Assembly: GCA_964501265.1 (NCBI GenBank)
Contig: CAZCSK010000005.1
Coordinates: 1,944-65,943 of the forward strand
Direction: 5' to 3'
DNA length: 64,000 bases
Source: an uncultured Actinomycetes bacterium
GTDB lineage: Bacteria; Actinomycetota; CADDZG01; JAHWKV01
Made by a program: the position numbers and the translations under genes
The notes under the pieces: model-generated
Database searches by the model: none
Seen by the model: only the letters and a program-made list of their open reading frames with translations
What the model was told of the DNA's origin: nothing
Shown: positions 1 through 64,000 of the stretch, piece after piece
How positions within the stretch are numbered: the stretch's first letter is position 1
Layout: each line of letters starts with the position of its first letter

Positions 1-1295
1 TCCCCCTCTTCTGCGACCTCGGTCACAAAAGCTGCCACATCTCCAAGGGTGGGCATGTATGCGACTCTGCGGCCCGGAGCAAACTCGCACAGGGCTTCTA
101 CTATCAGTTTGCCGCTGACACCCGGAATAGGGGGCTCGCGTGCGGGGAAGACGTCCGTGACAATGGCCACGTCTGAAAGGGCAAGAGCTTCCGCGAATTC
201 TCGAAACATCTCCTTGGTGCGACTGTAGAGATGGGGCTGAAAGACGGCAAGCACGCGTTTGTATGAACCCAGTTTGGCGGCAGCGATCGTCGCTTTGACC
301 TCTGCGGGAAGATGCGCATAGTCATCGATCAGATGAGTGCCGCCAAACATGTTCTTTCTTTCGAAACGGCGAGCCAGTCCTGGAAAAGTGGAAAGACCAC
401 TCGCGATGTCGTCAGGGCTAACCCCCAAAGACCAGCACGCGGCGGCGGCCGCAAGAGCATTTTGGACTTTGTGAATTCCCGGAGCGAAAAGTCTGACCAC
501 GCCGACAACTTCGTCCCGCAGAGTCAAGTCAAACGAAGATCCATCTGAGCCAAGTTCGAGATTGCGGGCCCTTACGTCCGCCGTTTCGTCAAGACCAAAG
601 GTCATTGGGTCAAGTAGCGACGCAAGCGACATCGCAATCGGATCGTCACAACACACGACCACGCGCTCCGAGGAACTGCTAATGAACTCCAAGAAGGCAA
701 CCTTGAGGGACTCAAATGTCCCGTAGTAATCGAGATGGTCCACATCGACATTTAGCAGAACAGCAACGGCAGGTCTCAATTCAAGAAATGCACCATAAGC
801 CTCGTCGGCCTCAACGACGGCAAATTGGCCATTTCCAAGGCGAGCACCTGACCCTCTTCCCGCGATATCGGCCCCGACCATATAGGTGGGATCCAATCCC
901 GCAGTCTCAAGGACAGCTGCCGCCATCGCGGAGGTGGTTGTTTTTCCGTGAGTCCCTGCGATCGCAACGGTTCGAAAATCTGTGAGGAGAAGAGCCTGCG
1001 CCTGGGCGCGCGATATCACCGGGATACCTGCGTCCCTCGCAGCGACAAGTTCAGGGTTATCCGCCGGAACGGCGGCAGAATAGACAACCACATCTGACCC
1101 CGCTACCAAGTCTTGTCTGTGGGGCGAGTAAGCGCTCACTCCCGCGGATCGCAGATCCTCGAGCACTACAGATTGGCTCGAATCTGACCCCGACACGGAG
1201 TGCCCGGACCAAACAAGGATTCTGGCGATCGCACTCATGGCCGCGCCGCCTATACCTACAAGGTGGATGCGCCGCCAGCCAGGGCCGAAATTCAT
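1..1295 (-). CDS. murC: UDP-N-acetylmuramate--L-alanine ligase (runs off the left edge)
   Basis: Manual translation from ATG 1295: MNFGPGWRRIHLVGIGGAAMSAIARIL...SGSD...AIAGTHGKTTTSAM. Start overlaps the murG stop. Confidence 0.95.
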   Translation of the reverse strand, partial: MNFGPGWRRIHLVGIGGAAMSAIARILVWSGHSVSGSDSSQSVVLEDLRSAGVSAYSPHRQDLVAGSDVVVYSAAVPADNPELVAARDAGIPVISRAQAQALLLTDFRTVAIAGTHGKTTTSAMAAAVLETAGLDPTYMVGADIAGRGSGARLGNGQFAVVEADEAYGAFLELRPAVAVLLNVDVDHLDYYGTFESLKVAFLEFISSSSERVVVCCDDPIAMSLASLLDPMTFGLDETADVRARNLELGSDGSSFDLTLRDEVVGVVRLFAPGIHKVQNALAAAAACWSLGVSPDDIASGLSTFPGLARRFERKNMFGGTHLIDDYAHLPAEVKATIAAAKLGSYKRVLAVFQPHLYSRTKEMFREFAEALALSDVAIVTDVFPAREPPIPGVSGKLIVEALCEFAPGRRVAYMPTLGDVAAFVTEVAEEG

Positions 1296-2419
1296 TTGGT
1301 GGGCGCCTGCATTACTATGCGCGCGACTTCCTCAGCCGCCTTTGGCCTTGCAAAGCTACGAAATGCCTCACCCATGGTATCCAGTAAGGCGTCGTTGAAC
1401 AGCGTCTTGGAGACGGCGGCGGCCAATATCTCGGGGTTAAGATCTGCATCCTGGATCATCATTGCTCCGCCGATGCCAGCGATTATCTCCGCGTTTCGCC
1501 GTTGATCGTCGTCCAAAGCATTGGGCAACGGAACCAGGATCGAGGGCAGCCCCCAGGTCGCCAATTCTGAGATCGTCGAAGCGCCAGCGCGGCTGAGGCA
1601 AAGGTCTGCACAGGCGTAGGCCAGGTCCATGCGGTCGGTGTACCCGACGATTTTCCAGACCATCCGTTCCGGCGAGTTCATGGTCTCGATGGTGCTGGTG
1701 GCTTCCGCCAGCTTCGCCTCGCCCACCAGGTGAAGGACCTGCAGCTGTTTGTCTTTGAGCAATTCAAAGGCGCCGAAAGCTAAAGTGTTTATGCGGAGCG
1801 CTCCCTGGCTTCCGCCGGTGACAAGAAGAGTCTTTGTGGTGGAATCCAAACCGAAATGATCGTAAGGCTCGCGTTGCAACTCTAAAGAGTCGGGGTCCGC
1901 ATGAACCCTACGTGCGGCATTCACGATACCCGCTCTCACGGGATTGCCCGTGAAGATCGCCCTCGCAAAATGCTCTTCCGTCCCCGGAAAGCTGACCGCC
2001 ACATGCTTGGCGAATCGGGCAGACAATCGATTGGCGAATCCGGGCACCGAGTTTTGTTCATGAAGTACCAACGGACATCGTAGGAGCGCCGCCGCGAACG
2101 CGGCGGGAAGGCTCACATACCCACCCATTCCCAGCACGACCTGCGGACGGAATCGCAGAAACACAATGGAGCAACGAAGGGTCGCCAACCCAAGCCGAAA
2201 CGTTGCTCGAACGTTGCGCCATGTAACCCCTCCACGCCCTCGGCTGATTACCTTGACCTTTGCGAACGCGAATCCACTTTCACCCACGATTCGGGATTCC
2301 GGTCCTCGTGGGGTCCCGATGAACAGAACCTCTGCCCCCAGATCACGAAGAACTTCAGCAACCGCGAGTCCCGGAGACAGGTGTCCGGTTGTTCCCCCTG
2401 CAGCTATTGCAACCCTCAC
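1292..2419 (-). CDS. murG: Undecaprenyl-PP-MurNAc-pentapeptide GlcNAc transferase
   Basis: AAGGTTGH, GMGGYVS, HEQN, GNPVR, GGSQGA, SRAGAST motifs. Start is GTG 2419, or GTG 2505 if one base is missing. Confidence 0.96.
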   Translation of the reverse strand: MRVAIAAGGTTGHLSPGLAVAEVLRDLGAEVLFIGTPRGPESRIVGESGFAFAKVKVISRGRGGVTWRNVRATFRLGLATLRCSIVFLRFRPQVVLGMGGYVSLPAAFAAALLRCPLVLHEQNSVPGFANRLSARFAKHVAVSFPGTEEHFARAIFTGNPVRAGIVNAARRVHADPDSLELQREPYDHFGLDSTTKTLLVTGGSQGALRINTLAFGAFELLKDKQLQVLHLVGEAKLAEATSTIETMNSPERMVWKIVGYTDRMDLAYACADLCLSRAGASTISELATWGLPSILVPLPNALDDDQRRNAEIIAGIGGAMMIQDADLNPEILAAAVSKTLFNDALLDTMGEAFRSFARPKAAEEVARIVMQAPTK

Positions 2420-2497
2420 GGGGGGGTTCGGGGGGGTAGCAGCCCCCTTAGGTAACTCGCGCGCGCCAGAAGGTGCGGACCCCCTGAGATCAACTGG
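2419..2497 (+). repeat. G-rich palindromic element, copy A (ftsW/murG junction)
   Basis: GGGGGGGTTCGGGGGGGTAGCAGCC...GCGCGCCAGAAGGTGCGGACCCCCTGAGATCAAC. Aligns by eye with five other copies. Confidence 0.92.
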
Positions 2498-2504
2498 GTA
2501 GTCA

Positions 2505-3707
2505 CTAGAATCTGGAGCGGCGCGCAACAGACAAGAGAATCCCAATTCCCGCCATCGTGAACACGAGTGACGACCCGCCGTACGAGATCAGGGGTAGCGG
2601 TACACCGGTGATCGGAAGCAGGCCCGAGACGGCGCCTATATTGATCAGGGCTTGGATGCCTAGCCATCCGGTGATGCCACCGGCCACCAGCGTTCCAAAC
2701 CGGTCGGGCGCAGCGCGCGCAATCCGAATGCCGAGATAGATCACGAGAGCAAACATGACGAGAACGAACAAGGTTCCCGCGAGACCCAGTTCCTCACCGA
2801 GGATCGCAAAGATGAAATCCGTATGCGCGTTAGGGACGTAGGACCATTTTTGGCGGCTCGCACCAAGTCCCACGCCGAACCACCCGCCACTTCCAAGGGC
2901 GATCTGGCCCTGGATGGTGTGATAGCCGGTATTGAGCGGATCAGCCCAGGGATTCAGAAAAGAAAAAACGCGGGCCCGCCGATAGCCTTCAGTAAGAGCC
3001 AGGACGGCGACGGCCACGAACCCGGTGGAAGCCATCATCGCCAAATGTCGCAAGCGTGCTCCCGCCAAATACAGGACGATAAACACGCATGCCGCGCAGA
3101 TGACGGCAGTCCCGAGGTCCGGCTGCGCGATCACCAGGAGGCAGGCAAGCCCGGTCGCGGGCAATATGGGCACTGCCATTTCACGGCCTTCGAGGATCTT
3201 TCGTCCTTTGAGGTCCAGGACGTGTGCGCAGAAGATGATCAGTGCAAGCTTTGCCATTTCTGAGGGCTGGATGCTAATAGGACCGGCAATGAGCCACCTG
3301 CTCGATCCCCCGCGAGTCGATCCGATCCCAGGAATCAATACCGCGAAGAGCCCGATAACGCTGAGCCCCATAAACGGCCGCGCCCAGCGCCGAAGTTTCG
3401 TGTGATCGACCCGAGCCAGGATGGCCATCAGGGCCAGCCCTATGACAAATCCAATCGCCTGGCGATAGAAAAACAGAAACGACGATCCATACTTGCGGTA
3501 AGCCTCGATTGATGATGCCGACAGAATCATGACCAGCCCCATCACAGCAAGCACTATTGAGGTGATTGCCAGAACAAGCCCCGGACGCCCGACTAAACGC
3601 CGGGGAGCGGCTACAACCGGGGGGTTCGGGGGGGTAGCAGCCGCCCGGCGGTACGACTTGGGCGCGCCAGAAGCTGCGAACCCCCTGAGATCAACTGGTG
3701 AGCTCAC
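2505..3707 (-). CDS. ftsW: Septal peptidoglycan polymerase FtsW with element-derived N-terminal segment
   Basis: RW...IQPSE.AK, QPDLGT, HTDFIFAILGEELG, GVPLPLISYGGSS. GTG start overlaps the murD stop. Confidence 0.96.
   Translation of the reverse strand: MSSPVDLRGFAASGAPKSYRRAAATPPNPPVVAAPRRLVGRPGLVLAITSIVLAVMGLVMILSASSIEAYRKYGSSFLFFYRQAIGFVIGLALMAILARVDHTKLRRWARPFMGLSVIGLFAVLIPGIGSTRGGSSRWLIAGPISIQPSEMAKLALIIFCAHVLDLKGRKILEGREMAVPILPATGLACLLVIAQPDLGTAVICAACVFIVLYLAGARLRHLAMMASTGFVAVAVLALTEGYRRARVFSFLNPWADPLNTGYHTIQGQIALGSGGWFGVGLGASRQKWSYVPNAHTDFIFAILGEELGLAGTLFVLVMFALVIYLGIRIARAAPDRFGTLVAGGITGWLGIQALINIGAVSGLLPITGVPLPLISYGGSSLVFTMAGIGILLSVARRSRF
3618..3698 (+). repeat. G-rich palindromic element, copy B (in-frame in ftsW 5' end)
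   Basis: GGGGGGTTCGGGGGGGTAGCAGCCGCCCGGCGGTACGACTTGGGCGCGCCAGAAGCTGCGAACCCCCTGAGATCAAC. Confidence 0.93.
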
Positions 3708-5101
3708 GGGCTCATCACCGCTTTCACGAACCTGTCTCCGCGTTCGCCGTAATTCGCGTACTGGTCCCAACTCGCGCATGCGGGAGAAAGAAGTACGGTG
3801 TCCCCTGGTTGCGCGAGTTCGCGCGCAATTCGTACTGCGTCCTCAACGACCTCGGCTCGTCTGCATTCCAGATCACTGAAGATGCTCTCCAGTTCTTCGG
3901 CCGTCTCGCCCATCACGATAATCGCCCTAAGCGCGGGACCAGCTTCCCGAAGAACTGACAGGTCCAGGCCCCTGGCAAGACCTCCGGCAATTAGAATGAC
4001 ATCGTTCAGGCCCGCTAGAGCTCTTAGTGTGGCGTGAGGGTTCGTGGCTTTGGAGTCGTCGATAAACCGGACGCCGGCGCGTTCACCCACGTCCGCCATT
4101 CGATGGGGCAATCCTTCAAACACCTTCACCGCTTCTGCAATCGTCTTCAAATCGACCCCTGCTTTGATCGCGGCCAAACCGGCCGCCAAGACATTCTCGA
4201 CATTGTGGGCCCCTTTAACGCGGATATCGGAGAGACTCACGAAGGGACTGGCTCCTTCTGGCCCTGAAATCACGAGTTGGTCTCCCTCAACTCCGGCCGC
4301 CGCCCACACGTCTCGATCTAGATTCTGCCGGATCGATTTGCGAATCTGTGCGGGACTTTCCAACCCAAATGCAGCAATCGAGGCCTGAGTTTGCGATCCA
4401 ATCGCCGCACATCCCTTATCGTCGAACTTCATTACCAGCAGATCCGTCTCGTCCTGATTCGCGACGATCCTTGCCTTGGCTTCGAGATACTGCTCGTAAC
4501 CCGCATGCCAATCGTAATGATCGTCCGCTACGTTTAGGACAATCGCGATATGGGGCCGGAAGCGATCGATGAATGCCAGCTGCTGGCTCGAGACTTCACA
4601 GACAAAGACAGTGCCCGCGGGGCAAGTTCGTGCGGCCTCGACCAGCGGAATGCCGATGTTGCCCACCGCCGCGGCGGGCAGGCCCGCGACTTCGAGAACA
4701 GATGCGAGCAACGTGGTAGTGGTCGTCTTGCCGTTGGTCCCGGTGACGGCAAAGATGGGGCCCGAAACAAGTCTGGACCCAAGCTCGATCTCGCTCCACA
4801 CAGCCATCCCCCCTCGGAGCGCGCCGGCAATCAGGGGGTTGGACGGAGGAACGCCCGGACTGGGAATCACCAGATCGGCCCAGTCCAAAAGACCGGCATC
4901 GTGATCGCCGAACGTCACCTCGGCCCCCAATTCACGAAGCTCGACAGCGGTCACAAGATGTGCGTCGTCCTCAATGGCTTCCGTGACATGCACCGCTGCG
5001 CCGAGGTCGAGCAGAGCCTCGGCCGTAGCCTTGCCGGTCACCTTGCCCAATCCGATGACGATTACGCGCCGATGGCCTTCGAGTACGCCCGCAGGCGTCA
5101 T
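3704..5101 (-). CDS. murD: UDP-MurNAc-L-Ala--D-Glu ligase
   Basis: SPGVP, GTNGKTTT, EVSSQQL, DDSKATN, LLSPACASWDQY..Y.ERG. Confidence 0.96.
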   Translation of the reverse strand: MTPAGVLEGHRRVIVIGLGKVTGKATAEALLDLGAAVHVTEAIEDDAHLVTAVELRELGAEVTFGDHDAGLLDWADLVIPSPGVPPSNPLIAGALRGGMAVWSEIELGSRLVSGPIFAVTGTNGKTTTTTLLASVLEVAGLPAAAVGNIGIPLVEAARTCPAGTVFVCEVSSQQLAFIDRFRPHIAIVLNVADDHYDWHAGYEQYLEAKARIVANQDETDLLVMKFDDKGCAAIGSQTQASIAAFGLESPAQIRKSIRQNLDRDVWAAAGVEGDQLVISGPEGASPFVSLSDIRVKGAHNVENVLAAGLAAIKAGVDLKTIAEAVKVFEGLPHRMADVGERAGVRFIDDSKATNPHATLRALAGLNDVILIAGGLARGLDLSVLREAGPALRAIIVMGETAEELESIFSDLECRRAEVVEDAVRIARELAQPGDTVLLSPACASWDQYANYGERGDRFVKAVMSP

Positions 5102-6156
5102 CAGTCGACTCCGCCCACCGCAATAAATTCCGCGTAGAACAGGCCGAGCGCAAACGCAACCGCCAATCCCGTGAGAATCCAGAACCGCACTATTACAGTG
5201 AACTCCGGCCACCCTCGGAGTTCGAAGTGGTGATGGATGGGCGCCATCAAGAATACGCGTCTTCGAAAGACCTTGAAGGAGATCACTTGCATAAGGACCG
5301 ATGAAACCTCAACAACGTAAAGACCGCCGAGCACGATCAGCAAGAGCTGCGTGTTCGTAAGGATGGCGAGTGACGCCATGGCGCCACCCAGTGCGAAAGA
5401 CCCGGTATCGCCCATGAAAATTTTTGCTGGCGCCGCGTTCCACCACAAGAATCCCGCAGAGGCTCCGAGCATGCTGGCAGCGACCATCGCGAGGTCAAGG
5501 GAATGAGGCGCCTCATAACAGCCGTCTTGCAAAGAGAGCAAACATGAGTGCCGCGCCTGCCAGAAGGCGATTACGACGTAGGCGACCATCACGAGAGCTC
5601 CCGAGCCGCAGGCCAGCCCGTCGAGCCCATCGGCCAGATTCACCCCGTTGGAGGTGGCGGACATGATTATGAATATCCAGGCTACGAAGAGCACATTGAC
5701 ATCAAGCCCCACACCAAGTGGCCTCACAAAAGAAACTTCCGCAACGGCCTGCGAATAATTGGACAAGTAGGCGAATCCCACCGCGATGATGAGTTGGCCC
5801 AAGAACTTAGTTCTCTTGTTGAGACCCAACGACCGCCTTCTTGAGATCTTGATGTAATCGTCGACGAACCCGAGCAATCCCATCGCAGCAATCGTGCCGA
5901 CCGCGAGAAGTCCGCTCGCTGAGAATGGCTCGAAACCATCAGGGCGCAGATGGGCAAGCAGATAGGCAATGAAGGCCCCAGCGACGATTACTAGCCCGCC
6001 CATGGTCGGGGTGCCGCTCTTTACGAAGTGGGCACGCGGGCCATCTTCTCGCACGTTCTGACCGTATTTCCGACTCTGCAGCGTTTTGATTGCAAGAGGT
6101 GTGCCGATCAGCACGAACACCAAAGCAAGTCCCGCAGCGAGCAGAATGCTGATCAT
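5101..6156 (-). CDS. mraY: Phospho-MurNAc-pentapeptide transferase
   Basis: KSGTPTMGG, DDY.K, NGVNLADGLDGL, IFMGDTGS, MAPIHHHFE. Confidence 0.97.
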   Translation of the reverse strand: MISILLAAGLALVFVLIGTPLAIKTLQSRKYGQNVREDGPRAHFVKSGTPTMGGLVIVAGAFIAYLLAHLRPDGFEPFSASGLLAVGTIAAMGLLGFVDDYIKISRRRSLGLNKRTKFLGQLIIAVGFAYLSNYSQAVAEVSFVRPLGVGLDVNVLFVAWIFIIMSATSNGVNLADGLDGLACGSGALVMVAYVVIAFWQARHSCLLSLQDGCYEAPHSLDLAMVAASMLGASAGFLWWNAAPAKIFMGDTGSFALGGAMASLAILTNTQLLLIVLGGLYVVEVSSVLMQVISFKVFRRRVFLMAPIHHHFELRGWPEFTVIVRFWILTGLAVAFALGLFYAEFIAVGGVD

Positions 6157-7562
6157 CGGGCCACGCCTTGATTCGGGGGGTTCGTTGCCTCTGTCGCGCT
6201 GAACCATTTGGCTACTTTTTCGAGACCGGTCACTCGGGATCCTTTGATCAGTAGCAAATCGCCGGGTCCGAGCGTTCCAACCGCCTCGGGGATCTCTTCT
6301 GCGGTGCGTATTTCCGTGATCTCATCGAATCCTGCTTCCCGGGCCCCGGTGGCAATGGCCCGCGCTGTGTCTCCAACGACAATTAACTTCGTAACAAGCG
6401 ACCCCGCAAGCCGCCCTGCACTCAAATGCTCGCTCTCTTCGATCGCACCCAACTCCGCCATATGCCCCAGAACTGCGATAAACCTTCCCTCACGGGCGAG
6501 GAAGGCGCACGTTCGCAGGGCCGCCGCCAAAGAGTCCGGGTTTGAGTTGTATGCGTCATTGACAATCATGGCCTCACCGATCTTGGAGATTGCCATCCGA
6601 GAGGGCGACGGCTTCACATCCTCCAGCCCGGCCCGGCAGTCGAGCAAAGTTAAACCAAGGGCTAAGGCCGCGGCGGAAGCGGCGAGTGCATTCACAACCT
6701 GATGCTCACCCGCAATTGGCAGCGCCACCGAGACCGACTCCCCCTCACATTGCATTCGAAATGTTGCGCGCGCTTGGGAATCCAGCCGGATCGATTCGCC
6801 CCGAAGCCAGGATTCTTCGCCGCGCCCGAATGTCAGAATGGCGGCCTGAGTGTTTCTCCCCATTTTAATAACTCGATCGTCGTCGGCGTTTAACACCGCG
6901 GTGCCACCCTCCGGCAAAGATGCCACTAGTTCCGCCTTTGTTGCCGCTATCGCCTCTCGGGAGCCGAATTCTCCGAAATGAGCAACCCCGACATTGGTGA
7001 CGACGCCGACCCATGGACGCGCGTACTCGCATAGCTGAAGAATCTGGCCCGTCCCACGAGCGGCCATCTCACAAATCACGACTTCGGTGTCGATACCAGC
7101 CTGCAAAAGAGTGAGTGGAACGCCGATCTCGTTGTTGTAGGAACGCGGAGCATACGCGGTCCTCATGGTTCTCGAGGTAATCGCAGCAAGCATGTCCTTG
7201 GTTCCGGTTTTTCCCGTCGAACCTGTGATGCCCACAACTACCGGATCGATTGTGTCCCTTACCCAGGCCGCCAGCCGGACGAGCGCTGCGACGGCATCGG
7301 GCACAACAAGTTGCGGAAGTGAAACCTCGGGCACTTCGCGAGTCACCAACGCGCCCGCAGCACCCCGCAGGGCTGCTTCCCGCAAGTACCGGTAAACGTC
7401 CACGTCGGCACCTTCGAGGGCAACAAACAGATCACCGCGCTCTATCGTCCTCGAATCAATCGAAATCGACTTCGTCTCGATCTCGAAGTCAACAGAGGGG
7501 TCTGGCTCGTTGACCTCGCGAGCGTCCAGTATTCGGGCGATTTGTGAGAGTTGGAGTCTCAT
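6153..7562 (-). CDS. murF: UDP-MurNAc-tripeptide--D-Ala-D-Ala ligase
   Basis: GITGSTGKT.TK, SYNNEIGVPLT, NDAYN.NP.S, LGHMAELG, KGSR. Confidence 0.96.
   Translation of the reverse strand: MRLQLSQIARILDAREVNEPDPSVDFEIETKSISIDSRTIERGDLFVALEGADVDVYRYLREAALRGAAGALVTREVPEVSLPQLVVPDAVAALVRLAAWVRDTIDPVVVGITGSTGKTGTKDMLAAITSRTMRTAYAPRSYNNEIGVPLTLLQAGIDTEVVICEMAARGTGQILQLCEYARPWVGVVTNVGVAHFGEFGSREAIAATKAELVASLPEGGTAVLNADDDRVIKMGRNTQAAILTFGRGEESWLRGESIRLDSQARATFRMQCEGESVSVALPIAGEHQVVNALAASAAALALGLTLLDCRAGLEDVKPSPSRMAISKIGEAMIVNDAYNSNPDSLAAALRTCAFLAREGRFIAVLGHMAELGAIEESEHLSAGRLAGSLVTKLIVVGDTARAIATGAREAGFDEITEIRTAEEIPEAVGTLGPGDLLLIKGSRVTGLEKVAKWFSATEATNPPNQGVAR
6167..6199 (-). repeat. Degenerate right half of the element at the murF 3' end
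   Basis: Minus strand GCGCGACAGAGGCAACGAACCCCCCGAATCAAG versus copy C GCGCGCCAGAAGCTGCGAACCCCCCGAATCAAG. Confidence 0.75.
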
Positions 7563-9010
7563 CGCATCTTTCGAAGAGCGTCGGCCGCGACCAACCGATC
7601 ATCGAAGTCGATCGTTCGATCGGCGAATTCTTGGCCCGTCTCATGGCCCTTACCCGCGATGACAACAACGTCGCCATCTCTTGCTTCGCCTAGAGCGCGC
7701 CGGATGGCCTCGGCGCGATCAGAGATGATTTCGTACCCAAGCGGAGGCGGCGATTCCGCAAGACCTTTCTCAATTTCTCTCAGAATTTGCAACGGATCCT
7801 CGCTTCTTGGGTTGTCGGAGGTCGCAAACACCAGATCGGCCCCCCGGCCCGCAACCTCGCCCATCAGGGGTCGTTTACCTGCATCGCGATCTCCCCCACA
7901 CCCAAAAACGGCAATGACGCGCCCCTGGCCAATCCCGCGAGCGGCGGCAAGGACTTCTGCCAGTCCGTCGGGCGTGTGGGCGTAATCCACAATCACGGCG
8001 AACGGTTGCCCGGCGTCAACTTTCTCGAAGCGCCCCGGAACCCCGGCCAATGACTCAAGCCCCGAAGCGATGTCGCCCGGCGCAATCCCCAAGATATTGG
8101 CCGCCGCCGCAGCGCCGAGTGCGTTCATCACATTGAATGCACCCGGAATCCTGATGTGAATGTCGATGTCGAGGTCCCTTCCGGCAGCGCGAAAGGAGGA
8201 ACCTTGCGCTCCGAGTTGTATGTCCTCGGCCACAAGGTCGGCGTTGCCAGCGCCAAAAGTCGTTACCGGAATGTCGACCTCCGACGCCAGCCGTCTGCCC
8301 CACTCATCGTCGACGTTCACCGCAGCCGCGTGAGCCAGATCGGTAAATAAGAATCGTTTCGCCAGGTAGTAATTTCCCATCGTATGGTGGAAGTTCAGAT
8401 GATCCTGGCTGAGGTTTGTGAACACTGCAACATCGAAGTCAGTGCCATCGGTCCGGCCCTGAGCAATTCCCTCTGAAGTCACTTCCATGGCGCATCTCGT
8501 TACACCTGCGCTTACCATCTCGCTGAGCAATCGTTGCAGGTCGATCGCCTCCGGGGTTCCCCGAGAGGCCGGCAGGATTTTCGAACCGATCCTTCTTTCG
8601 ATAGTTGAGAGCAAACCAGACACGTCACCAGCTGCTCGGAAGATCGCGTCCAGCATGTAGACGGTTGTCGTCTTGCCGTTCGTGCCGGTAACTCCTGCCA
8701 TGCTCAACTTAGCGCTTGGTAGACCAAAGAAATCGTTGGCCACAAGAGCCATCGCGCGCCGAGGATCTTTAACGATCAGTTGAGGGACCACAGTTTGGAC
8801 TTTGCGCTCGCAAACAAGCGCACTCGCTCCGGCCGTTACCGCTTGCTCGGCGAATAGATGACCGTCAGTTACGGCGCCGGGAAAGCAGAAAAAGAGACTG
8901 CCCGCGCTTACCTCCCGCGAGTCGTATGCAAGATCGACGATTTCAACGCTCTGCTCAGCCTCTGCTAGCGCAGAGGCCCCGAGGATGTCGGCAATTCGAC
9001 CCAGCTTCAT
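7559..9010 (-). CDS. murE: UDP-MurNAc-dipeptide--diaminopimelate ligase
   Basis: GVTGTNGKTT, FTNLSQDHL, VDYAHTPD, DNPR (mDAP-type), AGKGHE. Alternative start at 9034. Confidence 0.96.
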   Translation of the reverse strand: MKLGRIADILGASALAEAEQSVEIVDLAYDSREVSAGSLFFCFPGAVTDGHLFAEQAVTAGASALVCERKVQTVVPQLIVKDPRRAMALVANDFFGLPSAKLSMAGVTGTNGKTTTVYMLDAIFRAAGDVSGLLSTIERRIGSKILPASRGTPEAIDLQRLLSEMVSAGVTRCAMEVTSEGIAQGRTDGTDFDVAVFTNLSQDHLNFHHTMGNYYLAKRFLFTDLAHAAAVNVDDEWGRRLASEVDIPVTTFGAGNADLVAEDIQLGAQGSSFRAAGRDLDIDIHIRIPGAFNVMNALGAAAAANILGIAPGDIASGLESLAGVPGRFEKVDAGQPFAVIVDYAHTPDGLAEVLAAARGIGQGRVIAVFGCGGDRDAGKRPLMGEVAGRGADLVFATSDNPRSEDPLQILREIEKGLAESPPPLGYEIISDRAEAIRRALGEARDGDVVVIAGKGHETGQEFADRTIDFDDRLVAADALRKMR

Positions 9011-9048
9011 TGGAGCAAGCCTAGCGCCCCGCACTTAGTGCGGAGGCA

Positions 9049-10803
9049 CTAATCGGGGACGCTGGTTCTTGCCTGCGCATCGCTTGGTTGGACGACGTCT
9101 CCGGAACGGTCCGGGGTCGAAGAGGGGACCCCTTCACGAGGAAGGAGCGACCCCGGGCCGATCCCGAGACGTCGCAGCGCGAATTGCATGACTTCCTTGA
9201 ATATGGGGGCCGCGGTCACGCCCCCCCAGATGGGAGAGGGTTCGTCGAGGATCACTCCCACGACGAGCTTGGGGTCGGCCGCCGGGGCAAAGCCGATAAA
9301 GCTGCCGATGTAACCCGAATAGCCCGCCGCATCGGTTCGCGGCTTTTGCGCCGTCCCCGTCTTGCCGGCGACCTGATAGCCATCGATTGCCGCCTCGCGG
9401 CCGGTGCCGTACTTGTCTGCCGTGACCCCTATCAGGATCTCGGTCAGTTGCCGCGCAGTGGTCGGACTGATTACACGTCGCGCTGGGAGGCTCGGGGGGG
9501 CGCTTTCGTCAAGGACGAGCCGCGGCGAAACCGCCAGACCCCCGTTGGCGACTGTTGAGTAGACCTGCACGATCTGCATCGCCGTGACGGCGACCCCCTG
9601 GCCGATCGCGATCGTGGGCAGTGAGGACGATGACCACGTGTTTGGTTTGGGCACTATCCCAGCCCCCTCGCCGGGAAATCCCAGTCCGGTGGGCTTTCCA
9701 TAGCCGAATTTCATGAGAGATTCGTAGAGCCTGTCCTTACCGACCTGCTGCGCCACCTTGATGACACCCACATTCGATGATCGTTGCAGGACTTCAGCAA
9801 AAGTAATGTCCCACACGGCGTGAGGATGGGCATCGTGAAAGACCTTCGTCCCGACCTTCAGGTTGTCGGGCACCCGCATGACGTCCGCTGGTCGAACTGT
9901 TCCCGACTCCAAAGCCGCTGCGGCCATGATTACCTTGTTCGCTGACCCGGGCTCGTATATGTCGATCAGGGCGCGGTTGCGTCTGTCCCCATCCGCGCTC
10001 GACTTGACATCATTGGGATCAAACGTCGGCAGGTTAGCCATTGCCAGAATCTCTCCGGTCTCGGGGTTCGCCACTACGACAGTTCCGCCTTTGGCACCCC
10101 AAGCCTCGATCCCCTTTGCCAATGCCGTCTCCGCAACGAACTGGATCTGCTTGTCGATGGTGAGGCGGAGGTCGCCCCCGGAAACCGGCTGACGCACCAT
10201 CGACTTTCCCGAAGGGATCGGCCTGCCCTGCGTATCGATTTCCGACAGGCTGTACCCGGGCTGCCCTGCCAATACTTTGTCGTAGCGGCTCTCCAGACCG
10301 GCAAGGCCCGAGTTCTCGAAGCCAGTAAAGCCAACGATGTGTGAGGCAAGTTGTCCGGAGGGATAGACGCGCTTTGATTCAGCCACAACACCGATCCCTG
10401 GGATCTGCATGGACTTAACCTTGGCGCCCAACGCGGGCTCAATCTTTCTCGCGAGATACACAAAACCCGTGTCGCGTCTCAGCTTCTCCTCGATCGCCGC
10501 CTGATCGACACCGAGGACGGGTGCAACAAGGACGGCCGCAGCTGAGGCGTCGGTAATAAAGCGTGGATTCGCATAAACGGTGTTCATCTCAATGGAGATC
10601 CCCAGATCAGCGCCGTTTCGGTCAGAGATCGAGCCGCGCTGAGCCTCAAGGACAGTCCTGCGCTCTCGCTGAACGGCCGCGAGCGCGGTGAACCGATCCT
10701 TCCCCATCACCTGGAGCCAAAACAGGCGCCCCGTCATCACACCCAGACTCATCAAGAACGCTACGAGGAGGGCTATCAACCTAAAGGCTGATCTTGCCCT
10801 CAT
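9049..10803 (-). CDS. ftsI: Septal penicillin-binding transpeptidase
   Basis: N-terminal TM, RGSI.DR, EPGSANK (SxxK), SSN, KTGTAQ. Confidence 0.94.
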   Translation of the reverse strand: MRARSAFRLIALLVAFLMSLGVMTGRLFWLQVMGKDRFTALAAVQRERRTVLEAQRGSISDRNGADLGISIEMNTVYANPRFITDASAAAVLVAPVLGVDQAAIEEKLRRDTGFVYLARKIEPALGAKVKSMQIPGIGVVAESKRVYPSGQLASHIVGFTGFENSGLAGLESRYDKVLAGQPGYSLSEIDTQGRPIPSGKSMVRQPVSGGDLRLTIDKQIQFVAETALAKGIEAWGAKGGTVVVANPETGEILAMANLPTFDPNDVKSSADGDRRNRALIDIYEPGSANKVIMAAAALESGTVRPADVMRVPDNLKVGTKVFHDAHPHAVWDITFAEVLQRSSNVGVIKVAQQVGKDRLYESLMKFGYGKPTGLGFPGEGAGIVPKPNTWSSSSLPTIAIGQGVAVTAMQIVQVYSTVANGGLAVSPRLVLDESAPPSLPARRVISPTTARQLTEILIGVTADKYGTGREAAIDGYQVAGKTGTAQKPRTDAAGYSGYIGSFIGFAPAADPKLVVGVILDEPSPIWGGVTAAPIFKEVMQFALRRLGIGPGSLLPREGVPSSTPDRSGDVVQPSDAQARTSVPD

Positions 10804-11294
10804 CGGCCAGCCGCTTCGACGCCCGTCTGCGACGCGTCCCCCGTTGGATTCGAGGGCCCAACAAGATATTCCTGCTCCCCCGGCGGTACCAACCCGAGTT
10901 GAGTGGCAATCTCCGCGACCTTCTCCGGAGATTCCGCCCTTGCCACTTCGAACCGCATCCGTCGATACTTCGCTTCTTCTCGGATCGCACTGCTCTCGAT
11001 TTGGGCCAGAGTGAACGAACTTTGTGCGAGGTAGATATTCAGCAGCACCAGGCCGAAGACGAAGGCCGCGACCGTTACAACCATCGCCGCGGCAAACGCA
11101 ATCGTGGGGCGGCCGATTTTGATGGAAAGGGACTTTGGCGCGATCCGACGGGCCGAGGCCGGCGCGGTTCGGCTTGCGGGGGCCGGGGAGGTAGCAGCGG
11201 CGCCACCGGGGATTACCCGCAGACGCGGCCTGTCGGTTCTGGTCCGTTGAGGTTGCGGTCGCCGAGCGGGAACCTGCCGGGATGACATCGCCAT
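10800..11294 (-). CDS. ftsL: FtsL-like cell division protein
   Basis: Lies between rsmH and ftsI. One TM, then a coiled coil ending A..LGL. Confidence 0.7.
   Translation of the reverse strand: MAMSSRQVPARRPQPQRTRTDRPRLRVIPGGAAATSPAPASRTAPASARRIAPKSLSIKIGRPTIAFAAAMVVTVAAFVFGLVLLNIYLAQSSFTLAQIESSAIREEAKYRRMRFEVARAESPEKVAEIATQLGLVPPGEQEYLVGPSNPTGDASQTGVEAAGR
11177..11204 (+). repeat. Degenerate left arm of the element in ftsL
   Basis: CGGGGGCCGGGGAGGTAGCAGCGGCGCC. Peptide AAATSPAP versus AAATPPNP in FtsW. Confidence 0.5.
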
Positions 11295-12286
11295 TACGCT
11301 GCGCTCAATTTCTCAGCCGCCCTCAAGCGCCCGCTCTCGGACCGGCGATTGTCGGCGACTTCCTTAGGCGACGGCCGGATTGGCCTTTTAGTCAGTACCC
11401 GTGCCGACGCCTGCTTACCGCAAACACACACGGGAAAGTCTCGCGGACAAGTGCACCCGGCGGCCCATGCCGCGAAGGTGCGTTTGACGATGCGGTCCTC
11501 CAGGGAGTGATAACTGATCGCCACAATTCGGCCCTCGGGCTTCAGCACTTCATGAGCCGCCTCCAACGACACTTTCAATGATTCGAGTTCCTGATTCACG
11601 TGAATGCGAAGCGCCTGAAATGTCCGCCTCGCCGGGTGTGGCCCGGACCGTCGGGTCGCCGCAGGAATCGCCGCACGAACGACTTCCGCTAAATCTCCGG
11701 CGTCGGCAAAGGGTTCTTTTTCTCGACGGCGCACGATTGACCGGGCGATCCGACGCGCGTATCTATCTTCCCCGTATCGAAAGATGATGTCGGCCAGGTC
11801 TTGTGGCGAATAGGTGTTCACAACGTCCGCCGCTGTTTGGCCAGATGAAGCATCCATACGCATATCGATAGGAGCACCCCGGCGATATTGGAAGCCTCGA
11901 TGGGGGCGATCCAGCTGGAAAGATGAGACCCCAAGGTCGTAAAGGAGCGCCGCAACTTCCCCCCTGAAGTGTTCGCGGACGATTTGCGCGACTTCGGTGA
12001 AGTTAGCGTGGACGGCGACGAATCGCTTGCCGTAGGGGGCGAGCCGGCGGCGAGCCGCGTCGATAGCGTCTGCATCGCGGTCGATTCCGATAACATCGAC
12101 GCCGTCGATGCCGGAGAGGATGCGCTCGGCGTGTCCGCCCCCGCCCAGAGTGCAATCGACGAGGACATCGCCCGACTTAAGCGCAGGCTGAAGCCATTCA
12201 AAGACTTCTGCAGCGAGGACGGGAACGTGAACGTCAATAGACCAATCCTCGGCCTCACCGGCCCCAATGGTGGGATCATCGGGCAC
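11294..12286 (-). CDS. rsmH: 16S rRNA m4C1402 methyltransferase
   Basis: HVPVL, DCTLGGGGH, DLGVSS.QLD, DMRMD, FQALRI.VN.EL, SYHSLEDR. Confidence 0.97.
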   Translation of the reverse strand: MPDDPTIGAGEAEDWSIDVHVPVLAAEVFEWLQPALKSGDVLVDCTLGGGGHAERILSGIDGVDVIGIDRDADAIDAARRRLAPYGKRFVAVHANFTEVAQIVREHFRGEVAALLYDLGVSSFQLDRPHRGFQYRRGAPIDMRMDASSGQTAADVVNTYSPQDLADIIFRYGEDRYARRIARSIVRRREKEPFADAGDLAEVVRAAIPAATRRSGPHPARRTFQALRIHVNQELESLKVSLEAAHEVLKPEGRIVAISYHSLEDRIVKRTFAAWAAGCTCPRDFPVCVCGKQASARVLTKRPIRPSPKEVADNRRSESGRLRAAEKLSAA

Positions 12287-12289
12287 CTA

Positions 12290-12418
12290 TCACCTGAAGG
12301 CTTGAACGACCAGCAGGGCCATACCAAGGTACGCGCCCAGGGTCGTCGCAACCATCGCCAGAAGGAAGAAAGTCTCGGAAACTTCCTTCATTAATACACG
12401 AGCCGGCACTGCGTCCAT
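12290..12418 (-). CDS. Small 42-aa hydrophobic protein
   Basis: MDAVPARVLMKEVSETFFLLAMVATTLGAYLGMALLVVQAFR. SD AAGGGGAG upstream. Stop lies 3 nt before the rsmH start. Confidence 0.6.
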   Translation of the reverse strand: MDAVPARVLMKEVSETFFLLAMVATTLGAYLGMALLVVQAFR

Positions 12419-12433
12419 GTTTTCTCCCCTTCC

Positions 12434-12856
12434 TTATGCGTCGAGTTGTTCTGCTATTGCTTCGTAGGCACCTTCAACGGATCTGCGGTACTCCGCCCAC
12501 ACTCCCCGATCCCAAATCTCCGCTCGGCCGGAAACGCCGATCAGGATCACTTCCTTGCGTAGCCCGGCGTATTCCCGCAAGCCCGAGGGGATGTTCATGC
12601 GGCCAGAGCGGTCGACCTGCTCCTCCGAGGCCGAAGCAAAGAACAAACGGTTGTGATCACGATTCGCCTTGCGGTTCGGGGACAGGTCCTCCAGCTGCGA
12701 AGCCCGCTCCTCGAAGCGCTCCCGGGTCATGACGTAAAGGCAACGGTCCAGACCAACGGTGACCACAACTCCGTCCTTTAGTTCTTCCCGCCACTTGGAC
12801 GGCACATGGACACGCCCCTTGGCGTCGACGCTGTGCCGAAACTCTCCCAAAAGCAT
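12434..12856 (-). CDS. mraZ: Division/cell wall cluster repressor
   Basis: Two DxxGR motifs (DAKGRV, DRSGRM), EIWD. First gene of dcw. Confidence 0.96.
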   Translation of the reverse strand: MLLGEFRHSVDAKGRVHVPSKWREELKDGVVVTVGLDRCLYVMTRERFEERASQLEDLSPNRKANRDHNRLFFASASEEQVDRSGRMNIPSGLREYAGLRKEVILIGVSGRAEIWDRGVWAEYRRSVEGAYEAIAEQLDA

Positions 12857-12895
12857 CCGTGCGCTCCATAAGTCTCTAATATTGAGGTGGGTTCA

Positions 12896-12936
12896 CCACT
12901 TTGCGCCACAATACGCCCCTCATGGGCCACCGTCAA
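12896..12936 (-). promoter_or_regulatory. dcw promoter overlapped by MraZ-type direct repeats
   Basis: Minus strand TTGACG-17nt-TATTGT. GTGG/GGGG/GTGG/GTGG at 11, 10, 10 nt spacing. Confidence 0.75.
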
Positions 12937-12990
12937 TGCATTTCGGCAATAAATAGGGAAGACTTTAGGAGCCCAGGCATGACCAAGGAA

Positions 12991-13008
12991 AATTACATTG
13001 ATGTAGTT
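12991..13008. promoter_or_regulatory. Palindromic operator resembling the McdR (Rv1830) motif
   Basis: AATTACA-TTGA-TGTAGTT versus recalled AATnACAnnnnTGTnATT (one mismatch). Confidence 0.45.
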
Positions 13009-13052
13009 CCTACCCACGGCCCGGGGACGGGACGTAAGTAGGCTGGGGATAA

Positions 13053-13544
13053 TCAGCTCAGATAAGCGGCCCAGTCCGCGGGTGGCTGCCCTGCGGCAAG
13101 GATCCAAAAGGCGCCGTCCTGGGGAGCGACTGGCGTTCGCTGCAGCTTAAGCCCCGCCTGGTGAGGAGACCGGTTCTCCTTGCGGGCGTTGCATCGACGG
13201 CAGCAGGCCACGACGTTGTCCCAGGTATGGGTCCCGCCTTTCGAGCGAGCCGTTACGTGATCGACATTTTCTGCCGCCGCTCCGCAGTACTGACATTCAA
13301 AAGCATCTCGAATGAAGACTGCTCGGCGCGACAGCGTCGTCCTCGCCCTGTACGGAACCCTGACAAAATACCGAAGGCGCACGACCGAAGGAACGTCGAT
13401 CACGAGTTTCTCCGAATGCCATTGATCTCCATTTGCAGTGTGCTCGATCACGGCCTTCGACTTGAGGACAAGACAAATAGCCCGCCGGACCGCAACTACG
13501 CCCAGCGGCTGATAGGTGGCGTTTAACACGAGCGCTTTCCCCAC
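13053..13544 (-). CDS. HNH endonuclease (McrA-like actinobacterial type)
   Basis: LVLNATY.PL, PSVVRL, RD...CQYCG...DHV...GG..TWDNVV.CC..CN..K. Confidence 0.9.
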   Translation of the reverse strand: MGKALVLNATYQPLGVVAVRRAICLVLKSKAVIEHTANGDQWHSEKLVIDVPSVVRLRYFVRVPYRARTTLSRRAVFIRDAFECQYCGAAAENVDHVTARSKGGTHTWDNVVACCRRCNARKENRSPHQAGLKLQRTPVAPQDGAFWILAAGQPPADWAAYLS

Positions 13545-13579
13545 TGCTTGACTCCTTCGAGACCAACCAAAAAAGTATA

Positions 13580-13602
13580 CGGGGGGTTCGGAGGGGGTGG
13601 CG
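13580..13602 (+). repeat. Left-arm fragment of the element (intergenic)
   Basis: CGGGGGGTTCGGAGGGGGTGGCG. Confidence 0.55.
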
Positions 13603-13613
13603 TTCGCCGACGA

Positions 13614-14714
13614 CTACGGCTGGATAGCACCTTTTGGCTCGGGTAACTTCGGGTCCACACCATCGATCAAATCCGCCACTGCCCTGCCAAGACGGGGCGC
13701 AAATTTGAAACCGTGTCCGCTGCATGCTGACATCACGATCATTCCGTCCTGACCAAAGATCAAGAAGTCTTCGCTTGCCGTGTTCGTGTAAAGACAAGTC
13801 TCAGCCGCGGCCACATACAACGGTTGTCCTACAACGCGGCTCGCCCACTCGACCGCCGGAGCCGTGCCCGCCAAAGATGTCGGAAACGGGCCGTCTTCGG
13901 GGTCGACGTGGAACCCGTAATGATGAAGTCCAACTTTCATTCCGGGCGCGCCGTGAACTGCAGGGATCAAGTAGTGAGGTGGAGAAGTCCAATCGATCAC
14001 GATTGGGGATTTACTGGCCGAGGGCACTTCACTAGCCGCGGACGCGAGGTACGCAACTTGTTCGAGAGTCACAAACAGAGGAAGGTCCAGTCCGAACGTC
14101 TTCGCCAGGGGGCGCGCCCAGGGCCCCGCGGCCATTACAACTATCGATGCGACGAATCTTCCGGCGCTGGTCAAGAGTTCAACACTTCCGTCGGAGCACG
14201 GCAGGATCGACGCAACGCGCACGCCGCATGAAACTTGTCCCCCGACTTGCCGAGTGAGATCAATTTGCAAGTCAATCGTCTTCCGGCAATCAATCACCGC
14301 CGCGTCGCGTTGAAAGACCGCAGACTCATAGCCAAGATTGAGTCCGAATGCGTCAGCTGCCTGTCCTGCGTCAATTGTCTCGAAGGCGACGCCCCTCTCG
14401 GCCATCGCGGCGGCGCAGGCAGTCGCTCCGGGCCCAATGTCCAGTCCACCGGTCACGGAAAGAAGAGACTCCTTGGTATCTCTCTCCAGCCTTCTCCAGT
14501 CGCTCAGCGCCTGGACGGCCAACTCGACGTAGCCGGGGTCGGGATAGGAAAGCCGAAAGATCCGAGTGGGCCCGTGCGACGAGCCGCGGCTGTGGCCCGG
14601 CTCGAAGCGCTCCAAGACCCTGACGCTTCGGCCTCTGCGGGCAAGCTCAAGAGCCGCTGACGCGCCCATCACTCCCCCACCTACAACAATTATTTCCGAC
14701 TCTAAGCTGGAAAT
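13614..14714 (-). CDS. FAD-dependent oxidase, sarcosine oxidase/N-methyltryptophan oxidase family (start uncertain)
   Basis: IIVVGGGVMG Rossmann motif, GSSHG.TRI.R, CLYT, SGHGFKF. Confidence 0.85.
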   Translation of the reverse strand: MSSLESEIIVVGGGVMGASAALELARRGRSVRVLERFEPGHSRGSSHGPTRIFRLSYPDPGYVELAVQALSDWRRLERDTKESLLSVTGGLDIGPGATACAAAMAERGVAFETIDAGQAADAFGLNLGYESAVFQRDAAVIDCRKTIDLQIDLTRQVGGQVSCGVRVASILPCSDGSVELLTSAGRFVASIVVMAAGPWARPLAKTFGLDLPLFVTLEQVAYLASAASEVPSASKSPIVIDWTSPPHYLIPAVHGAPGMKVGLHHYGFHVDPEDGPFPTSLAGTAPAVEWASRVVGQPLYVAAAETCLYTNTASEDFLIFGQDGMIVMSACSGHGFKFAPRLGRAVADLIDGVDPKLPEPKGAIQP

Positions 14715-14729
14715 GATCTTGCCCGCCCT

Positions 14730-15227
14730 TTAGCGGCTGATCCGCGCTCGCTCCTGCATCAGGTTGTCCCCAGCTTGGCGCAGGGTCTGAACGAATTCCT
14801 CCCGGTCACGCAGAAACTCCGCGACCCCTTGGTCCAGATTGCGCGTGATTTCATCGATGGCCAAGAAAAAGGACATTTGGCCCTGACGAAGCGCGTCCAA
14901 AATTTCGCCATCGTCTTTGGCGACACGAAAAATACTTCTGCCGTCGGTGATGAGTTTTACTTCTGCAAGATGCTCTTCCAATCCGGCCTTCTTGCGAAGA
15001 TATTCATAGGCTCGGCGAACTCGTTGAAGTGACATGCCACCATCGAGCAAAGCTCGAACTACCTTCAATGCGACGAGATCACGGAATCCGTATAAGCGTC
15101 TGACTCCAGGACGTCCCCCCGTCGATTGGACGGTGGGCCTAACGAGACCAATTTGATCCCAGTACCGCAGTTGATGAGTCGTGCACCCAGTGAACCGGCA
15201 TGCCTGAAGGACGGTAAACCCCTCCAT
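14730..15227 (-). CDS. MerR-family regulator, Rv1830/McdR-like
   Basis: AC..TG.T..QL.YW...GLV.P, RLY.F.DL..LKVV..LLD.G.SL, L.TDG.S. SD AAGGA before ATG 15227. Confidence 0.85.
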   Translation of the reverse strand: MEGFTVLQACRFTGCTTHQLRYWDQIGLVRPTVQSTGGRPGVRRLYGFRDLVALKVVRALLDGGMSLQRVRRAYEYLRKKAGLEEHLAEVKLITDGRSIFRVAKDDGEILDALRQGQMSFFLAIDEITRNLDQGVAEFLRDREEFVQTLRQAGDNLMQERARISR

Positions 15228-15382
15228 TGGTGTCCTTTCCTGATGAATTTTAGATGAACAACAAAACGATGAATTAAGCTGGTTTGTTTCTAACTCACTA
15301 CCTACCCAAAGCGCAAGCCGGGGACACATGTTTTTTCGATCAATGAGGAAAAAGTTTCGCGCTCTTTTAAGATTCGGCGGAT

Positions 15383-15751
15383 CTACACGCCGCGATTGCC
15401 ACCACCCCTGCGGCGACCTTCGAACTTCTCAAAAAAACCTGAGAGTGTTGGTTGGTCCTTGATTTGCTTGAGTTGATGCTGGCTCGCGGTCTTGATGTTT
15501 TGGAACGCCAGCGTCAAGCCAGCCAACATGACTCCAAAAGCAGCAAGCCCTATCAGTAGATGCGGCCGGACGAAAAAGACAACAAGAAGAGCTAAGCCAG
15601 CAACGAAGAGCATCACGCTGCGGCGGATGTTGCGAGCGTAATGCCCGGTTAGCGTCGTACTTCCCACTTCGTGAACGAACTTCGGATCGTTTTCATAGAG
15701 GCGACGTTCGATGTCCTGAAGAATCTCCTCTTCTCGATCTGATAGGGGCAT
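15383..15751 (-). CDS. DUF3040-family membrane protein
   Basis: MPLSDREEEILQDIERRLYENDPKF plus two TMs. TATAAT 6 nt before ATG (leaderless pattern). Confidence 0.8.
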   Translation of the reverse strand: MPLSDREEEILQDIERRLYENDPKFVHEVGSTTLTGHYARNIRRSVMLFVAGLALLVVFFVRPHLLIGLAAFGVMLAGLTLAFQNIKTASQHQLKQIKDQPTLSGFFEKFEGRRRGGGNRGV

Positions 15752-15758
15752 GTCTTGA

Positions 15759-16967
15759 TTATAGGCCTCCCGACCCCCCCCAGTCGTCGAGAAGTGCGCC
15801 GAAGCGCAGCGACTCATCGCCGAACCTGGAGCGCACTCGGTCAAGGGCCTGATCGGCACTCACCCAGTTCGGCCGGCGGTCGAAACTGAGCTGCTCACTG
15901 GCCGGCCACTCCGACAAGTTCGAAACCGAAACACCCAGCAGCCTGATCCGCCGGCGGCCGGGGGGCTCGGCGGTAACGAATCGCTCCAAGGGCTGCCTTG
16001 CGGTTGCATATATGCAGGTAGCAGCATCGATTTCGTGCTTTAGGGTTGACGAGCGAGTGACTGTTTGAAAGTTGGTCAGCCGGACTTTGAGCGTTACAGT
16101 GCGCCCGCTGATTCGGCTGCCTCGAAGCCGTGAGGCGACACGGTCGCAAAGGCGCAGCAGGGCTTGGAGGATCTGAACTTCCTCCGACAAGTCGCGCTCA
16201 AAGGTCTCCTCGGCGCCGACCGAGCGGGGCCGTACATCAGGGACTACGGCTCGATCGTCACGTCCGGCCGACAGCTCAGCGAGGTGACTCCCCAGCGACC
16301 CGAGCGCTCGCTCCAAAGTCGTCTTCGGAACTGCCGCCACATCCCCAATCGTTTTGAGGCCAAGGCGCTCGAGAGTAAGTTGCGTCACCTCGCCAACTCC
16401 CCAAAGGTTGCCGACTGACAATGGGTGCAGAAACTTTTTAATGCCTCCTGCGTCGACCACGACAATGCCGTCCGGCTTCGCACGCTTTGAGGCGATTTTG
16501 GCCAGAAACTTGTTCGGCGCAACTCCCACCGAAACTACAAGCCCGGTTTGTCGGAACACCTGATCCTTTAACGCCTCGGCCAAGACCGGAGAACCCGGCC
16601 ACATCCGCCGGGCGCCGGTGACATCAATGAACGCTTCATCAAGCGACAGAGGTTCCACCACAGGAGAAAAAGATTCGAAGACGGCTCGTACCTGTTGCGA
16701 TATTTCTGTATAGGACTTGAAATCGGGCTGGATGAAAATGCCATTGGGACACAAACGTCTGGCGCGAGAAGTGGGCATGGCGGAGGTCACACCGAAACGG
16801 CGGGCCTCGTACGAGGCAGAAGTCACGACCCCGCGCGACGAAGTGCCTCCTACGATTACTGGCTTTCCTTTGAGCTGCGGATCGCGAAGCGTCTCGACCG
16901 ACGCGTAGAAGGCATCGAGGTCCGCGTGCAGAATGGGGCTCGTCCAGTCTGATTCGGGGGGTCTCAA
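15759..16967 (-). CDS. dinB: DNA polymerase IV (Y family)
   Basis: ILHADLDAFYASVE, SYEAR.FG, SLDEAF, KPDG. TTG start overlaps the dnaE2 stop. Confidence 0.94.
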   Translation of the reverse strand: MRPPESDWTSPILHADLDAFYASVETLRDPQLKGKPVIVGGTSSRGVVTSASYEARRFGVTSAMPTSRARRLCPNGIFIQPDFKSYTEISQQVRAVFESFSPVVEPLSLDEAFIDVTGARRMWPGSPVLAEALKDQVFRQTGLVVSVGVAPNKFLAKIASKRAKPDGIVVVDAGGIKKFLHPLSVGNLWGVGEVTQLTLERLGLKTIGDVAAVPKTTLERALGSLGSHLAELSAGRDDRAVVPDVRPRSVGAEETFERDLSEEVQILQALLRLCDRVASRLRGSRISGRTVTLKVRLTNFQTVTRSSTLKHEIDAATCIYATARQPLERFVTAEPPGRRRIRLLGVSVSNLSEWPASEQLSFDRRPNWVSADQALDRVRSRFGDESLRFGALLDDWGGSGGL

Positions 16968-19900
16968 CGTCCCGCTGATCCCGAACTGGAGTACCACAAT
17001 TTCCGGGAATTGTTAGCCGCCAGATCGATCACCTCCTCCGCCAAAATCGACACGCCTTTGGCGCCGGTGCGCCGCAACGTCCCTCTTACCGCGAGTATCC
17101 ACCCGTCGAATACCAATCTTGCGTACTTGCGCTGAGCCTCATCAAAAAAAGTTACGTCGGACTGGCCGGTGCCGTCCTCAAGTGTCAAAAACACAACTCG
17201 CTTTCCGGATTTGGTAGGTGGAGTTTGGGTTGCGACCTTCACGCCCGCCACCACCACTGTCGCTCCGCCTCTTAGGCTCCGCAACTCGCAGGCTTTGGTC
17301 CACCCCAAAGATTCGAGGCGAGAGGCGTAAAAGGAAATTAGATGCCTGGATGCGTCAAGGCCGGTTACTTCCAGCTCCGCAGACACCCGTTCGCGGGCCG
17401 AGTAGTCGGCGATTCCGGGCAGGCGAACCTGTTCGATCTCAAATAAGTCCAGTGATGTCTGTTCGGCCCTCTGGCGCTGTCGATCCGACCAGTTATGTTC
17501 GACTTCCCAAAAAAGCTCTCTTCGCGACGCCTTGCCTTTTACTCCGTCGAACGCCCCGCAATGAACGAGCGCCTCGGCGACGGAGCGAGAGACTTCGGCC
17601 CTCCTGCAAAAATCCCTGAAACTCCTCCACGGTCGCCCCTGGATGATCGAGTCGATCTCAGCGTCGGAAATACCTTTGACGTCCTGCAGCCCCAGCCGAA
17701 TCCTCCACCCGGCCGCCGCACCTTCGAAGGTAGCTTGGTCGTTAGGGGTGGCTGAGCAACCATTTCCGACCAAGGTGGGGTGGGTCGTAGCTCCCTCGAC
17801 GCAGTAAGCCGCCCAGGAGGCATTCACATCCACCGGAAGAATCGGAACCCCGTGGGCCCGGGCGTCGGCCAAGATCGCCCGGCGGGGATACATACCGGGG
17901 TCGTGAGTCAAAACTCCGCAATAGAACTCGGCCGGATAATGAGTTTTTAGCCAGGCCGACTGATAGGTGGGAACAGCAAAGGCAGCGGCGTGAGCCTTGC
18001 AGAAACCAAACGATGCAAATGAAGCGATCTCACGCCAAATCTTCGACGCCACATCTTTCTTAAAGCCTCGCTCGACCGCCTTAGCGACGATTTCTGTTCC
18101 CACAGCATCGACCACTTCTACATCGCCCGGCTTCATGGCATCCTCATCGCCCAAGCCGCCGCCCAAAGACCGGCGAATCTTGTCTGACTCTCCCAAAGTG
18201 CAACCGGTCAAAGCGCTGATCACCCTCATCACCTGCTCGTGAAAGACGATCACACCCTTGGTCTCTTTCAAGATGGGCCGCAGCGATGGATGCTGGTATT
18301 CGGGATACTCCAGGCCCATCCTGCGATTCAAAAAGGGCCTGATCATGTCGGCCTTCATCGGCCCCGGCCGAAACAGCGATATATCGACGATCAAATCCTC
18401 GAACCGCTCGGGCTGGAACTTGCCCAGCAGTTCACGCTGACCGGGAGACTCGATCTGGAAACACCCCATGGTGCGAGAATCACGGATCAACTCGAAAGTT
18501 TGGGCATCATCGCGCGATATCTCATCTATTGAGGGACGATGCCCTCGCACCCGTTCGATTTCGTCCAACGTATGGGCAAAACTGGAAAGCATCCGCACGC
18601 CGAGCACGTCGAGTTTGGCTATGCCAAGGGTTTCAACGTCGTCTTTGTCGAATTGGCTCATCAAGAATCCTTGAAACGATCGCTGCATCGGCATGAGGTC
18701 ACCCAACTTGGAATCCGAAAGAATCACGCCCGACGGATGCATCGCTAGATGGCGGGGATAGGAATCGAGTCGTGCGGCGAGATCGAACAGGGTCTCGAGT
18801 CGAGATGCGCCCAGATGCATACCGGCGACTTCCGGAAGCGACTCTAGAGCCTCAGGGATCGAACCGGCGGATACGTGGGGGAAGGCTTTGGCCACTGTGT
18901 CGATCTCGGTCTGACTGATCCCGAGGGCCTTGCCTACTTCCCGCAAGGCGGCGCGGGCCTTGAAGGTCTCCATCATCGCCACCATCGCGGTGCGCTCCCC
19001 GTAGGTGGAAAGGATGTAATCGTTCACTTCCTCCCGGCGGGCGGACTCAAAATCGATGTCGATGTCGGGAATCTCCCTGCGGTGGGAATTCATGAATCTT
19101 TCGAACACCAGGTCGTAGCGCACAGGGTCGACATCGGATATCCCGAGCGCATAAGCCACCAACGACCCAGCCGCGCTCCCCCGGCATGCGCAGCGAATGC
19201 CCATGACCTTCTTCGCATGGTCGACGATGTCGGCCACCAACACGAAGTACCCGCAAAACCCGCCCTTTCGGATCGTCTTCAGTTCGCTTTGAAGCCTGTC
19301 TTCGATGGGCCTCGTGACCTTGCAGTAACGGCGGGCCAGCCCTTCGAAACATCTGCGAGCAAGCGCGCCGGTGGAAGACAGACCGGCCTCGGCGGCGGGG
19401 TCGGGGAAGTGAAACTCCCCGAGCGCAAACTCATAACCGCATTGGTCGGCCACCCACCTTGCACCCTCAATCGCCTCCGGCGTGTGCAGCTCGGCCATTT
19501 GCTCGGGAGATTTCAGCCAGTACTCAATGTTTCGTCGAGGAACTGTCTGTTTGGTGAGTGGAACGATTTTACGTATGCATTCGAGGACATCGTGGACCAC
19601 GGCGTCTTTGGGAGTGACGTAATGGACGTTGTTCGTAGCAACAGTCCTTAGTTGCAACGAAGCGGCGAGTTTGGTGAGCCTTGCCGTTCGAAGGACATCG
19701 CCTTCAAGGAGATGATTAGTGATTTCGATTGCGAAACGCTCGGGTCCAAACACATCCAACCAGCGGCGTGTCGCGGCCAGCGCAAGGTCGCGTTGACCGA
19801 TAGACAAAAGCCACGGGATCTCGCCTCGTTCGCAACCGCTAAGTGCAATCAGACCCTCAGAGTGTTTCGCCAAGGAGTCGAAAGTAGTGCGCGGTCTTAC

Positions 19901-20227
19901 CCCCGGCGCGAGAGATTGGCTTCTTTGATCAAGGTGCATCGAGGTGACGAGCTTGCAAAGGTTCGACCAGCCTTTAGCGTTTTGAGTCAGAAGGGTGACG
20001 TGATAGCCGTCTCCCCACTCGAGTTCGGCCCCCAGGATCGGACGTATGCCTGCTTCTTTACAAGCAAGCGTGAAGCGGACGGCGCCGTACATGCCATCGT
20101 GATCGGTGAGCGCGAGCGCATCCATCCCCATGGCAACGGCGGACTGAGCAAGGTCTTCCACGCGGGCAGCGCCCTCGCGCAGCGAGTAATTCGAGTGAAC
20201 ATGAAGGTGGACGAAGCGCGCGGTCAT
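16964..20227 (-). CDS. dnaE2: Error-prone C-family DNA polymerase
   Basis: HLHVHS.YS PHP domain, RGSAAGS, PDIDID, KLDVLG, FGFCKAHA, C-terminal RKLWYSSSGSAG. Lies in an SOS-boxed operon. Confidence 0.88.
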   Translation of the reverse strand: MTARFVHLHVHSNYSLREGAARVEDLAQSAVAMGMDALALTDHDGMYGAVRFTLACKEAGIRPILGAELEWGDGYHVTLLTQNAKGWSNLCKLVTSMHLDQRSQSLAPGVRPRTTFDSLAKHSEGLIALSGCERGEIPWLLSIGQRDLALAATRRWLDVFGPERFAIEITNHLLEGDVLRTARLTKLAASLQLRTVATNNVHYVTPKDAVVHDVLECIRKIVPLTKQTVPRRNIEYWLKSPEQMAELHTPEAIEGARWVADQCGYEFALGEFHFPDPAAEAGLSSTGALARRCFEGLARRYCKVTRPIEDRLQSELKTIRKGGFCGYFVLVADIVDHAKKVMGIRCACRGSAAGSLVAYALGISDVDPVRYDLVFERFMNSHRREIPDIDIDFESARREEVNDYILSTYGERTAMVAMMETFKARAALREVGKALGISQTEIDTVAKAFPHVSAGSIPEALESLPEVAGMHLGASRLETLFDLAARLDSYPRHLAMHPSGVILSDSKLGDLMPMQRSFQGFLMSQFDKDDVETLGIAKLDVLGVRMLSSFAHTLDEIERVRGHRPSIDEISRDDAQTFELIRDSRTMGCFQIESPGQRELLGKFQPERFEDLIVDISLFRPGPMKADMIRPFLNRRMGLEYPEYQHPSLRPILKETKGVIVFHEQVMRVISALTGCTLGESDKIRRSLGGGLGDEDAMKPGDVEVVDAVGTEIVAKAVERGFKKDVASKIWREIASFASFGFCKAHAAAFAVPTYQSAWLKTHYPAEFYCGVLTHDPGMYPRRAILADARAHGVPILPVDVNASWAAYCVEGATTHPTLVGNGCSATPNDQATFEGAAAGWRIRLGLQDVKGISDAEIDSIIQGRPWRSFRDFCRRAEVSRSVAEALVHCGAFDGVKGKASRRELFWEVEHNWSDRQRQRAEQTSLDLFEIEQVRLPGIADYSARERVSAELEVTGLDASRHLISFYASRLESLGWTKACELRSLRGGATVVVAGVKVATQTPPTKSGKRVVFLTLEDGTGQSDVTFFDEAQRKYARLVFDGWILAVRGTLRRTGAKGVSILAEEVIDLAANNSRKLWYSSSGSAGR

Positions 20228-20263
20228 CTAAGCCTTGCTTGATCACTTGGGGATTTAGGAGAG

Positions 20264-20318
20264 TGACGAGCGCCCGAAGCGGGAGCGCACGGAGAGAGCT
20301 AACTCCGGGCGCTCGTCA
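20264..20318 (-). other. Strong intercistronic hairpin between DUF6504 and dnaE2
   Basis: Minus strand TGACGAGCGCCCGGAG...CTTCGGGCGCTCGTCA, 16 bp with one G-U pair. Confidence 0.7.
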
Positions 20319-20594
20319 ATCCCACACCCTGGCCAGCCGCCATCGCGGCCGACCACGTCCGGCGAGCCGGTCGAGACGCAGGTCATAAGTTCCACCCTCG
20401 GCTTCGACCCGGAAGCATTCATGGTCCTGGGCGCGCTGCGGATCCCAGGCGCCTCCTGCTTCCCGCCAGTACTTGAGCAACCGGCCTACCGCATACCGGC
20501 GCCCACGCCAGCTGAAAGCGACGGGACCCATGCCCCGCAGGCCCTCTGCTTCAATGACCTCCACCTCGATCGGCTCGTCGTACCTTTTTGACAT
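20316..20594 (-). CDS. DUF6504-like small protein
   Basis: EPIEV...P.AF.WRGRRY.V......W......W...W.L.RVWD. Confidence 0.8.
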   Translation of the reverse strand: MSKRYDEPIEVEVIEAEGLRGMGPVAFSWRGRRYAVGRLLKYWREAGGAWDPQRAQDHECFRVEAEGGTYDLRLDRLAGRGRPRWRLARVWD

Positions 20595-20602
20595 TTTTTC
20601 TC

Positions 20603-20658
20603 CCGAACATCTGTTCGTAGGGGAAAGTAACCGTACACCTGTTCGATTCGCATGTCAA
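20603..20658 (-). promoter_or_regulatory. SOS promoter with two LexA boxes
   Basis: CGAAC-ATCT-GTTCG (20604-20617) and CGTAC-ACCT-GTTCG (20632-20645). Minus strand TTGACA-17nt-TACGGT. Confidence 0.88.
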
Positions 20659-20680
20659 TAAGAAAGCCCAGGAATCTATA

Positions 20681-20713
20681 AAAACTAGAAAAGCCCCCAG
20701 ATCGGGGGCCTTT
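20681..20713 (-). terminator. Intrinsic terminator after the ECF sigma operon
   Basis: Minus strand GCCCCC-GATCT-GGGGGC followed by TTTTCTAGTTTT. Confidence 0.75.
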
Positions 20714-20731
20714 AATGGATCTGAAAGGTTC

Positions 20732-21322
20732 TTATTCGCCCGGTACCGGTGGTCCTCTACCGTGGTCTGGCTGCGGATCGGTCACTGTATCGGTCACGGT
20801 GGACGTCGGTGGATTGCTGGGCTGGCTGCCTTCCGAGCCGCGATTCTGATTCGCTGCGTCGGAAACGGCGTCACCCTTATCTTTGCCTGAGTCAAATTCC
20901 TGATCAAGAACGCCGTGAACGTCCTCGCTTACGCTCTTGTCCCCGCCCTGACCGGCGTCGACGGAGTTTTCGTTGCGATGGGCATCGGATGCGGGAAGAG
21001 TAAAGCCTGCCTTGGCAGCAGCGTCCGAAAGGGCATTTTGCACTGCATCGGGCAGAGCCCCTGCATAAGCCAGACCCCCAAAAGCGCCGGTCGCCAGCAC
21101 CGCTGCTGCGGCAATACGAGCCGCGCGACGCCGAGCAACAGCGGGGCGTTTGGCCACGCTCATCACTTGGGCAAGGTGAGTCTGGCGAGCACCATCGCTG
21201 GGCTCAGATACAAAAGCTTGGCGAACTCGTCCGACCAAAGCCTCAAGATCGGAATCTGATGCGATCAGCCGGTCGAATTCCTCGTCGCGGTTTTTCTTCA
21301 TTTGACTACTTAAGCGCCCCAC
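20732..21322 (-). CDS. Probable membrane-anchored anti-sigma-like protein
   Basis: Overlaps the ECF sigma 3' end. One hydrophobic helix (AAAAVLATGAFGGLAYAGALP) and a low-complexity C-terminus. Confidence 0.6.
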   Translation of the reverse strand: MGRLSSQMKKNRDEEFDRLIASDSDLEALVGRVRQAFVSEPSDGARQTHLAQVMSVAKRPAVARRRAARIAAAAVLATGAFGGLAYAGALPDAVQNALSDAAAKAGFTLPASDAHRNENSVDAGQGGDKSVSEDVHGVLDQEFDSGKDKGDAVSDAANQNRGSEGSQPSNPPTSTVTDTVTDPQPDHGRGPPVPGE

Positions 21323-21866
21323 GAGAGCGAAAGGGTACGCCTTCAGGAGAAATTTCTTTTCTCAGGGCCTCCAGGCCCCGTCGCTGTAGGGCTTGAACTG
21401 CCCCCGGACGCTTACCAAGAATCCGGGCGATCTCACTCACTCCGAGCTCCGCCACTATGCGCAGAAGCAAGACATCGCGCTGGTCGATGGTGAGCGACGA
21501 GATCGCTCGTTTGACCTCCTCATCCGACATTCGCTGGAGGGCCTCTTCTGCGACGTCGCCTCCGGCTCGGACAGCAAGAGCCTCCTCCCCTACGGTAGAA
21601 GGGCGTCTCTTGCGCTTGCGGAAGTCGTCCATCAAGCGGTGGTGGGCGATGGTGAAAACCCAAGATCGAAAATCCGGTTCCGTGCCAGTAAAGCGGCGGA
21701 TGTCCCTCACCACTTGAAGAAAGACTTCACCCGTGACATCCTCTGGGTCATCGGCTCCTCTCGCACGACAAAACCCGAGCACGGAGGGGGCCAGCCAGTC
21801 GTAAATATGCTCCCACGCCCTCTCATCGCCGCTGCGAGCCCCTGTGAGGGCAGCTTCAAATTCCAT
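21306..21866 (-). CDS. ECF RNA polymerase sigma factor
   Basis: EDVTGEVFLQV, FRSWVFTIAH.R.MD..R, region-4 EIA.ILGK..GAV..LQ.R. Confidence 0.93.
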   Translation of the reverse strand: MEFEAALTGARSGDERAWEHIYDWLAPSVLGFCRARGADDPEDVTGEVFLQVVRDIRRFTGTEPDFRSWVFTIAHHRLMDDFRKRKRRPSTVGEEALAVRAGGDVAEEALQRMSDEEVKRAISSLTIDQRDVLLLRIVAELGVSEIARILGKRPGAVQALQRRGLEALRKEISPEGVPFRSRGALK

Positions 21867-21980
21867 GTTGAAACCCTAACCCGGCAACCATTCCAAAATT
21901 ATTGGGGGTCAGCCCTCCCGGAGTTTAGAGAGAAGTCGTGAGTGGCCGGCCCCAGGGCAAGTTGATCAGCTCGGTATCAC

Positions 21981-22319
21981 TTAAGGATCTACTAGCGCCA
22001 GAATCTTCGCAGTGGCTTCCTCTATCACGCCATCAGGCGCGGGGCATAACCGCTCAGCCTTGCGAACGCGCCAATCGAGGCTCTTGACTTGGTCGCACAG
22101 GACAGCCCCGGTTGCTTTGGATCCCTTGGGAATCTCGACTTCGAACGGATACCCCTTGACGTTGGAAGTGATAGGGCAAAAGAGAGCGAGCCCAACCTTG
22201 CGGTTGTACGCCTTCGGTGAAATAACCAGGGCGGGTCTACGCCCGGCCTGCTCGTGTCCAGTCCGTGGATCGAAGTGCAACCAAACGATGTCACCTCGAT
22301 CCGGCGCGTACTGGGCCAC
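21981..22319 (-). CDS. mazF: MazF endoribonuclease toxin
   Basis: PDRGDIVW..F.P..GHEQAG.RPALV.SP..YN, CPIT..KGYPFEV, DQVKSLDW..R. Confidence 0.95.
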   Translation of the reverse strand: MAQYAPDRGDIVWLHFDPRTGHEQAGRRPALVISPKAYNRKVGLALFCPITSNVKGYPFEVEIPKGSKATGAVLCDQVKSLDWRVRKAERLCPAPDGVIEEATAKILALVDP

Positions 22320-22558
22320 TACCAGACCTCTCGCCCGACTGGCGACCCTGATTCGACTGCATCGTGAACATTCTTCGCCGTGATCGCCTTGACGAGTGAG
22401 GCTAGGTCGTACCGCCTCCGAAGGGGCCGAATAACTAATTCGTTGCCCTCGACGGCGATGTCCACTATGGAGCCAGCCTTGACCTGGGTTTCTTCGGCGA
22501 ATGCCTTAGGGATTCGAAGCCCGAGACTATTTCCCCATCGCTGTATTTTCGTGTGCAT
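22319..22558 (-). CDS. mazE: MazE (AbrB-fold) antitoxin
   Basis: QRWGNSLGLRIPK, C-terminal PVGREVW. Coupled to mazF. Confidence 0.93.
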   Translation of the reverse strand: MHTKIQRWGNSLGLRIPKAFAEETQVKAGSIVDIAVEGNELVIRPLRRRYDLASLVKAITAKNVHDAVESGSPVGREVW

Positions 22559-22693
22559 CCTGCTCTCCCAAAGCTCTAGGATATACATTGACTATACATA
22601 CGGCGATGGAGCATGTCCAGTTCGCACGAAGCTTTAGGCGCTTAAGCAGCTAGCTTACGACGGACCCCTCAGGGAACGTGACGAAGATCGCTC

Positions 22694-22993
22694 TTAGAAG
22701 AAGCCGAGGGCCGATCGAGCGAAGTCGCTCATGCGGTCGGGACCCCAGGGAGGGGTCATGGTTAGTTCCGTAGTTACGCTCGACAGCCCCTCAATGCCGG
22801 TAAGAGCATCGCGAATATCGGTCTCGATCTGGGCCCCCGCGGGGCACCCCATCGACGTAAGCGTGAACAGGACGTGCGCGTCGCCGTCGGCAACCTTAAC
22901 GTCGTAGATGAGGCCCAGGTCGACGATGTTGATCCCAATCTCGGGATCTACAACGACCTTTAGGGCCTCACGTAGTTCCTCTTCTGTTTGCAT
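22694..22993 (-). CDS. Metal-sulfur cluster assembly factor (DUF59/SufT-like)
   Basis: V.DPEIGINIVDLGLIY, TLTS.GCP, PPW...RMS. Confidence 0.9.
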   Translation of the reverse strand: MQTEEELREALKVVVDPEIGINIVDLGLIYDVKVADGDAHVLFTLTSMGCPAGAQIETDIRDALTGIEGLSSVTTELTMTPPWGPDRMSDFARSALGFF

Positions 22994-22994
22994 G

Positions 22995-23843
22995 TCAACT
23001 CAGTGTAAACCCCAGAAGGGCTTCTGCATTGCCGAACAGAACCCGCTGCGCGGCTTCGGGGGGAATCCCTAGTTGATCGAACTCCTCGAGGCAGCGCGCG
23101 GGATGCAGGAACGGGTAGTCACTTCCCCACAGAAACTGCTTACTGAGCCGGCCCCCCATCTCCTTCACAACCTCAGCCGGGATATAGCGGGGCGCCCAAC
23201 CTGAGATGTCGAGATAAACATTGGTCTTGTGAAGGGCCATGGCAATCGCTTCGGTGTGCCAGGGCCAGCCGAAGTGAGCCATCACGATTTTCAGGTTCGG
23301 GAAGCGCGCGGCGACCGGGTCGAGCAGAATCGGGCGGGCAAAGTCGATGCGTATTCCCTGGCCCCCCGGAGTTCCCGCCCCGATCCCAGATGTCCCCGTG
23401 TGAAAGATGCACACGGCTCCGAGTTCTTCAGCGGCAGCCCAAAGCTCGAAAAACCGCTCATCGCCAGGATCGAAGTTCTGCATGGACGGATGAAACTTGC
23501 CGCCCTTCATGCCGAGTTGCTTGATGCTGCGACTCAACTCCTCGGCGGCATTCGGTTTATGCGGATCTATTCCAGCGAAAGCAACGAATCGATCCGGGTA
23601 TCGGGCCGCGGTGGCGGCAACGTCGTCGTTAGAAAGCGGGGGACGCCCTGTGAAGGTCTCGGCATCCCAGCCGAGCAGAACGCCGACGATGTCCAGGGCT
23701 GCGAACTCATTCGCAAGCTGTTCCATTGTCTTCAGTTCCACTTTTGCGCGAAAGTACCGCTCGGCGCTTTCGCGGTAGGGCCCCATGCTGCCCTCAATCC
23801 ACTCCTTTGTGGGCAGGTGTACGTGAAAATCGATCGCCCTCAT
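22995..23843 (-). CDS. Amidohydrolase_2 family protein
   Basis: IDFHVH, KFHP, FHTG, MAHFGWPW, GSDYP. Confidence 0.88.
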   Translation of the reverse strand: MRAIDFHVHLPTKEWIEGSMGPYRESAERYFRAKVELKTMEQLANEFAALDIVGVLLGWDAETFTGRPPLSNDDVAATAARYPDRFVAFAGIDPHKPNAAEELSRSIKQLGMKGGKFHPSMQNFDPGDERFFELWAAAEELGAVCIFHTGTSGIGAGTPGGQGIRIDFARPILLDPVAARFPNLKIVMAHFGWPWHTEAIAMALHKTNVYLDISGWAPRYIPAEVVKEMGGRLSKQFLWGSDYPFLHPARCLEEFDQLGIPPEAAQRVLFGNAEALLGFTLS

Positions 23844-24877
23844 AGGAAGTAGAACGATATTCCCATGATGACGTAGGCTGCGATCAGCTGAGCCCCCTCA
23901 AGCCAGTTAGAACGACCGTCAAGGGCTATGAACGCCACTATGGCCGCCGACATCCCCACCACGGCCACTTCGAATCCCGAAAAGAAAAAGTCCATCGGCT
24001 TGCCGACAGCAAGGGATATGAAGACCAACAGCGGGGCGATGAACAGCGCAATCTGGGTCGATGATCCGACCGCGATCTCGATCGCCGTATCAACTTTGTT
24101 TTTCATCGCGAGAAAGATGGCGCTGGAATGTTCGGCGGCATTGCCTACGATCGGTATGAGGATAAGCCCTACGAACAGCTTCGACATCCCTATCGTTTCG
24201 GTGGCCGCTTCTAAGGATGACACGAGCAGCTCGCTCTCCAGGGCTACAAACACCGTGGCAGCAGCAAGCAATCCTCCGGCTGCCCGTCGTGACATCTTGG
24301 CGGTCTCCTGCTCGTGATAAATGGCGAAGATGTCCTGATGGGTCACAAATGAAAAAATCAGTGAGGATACGTACAGCACGATCAAAACCCCTGCCACTCC
24401 GAGGGATACGGCCTCTTCGGCTGCAAAGGAAGCGTTGGGTACGGCTCCATGAAAAAGAGCCGGCATCATGATTCCGACGACCGCCAGGACTAGCGATGCG
24501 GTGTGCATCCCCGCCACACGAGAGTTAAATTCCTGCTCTCTGAACTTGATGCCGCCAAGAAGGAAGGCGGCCCCCAACACTAGGAGCAAGTTGCCGATGA
24601 TCGAACCGGTGATCGTGACCTTCACTACCTCGGCTTCACCGGCGCGGATAAGAAATATGGCAATGATGAGTTCGGTCACGTTTCCGAAGGTGGCGTTGAG
24701 CAATCCACCGATCCGCGGGCCGGTGTGGATGGCGAGATCCTCGGTGGCCCGGCCTATCAAGCCCGCCAGAGGGATGATGGCGATAATGGCAGTGACAAAA
24801 GTTAGCGTTTCCAAGCCCAGGCGCGAGGCGACGATCGAGACCGGGACGGCGACCAACCCCCAGCGTAGTTTTTTCAT
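23840..24877 (-). CDS. Ca2+/H+ antiporter (CAX)
   Basis: LLNATFGN.TE, GSIIGNLLLVLG, GNAAEH, GSSTQIALF, SNWLEG. Confidence 0.93.
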   Translation of the reverse strand: MKKLRWGLVAVPVSIVASRLGLETLTFVTAIIAIIPLAGLIGRATEDLAIHTGPRIGGLLNATFGNVTELIIAIFLIRAGEAEVVKVTITGSIIGNLLLVLGAAFLLGGIKFREQEFNSRVAGMHTASLVLAVVGIMMPALFHGAVPNASFAAEEAVSLGVAGVLIVLYVSSLIFSFVTHQDIFAIYHEQETAKMSRRAAGGLLAAATVFVALESELLVSSLEAATETIGMSKLFVGLILIPIVGNAAEHSSAIFLAMKNKVDTAIEIAVGSSTQIALFIAPLLVFISLAVGKPMDFFFSGFEVAVVGMSAAIVAFIALDGRSNWLEGAQLIAAYVIMGISFYFL

Positions 24878-24911
24878 GAAGTCCAAACCCTATCTGACGA
24901 CACGGTCGACT

Positions 24912-24987
24912 TGGGGGGCCCGGGGGGGTAGCAGCCGCCAACAAGGAGGACTTGTGCGCGCCAGAAGCTGCGAACCCCCCGAATCAA
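24912..24987 (+). repeat. G-rich palindromic element, copy C (intergenic, next to a start codon)
   Basis: GGGGGGCCCGGGGGGGTAGCAGCCGCCAACAAGGAGGACTTGTGCGCGCCAGAAGCTGCGAACCCCCCGAATCAA. Confidence 0.93.
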
Positions 24988-24988
24988 G

Positions 24989-25732
24989 ATGACGGCGGAA
25001 TTCACCAATCCCAACGCAGTGCCGTCGCTACTTTCAGATCCCGACACAGTCGCTTTTTCGATAGTGACCTTCGGAGATGGCTGGCCGGAAGATCTTGTCC
25101 GCCTGGCTAACGGCCTATCTGCCCATTGTGGTCATCTCAACTACGAGATCGTCGCGGTCTGTAATGGATCCGACGAACTTCAGGCGTCGGCCGATAAGAC
25201 TGGCGCACGGGTTATTGCCTTCAAGCAGCGAGTTGGATTCGGCGCCGGTCGAAATGCAGGGATCTTGCAGGCCTTGGGCGAGGTTGTTGTTATCGCCGAC
25301 ACCAGCATTGAACCGGTCGGGGATTTTCTGTCGCCGCTGGGGGCGGCTCTGGCGGACCGCTCCATCGGCATGGCCGGCGCTTGGGGACTCGTCACAGATG
25401 ACATGCGCTCGTTTGAGGAAGCCACCAGCGGCGAGGTCGACGCGCTTCAGGCCTACTGCATGGCGTTTAGACGGGCCGACGTCGCAGCCGTTGGTATGTT
25501 CGACCCGAAGTACAAGTTCTACCGAAATGCCGATATTGATTTCTCGATGCGATGGCGCGCCGCGGACCACAAGATCGTCGCGCTAAAGCTCCCACTCCTC
25601 CGGCACACCCACCGCGAATGGGAATCGCTTTCTGAAACCGAACGCGACAAGAAGAGCCGAGACAACTTCGCGCGATTTCTGCGTTCTTGGGGTGGGTATG
25701 GGCAAACTGCTGGAAGTAGACGCGATGAGTGA
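24989..25732 (+). CDS. GT2-like glycosyltransferase domain protein
   Basis: EIVAVCNGS, GFGAGRN.G, ADTS, FDPKY.FY...D.D.S.R. Confidence 0.75.
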   Translation: MTAEFTNPNAVPSLLSDPDTVAFSIVTFGDGWPEDLVRLANGLSAHCGHLNYEIVAVCNGSDELQASADKTGARVIAFKQRVGFGAGRNAGILQALGEVVVIADTSIEPVGDFLSPLGAALADRSIGMAGAWGLVTDDMRSFEEATSGEVDALQAYCMAFRRADVAAVGMFDPKYKFYRNADIDFSMRWRAADHKIVALKLPLLRHTHREWESLSETERDKKSRDNFARFLRSWGGYGQTAGSRRDE

Positions 25733-26555
25733 CGAAGTCGTCAAGCAAACGAGGCCCGTGAACGGCGATGATCGGGAACGACTTCGAGAGACGTTTGACG
25801 CGGTCGCAGATTCCTATGACAGCGCCCGACCCGACTATCCGCCCAAGCTCTTCGACGATTTTGCTGAGATCGCTAGGCTCCCAACCGGAGCCCGCTTACT
25901 AGAGATCGGGTGCGGAACCGGCAAGGCCACACGTCCTCTAGCGGAGCGGGGCTTTCGAATCTTTGCGCTTGAGTTGGGGGCCAACCTCGCGCGAGTGGCT
26001 CGCAAGACCTTCGCCAGCTTTCCGGATGTTGAAGTGGTGAACAGTGCGTTTGAAACATGGGACCACAGACCTTCCTTCTTCGACGCTGTCTTCGCGGCAA
26101 CGTCTTGGCACTGGCTGGACGCAAGCGTCAAGTACTCCAAGGCTGCGGCCCTACTTCGACCCCGTGGAGCCTTAGCATTCTGGAGCGCGACTCATGCCTT
26201 TCCGAAAGACTTCGATCCCTTCTTTACCGAGATCCAAGACGTATACGACGCCATAGGTGAAAGCTCCGAAGGCTCTTGGCCCCCACCCCCTCCCGAAGTT
26301 GTCCCGGACGAAGCGGCGGAAATACTCGGAACTGGACTATTCGAAGATGTTGTTGTGCGCCGTTATCTCTGGGAGATCACGTACACCGCCCAGGAGTACA
26401 TCCACCTCCTTGACACCTTTTCGGGGCACAGAGCTATGTCGCCAGAGAATCGAGACAGGTTGTACGCGGAGGTGCGCGCTCGCATCGCGCGCCGGCCCAG
26501 CCAAAACGTCAGGCGACACTGGCATTCGATACTTCACGTTGCTCGCCGGCCGTAG
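25725..26555 (+). CDS. Class I SAM-dependent methyltransferase
   Basis: YD.ARP.YP, LEIGCGTG, FDAVFAATSWHW. Confidence 0.9.
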   Translation: MSDEVVKQTRPVNGDDRERLRETFDAVADSYDSARPDYPPKLFDDFAEIARLPTGARLLEIGCGTGKATRPLAERGFRIFALELGANLARVARKTFASFPDVEVVNSAFETWDHRPSFFDAVFAATSWHWLDASVKYSKAAALLRPRGALAFWSATHAFPKDFDPFFTEIQDVYDAIGESSEGSWPPPPPEVVPDEAAEILGTGLFEDVVVRRYLWEITYTAQEYIHLLDTFSGHRAMSPENRDRLYAEVRARIARRPSQNVRRHWHSILHVARRP

Positions 26556-26597
26556 CGCCACCAAGGTAGCCCAGAGAAAACTGTGATTTTGACCGTC

Positions 26598-27245
26598 CTA
26601 CGTTTGGTCGCCAGCGAGCAACAACCTCTTTATACCTCCGGCAACTGCCGCGGGATCGCCGGCGTCGGTGAGGGCCCTCAACACAGAAACTCGGGTTGCG
26701 CCAGCGTCCTGGACTAGTCGCAGGTTGGACAGATCGATGCCGCCGATGGCGAAAAATGGCGTTCGTGCTACTTCAGCCGCATAGCTCACCAGTCCTAGGC
26801 CAACCGCGGGCCTCCCGGCCTTGGTCGGAGTTTCATACACCGGCCCCACCCCGATGTAGTCGGCGCCCGACTCACCCGAGCGAAGGACCTCCGCTTCCGA
26901 GTGGGTCGAGAGTCCGATCAGCGCTTCGGCTCCCATTAAGCGGCGGGCTTGGCCGACCGGCATATCGTCCTGTCCCAAATGCACCCCATCGGCCCCGCAC
27001 GCAAGAGCGGCTTCCACAGAGTCGTTGATTATGAACAGAGCCCCGTGTTCGCTGGTCCGTTTGCGAACGATCTCACCGAAAGGTTTCAGTTCGTCTGCCC
27101 CCATTTGCTTATCCCGGAGCTGCACCATGTCGACTCCCGCTTCAAGAACTAAAGCAAGGAACCGATCGAGGTCCCCGTATGCGGGCCGCGCTGGGGTGAC
27201 GAGATAGAGCAGAGTGCGCGACAGCCTCGATTGAACACCGATCAT
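26598..27245 (-). CDS. thiE: Thiamine-phosphate synthase
   Basis: VQLRDK, IND, ADGVHLGQDD, GLSTH, GPVYETPTK, FAIGGI. Confidence 0.95.
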   Translation of the reverse strand: MIGVQSRLSRTLLYLVTPARPAYGDLDRFLALVLEAGVDMVQLRDKQMGADELKPFGEIVRKRTSEHGALFIINDSVEAALACGADGVHLGQDDMPVGQARRLMGAEALIGLSTHSEAEVLRSGESGADYIGVGPVYETPTKAGRPAVGLGLVSYAAEVARTPFFAIGGIDLSNLRLVQDAGATRVSVLRALTDAGDPAAVAGGIKRLLLAGDQT

Positions 27246-27320
27246 GATCTCCTAGGTTAATATGGAGCAATCCCCAAGAGGCGAAGCGCCTCTTAGCCAA
27301 CATAGGAGCACAACGACCCG

Positions 27321-29609
27321 ATGATCCTTTCGAGCATTGCAGGCTTCCCCCGAATCGGCCCTAAACGAGAACTCAAAACCGCAACCGAAGGGTTCTGGGC
27401 AGGCAAAGTGTCTCAGGCCGATCTCTTGGCCGCGACGGCCAAAATCCGCCGCGACAATTGGGAGTTCATCAAGAAATCCGGAGTGGACCTAATCTCCTCC
27501 AATGACTTCAGTTTGTACGACCACGTTCTCGACACGATTTGCATGACAGGCGCAGTGCCCGAGCGTTACGGACACGCGGGGGGCGGGGATTCGGTCGATC
27601 TCGATACCTACTTCGCAATGGCCCGCGGCAAGCAGACGGATGGCACCGATGTCGTGGCCATGGAGATGACCAAGTGGTTTAACACCAACTACCACTACCT
27701 CGTTCCGGAATTCGGCCCCGACACCTCGTTTGACTTGTCGGGTACCAAACCGGTGGACGAATATCTCGAAGCCAAGCAACTGGGAATCGAAACTATTCCC
27801 GTACTCGTGGGCCCGGTCTCCTTCCTCCTTCTTGGAAAGGCTGACACCTTCGCGCCTTTGACGCTTCTTGATCAACTGCTACCCGTTTACGAACAATTGC
27901 TGGCACGACTAGGCGAGGCCGGCGCCACGTGGGTGCAGTTCGATGAACCCGTATTCGTCGAGGACCGTTCCCCCGAAGACCTCGCTGCGCTCAGTAGGTG
28001 CTATGAGCGTCTGGGGGCTATCAGCAGAAGGCCAAAGATCCTGATCAAGACATACTTCGATCACACCGGCGAGGCCTATCCGGTTTTGAGCCGCCTCCCG
28101 ATTGAAGGATTGGGGCTCGACTTCGTGGCAGGGGCTACCAACGAGGCCCTCGTCGCTGCCGAGGGCTTGACGAACAAGACTTTGTTCGCGGGTGTCGTTG
28201 ACGGTCACAACATTTGGATCAATGACCTCGATCAGACACTGGCTCTGCTTGAGCGGCTGCGCGGCCTGTGTGCGCAACTGGTAGTCACGAACTCGTGCTC
28301 GCTCCAGCACGTGCCTCTCGATTCGGATCATGAACCCAAACTCGACCCAGAAGTGCGCTCATGGCTTTCCTTCGCCAAACAGAAAGTCGGCGAAGTGGTC
28401 ACTCTCACCAAGGCAATGAACGAGGGAGCGAATGCCAACTCGAACGCGTTTGCCTCAAACCGATCCAGACTCCAGAGTCGGCGCACATCCAGCCGAGCCG
28501 TTAACCCGCAAGTGCGGGAACGCGTTGCCGCCTTGAGTGACACCGACGGCCGGAGAGCATCCGAGTACGCGGTCCGAAGGGAACTCCAGCGGCGGGCTCT
28601 TGATCTCCCACCGTTTCCGACCACGACCATCGGCTCCTATCCCCAGACTAAGGAGATCAGGCATGCGCGAGCGCAACTGAGAAGAGGCGAGCTCACACCC
28701 GAGCGCTACATCGAAGAGACGAAGTCAGAAATCGAGAGAGTGATTCGCTTTCAAGAAAAGGCGGGGCTCGACGTACTTGTTCATGGCGAGCCGGAACGCA
28801 ATGACATGGTTCAGTACTTCTCAGAACTCCTTGACGGCTACGCCTTCTCTCAGAACGGTTGGGTGCAGTCCTACGGGACCCGCTATGTGAGACCTCCCAT
28901 AATCTACGGCGACATCTCAAGACCCAAGCCTATGACGGTCGAATGGACCCGTTACGCACAGTCGCTTACCGACAAGCCCGTGAAAGGAATGCTCACCGGC
29001 CCCGTCACCATGCTTATGTGGTCTTTCGTTAGGGACGACCAGCCGCGCCGAGACACCTGCATCCAGTTGGCACTGGCTCTTCGCGACGAAGTGGCCGATC
29101 TCGAAGCCATAGGTCAAAAAGTCATCCAGGTCGACGAGGCCGCGCTGCGAGAGGGCTTGCCGCTGCGAAGTGACAAGTGGGCCGAGTATCTGGATTGGGC
29201 CGTGTATTGCTTCCGACTGACAACCTCAGTAGTAGCTGACGAAACTCAGATCCACATGCATATGTGCTATTCAGATTTCGGCGACATCATCTCGGCCATC
29301 GACGGACTCGATGCAGACGTCTCCCTGATCGAGGCTTCGCGTTCCGACATGGAGTTGCTCGACGACTTCCGTAACACCGGGTTTGAACGGGAGATAGGCC
29401 CAGGCGTATACGACATTCATTCGCCCCGAGTGCCGTCGGTAGATGAAATGGCAGAGAAGCTGCGCTTGGCGGCCAAGGTTATAGACGTATCACGCGTTTG
29501 GGTCACACCAGACTGTGGCCTTAAGACGCGAGACTGGGCGGAGACCGAACCAAGTCTGAAGAACATGGTCGAAGCCGCCGAAAGAGTTCGGGCCGAACTG
29601 GCCCCCTAG
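27321..29609 (+). CDS. metE: Cobalamin-independent methionine synthase
   Basis: GFPRIG..RELK, MTKWFNTNYHY, HGEPERNDMV, HMCYS, PDCGLKTR. Confidence 0.97.
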   Translation: MILSSIAGFPRIGPKRELKTATEGFWAGKVSQADLLAATAKIRRDNWEFIKKSGVDLISSNDFSLYDHVLDTICMTGAVPERYGHAGGGDSVDLDTYFAMARGKQTDGTDVVAMEMTKWFNTNYHYLVPEFGPDTSFDLSGTKPVDEYLEAKQLGIETIPVLVGPVSFLLLGKADTFAPLTLLDQLLPVYEQLLARLGEAGATWVQFDEPVFVEDRSPEDLAALSRCYERLGAISRRPKILIKTYFDHTGEAYPVLSRLPIEGLGLDFVAGATNEALVAAEGLTNKTLFAGVVDGHNIWINDLDQTLALLERLRGLCAQLVVTNSCSLQHVPLDSDHEPKLDPEVRSWLSFAKQKVGEVVTLTKAMNEGANANSNAFASNRSRLQSRRTSSRAVNPQVRERVAALSDTDGRRASEYAVRRELQRRALDLPPFPTTTIGSYPQTKEIRHARAQLRRGELTPERYIEETKSEIERVIRFQEKAGLDVLVHGEPERNDMVQYFSELLDGYAFSQNGWVQSYGTRYVRPPIIYGDISRPKPMTVEWTRYAQSLTDKPVKGMLTGPVTMLMWSFVRDDQPRRDTCIQLALALRDEVADLEAIGQKVIQVDEAALREGLPLRSDKWAEYLDWAVYCFRLTTSVVADETQIHMHMCYSDFGDIISAIDGLDADVSLIEASRSDMELLDDFRNTGFEREIGPGVYDIHSPRVPSVDEMAEKLRLAAKVIDVSRVWVTPDCGLKTRDWAETEPSLKNMVEAAERVRAELAP

Positions 29610-29636
29610 CCCCCCACCAGGGGGCGCGACACCCCC
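29610..29636 (-). repeat. REP-like copy downstream of the RAYT, inverted relative to the upstream array
   Basis: Minus strand GGGGGTGTCGCGCCCCCTGGTGGGGGG. Confidence 0.8.
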
Positions 29637-29729
29637 ATACCCCTATGCTTCCCGTGCCTCAAGTTCGTTGGGGGTGGTTGCGGCCCCGTCCGAGCATTGT
29701 TGGGGGCGCTAGTTAAGGTGGGACGATCC

Positions 29730-30227
29730 CTACGTCACGAAACTGATGTCGTTCTTGGCGAGCTGAATCGGGCTTTTACCAACGCCGAACCATTCTCCAC
29801 AACTAGATAGAGCGTAATCAGGCGGATTACCGACTAGGCCTTCTTTCGCTGGATTGTTGTGAATGTACTCCATGGCCTGATGCAAACTGAGTTCGTCCCG
29901 CATTGCCACATCCCAGTAGCCTCGCTGCCACAACGCGCCGCCAGCCATCCCATCCCTCATCAGCCGATGGACCGAAGCGAGCTTAAGCGCCTGAACAACA
30001 TACCCAACAGGCATGGGGTAGGGCCCGATCAACAGGTGTAGATGATCAGGCATGAGGGCAAAGGCGTATATAGGAAGCTCCATTCGAGCCCGCTCGTGCT
30101 CTAAAGCATCCAAACAAGCTATGCCGAGCTTGATGTTCTTGAAATGAGGAATCCTCCATCGAGTTGGCCAAGAAAGGTGGTTGGGATAGAGATTCGAATC
30201 CTCAAGGTGGGCCGGCTTCTTATGCAT
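29730..30227 (-). mobile_element. REP-associated tyrosine transposase (RAYT, Y1 HUH family)
   Basis: 165 aa from ATG 30227: MPDHLH (HUH), LWQRGYWD..RD, YIHNNP.K.GLV...DY..SS. Confidence 0.9.
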
Positions 30228-30321
30228 AGCCTCAGAGTAGCGACGACGTACGACAAAATTTTGGTCTTCCTGCAATTGAGTCCGGGCCACATTCAACCAA
30301 ATGCCTGGTGTTAAGGGTCGA

Positions 30322-30412
30322 GGTGTCGCGCCCCGGGGGCCGGGGTGTCGGGGTGTCGCGCCCCCGGGGGCTTCGGTGTCGGGGTGTCGCGCCCCCGGGG
30401 GGCTTCGGTGTG
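30322..30412 (+). repeat. Three tandem 30-31 nt REP-like units upstream of the RAYT
   Basis: GGTGTCGCGCCCC(C)GGGGG...GGTGTCGG starting at 30322, 30352, 30383. Confidence 0.9.
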
Positions 30413-30446
30413 AGACTCCCCAAGCCATAACGCGATAAACTTCTTC

Positions 30447-32246
<1,800 letters not shown>

Positions 32247-32281
32247 CAAATGCCTTCAATGAGCGGCGCTAAGGAAACACG

Positions 32282-35038
<2,757 letters not shown>

Positions 35039-35158
35039 GTCGGGCCCCCTAACAAGCAGATATTTGAGCGATCGCTCAAATCTTACTACCACCGCTGCTT
35101 GGATGCAAGACCAGCCCCTCCGAAGACAGCGGCCGGTTCCAAACCGTAGGATGGCGCC

Positions 35159-35614
35159 ATGACCGGCTTCGCGATCGGACTCTCTGCCGTTGCCCTTTGG
35201 GTGATCGTTCTGGTTGGAGTCGTCCTATTGATTCGCGGCTCAGCCGGGACGCCCCAACGATCGATACGCAGATTCAAAGGTGACCGGTTAGCAATCAAGA
35301 CTGCCGGGGGGGTAGAAGCTCCCATAGGCTCTGCGGTGTTTCAGACAATCCCGCCTCAGGCAACATCGGAGGCGGAGCCACCAACGTTTACTGCGGTCCG
35401 GCTCAATTCCGACGGACTCATAGTCACAGAAGATGTGGATGCCTCGGAGGAGGTGCAGGAAATCGAGGCGTTAGTTGGCTCCGTGACTGATCCTCGTGCA
35501 GTCGCAAAGTCGGCAGGTCCTGCCCAGCGGCGCGTTCGGCCCACAGTCGGACCTCGCAAGAGCGGCCGCATCACATACGTCCTAGTCGACGAAGAGGGCC
35601 GCCCCCAGATCTAG
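35159..35614 (+). CDS. Hypothetical protein with N-terminal TM
   Basis: TAGGAT 6 nt before ATG. First gene of a three-gene run. Confidence 0.6.
   Translation: MTGFAIGLSAVALWVIVLVGVVLLIRGSAGTPQRSIRRFKGDRLAIKTAGGVEAPIGSAVFQTIPPQATSEAEPPTFTAVRLNSDGLIVTEDVDASEEVQEIEALVGSVTDPRAVAKSAGPAQRRVRPTVGPRKSGRITYVLVDEEGRPQI
35304..35329 (+). repeat. Degenerate left arm of the element, in-frame
   Basis: CCGGGGGGGTAGAAGCTCCCATAGG (GGVEAPIG) versus copy F CCGGGGGGGTAGCAGCCCCCTTAGG (GGVAAPLG). Confidence 0.55.
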
Positions 35615-35624
35615 TACGCATTCA

Positions 35625-36524
35625 TTGGCAAAGATACTGATCGGCACTGCGTCTTGGACGGAAAAGACGCTACTTGCGAGCGGCTTCTATCCAAAAAATG
35701 CAAGTAGCGCGGAAGCCCGGCTGCGTTTCTACGCCAGCACTTTTCCAATCGTTGAAGTGGATTCCACCTATTACTTCCCACCCACCGAGCGAAACGTCCT
35801 CGCGTGGCTAAATAGAACACCCACAAACTTCACCTTTCACATAAAGGCGTACTCGCTCCTCACGGGGCATCCAACGCGACCGGCCTCCATCTATTCGGAC
35901 CTGATGAATTTGGTCCCCTCCGAAGAGGCGGGAAAGCGTGCGCTTTACGCGAAAAATCTTCCGCAAGAGTTGATAGAGGAATGTTGGCGGCGATTTGCCG
36001 ATTCCCTTCTACCTCTGCACTCTTCCGGCAAGCTGGGTGTCGTCCATTTCCAGTTCCCAGAATGGTTCCTACCCGGGACTGTTGGTCGTGAGTACATCCT
36101 CGAGTGCCGCGACCGCCTGCCCGAGTACAGAGTGGCCGTGGAATTTCGGAACGCTTCTTGGTTGAACGACCGCAACGCCGCGCGCACGCTGGACTTTCTC
36201 ACTTCCGAGAATATTCCAATTACGAGTGTTGACATGCCTCAGGGATTCGTATCGAGCATGCCGCCGATGGCGGCGGTAACGTCTAAAGATCTAGCCTATG
36301 TGCGATTCCACGGGCGCAACGTCGAGGAATGGAAAAAGCCTCACGCCACAGCGACGCCCCGGTTCGCCTACGACTATTCGCGGACCGAACTGGCCGAGTG
36401 GGTTCCCAAAATCAAAGAGCTCGCTGCCCAGACCAAACAAGTGCATGTGCTTATGAACAACTGCTACAGCGACTACGCTGTTAACAACGCGAGGGAACTC
36501 GCGGGGATGCTCGAACAAGAGTGA
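35625..36524 (+). CDS. DUF72 family protein
   Basis: IGTASW, VEVDSTYY, QFP.WF, VEFR..SW, YVRFHGRN. Confidence 0.9.
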   Translation: MAKILIGTASWTEKTLLASGFYPKNASSAEARLRFYASTFPIVEVDSTYYFPPTERNVLAWLNRTPTNFTFHIKAYSLLTGHPTRPASIYSDLMNLVPSEEAGKRALYAKNLPQELIEECWRRFADSLLPLHSSGKLGVVHFQFPEWFLPGTVGREYILECRDRLPEYRVAVEFRNASWLNDRNAARTLDFLTSENIPITSVDMPQGFVSSMPPMAAVTSKDLAYVRFHGRNVEEWKKPHATATPRFAYDYSRTELAEWVPKIKELAAQTKQVHVLMNNCYSDYAVNNARELAGMLEQE

Positions 36525-37396
36525 ACGTACGGACCAAGCAGATTGCTGCGACGTGCGCGCTCGTTGCTGTCACAGCCGTTTGGGGTTATACCTTTGTCGT
36601 CGTAAAGCGCGCCATTCTCCAGGTGCCACCGCTCGAGTTTCTTGCCTTAAGATTTGGCCTGGCGGCCATCGTCTTGGGAGCGACGTTTCCTCGATCCACT
36701 ATGCGCAGCGCGTCGAAGATACTCGGGCCGAGTGCAGCCCTGGGGGTGGCTCTGGCCACCGGCTATGCATTTCAAACTCTGGGCCTTGTGTACACGGGTG
36801 CGACCAAATCGGCACTGATCACAGGCCTGATGGTGGTCCTGACACCCGTGCTCGCCGTCGTGGCGCTGAGAAGAAAACCAACGCTGGTAACCCTGCTCGC
36901 AGTTGTTATGTCGGGTGCAGGGCTGGCGTTTCTCACGGTCGGTCCGGGATTCACGTTCAACCGCGGGGACGGGCTGACGGTTGTGACTGCCCTTGCATTC
37001 GCCGCCCACATCGTCCTGCTCGGCCGCTACTCCCCCATTTACGATGCACGCCAATTGGCCTTCGGGCAAGTTGTCTTCTCGTCGATCGGTTTTGCGCTGA
37101 TGACGCTTGTTTTCGAAGATTGGGTGGCGCCATCGAGCCCCGAGGTTTGGTGGGCGCTGGGCATCACCGGCATCGGAGCAACGGCCGTTGCCTTTCTCGT
37201 AATGACATGGGCTCAGCAGGTCCTGTCCCCCACAAAGACCGCGGTCGTCGTGGCGATGGAGCCGGTGTTCGGCACCCTTGCCGGTTACACGATCCTTAGT
37301 GAAAGGTTCACTGCTCTTGGATGGATGGGGGCCATTGCGATGTTCGGCGCGATGCTGCTGGTCACGTTGCGGTCAAGTATGCCGAGCGAAATCTAG
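36521..37396 (+). CDS. EamA/DMT transporter
   Basis: WG.TFVVVK, FQT.GL, GD.LT, EPVF. About 10 TMs. Confidence 0.9.
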   Translation: MNVRTKQIAATCALVAVTAVWGYTFVVVKRAILQVPPLEFLALRFGLAAIVLGATFPRSTMRSASKILGPSAALGVALATGYAFQTLGLVYTGATKSALITGLMVVLTPVLAVVALRRKPTLVTLLAVVMSGAGLAFLTVGPGFTFNRGDGLTVVTALAFAAHIVLLGRYSPIYDARQLAFGQVVFSSIGFALMTLVFEDWVAPSSPEVWWALGITGIGATAVAFLVMTWAQQVLSPTKTAVVVAMEPVFGTLAGYTILSERFTALGWMGAIAMFGAMLLVTLRSSMPSEI

Positions 37397-37397
37397 A

Positions 37398-37820
37398 TCA
37401 GTGAGAGTGCGATGCACCTTCAAGGGCACGAACTCGACTGGATAGGTGTGTAAGAAGTTTCTTCGCCATCGTCGGGTTCTCCTCAAGGGCGGCCAAGAAG
37501 TTCCAGGATGCCAGCGAACGGGCCCTGACATGTGTAGTGGCCTTCACGGTCGCCGAGCGCGGGTGCTTGTCGAGTATGGACATCTCTCCAAAGTAATTGC
37601 CGGGACCCAGCGTCGCCTTCTTGCGTCCACGTACAAACACGTCAGCCCGGCCCTCAAAAATCACGTAGAAGCGTCCGCCGGGGTCCCCTTCCTTGACCAT
37701 ACTCCGCCCAGGGCTGTAAAGCTCCGGGTTCGACTCCTTCATGATGAACTTTAGGTGGGCCTTCGACAGCTCCGAAAAGAGCGGTACCTCCTTCAGCATG
37801 TCCATGTCACTTTTTGCCAT
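37398..37820 (-). CDS. Stand-alone cyclic nucleotide-binding domain protein
   Basis: VPLFS.L, EGDPG, FGEMS, PRSATV. Confidence 0.9.
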   Translation of the reverse strand: MAKSDMDMLKEVPLFSELSKAHLKFIMKESNPELYSPGRSMVKEGDPGGRFYVIFEGRADVFVRGRKKATLGPGNYFGEMSILDKHPRSATVKATTHVRARSLASWNFLAALEENPTMAKKLLTHLSSRVRALEGASHSH

Positions 37821-37890
37821 CTCTACCCTCCTTGAGGTCCAGTGGCGCGAATACTACACGGCAGCCCCTTTGAATTGCACAAAAACGTTT

Positions 37891-38925
37891 TCATCGAGCG
37901 ATCTCTCGGATGGCTTCAATGGCAAACTCGATGTCCTCGGCCGATATCCCGTTGTGGGTGACCATTCTCACCGTGCCGCGCTGATAGGCCGAACATTTGA
38001 TCCCCTTGGCCGCCGCTGCATCGACAAACTCCGCGGGAGAGTACCCGAGAGCCTGGGACTTGACAAGGACCATGTTGGTCTGCACGTGCTCGGGGAACGT
38101 CGCGGCCTCATGAATAGCCGCTATTGCCTCTGCCAGCCGCTTTGCGTTGGCGTGATCATCAGCCAGGCGATCGATCATTGTGTCGAGAGCTACCAGACAT
38201 GCGGCCGTTAGTACTCCCACCTGACGCATTCCTCCGCCGTGCATCTTGCGGTATCGGTGAGCCGTTTCTACATGCTCAGCGGAACCAACCACCATCGATC
38301 CCACTGGGCACCCCAGGCCCTTTGAGAAGCAGAACGTCAAACCATCAACCAATGAGAAGTACTCAGACACCGGAACACCGCTCGCAACTGAGGCGTTGAA
38401 AATGCGAGCGCCATCCATGTGGACTTTCAAGCCGTGTTCAGTCGCGATTTTGCTCATCGCACGGATGTCGTCGATTGGATAGATGGTCCCGCCGGCCAAG
38501 TTGTGCGTGTTCTCCAACGCTATTGCCTTGGTCCTGGGGAATGTGTAGGAAGGGGGCCGAATAGCGTCGACCACGGCATCGGCGTCCAATACACCCCAGT
38601 GCCCGGGCACAGCGCGGGCCTGTATGCCGCCCACCGCTGCAAGGGATGCGACCTCATAGTGAAGGATGTGCGCTTTTTCATGGAAGATGACTTCGTCGCC
38701 CGGCCCAGCAAAAGCGCGAAGCGAGACTAGGTTGCCCATGCTGCCGCTTGGGACGAATAGCGAAGCCTCGGCCCCGAACATCTCGGCAACCTTCTGCTGG
38801 AGAAGATTGGTCGTCGGGTCCTCTCCGAAGACATCGTCACCGACTTCAGCATTGGCCATCGCCTCGCGCATTGCGGGCGTCGGCTTGGTCAGAGTGTCCG
38901 AACGAAAGTCGACAATCCGTTGCAT
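37891..38925 (-). CDS. ltaE: Low-specificity L-threonine aldolase
   Basis: DFRSDT.T.PT, GDDV.GEDPT, ENTHN..GG, HMDGARIFNA, SKGLG.PVGS. Confidence 0.92.
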   Translation of the reverse strand: MQRIVDFRSDTLTKPTPAMREAMANAEVGDDVFGEDPTTNLLQQKVAEMFGAEASLFVPSGSMGNLVSLRAFAGPGDEVIFHEKAHILHYEVASLAAVGGIQARAVPGHWGVLDADAVVDAIRPPSYTFPRTKAIALENTHNLAGGTIYPIDDIRAMSKIATEHGLKVHMDGARIFNASVASGVPVSEYFSLVDGLTFCFSKGLGCPVGSMVVGSAEHVETAHRYRKMHGGGMRQVGVLTAACLVALDTMIDRLADDHANAKRLAEAIAAIHEAATFPEHVQTNMVLVKSQALGYSPAEFVDAAAAKGIKCSAYQRGTVRMVTHNGISAEDIEFAIEAIREIAR

Positions 38926-38935
38926 CGCTTGGAGA

Positions 38936-39964
38936 CTAACCGAAGAAGACTTCTGCCACCGAGTAAAGATCGTCGCCGACGACCTTCGGCTCTCCAACGG
39001 CTTCGGCGAGAGGCACGAGTTCGATCTTTGTCCCGTGAAGGGCCACCATCATTCCGAAGTCGCCACTGTGCGCGGCGTCGATGGCCGCCACTCCAAAGCG
39101 AGTCGCTAGGACGCGATCGAAGGCCGTCGGAGTTCCGCCTCGCTGGACGTGCCCGAGGATCGTTGCTCGGGTCTCAAAACCAGTTCGAGATTCGAGTTCC
39201 CTTTCCAGCGCGTACCCGATCCCACCCAACCGCACATGCCCGAAGGAGTCCATCTCCTCGGTTTGGGTAGCCAATTGGCCCTCTTGCGGCGTCGCGCCTT
39301 CCGCAACCACGACGATTGAAAACGTTCGCCCACGCGCATGACGATGCTTCAAGTGGGACGCGACCGCGTCCAAGTCGAAAGGGCGCTCGGGGATCAACAC
39401 TATGTCGGCTCCGCCGGCGATCCCGGAATGCACCGCTATCCATCCGGCATGTCGGCCCATCACTTCAACAACGATGATGCGGTGATGCGACTCAGCGGTG
39501 GTATGCAGCCTGTCGATGGCCTCCGTGCAAATATTGACCGCGGTGTCGAACCCGAACGTGTAATCGGTTCCCGACAGATCGTTATCGATCGTCTTGGGGA
39601 CGCCAACCACCGGGATTCCCTCAGCGTGCAACTTATTCGCGACTCCGAGCGTATCCTCACCGCCGATTGGAATCAGGCAGTCGATCCGATGCGCCTCGAG
39701 GGTCTCTTTGATTCTTTCGACGCCATTTTCTTCTTTGAACGGATTCGTGCGCGATGTGCCAAGGATCGTCCCACCGCGGTGAAGGATTCCTCGCGTGTTT
39801 TCGATGGTGAGCTCACTCACATTGCCCTCCATCGGGCCTTTCCATCCGTCCCGAAACCCGACAATCGCGTCGCCATATCGGTCGATGCCCTTACGTACAA
39901 CTGCCCTGATCACAGCGTTGAGACCAGGACAGTCTCCTCCGCCTGTCAACATTCCGATTCTCAT
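38936..39964 (-). CDS. pfkA: 6-phosphofructokinase
   Basis: GGGDCPGLN, GGEDT, PKTIDND, EVMGRHAG, LGHVQRGG. Confidence 0.96.
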   Translation of the reverse strand: MRIGMLTGGGDCPGLNAVIRAVVRKGIDRYGDAIVGFRDGWKGPMEGNVSELTIENTRGILHRGGTILGTSRTNPFKEENGVERIKETLEAHRIDCLIPIGGEDTLGVANKLHAEGIPVVGVPKTIDNDLSGTDYTFGFDTAVNICTEAIDRLHTTAESHHRIIVVEVMGRHAGWIAVHSGIAGGADIVLIPERPFDLDAVASHLKHRHARGRTFSIVVVAEGATPQEGQLATQTEEMDSFGHVRLGGIGYALERELESRTGFETRATILGHVQRGGTPTAFDRVLATRFGVAAIDAAHSGDFGMMVALHGTKIELVPLAEAVGEPKVVGDDLYSVAEVFFG

Positions 39965-39999
39965 ATGCGGCATTATGGCTCTTTAGGAGGGGCGACTCA

Positions 40000-41085
40000 A
40001 TGAGACAGCCGTACATGTCGATTGGCCTAGAGATGAGAAATAGAGCGGGCGCATTCGTTGTGATTGCTTCGCTTTTGCTTCCTATTTCTCCCGTCGCAGC
40101 GGCTGACCGGGTTTCCGAGCAGCGATCGCGGGTTAAAGCAGCCCAGGACCGTCTCGACTCTTTGACCGCGCAGTTGAGCAGACTCTTGGGCGAAGCGAAC
40201 TCCCTCGATCAAGCCTTGACCTCCGCTTCGGTCAGTGTTGCCATCACGCGGATTCGCGTCGGCGCCGCCTCCCGCAAAGCCGAAGAATCAAAGCAGATCA
40301 TGAGTGAACGTGCGCGAGAGGCTTACAAGCGAGGCAGTCTCGGTCAGATTCAGTTTCTGTTCGGGGTGCGAACCTTCGGCCAGTTTCTGTCTTTCGCAAA
40401 AAACTTGGGTGTTACCTTCGAGCAAGATGCGGCTGCTTACAAACGCTTAACGGAAACCGCCGCAGCGATCGAAGCCGGCCGCACCAGCATAGAGGACGAC
40501 AAGCGGGAACTAACCGTCGCGGCCCAACGCCTCGAAGAGGTTCGCGAGGAGATCCAAGCAACCTTCGAAGAGCAGCAACAGTTTCTCGCGAGCTCCAAGA
40601 CGGAACTCGCGGCGCTCGAAGCGGCGCGGCGAAAGGCCGAACTGGCGGCTCGCTCTAGTGTCCGCAGTGGAGTTTCACCCGCAGTTGAAGCTCGCCGCAC
40701 CGCGCGTCAGCGGGTTCTCGACGAGCGGCTGGCGGCGCTTCTGGCATGGATCACACCCGCTCGCCTGCGATCGACGGGTGTGGTCACGACCGGCCTTTCG
40801 TCTTGGTACGGTCCCGGCTTCGATGGGCGCCGGTCATCGAGCGGCGCGACCTATCATCAAGGTCAAATGACGGCAGCAAGCCTTGTGCTCCCGTTTGGAA
40901 CTCTGCTCAAGGTCGATTTCGCCGGCAAGTCGGTTGTGGTTGTAGTCACCGATCGCGGCCCCTACATCCCCGGTAGGGTTCTTGATCTCTCGGCGGGGGC
41001 CGCCCAAGCGCTTGGCTTGAGCGGAGTGAAACAGGTGCGAATGGAAATCATGACGCCCTCGGAGCCCGCCCCGCCTTTTCCGTAA
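40000..41085 (+). CDS. Secreted coiled-coil plus RlpA-like (DPBB) protein
   Basis: Signal peptide, long coiled coil, SWYGPGF.G, TDRGPY...RVLDLS. Start may be 40033. Confidence 0.85.
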   Translation: MRQPYMSIGLEMRNRAGAFVVIASLLLPISPVAAADRVSEQRSRVKAAQDRLDSLTAQLSRLLGEANSLDQALTSASVSVAITRIRVGAASRKAEESKQIMSERAREAYKRGSLGQIQFLFGVRTFGQFLSFAKNLGVTFEQDAAAYKRLTETAAAIEAGRTSIEDDKRELTVAAQRLEEVREEIQATFEEQQQFLASSKTELAALEAARRKAELAARSSVRSGVSPAVEARRTARQRVLDERLAALLAWITPARLRSTGVVTTGLSSWYGPGFDGRRSSSGATYHQGQMTAASLVLPFGTLLKVDFAGKSVVVVVTDRGPYIPGRVLDLSAGAAQALGLSGVKQVRMEIMTPSEPAPPFP

Positions 41086-41089
41086 GATT

Positions 41090-41581
41090 TTGGAGAGCAA
41101 GATCAACTACGTTGAGGTTTTCGACATCACCCACGCGCGATTCCAGGGTTGGTGGATCATCGGCATCCCTCTCGTATTGACGGTAGTCTTCGCCAGACTT
41201 GTCATCGTCGAGCGACGTCGCCACACGGGGCCGTTCAGCCTGCCCATGTGGATGCACTGGATACTGCCGGGCTTTCCGCTCACCGCCATGCTCTTCATGA
41301 TCGGCTCTCTTAGCGTCGCTCAAGCACGCCTGGAAAGCGCGTATCGTCATGGGCGCGTCACATACGTCGAAGGCCAGGTTGCGAACTTTGAGACCAATGC
41401 CAAGGTCGAGTGGTTCGACGTAAACGGTAAGCACTTCGAGTACTCCCCCTACGTTCTGCAGCCTGGGTTCAATCGAACCGCCGCTCGAGGGGGACCCATC
41501 AGACCGCACCTGCAGGTGAGGATCGGCTATATCGGCGACACAATCGTGTGGTTGGGCGTGGCAAATGATGTAGTTCCGTGA
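41090..41581 (+). CDS. Hypothetical membrane protein
   Basis: Two TMs and a soluble C-terminal domain. Follows the rlpA-like gene by 4 nt. Confidence 0.6.
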   Translation: MESKINYVEVFDITHARFQGWWIIGIPLVLTVVFARLVIVERRRHTGPFSLPMWMHWILPGFPLTAMLFMIGSLSVAQARLESAYRHGRVTYVEGQVANFETNAKVEWFDVNGKHFEYSPYVLQPGFNRTAARGGPIRPHLQVRIGYIGDTIVWLGVANDVVP

Positions 41582-41699
41582 ACGACGGGAAGTAGCTGAC
41601 GCTTTTAGTCACGACAACCAAACGCTCCGGTAGGGTGTCAAATCGGTAGGCAAATATTTCTTAAAAACATTTCTCGGGGAGGCTCAAATCGGGTCTTTT

Positions 41700-41721
41700 T
41701 GTCGTACCCCATCTCTACAAT
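41700..41721 (+). promoter_or_regulatory. RecA-NDp/PafBC-type promoter motif
   Basis: TGTCGT-N10-TACAAT, 7 nt before ATG 41729. Confidence 0.6.
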
Positions 41722-41728
41722 TTGAAGT

Positions 41729-42893
41729 ATGGAAACGTCAGTTTTTAGTGAGGCGCCAAGCGGTGAATTGGCCGATGCCATTCAGCAGATGAATGCGGCC
41801 CGCTCAGCGCTTCACGGGTCGATGTTTGAAGCCATAGTCGCCTATGACCGCGCAACCTCTGGAAAGAAGAGGGAGCGAGCTGCATGGCGGCTTGGCTTGC
41901 CACTTGGATCGGCATCCCCAACCACCTGGCACAGGAATGGGTGAGGTAGCCCACGGCCTGGACAAGTTGCCCTATATTGCGTCCGCCTACAAACTGGGTC
42001 ACCTTTGCTGGGGCCATGTCCGGCTTCTTACTCGCCACGCAACCATAGACACGCAGGAGGAGTGGGTCGACAAGGCCTTGAGGATGACGGTCGATCAGCT
42101 ACAAGACGCTATCCGTAGCGAGAAGCGACCCAGCGCGTCCAGTGCGCAGGAGGCCTACCGCAGCCGGTTCTTAAGCTTTCGATGGGACGATGAGGCCTGC
42201 CTGTTGCACTTGAAGGGGTCTTTGGCCGACTCAGATGGAGCAATCGTCAAAAAAGCATTGGAGCGCCTGGCTGAGAAGGCGCCCGTCAACCCCGAGACCG
42301 GGATGTTTGATCCATTCGAGCAGCGCTGCGCGGATGCCCTGGTGCAGATCGCTTCTGGCAACCTTGGCGCTGACCGCGATCCAGAACGGGCAACCGTGGT
42401 GGTACATGTGGACGTTGCGCTTCTGGCTTCAGATGACGCTGAAGGGGTGGCTAGATTGGAAGATGGCCCGGCAATAGCGGCTGAGACTGCTCGCAGGCTC
42501 GCTTGTGATCCCTATATGGAAACGCTGGTTGAAGGACCAGACGGCAAGCCGCTTGGAATTGGGCGAAAAAGTCGTCAGATCCCGGGGTGGCTGCGCCGCC
42601 AGCTTCGCAGACGCGATCGGTGTTGCCGCTTTCCCGGTTGCAACCGCAGCCGGTGGGTACATGCTCATCACATAGACCCATGGGCGAAGGGGGGCCGGAC
42701 CGACAAGAACAATTTAGTTCTGCTGTGCGTTTACCATCATCGGTTGGTTCATGAGGGTAAATGGAGCATTCGAGGAAGTCCCGAAGGTGAGATAACTTTC
42801 GTTGACCCGATGGGCCGAGGGCTCAGCTGGGCGCCGCCTCCACCGCTTCGACCAGATATACGGGCACGGTTGCCTATTCCGGTGGCTACGTAA
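41729..42893 (+). pseudogene. DUF222/13E12-type HNH protein with two frameshifts (pseudogene or sequencing error)
   Basis: ADAL, ARRLACD, RD..CRFPGC, HHI..W..GG.T...NL.LLC..HH. N-terminus is split over three frames near 41851 and 41946. Confidence 0.8.
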
Positions 42894-42917
42894 AGGAGTA
42901 CCCGTAGGATTGCGGGC

Positions 42918-44396
42918 ATGTCACGTTACGTTTTGGCCATCGATGCTGGCACCACGGGAATCACCGTTCTGCTGGTCGACCACGAGGGCGCTATCTTCCG
43001 AAAGATCTACCAGGAGTTTCCGCAGCACTTTCCAAGGCCCGGATGGGTGGAGCACGACCCCGAGGAAATCTGGAAGGCCGTTCGAGTCACGATCAACAAA
43101 GCGCTCGAAGGAATCGGCCCTGCGGCGATTGTCGCCATCGGCATCACAAACCAGCGCGAGACGACGGTTGTGTGGGAGCGAAAGACGCTCCGGCCGGTTC
43201 ACAATGCCATCGTGTGGCAATGCCGGCGTTCGGCGGATATCTGCGAGGAACTAAAAGCAAAGGGCCTTGAAGAAGTCTTTCGTTCAAAGACGGGCCTAGT
43301 GCTCGACGCATATTTTTCGGGTACAAAGATCACCTGGCTCCTCCGAGAAAAACCTGAACTCCGGCGTCGCGCCGAGGCAGGCGAGCTCGCCTTCGGCACT
43401 ATAGATACTTGGCTCATCGCCAAACTGACGGGCGGCGCGGCCCACGTCACCGATTACTCCAACGCCAGCCGCACTTTGATGTTCAACATTCACGACTTGG
43501 ACTGGGATCCAGAACTCTTGGACGCACTCGCAGTCCCTGCTTCCTTGCTTCCCGAGGTCAAACCCTCGGCTCATCGATTCGGTGTCACCGCAGCGGCGGA
43601 ATTCGCAGGGGGCGAGATTCCCATCTCCGGCGTAGCCGGCGATCAACAGGCTGCCCTATTCGGCCAAGCATGCTTTGAGCCGGGCATGTCAAAAAACACC
43701 TACGGCACCGGCTCATTCGTCCTCTCCAACACCGGCGGTTCTCATCCCATCTCCCCTAGCGGCCTTCTAACGTCCATCGCTTGGGGAATCGACGGCCGGG
43801 TGGATTACGCGCTGGAAGGGTCGATCTTCATCACGGGGGCAGCGGTGCAGTGGCTACGTGACGGTCTCGGAATCATCTCGAGTGCGTCAGAGATTGGACC
43901 ACTCGCTTCCAGTGTCGACGACACAGGCGGCGTGACATTCGTTCCGGCCTTCGTGGGTCTCGGCGCTCCGCACTGGGACTCCCAGGCCCGCGGGACAATT
44001 ACCGGTATCACTCGTGGAACAACCAAGGCCCACATAGCCCGAGCAGCCGTCGAGGCTATGGCCTATCAAACAAAGGACGTGGTCGACGCGATGAGCAACG
44101 ACTCAGGCCTGCCACTCACTGAGCTGCGAGTCGACGGCGGCGCCAGCGTCATGGACCTGTTGTGCCAATTCCAGTCAGACATGCTTGGAATTCCAGTGGT
44201 ACGACCGCGCATCCAGGAGACGACCGCGATGGGCGCCGCCTATCTCGCCGGCATTACCGAGGGCTTCTGGCCGGGAACCGATGTCGTCGCGGCGCAATGG
44301 ACAATCGATCGCCTTTTTGAGCCGAAGATGTCCGAAGATCGCAGGGCGAGTCTTTACGAAGCGTGGCAACAGGCGGTAGCGCGAACTCGACTCTAA
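42918..44396 (+). CDS. glpK: Glycerol kinase
   Basis: [40 protein letters not shown]. Confidence 0.97.
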
Positions 44397-44406
44397 ATCT
44401 TCGTCC

Positions 44407-45123
44407 TTAGCCCAGCATTTCGTCGGCGGGGATCCGAAAGTCCTCCGGGGTCGGTTCGGTTGCCTCTTTCGATGCGTATTCGTCGTGGTAGTCCTGCCCC
44501 GTCAAACTCATGATCTCGTACATGATTTCGTCAGTCACGGTGCGAAGGACGAAACGGTTCTCTTCTTCAGAGAAATACCTTTCGAATGAAAGTGGCCGTC
44601 CAAACTTGACCGTTACGCGACCCCACAATTTCGGAAACTTAGCCGCCTTCGGCATAACCTCGCGGCTGCCGATCAGACCCACCGGCACAACACAGGCCTT
44701 CGCTCGAAGAGCAAGCCTGGCAACTCCCGTTCGGCCGCGGTAAAGGCGCCCGTCCGGAGACCTGGTGCCCTCCGGATAGAGTCCGAGCACACCCGAAGAC
44801 TCCAGTACTTCTAGCCCGGCTTGCAGCGCGGCCTCGGTCTTTTCTTTGGCTTCACGTTTTACCGGAATCATGCCTAGAGCCTTGAAAAACCAGGCAGTCT
44901 TCCACGATTCAAAATAATCCGACTTGGCCAAATAAAACATCCGTCGCGGGATAACAAAAGGAATCCATAGCGAGTCCATGAACGACACGTGATTCGCAAC
45001 GACGATCACTGGCCCATCTTCGGGCAATGACTCCAGCCCCTCTGCTCGAACCTTATAGAGGACGCGCATGACCGGGGTAAGCAGACCCCTGGTAAAGCGG
45101 TATAAGAAGTTGCCCTTCTCCAT
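44407..45123 (-). CDS. Lysophospholipid acyltransferase (PlsC-like)
   Basis: NHVSFMD, YPEGTRSPDGRLYRG. Confidence 0.92.
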   Translation of the reverse strand: MEKGNFLYRFTRGLLTPVMRVLYKVRAEGLESLPEDGPVIVVANHVSFMDSLWIPFVIPRRMFYLAKSDYFESWKTAWFFKALGMIPVKREAKEKTEAALQAGLEVLESSGVLGLYPEGTRSPDGRLYRGRTGVARLALRAKACVVPVGLIGSREVMPKAAKFPKLWGRVTVKFGRPLSFERYFSEEENRFVLRTVTDEIMYEIMSLTGQDYHDEYASKEATEPTPEDFRIPADEMLG

Positions 45124-45192
45124 ATGCAATTCGCTCCCTCAAAGACAGACCATACTCAATTTTTGGCCTTCCTGCCTGTTACGATCTCGAAC

Positions 45193-46410
45193 ATGACAAG
45201 AGGGCCCTTCTCCGAGACCGTCGAACTGACCGGGCACATCATCGATTCGCTGTTGCTACCAAAAATCCTCGATGAATTGGTGGAGGGGGGCGCCGAGTAC
45301 GAGATTGTCCACTTCCAAATCGGGCGCACGCACCAGGACTCATCCGTCGCGCGCATCGAGTTCTGGACAGCGGACGAACAATCATTGGAACGCGTGCTCG
45401 GCCGGCTTCTCCCGCTGGGGGCGGTCCCTGTCGATGCCGCCGATGCCGCCCTGGAAGCCGCCGACCTGGACGGCGCCTTCCCTTATAACTTCTACTCCAC
45501 CACCAACCTTCCTACCGCAGTCCGCGTCAAGGGCAAGTGGGCGCCGGTCGAAAACCCTGAGATGGACTGCGGAATCGTCATCTCCGAAGGTCATGCCCGC
45601 ACTATTCCCGTCTCGGATATTCGCAAAGGTCAGATGGTCGTAACCGGACGCTCCGGGCTACGCGTGACTCCGATGGAGCGTCCTCGCGATCACACCGACT
45701 TCGCTTTCATGGCGTCGTCGGTGTCGTCAGAAAAACCGAAAGAACTGCAGATCGCAAGGGTCGCTGAGGAAATGAAGCGGGTGCGGGCGGGCGGCAAGAA
45801 GATCCTATGGATCGTAGGGCCAGCCCTCATCCACACCGGCTCCGGCAAAGACCTCTGCGATCTTGTCAACGAGGGTTGGGTCAACGTCTTATTCTCCGGC
45901 AACGGATTCGCCACTCACGATATTGAGTCGTCTATCTTCAAGACGTCCCTCGGCGTCTATCTCGAGAAGGGGACATCCGCCGAAGGGGGGCATGAGCACC
46001 ACATTCGGGCCATCAATGCCGTCCGCCGCTCAGGGAGCATCGCAAAGGCCGTCAAGGAGGGCACGATTACTTCAGGCGTCATGCACGCTTTGGTCTTGAG
46101 CGGCATTCCCTACGTCTTGGGAGGCTCAGTTCGCGATGATGGGCCACTGCCCGACACGGTCACCGACGTAATCGATGCCCAGCGTCAGATGCGCGCTCTC
46201 ATCACTGACGTGGGAATGGCGATCGTCGTCTCATCGATGCTTCACGGGATCGCAACCGGCAACCTTCTTCCGGCCGCAATACCGATCGTTTGCGTCGACA
46301 TCAACCCGTCGACAGTCACTAAGCTGCTCGATCGCGGCAGCATACAGAGCGCGGGCCTTGTGACCGATGTCGGACTTTTCGTGAAGCAGTTAAGAAACCT
46401 TCTTCTCTAG
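45193..46410 (+). CDS. TIGR00300-family protein
   Basis: GHIIDS, FYSTTN, F.FM.S.VSSEKP, GN..ATHDIE, GSVRDDGPLPD, H.IATGN, VTDVG.F. Confidence 0.85.
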   Translation: MTRGPFSETVELTGHIIDSLLLPKILDELVEGGAEYEIVHFQIGRTHQDSSVARIEFWTADEQSLERVLGRLLPLGAVPVDAADAALEAADLDGAFPYNFYSTTNLPTAVRVKGKWAPVENPEMDCGIVISEGHARTIPVSDIRKGQMVVTGRSGLRVTPMERPRDHTDFAFMASSVSSEKPKELQIARVAEEMKRVRAGGKKILWIVGPALIHTGSGKDLCDLVNEGWVNVLFSGNGFATHDIESSIFKTSLGVYLEKGTSAEGGHEHHIRAINAVRRSGSIAKAVKEGTITSGVMHALVLSGIPYVLGGSVRDDGPLPDTVTDVIDAQRQMRALITDVGMAIVVSSMLHGIATGNLLPAAIPIVCVDINPSTVTKLLDRGSIQSAGLVTDVGLFVKQLRNLLL

Positions 46411-46706
46411 TTGCGGGGTTCCACCGGCAGGATCATTGACTGCGCTCGCCGGTAGAGGCTGTCTGCAGTTTCGTCCGTCCCGTGGGGCCGGGGCTCGAGG
46501 GAACCTCCCAAGGGTTCAATTTTGGGCGTCACGCGCGCCTTGAACGCATCCCATCCTCCTGGGTTCATGTTGGCGAGAACCACGAAAAGTCGGCCTCCTT
46601 CAGTGTAAACACCGTCGCCCGTGCGGATGCTGCGGCCAGCCAGCCGGCGAATGGCGTCGACATCGCTCCCATCTCCGCATATAAGTTCCACTACATCGAC
46701 ATTCAA
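46407..46706 (-). CDS. Small hypothetical protein, possible degenerate GGDEF-like fold
   Basis: Coupled to the aminotransferase. IR..D...LFVVL and TADSLYRRA patterns. Confidence 0.5.
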
Positions 46707-47887
46707 ACGGTCCTCCTCCCAACATCTAAAGCTGTCTTAATTCCTCGGACCGCCTGTCGGATACGTTGTTCGTTCTCGACCAGAGCGAACCGGACGTGGC
46801 CGTCCCCCGCTTTGCCGAACCCAATCCCCGGCGACACCGCCACTTTAGCCTCCGAAATGAGATGTTTGGCAAACTCCAGCGAACCTGCAGCGCGAAACGG
46901 CTCCGGTATTGGCGCCCAAGCGAACATCGTCGCCGCCGGAGTTGGGATCTCCCACCCGGCACGCGCCAGTCCCGCGACCAGAGCGTCTCGCCTGGCGCGG
47001 TACGTCTCACGTATTTCCTTGGGGGCTTGGGTCATTTCATTCAACGCGATTATTCCTGCTATCTGTATCGGTTGAAAGACACCATAATCGAGATAGGACT
47101 TCAGGCTCGTAAGGGCCTTCACCACCTCCGCGTTTCCGCACATGAACGCTAACCTCCATCCAGCCATCGAATACGACTTGGACATCGAAAAAAACTCGAC
47201 CCCAACTTCCTTTGCGCCTGGCACCTGCAGAAGGGATGGTGCGCGCTCCTCGTCGAAAACAAGGTCGGCGTACGCCATGTCATGCACGAGGATCACGTCA
47301 CGCTTGCGTGCAAATTCGACCAACCTCTCGAAGAATTCTAGATCGGCTGTGACGGTCGTTGGGTTGTGCGGGAACGAAATCAAGATAACCCTCGGCGCGG
47401 GAGAAGCGTTTTCGAAAGCGTGCGTGAGACTGGCAAAGAAGTCGGCTCCAAGCGATAAGGGCACGCTCTGGACGTTGGCTCCCGCCAGCATCGGCGCATA
47501 GGTGTGAATCGGATATGTCGGCTCCGGAACAAGGCAAGTGTCTCCCGGCTCCAACAGGACCCACATCAGATGGCTGAGGCCCTCCTTCGCGCCTATCGTC
47601 GCGATTACCTCGGTCTCGGGATCAATCGTAACGTCGTAAGAACGCTCGTACCAGTCGGCGATCGCTTGCCTTAGTTTTGGAATCCCTCGCGAGGCCGAGT
47701 ATCGATGGTTCCGCGGATTGCGGGCCGCCTCAACCAGTTTGTCAACTATTACCTCCGGCGTAGGGATATCGGGATTGCCCATACCAAGGTCTATGACGTC
47801 CTCACCAGCTCGACGCGCGGAAGCCTTCAATTCGTTAACGACCGCAAAGACGTACGGCGGAAATCGCTCTATGCGCCTGAACTCCAC
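46703..47887 (-). CDS. PLP-dependent class I/II aminotransferase (AlaC-like)
   Basis: [39 protein letters not shown]. Confidence 0.92.
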
Positions 47888-49389
47888 TAGTACAACTCGC
47901 CGAACTTCGAAGCGATGTAACGGACGAACGGTTCCGTGTCGATACCTTCGTCGGCGGAAGACCCAGTGGCATCTGCAATTATTTCCGCCGGTCGCTTGAC
48001 TGAACCCTGCGAATGGATGTTCTCGATTAGCCATCCGAGCAACGGCGCGAAGTTCCGGTTACGAAGTTGATCGCTAAGGGCATCCATCCCCCCAACTGAA
48101 GCTGCGGCGGCCTCGAAAAGAGCTGCCGAGTAAACCGACCCGATCAGGTAGGTAGGAAAGTAGCCGACATATCCTTGGCTCCAGTGCACGTCCTGCAAGA
48201 CACCGTCGGCGTCGCTTTCAGGCTCGATCGAAAGATGCCGTCGCATCGCTTCATTCCAAGCCGCGGGAAGGTCTCGCGTTGCCACTTCGCCCCGGGTGAT
48301 CGCCAATTCAAGGTCGAAACGAACGGCGATATGCAAGGGATAGGTGACTTCGTCCGCTTGAACACGAACAAGCGACGGCTCGGCCCGATTGACCGCCCGG
48401 TAGATCGATTCGGGGGTCGCAGCGTCGAGCGGTTTCAAGAACTTCCGGGCTAAGGGCAACTCCCCTTCCCAAAAGGCCAGGCTACGGCCAACGTGGTTCT
48501 CCCAAAGACGTGACTGCGACTCGTTGACGCCGAAAGAGACCGGCGCGCCGATGGTGGTTTCCATCCACTCCTTGCGAAGTCCTAAGTAATAGAGGCCGTG
48601 ACCCATCTCATGCAGGGTCGCGAGGATGGCTTCCTTGGGATCGCCAGGATCTAAACGTGTCGTTAGTCGCGCGTCGTTCGGCGCGATCCCAGACGTAAAC
48701 GGATGCGGCGACAGGTCCAGCCTGCCTGCTTGCATATCGTAGCCCAATCGGGGGAGGAGATCCCGGCAGTAATCGAGCAGCGCATCGGGATCGTACGAAC
48801 CTTCGGGGAAACGACGATCGGAATTGTCCGCCCCCAATATCTTGTCCAAAGTGGGCTTGAGGCCAATGGACACTGCTTCGAACATAGGCTTTAATCCCTT
48901 GACCGTCGCTCCCCGCTCAAACAGATCCAGGTGCGCGTCGTAGGGTTCGTCCTCGTACCCCAGAAACTCTGCCTGCTCGGCCTTTAGCTTGAGCATCCTG
49001 TCGAGAATCGGCTCGAAGATCTTAAAGTCGTCCTTGGCCCGTGCTTCTTGCCAGGTGGCTTGCCCCTGGGAGCCGGTCTCGGCCAGTTCCTTCACAAGGC
49101 GAGCCGGCACCCTTACCGCCCGATCCCGATTGAGTTTTGCAAGGTCTAGCATCGCGCGCTTGCTATCGTCGAGGTCCTCTGACAGGAGCGCCTCGATCAG
49201 TCCGCCGTATTGGGAATCGATCACCCTTTCGTGCACGATCCCCGCCAAGGTAGCGAGGACGGCGCCGCGAGCGGGGGCCCCGAGGGGCGGCATCATGGTG
49301 TTCTGGTCCCATCCCAGTAGTCCACCGATGCTCGCCAAATGTCGAAGTTCGCGCATTCGCGAGCTGAACTCATCCCATTTTGCTGTCAC
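47887..49389 (-). CDS. M32 carboxypeptidase
   Basis: [34 protein letters not shown]. Confidence 0.93.
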
Positions 49390-49420
49390 GGCTCTCCAGA
49401 GTTTTAAGGGAGGGCCCAGC

Positions 49421-51688
49421 CTATCGTGAACCCCCAGGCTTGATGGAAAAGTGCCGCAGGCGCAGGGAGTTAGTCACTACACTGACGCTCGAAAACGCCA
49501 TAGCGCCCGCAGCCACCGATGGGGACAGCTTCCCGAAGGCTGCGAGCGGTATCGCCGCCACGTTGTAGGCGAAGGCCCAGAACAGGTTCTGGTAGATGAC
49601 TCTGAGGGTTTGACGGGCAAGCCCTATCGCCTCTGGGATCTTTCGGGGATCGCCACCCACCAAAGTTATGTCGGAAGCCTCGATAGCCACATCGGTGCCG
49701 CCGCCGATAGCGATGCCGAGATCCGCTTGAGTCAGAGCGGGGGCGTCGTTGATCCCATCGCCCACCATCGCCACGACGCGCCCGGAACTCTGCAACCGTT
49801 CGATTACCTGAGCCTTACCACCGGGCAAAACTCCCGCAAATACAGTGTCGATACCGAGTTCCTGCGCCACCTTCTCCGCCGTGCGCGTGTTGTCTCCCGT
49901 TAAGAGCACGACATCCACGCCCGCTTGTTTGAGTCCCTGGACCGCCTCGGCTGCGCCTTCTCGCGGCTTGTCCGACAGAGCGATCGCACCGCGCGTACGG
50001 CCGTTCCATCCAACGAACACAACCGTCTTGCCCTCTGTTTCAAGTCTTGCCGAGACTTCGTCAAGATCAGCGCAAGCCATCATGCCTTGCTCGAACAAAA
50101 GCGTCTTGCGGCCAACCGCAACGTCCATCCCATCTACGGTGCCCGTCGCTCCGGCCCCCGAAGCAGCGCGGAAATCCTGAACATTCGAAAGTTCGATGCC
50201 GCGCTCCTGGGCCGCGCGCGCGATCGCACGACCTATCGGATGCTCCGATCCTGATTCCAATGAACCCGCCATTGCGAGAAGCGTCGCCTCATCTACAGAT
50301 CCATCGTTTCCGGTGTCCGGAACGACGTCGGACACCGTCATCTTGCCTTCTGTCAAGGTTCCCGTCTTGTCGAGAACAACGGTCTTGAGTTTTCCGGACC
50401 GTTCCAGAACCGCTCCGCCTCTTATCAGGACACCAAGTTCCGCCCCCCGCCCCGTGCCGGCCATGATTGCCGTGGGGGTCGCAAGACCCATCGCGCAGGG
50501 ACACGCGATGATCAACACTGCGATTGCCGGAATCACGGCCACTCCGATGTCGCCGGTCGAAACGAACCACGCCACTGCGGTGATGAGAGCGACGACGATG
50601 ACTATCGGCACAAAGATGCCAGCCACGCGATCGGCAAGCCGCTCGACCGGCGCCTTTGAACCCTGGGCTTCTTTGACCATCGCGACGATCTGCGCGAGGG
50701 CGCTCTCGGCCCCCACACGCGTCGCCTCAACGATCAGTCGACCCTGCTGATTGACTGTTGCACCAAATACTTCGTCGCCAGGACTCTTGTCGACGGGCAC
50801 CGGTTCACCCGTCAGCATCGACTCATCGATCGCGCTTGTCCCCTCGCGCACGACCGCGTCCACAGGAATCTTGTCGCCGGGCCTAACGACCAGAATGTCG
50901 CCAGGCACCACCTGATCTACGGAAACTTGCGTCTCCACTCCGTCTCGCAGAACAGTGGCGGTCTTGGCGCCCATTTCCAACAGGCGGCGGATTGCTCCCG
51001 ATGTGCGATTGACGGCGCGAGCCTCGAGAAACTTACCTACCAGCAGAAGCGTAATGATCGTCGCGGCAGTCTCGAAATAGACCGCGTGCACGTCGCCGGA
51101 CAGCAGTGAGTAGAGACTGAAACCGAATGCGGCGAGGGTGCCGACCGCGATCAGGGTATCCATGTTGGTCTGAAAACGTCGCGCCTTGAGACCGGCCGAT
51201 TTCAGGAATGGCCAACCTCCCCAGAATTCGACGGGAGCGGCGAGGATCAGTCCGAGCCACGCCGCGCGTTCGTGGCCGTGTGCACCGAGACGGCCGATCA
51301 GGCCCGGAATAAAATGCAGAAGCAGCAGCGGAAAAGTGAGTGCCGCCGAAACGGCGAGCCGGAGGCCGGCCCGCGGGATCACCGATAGATGATCGTGGCC
51401 CGCGTGGATCGAATGCTCGGTTTGAGGCGTGAGACCGTAACCGATCTTCTTCGCCGCTTCGATCAACGTTGTCTCCGGCACGGGTTTGGCAAGTTTCACC
51501 ACCGCCTCCCCATTGGCGAAGTTGACGGCGGCGTCTTCGACTCCGGGAACGCGCGACAAGATTCGCTGCACCCTGATCGCGCATGAGGCGCAGGTCATGC
51601 CCTGCACGTCGAATGTCAGTTTGCTCGAATGCTCCTCGGGTGCTTTAGGAACAGTCTCGACGGAAACTGCATGATGATCGTCGTGCAC
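49421..51688 (-). CDS. copA: Copper-translocating P1B-type ATPase
   Basis: GMTCASC, TGEP, CPC, DKTGT, SEHP, GDGIND, YN and MAFSS. GTG overlaps the copZ stop. Confidence 0.93.
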
Positions 51689-51930
51689 TAGGGCTTCTGA
51701 CCAATCTGATGCAACCCCGGCTCGCCTCCAACTTTGTAGCCCTGCTCCTCGATGGCGGCGACTATCTGCTCGACGTTTGATTGGGCTTCGTCGAACTTCA
51801 CGGTCACGTCTTTGGCGCCCAGATCGACTTTCACATTTTCGATCCCGGCCAGCGCCCCGACCGCTCCCTCGATAGACGATACGCAGTGGTCGCAATGAAC
51901 CTCGGGGACGGACAAAACTTTCTCAGCCAT
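51688..51930 (-). CDS. copZ: Copper chaperone
   Basis: 80 aa HMA domain with HCDHC. Confidence 0.88.
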
Positions 51931-51984
51931 GGCTCTTTCCTCTCTGTTTTTGGCCCCTCATGGCCGATGGTTTCGGCCCTTAGG

Positions 51985-52001
51985 ATACCCCTGGGGGGTA
52001 T
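51985..52001. promoter_or_regulatory. CsoR-type operator
   Basis: ATACCCC-TGG-GGGGTAT palindrome upstream of copZA. Confidence 0.8.
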
Positions 52002-52098
52002 TTTACCTCAGGTGCCCAATACCTGATCGATGCGCGCATGGCGCCACGCTGCGTAGAACTCTTCGACCGATCCGAATCAAAGAAGATGATTCATAGCT

Positions 52099-52842
52099 TC
52101 AACTCGCCACCAGAAGGTCGAGGATGAATTGGGCTCCGAGGCCCGTAAGCAGAGCTATGTAGTAAAGACCAGTGGCAGATTGATTCGAACGCGCCTTGAC
52201 CGTTGAGAGGATCATGAATCCCAAGACCGCCGTACTCGCCACCAGAAGCGCCCAGGTCCACCAATATGACGATGCGGAGACCGCAAGAATTCCCGACGTA
52301 ATCTTGGTCTGCACAAGTGCCGCCCGTGTGGCAACACCCAACCCCGCTGAGGCAGCGAGCAGACCCAGCATCACTCGGGTCTGAGTCTCAAGCGGCTTCA
52401 TCGGCAGTCTTGCTTGATTGAGATACCAATGTCCAAGCGTCATCCCATGCGTTACCGCCCCCATGAACAGGAGTCCTCCGAGAGCATGCGCTATCCCAAG
52501 CTCGCATGAAGAGCGGCAAAGCGTTCTTCCCATCAAAAAGACCAACCCTACGGTGCTCGCGGCAGCAGTGATTCCGAATAGCCACTCAAGTGCCGGACGT
52601 TGGGTGTAGGTGCAAATGAGATAAATGGCCATCAAGCCCGCAGTACCGAGACCGACAGAACGAAAGTTCCCCGGCAAGGCGAGCGAAACTGCCGCCATCA
52701 AGGGGGCGAGTACCCAAGTTGTGGAACGGAAGTAGCCGCGGTTGATCATTCGAAATCCGAACATCGCCAGCACCATAAACAGAAAAGTTCCAGAGAGTAA
52801 CTGAACCGAAACGAGAAAGAAGGCCCCCTCCGGGCCCCTCAT
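52099..52842 (-). CDS. Polytopic membrane protein of unknown function
   Basis: About 8 TMs, LGHWYL and SATGLYY motifs. Confidence 0.7.
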   Translation of the reverse strand: MRGPEGAFFLVSVQLLSGTFLFMVLAMFGFRMINRGYFRSTTWVLAPLMAAVSLALPGNFRSVGLGTAGLMAIYLICTYTQRPALEWLFGITAAASTVGLVFLMGRTLCRSSCELGIAHALGGLLFMGAVTHGMTLGHWYLNQARLPMKPLETQTRVMLGLLAASAGLGVATRAALVQTKITSGILAVSASSYWWTWALLVASTAVLGFMILSTVKARSNQSATGLYYIALLTGLGAQFILDLLVAS

Positions 52843-53216
52843 CCGGGGGGGTTCGGGGGGGTAGAGAACAAGCGATCCTTAATGGCGTCCGGCACAAACT
52901 TCGTTGCGGCCGCAATTATTTTCTGGACGACTTGAAGAACGTCGTCTTCGCCTTCCCAATGCTCGGCAAGGATCTCGCTGGGCACTCGGTTTAACATGCT
53001 GTCGAGCCCGAGCGCTATAAGCAACAGGTCGTCGACTTTGCCGATCCCCGGTATCCAATCAGGAATGACATCAAAGGGCATGAGGAAATACGCGGCGATC
53101 CCGCCGAACACAATCTTGTTCCTCAACGGAACTCGAGGATCGCGCGTCAACCGAAACAGCAGTTTGCCTATGTTGGGCAGGGCGGCCAGAGCCGACTTGA
53201 TCTTCTCGTCCATCAA
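52839..53216 (-). CDS. DUF1232/YkvA-family protein
   Basis: DPRVP...K, Y...P.D.IPD.IP.IG..DD. Confidence 0.85.
   Translation of the reverse strand: MMDEKIKSALAALPNIGKLLFRLTRDPRVPLRNKIVFGGIAAYFLMPFDVIPDWIPGIGKVDDLLLIALGLDSMLNRVPSEILAEHWEGEDDVLQVVQKIIAAATKFVPDAIKDRLFSTPPNPPG
52844..52864 (+). repeat. Left arm of the element forming the DUF1232 C-terminus
   Basis: CGGGGGGGTTCGGGGGGGTAG, read on the minus strand as TPPNPP. Confidence 0.7.
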
Positions 53217-54148
53217 TTACCTCCATTCTGGCGCGCCAACAGGGCGGCCCCGATCATGCCTGCATCGTTGCCGAGAGCAGCCGGAACGACCCTTGGCGGC
53301 GGTGCCTGGCCCTCGAACCTTCGCTCCAACTCCGCCCGTGCCGGCCCGAGCAGTACCTCTCCGATATCGGCTACACCTCCCCCAACGATAACCACATCTG
53401 GATCGAATGCTCGCGCAACCGACGCTATCCCAATACCTAGATAGGTTCCCACTTCCTCGAACAGACGCAACGCAAATGGATCTTGTGCCGCGGCCGCTTC
53501 GCCCACATCTTCCCCGGTTATCTTGTCGAGGTCTCCGCCAGCGAGTTCGAGGATCACTGAGCCAGGCTCCTCGCCGATACGCTCGCGCGCCAGCCGGCCC
53601 AGGGCCGTTCCCGAGGCAACTGACTCCAGGCAACCGGTCCTGCCGCAGGCGCACGGGGGCCCCCCAGCGAGGTCGACGGTCATGTGACCAAACTCCCCCG
53701 CGAATCCTCTGCTTCCCCGGTATAGATCTCCGTCGATCACAATGCCTCCTCCGAGCCCGGTTCCCACCGCCAGCATCACGACGTTTGACTCGCCGATACC
53801 CGCACCCAACATCACTTCTGCCCACACCGCAGCATTGACATCATTTTCGACGAGCACAGCTAGCCCAGCAGCTTCCGCCAATCGCGGCCCCAAGTCTCTC
53901 TCGGCATTGGAAAGATTCGGAGCCAAGACAATCAATCCCGAGGGATACTCAACCCATCCGGCAAAGGCCACGCCGATCGCCTGGGCGGCACCTTTTTCTT
54001 GCAACTCATGAACGAGCGAGATGGCGGATTTGGTCACTGCTCTGGGATCAGTTGGCCTCTCTAAGGGGTTGGTGATCTTGCCGCTCTCGTCGACGAAAGC
54101 GGCGGAGATTTTCGTCCCCCCGATGTCAATTCCAATGACGCGGCGCAC
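53213..54148 (-). CDS. ROK-family glucokinase
   Basis: IDIGGTK, ENDVN, GTGLGGG, GEFGH, CACG..GCLE. Confidence 0.92.
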   Translation of the reverse strand: MRRVIGIDIGGTKISAAFVDESGKITNPLERPTDPRAVTKSAISLVHELQEKGAAQAIGVAFAGWVEYPSGLIVLAPNLSNAERDLGPRLAEAAGLAVLVENDVNAAVWAEVMLGAGIGESNVVMLAVGTGLGGGIVIDGDLYRGSRGFAGEFGHMTVDLAGGPPCACGRTGCLESVASGTALGRLARERIGEEPGSVILELAGGDLDKITGEDVGEAAAAQDPFALRLFEEVGTYLGIGIASVARAFDPDVVIVGGGVADIGEVLLGPARAELERRFEGQAPPPRVVPAALGNDAGMIGAALLARQNGGN

Positions 54149-54166
54149 ACCGGCGATACTAATGCA

Positions 54167-55321
54167 GTGATCAAAGATACTTCCGGCCGTCATCTAGAAG
54201 TTCTTGCCCGCGTGGGCCAGTCTCTACTTGGCGCGATCGATCTCGAAGATCAATTGGCCTTCACGCTCCGGCTTGCCGTCGACGCCCTGGGGGCGGAGCG
54301 AGGATCGGTCATGCTGGTTGACTCTTCGTTACGAAACCTTCGGGTCGCTGCAGCCGAGGGCCTACCAGCGGAAGCGATGGAATCGACCACTCCATTCGGC
54401 GAAGGGATTGCTGGATGGGTAGCGGAGCATATGGAACCGGTCGTACTGCATGGCGGCGTCGTCGACGGCCGCTTTGAAGGGATCGACCCATCTATTGAAT
54501 CCTCGATCTCGTTGCCACTTCAAGTGCAAGAAACTCTGCTTGGGGTGCTGAACCTCGTGCGCAAATCCGGCGACCGCTTTCAGGACGAAGATCTTCGACT
54601 GGCTTCGTCGCTCGGCGGACTGGCTTCGATTGCCATCGAGAAGGCCCAGCTGCTCTCCGCTCTCAAAGAAAGGGAATCCCGCGTCTCGGAGCTGCTCGCC
54701 GCAACGATCGGAGCCCAAGAACGGGAACGGACCCGGATCGCCGGAGACATTCACGACGGCTTTCTCCAGGACCTGTCTGCCTTGTACCTGAAAGTCGAAA
54801 ACATGCGTGGCGCAAAAGAAGACTCGACATCAAAAATGATCGATGACGCCCAGCAAATGATTCGAAACCAAATGGCCGCTCTTCGCGATTACATTTTCGA
54901 GGTCAGGCCCCCGTCGCTGGACCAAGTCGGACTTGCCCCGACGTTGAAGGCGATGGTGGACCGGACCTCGGCAACAGCGGCAATCGGTGGTCACTTCAAG
55001 GATGATTCCGGTGGCCGCAGGCTCCCGGAAACCATCGAAACCATCGTCTACAGAACGGCTCAGGAGGCTTTGCGAAATACCGTCAAACACTCTCGCGCGA
55101 AGAACGTTTGGGTCACGCTGGCGGCAGGACCGAATGCGGAGTTGTTGGTATCCGACGACGGCACCAGCATTGACCCCGAAGTCGTGTCGAAAAGATCTAC
55201 CAGACACTTCGGTATCGCATCGATGAGAGAAAGGGTCGAACTGGCAGGTGGCATCTTTGAAATCGGACCGCGAGAACCAAAGGGCACTACGGTGCGCGCG
55301 GTTATTCCCCTCGAGGCCTAA
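54167..55321 (+). CDS. GAF-domain sensor histidine kinase (HisKA_3 type)
   Basis: GEGIAGWVA (GAF), ER.RIAGDIHD, QEAL.N..KH, DDG, G...MRER. Confidence 0.9.
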   Translation: MIKDTSGRHLEVLARVGQSLLGAIDLEDQLAFTLRLAVDALGAERGSVMLVDSSLRNLRVAAAEGLPAEAMESTTPFGEGIAGWVAEHMEPVVLHGGVVDGRFEGIDPSIESSISLPLQVQETLLGVLNLVRKSGDRFQDEDLRLASSLGGLASIAIEKAQLLSALKERESRVSELLAATIGAQERERTRIAGDIHDGFLQDLSALYLKVENMRGAKEDSTSKMIDDAQQMIRNQMAALRDYIFEVRPPSLDQVGLAPTLKAMVDRTSATAAIGGHFKDDSGGRRLPETIETIVYRTAQEALRNTVKHSRAKNVWVTLAAGPNAELLVSDDGTSIDPEVVSKRSTRHFGIASMRERVELAGGIFEIGPREPKGTTVRAVIPLEA

Positions 55322-55550
55322 CGTTGCCTTCCCGGGACTCTGCGATGCCATCCAAAAAGGCCTTCGCTGCCAAGTAAAGCTCCCGTCCCGCGGCGGCGAG
55401 ATGGCCGGCGACTTCTGGTCGCATCTGCTTGATCAACCCGAGCATCATGCAGACCGGGCAGTTGTAAGGGCACTGCCCGCTCGAGTGGGTCGCCCACATC
55501 TCCTCAACTGAGGACTGGACCGGTCTTTCTTCTTCGTCCATTCGCCTCAT
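55302..55550 (-). CDS. Small hypothetical protein (CxxCPxC)
   Basis: CPYNCPVC...RPEV..HL..A..E. Coupled to the SRPBCC gene. Confidence 0.65.
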   Translation of the reverse strand: MRRMDEEERPVQSSVEEMWATHSSGQCPYNCPVCMMLGLIKQMRPEVAGHLAAAGRELYLAAKAFLDGIAESREGNVRPRGE

Positions 55551-55978
55551 CGAGATTCAGCAGTTTTCTTCAGATCGTCCAAAGCGCCCGAAACCATCAT
55601 CTTGACTCCCTGCTTGCGAATGAACCCTGGCACGGGAAACCCTGGATCAATCGCATACGAATAGACCACTTCAGTCCCATCGCCCTTTGACTTGAGTTCA
55701 TACGACCCCGTGAGCTCGTTCATGTCGCCCTCGGTCATCTTCCAAGAAACCTTGTTGGGTGCGTACTCGTACTCGAGAAAGTAATGGACCACTTTGAGGC
55801 GGGCGTCCACCTCAAACTCGGCACGTTGCGGACGCCCTTCGGAATCGCGCTCAAGCACCTTCGCCAAATGGAAAGCGCTCAGGCGAGCAGGCAGCCCTTC
55901 CACATCATTGATAACTTCCAGGATTCGATCCACAGTCGCGTCGATTTGAGTCGACGCGGTACCCATTTCGGCCATCAT
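55547..55978 (-). CDS. SRPBCC/polyketide cyclase-like protein
   Basis: GRP..A.F..DA, L.GSY.L, T.V.Y, ALDDLKK..E. Confidence 0.85.
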   Translation of the reverse strand: MMAEMGTASTQIDATVDRILEVINDVEGLPARLSAFHLAKVLERDSEGRPQRAEFEVDARLKVVHYFLEYEYAPNKVSWKMTEGDMNELTGSYELKSKGDGTEVVYSYAIDPGFPVPGFIRKQGVKMMVSGALDDLKKTAESR

Positions 55979-56031
55979 CCCTCCTTAAGGTCCTTTTTTC
56001 GATGGTGCGCTGGGCCAATTGTATGCGCGCC

Positions 56032-56793
56032 CTACTTTAGCGATAGCGCGCGACGGGTCCTTCGAAAATATCCGCAGTTGACTACGTGAGTCTTTCCAAT
56101 GTGCTTCGACGACACTAGCGGGTGATGGATGTGACCAAACAAGGCCTTTGCAGGCTGCACGTCTCGAATGTATTCTAGGAGCCGCGATGAGCCTTGCTCA
56201 GCGCGATTCGCAAGAATGTCGAAGGTCATTTCCGGAACGGCCGGAGGCATGTGAGAGCAGATGACTTCTACCGGACCGAGTTGATCGATCTTTCGATTGA
56301 ACTCTTCTTCCGGAATCTCGCCCTGGACTTGCAGTGGCGTTGGCAGTCCCCCTCCTACAAATCCGACTCTGTATCCGTTGATCTCGACTACCTTGCCGTC
56401 GGGGAATTCAATATGGGCCGGGGCAAGATCTTTGACCAGGGTGGGCGAGTCCACATTTCCCATGATCATGTAGGTAGTCTCGGGAAGTACGGAGAACACC
56501 TCTTTGTAGGCGCGTGACATCGCCTGCGTGAATTTTTCTTTCATTTCTTGCTCCCGGCCCTCCCGCCGCTCGGCCATCCGCTTACGGGCTTCTTCGAAGC
56601 GCCGTTGGGCTCGCAATTCGATAATGTCGAGTACGGTCTCGCGGCCGTAGACTTCAACCAGTATTCCCTCGGTTGCGGCGTAATCGATGAGATTCACCAA
56701 GTCCCCGAGCAACAGCAGCGTATCGGTGGGATCCACTTGGTCTTTGAGGGCCCCCGTCGCTGAATGAAGATCGGATATAACTTTGACCGTCAT
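56032..56793 (-). CDS. Metallophosphoesterase
   Basis: SDLH, LGDL, GNVD, SHMPP, FGHIH. Confidence 0.9.
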   Translation of the reverse strand: MTVKVISDLHSATGALKDQVDPTDTLLLLGDLVNLIDYAATEGILVEVYGRETVLDIIELRAQRRFEEARKRMAERREGREQEMKEKFTQAMSRAYKEVFSVLPETTYMIMGNVDSPTLVKDLAPAHIEFPDGKVVEINGYRVGFVGGGLPTPLQVQGEIPEEEFNRKIDQLGPVEVICSHMPPAVPEMTFDILANRAEQGSSRLLEYIRDVQPAKALFGHIHHPLVSSKHIGKTHVVNCGYFRRTRRALSLK

Positions 56794-57536
56794 CGTCCTG
56801 CGACTAGGGCTGTCAGCATTCCCAATACGGCCGCCGCAGCAAGAGTAAGCGCCGCGTACCGCACTACCTTGCCTGTGAGGAATTGCGTCGCGTCGGGATC
56901 GTCCGCCAGAGCCCGGGCATCGAGCACGCTCACCACAATCAAACCGATGAAGGCTATCCAAAACATGTACTGGATGAAGTCGAGGAGCTTGTTTGCCCCC
57001 GCAATAAAGATCGCCGAAAGCAGCCACCAGGCTCCAAGTGTCATCCGGATGATTCCCTGGCCGACCTGGCGCAAGTACAGATGGCCCCCGCCGGGTATCA
57101 ACGATAGAGCAGCGGCGATGTTGGGATTCTGGTCTTGTGCTCGGTGGGTTTCGACCGGGGTCCGAAACATGTCGTAAAGGCTGGCGCCGCACACGCCGCA
57201 GTTGTTTTGGTCGAAAGAGTTGTCTCTGGCGCAGCTCGGGCAAGTCCAAACAAGTTCATCGCCGACTTTGCGCAGCGGGGGTCTGGGGGGTAGCAGCCGC
57301 CCCTCGGTAGGACTTGGGCGCTCCAGAAGCTGCGAAGTCGGCTGGGGGGGATAGACGGGGGCCGGGGGCGGAGCCATCGGCTGGGGGGGATAGACGGGGG
57401 CCGGGGGCGGAGCAACTACGTTGACGATTGGTGGAGCAGAAGTAAAAACGTTCGGTCTGCCGTCGAACTTTTCCAGACAAAGGGCGCACCAGCGGGCGCT
57501 TTCCGAATTCGGGGTGTTGCAGTTGGGGCAATTCAT
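56790..57536 (-). CDS. Double zinc-ribbon membrane protein
   Basis: CPNC..WCALC and CPSC..CGVC, Pro-rich linker, AALSLIPG.GHLY and TMs. Confidence 0.75.
   Translation of the reverse strand: MNCPNCNTPNSESARWCALCLEKFDGRPNVFTSAPPIVNVVAPPPAPVYPPQPMAPPPAPVYPPQPTSQLLERPSPTEGRLLPPRPPLRKVGDELVWTCPSCARDNSFDQNNCGVCGASLYDMFRTPVETHRAQDQNPNIAAALSLIPGGGHLYLRQVGQGIIRMTLGAWWLLSAIFIAGANKLLDFIQYMFWIAFIGLIVVSVLDARALADDPDATQFLTGKVVRYAALTLAAAAVLGMLTALVAGR
57276..57336 (+). repeat. G-rich palindromic element, copy D (in-frame, right end truncated)
   Basis: CGGGGGTCTGGGGGGTAGCAGCCGCCCCTCGGTAGGACTTGGGCGCTCCAGAAGCTGCGAA. Confidence 0.88.
57338..57413. repeat. 39-nt tandem duplication (APPPAPVYPPQP x2)
   Basis: TCGGCTGGGGGGGATAGACGGGGGCCGGGGGCGGAGC at 57338 and 57377. 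Confidence 0.95.
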
Positions 57537-57543
57537 GCCCCAA

Positions 57544-58323
57544 CTATCCCCCAAAACGTCTTATTCGAGCCGAATATTCCTCGACCGCCTCGACGACGTC
57601 AGTCTCGGTAAGGTCGGGAAAGAACTTGGGTGAGAAAATCATCTCAGCGTACGCGGCTTGAATCGGCAAGAAACCTGACGATCGCATTTCGCCCGAGGTC
57701 CGGAGCACGATGTCGGGATTTGGATGCGGTTGTCCCTCGGTGTCGAGGTAGGCCCTGATGTCGAGACTCGTCGCTGCCGCACCGCTTAACTGCGCTTGCG
57801 CTGCCATCGCCCTCGCCGCTCTTTGAATCTCGTCAGCTCCCCCATAGTTGATCGCCAGGTTGACCACGTTTCGTTCGAAAGCGGCGGTCTTGTCTTGAAT
57901 CTCGCGCAGGGCGGTTACGAGCGAGTGCGGCATTCCGTCCGCAAAGCCCGCCGCCGCGGCCGTTTCCTCGGCTCCTTCGGGGACCCCGTCAACACGTCCC
58001 AGGTGAACGACGCGCACTTCCTCTTCTATTGCCTCCGGCAAGAGGTCGTCGAGCCATTTCTCATATAGAAGCATCAGCGCAGAGACTTGATCCGGCGATC
58101 GCCGCCAGTTCTCCGTCGAGAACGCCCAGACCGTCATGGTGTGTATTCCGATCCGACGGCAAAAACGGGAGAGGCGTTTTGCGACTTCAAGGCCTGCCCT
58201 GTGCCCTTCCATCACCGACAAGTCGGCTTCTTCGGCCCACCGGCGATTACCGTCGGGAATGACTGCGAGATGATGCGGAATGGTCGCTGTGGCCAGGCGT
58301 TTGATTGCTGCTTGTACTTCCAT
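57544..58323 (-). CDS. uppS: cis-prenyltransferase (undecaprenyl diphosphate synthase)
   Basis: DGNRRWA, AFSTENW.R, NYGG, RTSGE.R.S.F. Confidence 0.93.
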   Translation of the reverse strand: MEVQAAIKRLATATIPHHLAVIPDGNRRWAEEADLSVMEGHRAGLEVAKRLSRFCRRIGIHTMTVWAFSTENWRRSPDQVSALMLLYEKWLDDLLPEAIEEEVRVVHLGRVDGVPEGAEETAAAAGFADGMPHSLVTALREIQDKTAAFERNVVNLAINYGGADEIQRAARAMAAQAQLSGAAATSLDIRAYLDTEGQPHPNPDIVLRTSGEMRSSGFLPIQAAYAEMIFSPKFFPDLTETDVVEAVEEYSARIRRFGG

Positions 58324-58333
58324 TACCTGACGC

Positions 58334-59392
58334 TCAAGAAAGTTCGGGCACGCGGGCAACGACGCTGTGCGCCAGTTTCTCCAGCGTGGAGCGAGCGGCA
58401 CAATCCGGGACGGTTATGAGCGCACGCAACGCCTCATCGAGATACATTTGGGCGCGCGACATTGCCTTTGCAAAAGATCCCGCCGCTACCGTTGCGGATA
58501 GCACCGCATCCACGTCGACTTCAGGAGCCGCCAGCAGATCAGCGATTGCAGCATCGGCTGCCACGGCATAGATCACGGGCAACGTGTAAACGCCGTCGCG
58601 CAAGTCGGTGCCGGGCGCCTTTCCCAGGGCCTCGGGGCTGGCCGCAAGATCCAAGAGATCGTCAGCAATCTGAAATGCAAATCCGAGGTTGCGACCAAAC
58701 ATTTGCATTGCATCTACCACGCTTGACGGACATTCACCCAGGGACGCGCCGAATAAAGTGCATGTTTCCATCAATGACACCGTTTTACCGTCGATCGTCG
58801 CAAAGTAGTGCTCCTCTGACCGATTCGGATCGTAGATCGACTGCAGCTCCGTCAATTGGCCGGCTACGACTTTCGCAATTGCGGTCGCCAGAACCTCCGG
58901 TACTATCCCGCCTACATTCGCCGCGAGGCTCGAAGCCTTCGCGAAGAGATAATCGCCAGCAAGGATCGCCACCTTGTTGCCCCACATCTGATTGGCGCTC
59001 GTTACGCCCCTGCGCGTAGTGGCCTCATCGATGACGTCGTCGTGATAAAGCGTCGCCAGGTGCGTGAGTTCGGCAGCCGCCGCAGTGTAGTCGACGTTCT
59101 GATTGGGTCCTTCCCCGAGTTGCGAAGCCAGCAAAGTGAGAGCCGGACGGATTCGCTTACCCCCGGCCCGCGCCAAATGCGTTGTGAACTCCGTGAATAC
59201 GTCTCCTATCCCCCGTTGATTTGGGGGGTTCGCAGCTTCTGGCGCGCCTGCCTCATACCTCCGGGCCGCCGCTACCCCCCCGGGCCCCCCGGCCACCGCC
59301 GCCGTATCCACCATTATTTTTTCGACCCGTTCGAGGTCGGAGGAAATGGGATCCAGCACGTCGCCAGCTTGATCTCGGAAAAGCGCTTCCAT
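58334..59392 (-). CDS. trans-polyprenyl diphosphate synthase with in-frame element insertion
   Basis: GGKRIRP, HDDVID...RRG, LAGD, KT, FQIADDLLD. Confidence 0.93.
   Translation of the reverse strand: MEALFRDQAGDVLDPISSDLERVEKIMVDTAAVAGGPGGVAAARRYEAGAPEAANPPNQRGIGDVFTEFTTHLARAGGKRIRPALTLLASQLGEGPNQNVDYTAAAAELTHLATLYHDDVIDEATTRRGVTSANQMWGNKVAILAGDYLFAKASSLAANVGGIVPEVLATAIAKVVAGQLTELQSIYDPNRSEEHYFATIDGKTVSLMETCTLFGASLGECPSSVVDAMQMFGRNLGFAFQIADDLLDLAASPEALGKAPGTDLRDGVYTLPVIYAVAADAAIADLLAAPEVDVDAVLSATVAAGSFAKAMSRAQMYLDEALRALITVPDCAARSTLEKLAHSVVARVPELS
59215..59292 (-). repeat. G-rich palindromic element, copy E (in-frame in polyprenyl synthase)
   Basis: Minus strand GGGGGGCCCGGGGGGGTAGCGGCGGCCCGGAGGTATGAGGCAGGCGCGCCAGAAGCTGCGAACCCCCCAAATCAAC. 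Confidence 0.93.
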
Positions 59393-59400
59393 TAGTAAAC

Positions 59401-59847
59401 CTAGATCCCGCAAATCTGAATCAGAACTTCGCGGTCGCGGGGGCAGTCGAAGTCGACAAACATGATCCTCTGCCAGCGGCCGAGAAGAAGTGCACCTTCT
59501 CCGACAGGAATGTATTCGGAAGCATGACCCGCAATCATGCGGCGGATGTGGGCATGGGCGTTCTTAGTTTCGTCGTCGTGCAAGTTTTCAGTGCGAATGT
59601 TGAAGTCGTCATGCATGTAGTTGTCGAGCTTGGGCACGAGTCGCTGCATCGTGGCATCGACATCGGCAAGAAGACCGGTCTCCTTCTCATTCACCAAAAC
59701 GGCACACGTCGTGTGCGGTGAAAATACTAGGGCGTAGCCCTCTTCTATTCCTGAATCCAGGAGGGCTTTCTCGACGTCGGCGGTGATGTCAATCACGTCA
59801 AACTCCCGAGTAGTTCTTATCTGCAACTTGTCACGGTGGATCTTCAC
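59401..59847 (-). CDS. YjbQ/UPF0047 family protein
   Basis: DIT..V, HTT, NE, NAHAH, LG.WQ....DFD.PR.R. Confidence 0.9.
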   Translation of the reverse strand: MKIHRDKLQIRTTREFDVIDITADVEKALLDSGIEEGYALVFSPHTTCAVLVNEKETGLLADVDATMQRLVPKLDNYMHDDFNIRTENLHDDETKNAHAHIRRMIAGHASEYIPVGEGALLLGRWQRIMFVDFDCPRDREVLIQICGI

Positions 59848-59874
59848 GGGGCTCCCTTCGGTTGAGGCAAGATA

Positions 59875-60804
59875 TCAAGTGACGCTTGCCGGCAGCGGAA
59901 AATGTACGTCCTCTATTGCAACGCTTACTTCTTCGACTTGCACTATGCCTCTGTCGGCGAGATATTTGACTACGCGGTCGACCAAGACTTCCGGCGTTGA
60001 GGCCCCCGAGGAAATGCCGATGATTGCGGCGCTCTCGATCCAATTCGGATCTATCGACCTCTCATCTTCGATCAAAAAGGCCTTGGTTCCCTCGTCTCGG
60101 GCCACCTCTACAAGACGGTTCGAATTCGATGAATTCTGAGAACCTACGACGAGCACAAGGTCCGCTCGCTGTGCTATCTCTTTCACCGCCTGTTGGCGGT
60201 TCTGACTCGCATAGCAAATGTCGTCTTTGGTGGGACCAGCGATACGTGGGAACTGCCGTCGGAGCGCCTCGACGACCTCTCTTGTGTCGTCCACGGCCAG
60301 CGTCGTCTGAGAGATGAAAGCAACGTTGTCTGGGTCGGCAACCTTTAGCCCGGCCACGTCCTCGGGGCGCTCCAAGACGATCGTCTGATCGGGCGCCTGG
60401 CCGGAGGTCCCTTCGACTTCCTCGTGCCCATTGTGTCCAATTAGAAAGATGGTTCTACCCTGCTTGGCGAACCTGCGCGCTTCAACGTGGACTTTGGTTA
60501 CAAGGGGGCACGTGGCGTCGATCACAGTGATGTTTCGGGCTTTGGCGTTTGCGTAAACGGTCGGCGCAACGCCATGGGCGGAGAGCACACAAATCGATCC
60601 CGGCGGGACATCTTCTTCCGATTCGACAAAGATCGCTCCCTTTTCTTCGAGTTGCGTCACAACGTGACTGTTGTGGACGATCTGCTTGCGAACGTAGACC
60701 GGCGGGCCGTAGCGGTCGAGCGCGCGCTGCACGATTTCAACGGCGCGGTCCACTCCCGCGCACCAGCCGCGGGGGGCGGCGATCAAGATCCTCTTGTCCG
60801 TCAT
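59875..60804 (-). CDS. ispH: HMBPP reductase
   Basis: PRGWCAGVDRA, IVHN, DATCPLV.KVH, DDICYA..NRQ, SSNS. Confidence 0.97.
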   Translation of the reverse strand: MTDKRILIAAPRGWCAGVDRAVEIVQRALDRYGPPVYVRKQIVHNSHVVTQLEEKGAIFVESEEDVPPGSICVLSAHGVAPTVYANAKARNITVIDATCPLVTKVHVEARRFAKQGRTIFLIGHNGHEEVEGTSGQAPDQTIVLERPEDVAGLKVADPDNVAFISQTTLAVDDTREVVEALRRQFPRIAGPTKDDICYASQNRQQAVKEIAQRADLVLVVGSQNSSNSNRLVEVARDEGTKAFLIEDERSIDPNWIESAAIIGISSGASTPEVLVDRVVKYLADRGIVQVEEVSVAIEDVHFPLPASVT

Positions 60805-61889
60805 TTCGTAGCTGCCGTCGTCTGACTCGCCGCCACTTTGATTGCTTCTTCGATGAGGGCGTCGACCATCTTGTCCGCAGGGACCCACCCAATCTGCTTG
60901 CCCTTCGAGAAAAGAAGTCCGCGGCCCGGTCCCGCGGCAATCCCCACGTCGGCCTCGCGGGCCTCGCCTGGCCCGTTGACTTCGCAGCCCATGACGGCTA
61001 CCTGAATAGGAGGAAGTTTCAGTTCGAGCAACCTGTCCTGCACCTGCTTTGTCAATGCGATCACGTCGAGTTCCGCTCTTCCGCACGATGGGCATGCCAC
61101 AAGATCGAGGAGTGACTTGCGAAGTCCGAGAGCTTGAAGAATCTGCTTCGCAATCTTGATCTCCTCGACCGGGTCGGCTGTCAGCGAAACGCGGATCGTG
61201 TCCCCTATGCCTTCAGCGAGCAGTGTACCGATACCAATAGCCGACTTCATGATGCCAAACGGCGGGGGCCCCGCCTCGGTCACACCCAAGTGCAGCGGGT
61301 AGTCGACCTTGCTCGCAAGAATGCGATATGCCTCGATCATCTGCGGAACGTTCTGGTGCTTGACAGAAATCTTTATATCGCCGAATCCTTCATCCTCGAG
61401 AATCCGAACCTCGTCGAGCGCGCTTTCTACAAGCGCTTCGGGAGTTGGCCCGCCGTACTTTGCGATCAAGCGCTTGTCCAGGGACCCGGCGTTTACCCCC
61501 ACTCTTATGGGGACGCCGCGATCCTTCGCCTCCCTGACGACAGTTCGTATCTGATCGGGATCGCGGATGTTGCCGGGATTCAGCCGCAACCCTTGGACGC
61601 CCGCCTCCAGCGCCAACATGGCCAACCGGTACGAAAAGTGGATGTCGGCGATGATCGGGACACCGGCCTCCTTTACGATCTCGGGTAGCGCCCGAGCGTC
61701 TTTCTCGTGAGGAACCGCTACCCGGACGATGTCCCCGCCCTGCGTGGCGATGGCGTGCGCCTGAATCAGCGTGGCTTGCACGTCTTCGGTCTTGGTAATG
61801 GTCATCGATTGAATCGAAACGGGGGCCCCGCCCCCGATGGGGACGTTGCCGACTCGCAACTGTCTGGACTGCCTGCGCTCGGTGATCAT
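60801..61889 (-). CDS. ispG: HMBPP synthase
   Basis: QSMT, ADIHF, NPGNI, PLHLGVTEAG, CPSCGR, MGC.VNGPGE. Confidence 0.97.
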   Translation of the reverse strand: MITERRQSRQLRVGNVPIGGGAPVSIQSMTITKTEDVQATLIQAHAIATQGGDIVRVAVPHEKDARALPEIVKEAGVPIIADIHFSYRLAMLALEAGVQGLRLNPGNIRDPDQIRTVVREAKDRGVPIRVGVNAGSLDKRLIAKYGGPTPEALVESALDEVRILEDEGFGDIKISVKHQNVPQMIEAYRILASKVDYPLHLGVTEAGPPPFGIMKSAIGIGTLLAEGIGDTIRVSLTADPVEEIKIAKQILQALGLRKSLLDLVACPSCGRAELDVIALTKQVQDRLLELKLPPIQVAVMGCEVNGPGEAREADVGIAAGPGRGLLFSKGKQIGWVPADKMVDALIEEAIKVAASQTTAATK

Positions 61890-61925
61890 CCACCCCCATG
61901 CTCCCAGGCAAACGAGAACTGAGCA

Positions 61926-62020
61926 AGTGCTCAAAACGTCCGTCCTCGCTGAAACGGAGGAATCGCGACCCCCTACGACGCTGTGGGTCCGGAGGACGGG
62001 GGTCGCGCAATTCGAGCACT
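61926..62020. other. Structured intergenic segment with terminal inverted repeats
   Basis: AGTGCTC...GAGCACT enclosing CGCGACCCCC...GGGGGTCGCG. Confidence 0.55.
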
Positions 62021-62079
62021 GGCCAACGTAGGAGCAAAAACTCGCCCCTGGTTCTAAGGTTAGGCAATATCATGGACGA

Positions 62080-62298
62080 ATGTTGCTCCCCTCGCCTACG
62101 GATCTTGAGCAATGGGAGGCGGAGTTCGACGCTGCCCGGCAACGACCGCTCAGGATCCGGCTGCACTACAGCTTCATCCGGACCTACAAACCGGTTTTGG
62201 ATGATGCCCCATTCCGATCATTTGCAACGACCGCTCAATATCGAAAGTGGTGCGAGCAACATCTCCCCAGCTGGCTGGGCTATGGCCGCGAGGTTTGA
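62080..62298 (+). CDS. Small hypothetical protein upstream of the nucleotidyltransferase
   Basis: 72 aa, YKPVLDDAPFRSF...YR.WCE..LP.WLGY. Overlaps the next start. Confidence 0.6.
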   Translation: MLLPSPTDLEQWEAEFDAARQRPLRIRLHYSFIRTYKPVLDDAPFRSFATTAQYRKWCEQHLPSWLGYGREV

Positions 62299-62838
62299 CT
62301 ACCCCCAAGCGGAGGAGATTCAGGACTGCTTTAGTCGTCACGGAGTTCGTTACCTTTTTATAGGCAAGGCGGGGGCGATTCTGTTGGGATTTCCCGATAC
62401 CACCAAGACGCTGACCTTTTTGTCGATAAGACAAAGCAAAATGCCGCTGCCTTAGTCGACGCGCTTTCAGATCTCGGATTTGAACTCACCGATCAGCAAG
62501 CAGGCGAGATCCGCGGCAGCGGGGGGCCCGGGGGGGTAGCAGCCCCCTTAGGTACGGACCCGGGCGCGCCAGAAGCTGCGAACCCCCCGAAGTCAGATAA
62601 AGACTTTATTCAACTAAAGAACGGCCCATTCGACCTTGACTTGATTTTTGCCCCGGACGGTATTGAAAACTTTGAGCAGGCATGGCTTCGCAGGGTTGAG
62701 GTGGAAGGCTTTCCGATATGCCATCCGGATGACATCATCGCAAGTAAGGAGGCCGCCAACCGCGCCCGAGATCGAGAGAGCCTCCCGCGCCTCAGAGCCT
62801 TTCGAGATTACTGGTTACGACAGCCGAGGGATTCGTAA
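62282..62838 (+). pseudogene. Nucleotidyltransferase-like protein with one frameshift and an in-frame element insertion
   Basis: YLFIGK.GAIL.G...T(Q)DADL restored by adding one C near 62404. C-terminal II.SK.AANR..D...L. Confidence 0.75.
62520..62596 (+). repeat. G-rich palindromic element, copy F (in-frame)
   Basis: CGGGGGGCCCGGGGGGGTAGCAGCCCCCTTAGGTACGGACCCGGGCGCGCCAGAAGCTGCGAACCCCCCGAAGTCAG. Confidence 0.93.
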
Positions 62839-62842
62839 GACT

Positions 62843-63967
62843 TCAAAAGAGCGGCCTGGCGGCGATGAATACGACCGTTGCCACGAACAGGCCGGCCCCC
62901 GACATCGCCGCCAGGAAGACCCTCAGGGCCCGGCGGGACAAGGGCAGCCTGCCGTAGACTGCGAACAAAGGGAACAGAGCCAGCACAAAACGCGGAACTG
63001 CCATCGCCGGCCTGGGCGCGAACGGCGTTGACAGAACCAAAAGAAGAATCGCTGCTCCGTAGAGCGCCATAGCCCATCCCGTCAGACGATCTTTGAGACC
63101 TCGGCGGACCAGCACGACCAGCACGATGCCAAAGAGGAGTGCCACTAGATCGAACAATAAATAAGGCAGAAGAGATGAGTTGGCGAACTCGAACGGGACT
63201 GTGAAACTTCTGATCAGCGTGGCACCGAAGAAGGTAGGGCTGCGTTGCCAGATCGATTGAACGTTTATGGCTGCAAGTGGATCCCCTGTCCTTAATGCCG
63301 CAAATGCTCCCCACGCGAGTGCGCCGGCAATCGGCCCCGCGGGCGCTAACCATCGTCCACGTCCCCGCGCCCTATAGGCATAGGCCAATAACGGTATTAC
63401 CATGAAGATGCCGAAGGGCCGGGAGAGTGCGGCAACTGCGCCGGCCACGCCGGCCAGCTTGAAGCGCCCGGACGCCGCTGCAAGAAGCGCTCCTGAACCC
63501 GCCGCTAGGAGCATGCATTCGCCGTAGGGAGCAATCAAGAAGAAGGAAGTCGGGAACAGGGCGAGACCGACTACCCCTGCACGCGCTGCGGCTGAAGTAG
63601 AGGCCATTTCGATCCACCGATGCAGGAAAACAAAGCCCGCCAAGATCGCGCCGCTTGCTACCACCAAACCAGCAACCAGTTCGCTCGGCATGAAGAAGCC
63701 AACAACTCTCGTCGCCAGGGGAAAAGCGGGAAAGAAAGCGAAGGTGGCCAACGAATCTCCGTAGCCGTGTTTTGCGATCTTTAAATACCAAAGCGCATCG
63801 GCTCGCAGCCACGCCTCGAAGAAAGCGTGCGTCTCGGGCGGTTCGTATCCGGGCACCGGGACGGTGACTCCGGCGGGTACATAGTTGATCGAGTAAAAGG
63901 CCGCCGCAGTCACGATCAGCTGCAGAGCAAGCCAGGCAATGAGCCCCCAACGAAGGGCGGATTTCAT
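62843..63967 (-). CDS. GT-C membrane mannosyltransferase-like protein (PIG-V-like)
   Basis: DA.WYL.IA..GY, AFFP..P, FP.SFFL.A.Y.E, SRP.G, PRF.L.LFP. Confidence 0.8.
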   Translation of the reverse strand: MKSALRWGLIAWLALQLIVTAAAFYSINYVPAGVTVPVPGYEPPETHAFFEAWLRADALWYLKIAKHGYGDSLATFAFFPAFPLATRVVGFFMPSELVAGLVVASGAILAGFVFLHRWIEMASTSAAARAGVVGLALFPTSFFLIAPYGECMLLAAGSGALLAAASGRFKLAGVAGAVAALSRPFGIFMVIPLLAYAYRARGRGRWLAPAGPIAGALAWGAFAALRTGDPLAAINVQSIWQRSPTFFGATLIRSFTVPFEFANSSLLPYLLFDLVALLFGIVLVVLVRRGLKDRLTGWAMALYGAAILLLVLSTPFAPRPAMAVPRFVLALFPLFAVYGRLPLSRRALRVFLAAMSGAGLFVATVVFIAARPLF

Positions 63968-64000
63968 GCCGACGAGGTTATGCGATTAAACCCTCGAAAA

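Follow-up and report, generated by a model that had tools for sequence, protein, structure and literature searches.

A dispersed 78-nt repeat is present in the 64,000-nucleotide stretch of DNA analysed here (the window) and across the genome to which it belongs, and it is probably (at roughly 80%) a non-autonomous selfish mobile repeat, REP/REPIN-like in shape and, as the initial annotation had proposed, similar in behaviour to the Rickettsia palindromic elements (RPEs). The repeat is found in 163 copies, has a fixed length, resides in frame in genes, is absent from orthologues of the proteins that contain it, and has exact empty sites in relatives. The genome searched is an Actinomycetota MAG of 2.78 Mb in 114 contigs with 2.4% estimated contamination, and an actinobacterial host, suspected from the letters alone, agrees with the nearest named homologues at NCBI, which are Actinomycetota MAGs. 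The family exceeds chance by a wide margin: with a profile made from the six copies of the window, 157 matches are obtained genome-wide at E<1e-3, and with a core profile, 163 at E<1e-2, which occupy 0.41% of the genome and of which 117 are near-full. With copy limits and lengths taken from the core profile, the normalised length is 78 nt (26 codons) in 105 of the 117 near-full copies. Head-to-tail arrays of the unit are also present; among 21 short tandem periods, 15 are 78 nt, four are 75 nt and two are 77 nt, so that 19 of 21 are multiples of three.

The unit begins with six G and ends with TCANNT, and four of its six reading frames lack a stop codon. Strongly conserved arms stand on both sides of a variable centre of about 20 nt with two subtypes, and 10 more conserved bases follow the right arm; the earlier description of arms, centre and a centre 3 nt shorter in copy A was accurate. 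GTAG occupies unit positions 16–19, in one arm only, beside a 5-bp stem that encloses 31 nt. The claim that the arms can pair also held, since pairing of positions 19–23 with 55–59 is possible in 92–100% of 192 distinct copies; covariation support was not found across these copies, whose arms hardly vary and are too invariant for such a test. Terminal pairing of positions 1–10 with 59–68 is possible as well, positions 7–8 pairing in only 48–67% of copies. When six copies were folded against 200 shuffles each, the z-scores were modest: one fold beat all 200 shuffles (z −2.8), and the other five had z between −1.8 and +0.2. A search of the whole window against Rfam at gathering thresholds gave no family on the repeat, and at permissive thresholds copy F gave only a chance miRNA match of 16.6 bits against a cut-off of 63. 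The sole gathering-threshold match in the window is a TPP riboswitch at 30442–30553, and a tRNA scan found none.

The window contains six full or near-full copies, all of them where they had first been noticed, and four supported partial copies. Copy A (2421–2495, plus strand) is a 75-nt unit that fills the gap between the ftsW stop (2505–2507) and the textbook murG GTG start (2417–2419), both genes being on the minus strand; its status is ambiguous, as it is either intergenic or, if the start is TTG 2527, an N-terminal extension of MurG. Copy B (3619–3696, plus strand) is 78 nt long and falls within the coding sequence of FtsW, on the opposite strand to the gene, where it forms part of the N-terminal tail four codons past the start GTG 3705–3707, which itself overlaps the murD TGA stop; the encoded peptide is VDLRGFAASGAPKSYRRAAATPPNPP. 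Copy C (24913–24990, plus strand) is intergenic, a 78-nt unit flanked by divergent genes, and its final 2 nt overlap ATG 24989 of a glycosyltransferase gene. Copy D (57275–57336, plus strand) is truncated to model positions 3–62; read in frame, it is part of the linker that joins the two zinc ribbons of ORF 56790–57554 (minus strand), and it is adjoined by a 39-nt tandem duplication (57338–57413). Copy E (about 59213–59290, minus strand) is in frame in a polyprenyl synthase gene (58334–59392, minus strand), where it supplies approximately residues 35–60, after the N-terminal helix and ahead of the GGKRIRP motif, and copy F (62521–62598, plus strand) is a 78-nt intergenic unit. The in-frame residence in housekeeping proteins described initially is thus found for copies B, D and E, copy A being ambiguous and copies C and F intergenic.

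Of five half copies reported at first, four are backed by a permissive nhmmer scan, by which the partial copies were scored. A right-arm fragment (model 40–75) at 6168–6203 on the minus strand (E=0.014) lies in the last murF codons, a short way before the start of mraY (ATG at 6156), where that start and the murF stop overlap. Left-arm fragments on the plus strand are found at 11178–11215 (model 3–38, E=0.18), inside ORF 10800–11294 of the dcw cluster (minus strand, no Pfam family); at 35304–35332 (model 8–36, E=0.0065), inside ORF 35159–35614 (plus strand), where the fragment reads GGVEAPIG; and at 52847–52864 (18 nt, E=1), which supplies the last residues (TPPNPPG) of a DUF1232 protein, ORF 52839–53216 (minus strand). 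The fifth, at 13580, is a 15-nt match with E=17 and was not counted.

The segment encoded by copy E is absent in 17 of 17 published relatives of the polyprenyl synthase, the 26 residues of copy B are absent in 14 of 14 published relatives of FtsW, and the EF-G insert is absent in 13 of 13 homologues; similarly, nine of ten DapB sequences show an exact 26-column gap, and the insert is present in the tenth, a 92% identical sequence from a different sample. For copy F, a contig of a close relative from another study joins 62520 straight to 62599, skipping exactly 62521–62598, which sets the limits of this copy; no letters are shared at the joint and no target-site duplication is present at this empty site. 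For copy E, another contig of a close relative, from another study's metagenome, skips 75 nt, and a contig of a third study (run X5) has 33 nt in place of the 117 nt around this copy. In addition, a protein of another organism has two units where the orthologue in this genome has none. Empty sites in the contigs of relatives indicate that the copies are recent, precise and polymorphic insertions and not assembly artefacts, and the recent selfish insertion suggested by the initial annotation is supported by these sites and by the homologues that lack the insert.

Residence in genes is widespread. A crude gene call (a home-made codon model with uncertain starts, by which 28 copies are '5-prime ambiguous' and 24 overlap a gene end) assigns about 63 copies, all with upstream coding sequence, to 50 ORFs, namely 36 in mid-protein, 21 within 30 residues of the stop and six in ORFs running off a contig; these counts, like those of frame and orientation, are inflated by tandem copies, which are non-independent. 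Pfam families were found in 18 of 18 ORFs tested, including EF-G, CarB, RecG, PriA, DapB, Kgd, PdxT and TruA, and in 15 of the 18 the insert falls within one domain match or between two. The inserts are presumably translated, and the three peptide frames quoted at the outset are those in use genome-wide. An AlphaFold2 model of DapB with its insert has a mean pLDDT of 52, from an 11-row alignment, which is too low for the model to be of use.

For the selfish repeat, the following course is proposed. Insertion would be precise and without target-site duplication, with head-to-tail arrays also being formed; a length of 26 codons combined with four stop-free frames would allow copies landing in genes to survive, the survivors being those at termini, linkers and loops where a Gly/Pro/Ala-rich peptide of 26 residues is tolerated, and the remaining insertions would be removed by purifying selection. 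The four open frames are used very unevenly (41, 2, 7 and 12 copies), and copies tend to follow the orientation of the gene strand, intergenic ones included (30:13); neither feature is explained by a simple scheme of random insertion followed by filtering.

Transposition, possibly on single-stranded DNA, is a more probable route of movement than recombination. For the 78-nt repeat, no mobilising enzyme was found and no transposase is tied to it. The search for an autonomous parent gave no copy with the same ends, no IS110-type gene and, among the partial matches in this incomplete MAG, no pair of left and right arms kilobases apart. Five TnpB-type loci were rejected as parents, there being no copy of the element near any of them, and the inverted element arrays on contig C21 were rejected as a transposon, as the genes enclosed are parB and parA with no transposase. 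The element has some traits of the IS200/IS605 type, namely insertion without duplication and asymmetric ends, and it lacks a conserved target 5' of its left end; after the unit, G is preferred at +1 and +2 (0.62 and 0.63 in 94 solo copies).

A more specific proposal is that the repeat is a REPIN moved through single-strand 'peel and paste' by a RAYT-like Y1 (HUH) transposase whose gene lies in the window (29733–30227, minus strand). No other PF01797 match was found in the genome, and the translation of this gene has an HLH motif and a later tyrosine; Y1-type elements insert without target duplication, as does the 78-nt element, which also carries GTAG, and the gene-strand bias of intergenic copies fits such an enzyme. 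The gene has a different repeat on its flanks, however, three copies upstream being direct and one downstream inverted; this repeat makes up a small family of its own (12 exact and 22 near-exact copies), whose members often stand in inverted pairs. Gene and element do not co-occur among 40 relatives, since homologues of the gene are found in G002, G007 and G008, all without the element, and no PF01797 match is found in G005, G026 and G022, which have it; moreover, no conserved tetranucleotide or other conserved bases were found 5' of the unit. As Di Nocera et al. report that tyrosine transposase genes and REP families are not obviously correlated (accessible excerpts of PMC3733652), the lack of co-occurrence is not decisive; all in all, specific mobilisation by this enzyme is unlikely.

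A still less probable reading is that the repeat is useful to the host, either as an RNA or DNA signal (terminator, mRNA stabiliser or protein-binding site) or as a peptide module shared by about 50 proteins. The arms are far better conserved than the centre in both coding and non-coding copies, many copies lie at operon junctions with a stop codon directly after the unit that often overlaps the next start, and a single frame dominates (41 of 63), all of which would suit a function; against this, orthologues and close strains manage well without them, and the copies occur in both orientations and in unrelated proteins. Mismatches in coding copies fall at codon positions 1, 2 and 3 at 7.3, 7.6 and 7.3%, without codon periodicity, and coding and intergenic copies do not differ in this (p=0.76); with no such constraint at the amino-acid level, the 26-residue peptide looks like a passenger. 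A host function is likewise opposed by the absence of an Rfam family and of covariation, and by the fact that only one fold in six beats all its shuffles. The probability that assembly artefacts or old, conserved stretches of protein account for the copies is negligible, for although 18 copies lie within 300 nt of a contig end, as repeat-broken assemblies would give, an independent assembly of the probable source run spans 57384–62550, including copy E, with zero differences, the same insert occurs in the DapB of another sample, the segments are absent in orthologues, and a phmmer search with the two-unit peptide against 1.84 billion representatives returned just two proteins (one with 5622 residues and 18 matching stretches at 30% identity, which may be low-complexity likeness).

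Among known repeats, mycobacterial interspersed repetitive units (MIRUs) are actinobacterial, occur at operon-gene junctions and in tandem arrays, and their reading frames connect with stop and start codons of the adjacent genes; they are intergenic minisatellites and are not known as dispersed single units inside conserved domains. The 78-nt repeat shares the actinobacterial host, the operon junctions, the tandem arrays and such connected reading frames with MIRUs and differs in its single units inside conserved domains. In-frame insertion of REPs and RPEs is an already described phenomenon (accessible parts of PMC3733652 and PMC10969869), and the closest known kinds are the RPEs and the intragenic GTAG-tagged REP dimers. 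Like RPEs (Ogata et al. 2000, as related in the available text of PMC10969869), the element is a dispersed, palindrome-capable repeat with no known transposase, often found in frame in unrelated housekeeping genes, to which it adds a conserved peptide; in that text, RPEs are about 150 bp, longer than the present unit, and their hosts are obligate intracellular alphaproteobacteria, whereas the host here is a free-living soil or permafrost Actinomycetota lineage. RPEs are tagged with CGTC according to excerpts of PMC3733652, whereas the consensus and copies of the present element have GTAG and no CGTC; the likeness to RPEs is one of behaviour. With the intragenic GTAG REPs (Di Nocera et al. 2013, same excerpts of PMC3733652) it shares GTAG beside a stem, 20–30 residues encoded in genes (including those for repair, replication and pseudouridine synthase), repeat ends that give stop codons, and gene termini as frequent sites; within these excerpts, GTAG REPs are reported in Proteobacteria, Cyanobacteria, Chloroflexi and the PVC group, not in Actinobacteria. 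Unlike the REP dimers described there, the unit keeps to one length (26 codons) and has asymmetric arms and one GTAG, and unlike REP/REPIN systems, it neither flanks the RAYT-like gene nor co-occurs with it. MITEs, as portrayed in the accessible part of PMC10969869, are likewise small, non-autonomous, high in copy number and patchy, with occasional in-frame fusions, and they have a short imperfect terminal inverted repeat, such as the terminal pairing of the present unit may represent; the 78-nt element differs in having no target-site duplication and no parent insertion sequence with matching ends.

Beyond this genome, diverged relatives of the element are patchy, being found in three of 40 related genomes (G005, G026 and G022). 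A strict two-arm DNA pattern, which is narrow and no measure of rarity, hit no viral contigs and two JGI metagenome contigs, and in the open-access texts searched, no such element is described from Actinomycetota or Acidimicrobiia. In G005, of the same family, tandem periods are 77–80 nt, with multiples of three in four of 15, and none of 34 examined copies is in frame between coding flanks, while 31 copy-frame combinations pass the same test in this genome, a contrast of two lineages only, with G005 loci picked from the top BLAST hits and with a codon model trained on the present genome. The difference in periods and in-frame copies points toward a tentative reading, with the odds somewhat against it, in which an ordinary intergenic REP-like family gave rise, by element-level selection, to the 78-nt form as a 'coding-competent' variant. 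If this were true, the 26-codon length and four stop-free frames would open the coding 91% of the genome to colonisation.

In-frame colonisation of essential genes by selfish repeats is documented mainly in Rickettsia, with fewer cases, by REPs, in a few other phyla, and its frequency in Rickettsia could reflect weak selection in an intracellular parasite. The scale here is comparable or greater, with about 50 proteins including EF-G, FtsW, CarB, RecG, PriA and DapB, in a free-living, uncultured Actinomycetota lineage of permafrost and soil metagenomes. The element is small, sharply bounded and duplication-free. For annotation, it carries the warning that 26-residue G/P/A-rich 'insertions' in proteins of such MAGs are repeat-derived. 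Filled and empty alleles coexist in nature, which amounts to a natural insertion-scanning experiment on conserved proteins and a traceable case of new peptide segments entering proteins.

The dispersed element of the window is a 78-nt (26-codon) unit in which a left arm, its two G runs leading into GTAGCAGC, and a right arm carrying GCGCCAGAAGCTGCGAACCCCCC and then GA.TCA enclose a variable centre. Direct reading of the six places named in the initial annotation gave one element each time, a repeat search of the window yielded a single group with five copies in direct orientation and one inverted, and a permissive profile scan recovered all six near-complete copies at E-values of 7e-21 to 5e-14: A (2421–2495), B (3619–3696), C (24913–24990), D (57275–57336), E (59213–59290, minus strand), and F (62521–62598). 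The shorter centre annotated for copy A (by 3 nt) was seen in the alignment of the window copies, and the arms, nearly invariant, are able to pair as had been proposed, with the centre falling into two subtypes. Among the five half copies also claimed, four were recovered by the permissive scan, but that at 13580 reduces to a 15-nt match. The left boundary is sharp, with unconserved bases upstream. At the right end, conservation extends as far as TCA(A/G), after which come two loosely conserved bases; G is preferred at positions +1 and +2 after the unit, with frequencies of 0.62 and 0.63 in 94 solo copies. No Rfam family matched the 78-nt element.

Copies C and F are intergenic. Copy A fills the space from the ftsW stop to the GTG of the textbook MurG start MRVAIAAGGTTGH. 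Since the frame is open from TTG 2527, the copy either is intergenic or extends the N terminus of MurG. It lies in a division and cell-wall cluster (window 1–12300, minus strand; murG, ftsW, murD, mraY, murF ... rsmH) where stop and start codons overlap as GTGA or ATGA, and which holds two full and two partial element copies. Copy D is truncated and keeps the reading frame of a double zinc-ribbon protein, where it separates the two CxxC...CxxC ribbons; it is adjoined by a perfect 39-nt tandem duplication (57338–57413), through which a proline-rich stretch is repeated in the protein's linker, and a contig from the public metagenome run X3 is 72 nt shorter around that duplication.

The genome-wide profile search suggested earlier was carried out on the whole assembly (2.78 Mb in 114 contigs, 95.9% completeness, 2.4% contamination), in which the window belongs to contig C5. 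A profile built from the six window copies gave 157 matches and the profile of 78 core columns gave 163, amounting to 11,377 nt or 0.41% of the genome, and for 18 of the 163 the nearest contig end is no more than 300 nt away. Of the 117 near-full copies, 105 have a normalised length of 78 nt, the remainder measuring 75 (1), 77 (4), 79 (5), and 80 nt (2); head-to-tail spacing is 78 nt in 15 cases, 75 nt in 4, and 77 nt in 2. At one locus (contig C21, 27500–37706; locus positions ~6450–8300), element arrays flank parB and extend into the 3′ end of parA; trxA, jag, and yidC adjoin these arrays, one of which contains a run of N, and the region may be origin-proximal.

The distribution between coding and intergenic positions was counted on a greedy call of 2498 ORFs covering 91% of the genome, and codon usage was modelled on 749 long ORFs. 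Inside an ORF, with coding sequence upstream, lie 63 of the 163 copies; 28 are near a 5′ end whose start is uncertain, 24 overlap a gene end, and 48 are intergenic. The 63 in-ORF copies are distributed over 50 ORFs: 36 lie 40 or more residues from the start and 30 or more from the stop, 21 are at most 30 residues from the stop, and 6 are in ORFs running off a contig. At about 17 copies located at the very gene end, the stop follows 0–6 codons after the unit and often forms the TGA part of an ATGA, GTGA, or TTGA that overlaps the start of the next gene. A stricter test, which asked for same-frame coding potential on either side of the copy, was passed by 31 copy-frame combinations; the 20 best of them come from 18 ORFs, all of which carry Pfam families: Kgd/SucA and TruA (two copies each), an EgtD-like methyltransferase, EF-G, an Mrp/ParA-type ATPase, enoyl-CoA hydratase, CarB, TrpE, HemD, RecG, PriA, PdxT, a histidine kinase, a STAND NTPase, CoaX, DapB, a HelY-like helicase, and a class I aminoacyl-tRNA synthetase. 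Fifteen of these ORFs have the insert between two domain matches or within one that is correspondingly longer than its model; in TrpE, PriA, and CoaX it is terminal or one-sided. In HemD (contig C3, 103115–104299) a right-end fragment precedes the full unit, so that ANPPKSI is found ahead of the insert and again where it ends, which resembles an array of 1.3 units within a domain.

Alignment with homologues defined the empty sites and upheld the view that the element inserts in frame into housekeeping proteins. The only in-frame starts upstream of the Pfam match of FtsW are 3707, 3770, and 3779, and GTG 3707 overlaps the murD TGA as GTGA; the protein thus read runs from the start through three residues and the 26-residue insert of copy B to a conserved ...RRL.G.P... 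tail, which is followed by the first membrane helix, and the insert is absent from all 14 published relatives aligned. Similarly, copy E separates the N-terminal helix of a polyprenyl synthase from its GGKRIRP motif, at a place where 17 of 17 published relatives have a 28-column gap, and 26–27 columns are absent from EF-G in 13 of 13 homologues at 65–78% identity. The DapB insert is common to this genome and a 92% identical protein from another sample; one ~85% identical and eight more distant proteins are without it, the gap being exactly 26 columns. A protein of another organism has two units where its orthologue in this genome has none. In a 5622-residue public-library protein (P0003), 18 stretches match the two-unit peptide at 30% identity, which may be only low-complexity likeness.

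Public metagenome runs gave the same picture at the DNA level. In X3, a run from another study, one contig passes from 62520 straight to 62599, lacking copy F to the nucleotide (78 nt) and showing no shared letters at the joint; in a second, 59285 follows 59209 and 75 nt are missing at copy E, the shorter side measuring 108 nt. In a contig of run X5, 59193–59309 is replaced by 33 other letters, making it 84 nt shorter net. An assembly artefact is contradicted by X1, the probable source run (a permafrost metagenome), whose independently assembled contig covers 57384–62550, including copy E, with zero differences. Taken together, these contigs establish that copies are polymorphic among close relatives and that target-site duplication is absent.

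The consensus is stop-free in four frames, two per strand, used by 41, 2, 7, and 12 of the 63 in-ORF copies, the remaining one lying in a closed frame. Mismatches to the consensus at codon positions 1, 2, and 3 are 7.3, 7.6, and 7.3% in main-frame coding copies and 10.6, 9.3, and 9.8% at the corresponding positions of intergenic copies (chi-square p = 0.76 for coding against intergenic copies); this evenness indicates that constraint acts on the DNA arms rather than on the encoded peptide. Coding copies favour the gene strand 43:20 and copies between co-directional genes 30:13 (p = 0.014), counts inflated by arrays that are not independent; the bias may reflect strand-specific insertion or a cost at the level of RNA.

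BLAST with copy F against 40 related genomes found diverged copies (74–81% identical) in three, namely G005 (same family, other genus), G026, and G022 (same order, unpublished), and no match in the other 37. In G005, 15 fetched loci contain 34 copies in arrays with periods of 77–80 nt, only 4 of 15 periods being multiples of three, and none of the 34 is in frame between coding flanks; in G026, one of five is. A strict two-arm pattern had no match among viral contigs and matched two JGI metagenome contigs, of which one aligns to the host genome at ~82–85% identity and the other gave no alignment outside the repeat.

A RAYT-like Y1 transposase gene (29733–30227, minus strand; 165 residues) is the only PF01797 match of the genome. 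Its flanks (29614–29643 and 30317–30400) carry a different repeat, with three direct 31-nt copies upstream and one inverted downstream. This repeat makes up a second REPIN-like family of small size: its core motif occurs across the genome in 12 exact and 22 near-exact copies, frequently in inverted pairs. Flanked by that repeat and showing no co-occurrence with the 78-nt element among relatives, the gene is an unlikely candidate for mobilising the element. Directly beside the upstream repeats, a TPP riboswitch (30442–30553, plus strand; 61 bits, above the gathering score) precedes a 574-residue ORF (30522–32246). The genome has no IS110 gene and, the RAYT-like gene apart, no classical IS200-type TnpA; its five TnpB-type (Cas12f1-like_TNB) matches, on contigs C23, C4, C2, C6, and C82, two of them at contig ends, have no adjoining element copy.

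A 2024 review of MITEs singles out RPEs (Rickettsia palindromic elements) for frequent in-frame fusions and proposes that comparable cases may occur elsewhere (PMC10969869). Di Nocera et al. (2013) reported GTAG- and CGTC-tagged REPs inside genes, where dimers encode 20–30 residues and supply stop codons by their ends. Genes of repair and replication and those of pseudouridine synthases often contain such dimers; Actinobacteria are not among the host phyla given in the text (PMC3733652). The present element resembles both RPEs and intragenic REPs in behaviour. Unlike REPs, it is not associated with a RAYT; unlike MITEs, it has neither target duplication nor, in this assembly, a parent IS; and it carries no CGTC tag. 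No such element was found described in Actinomycetota in open-access texts. The 26-residue inserts are presumably translated, and the element presumably moves by transposition rather than by recombination. The reading as a selfish, RPE-like element is supported: the element is real, and its insertions are in-frame, recent, and precise. It belongs to the REP/RPE kind, for which this host phylum is new, and is distinguished by an unusually high intragenic share and a unit of strictly 26 codons.
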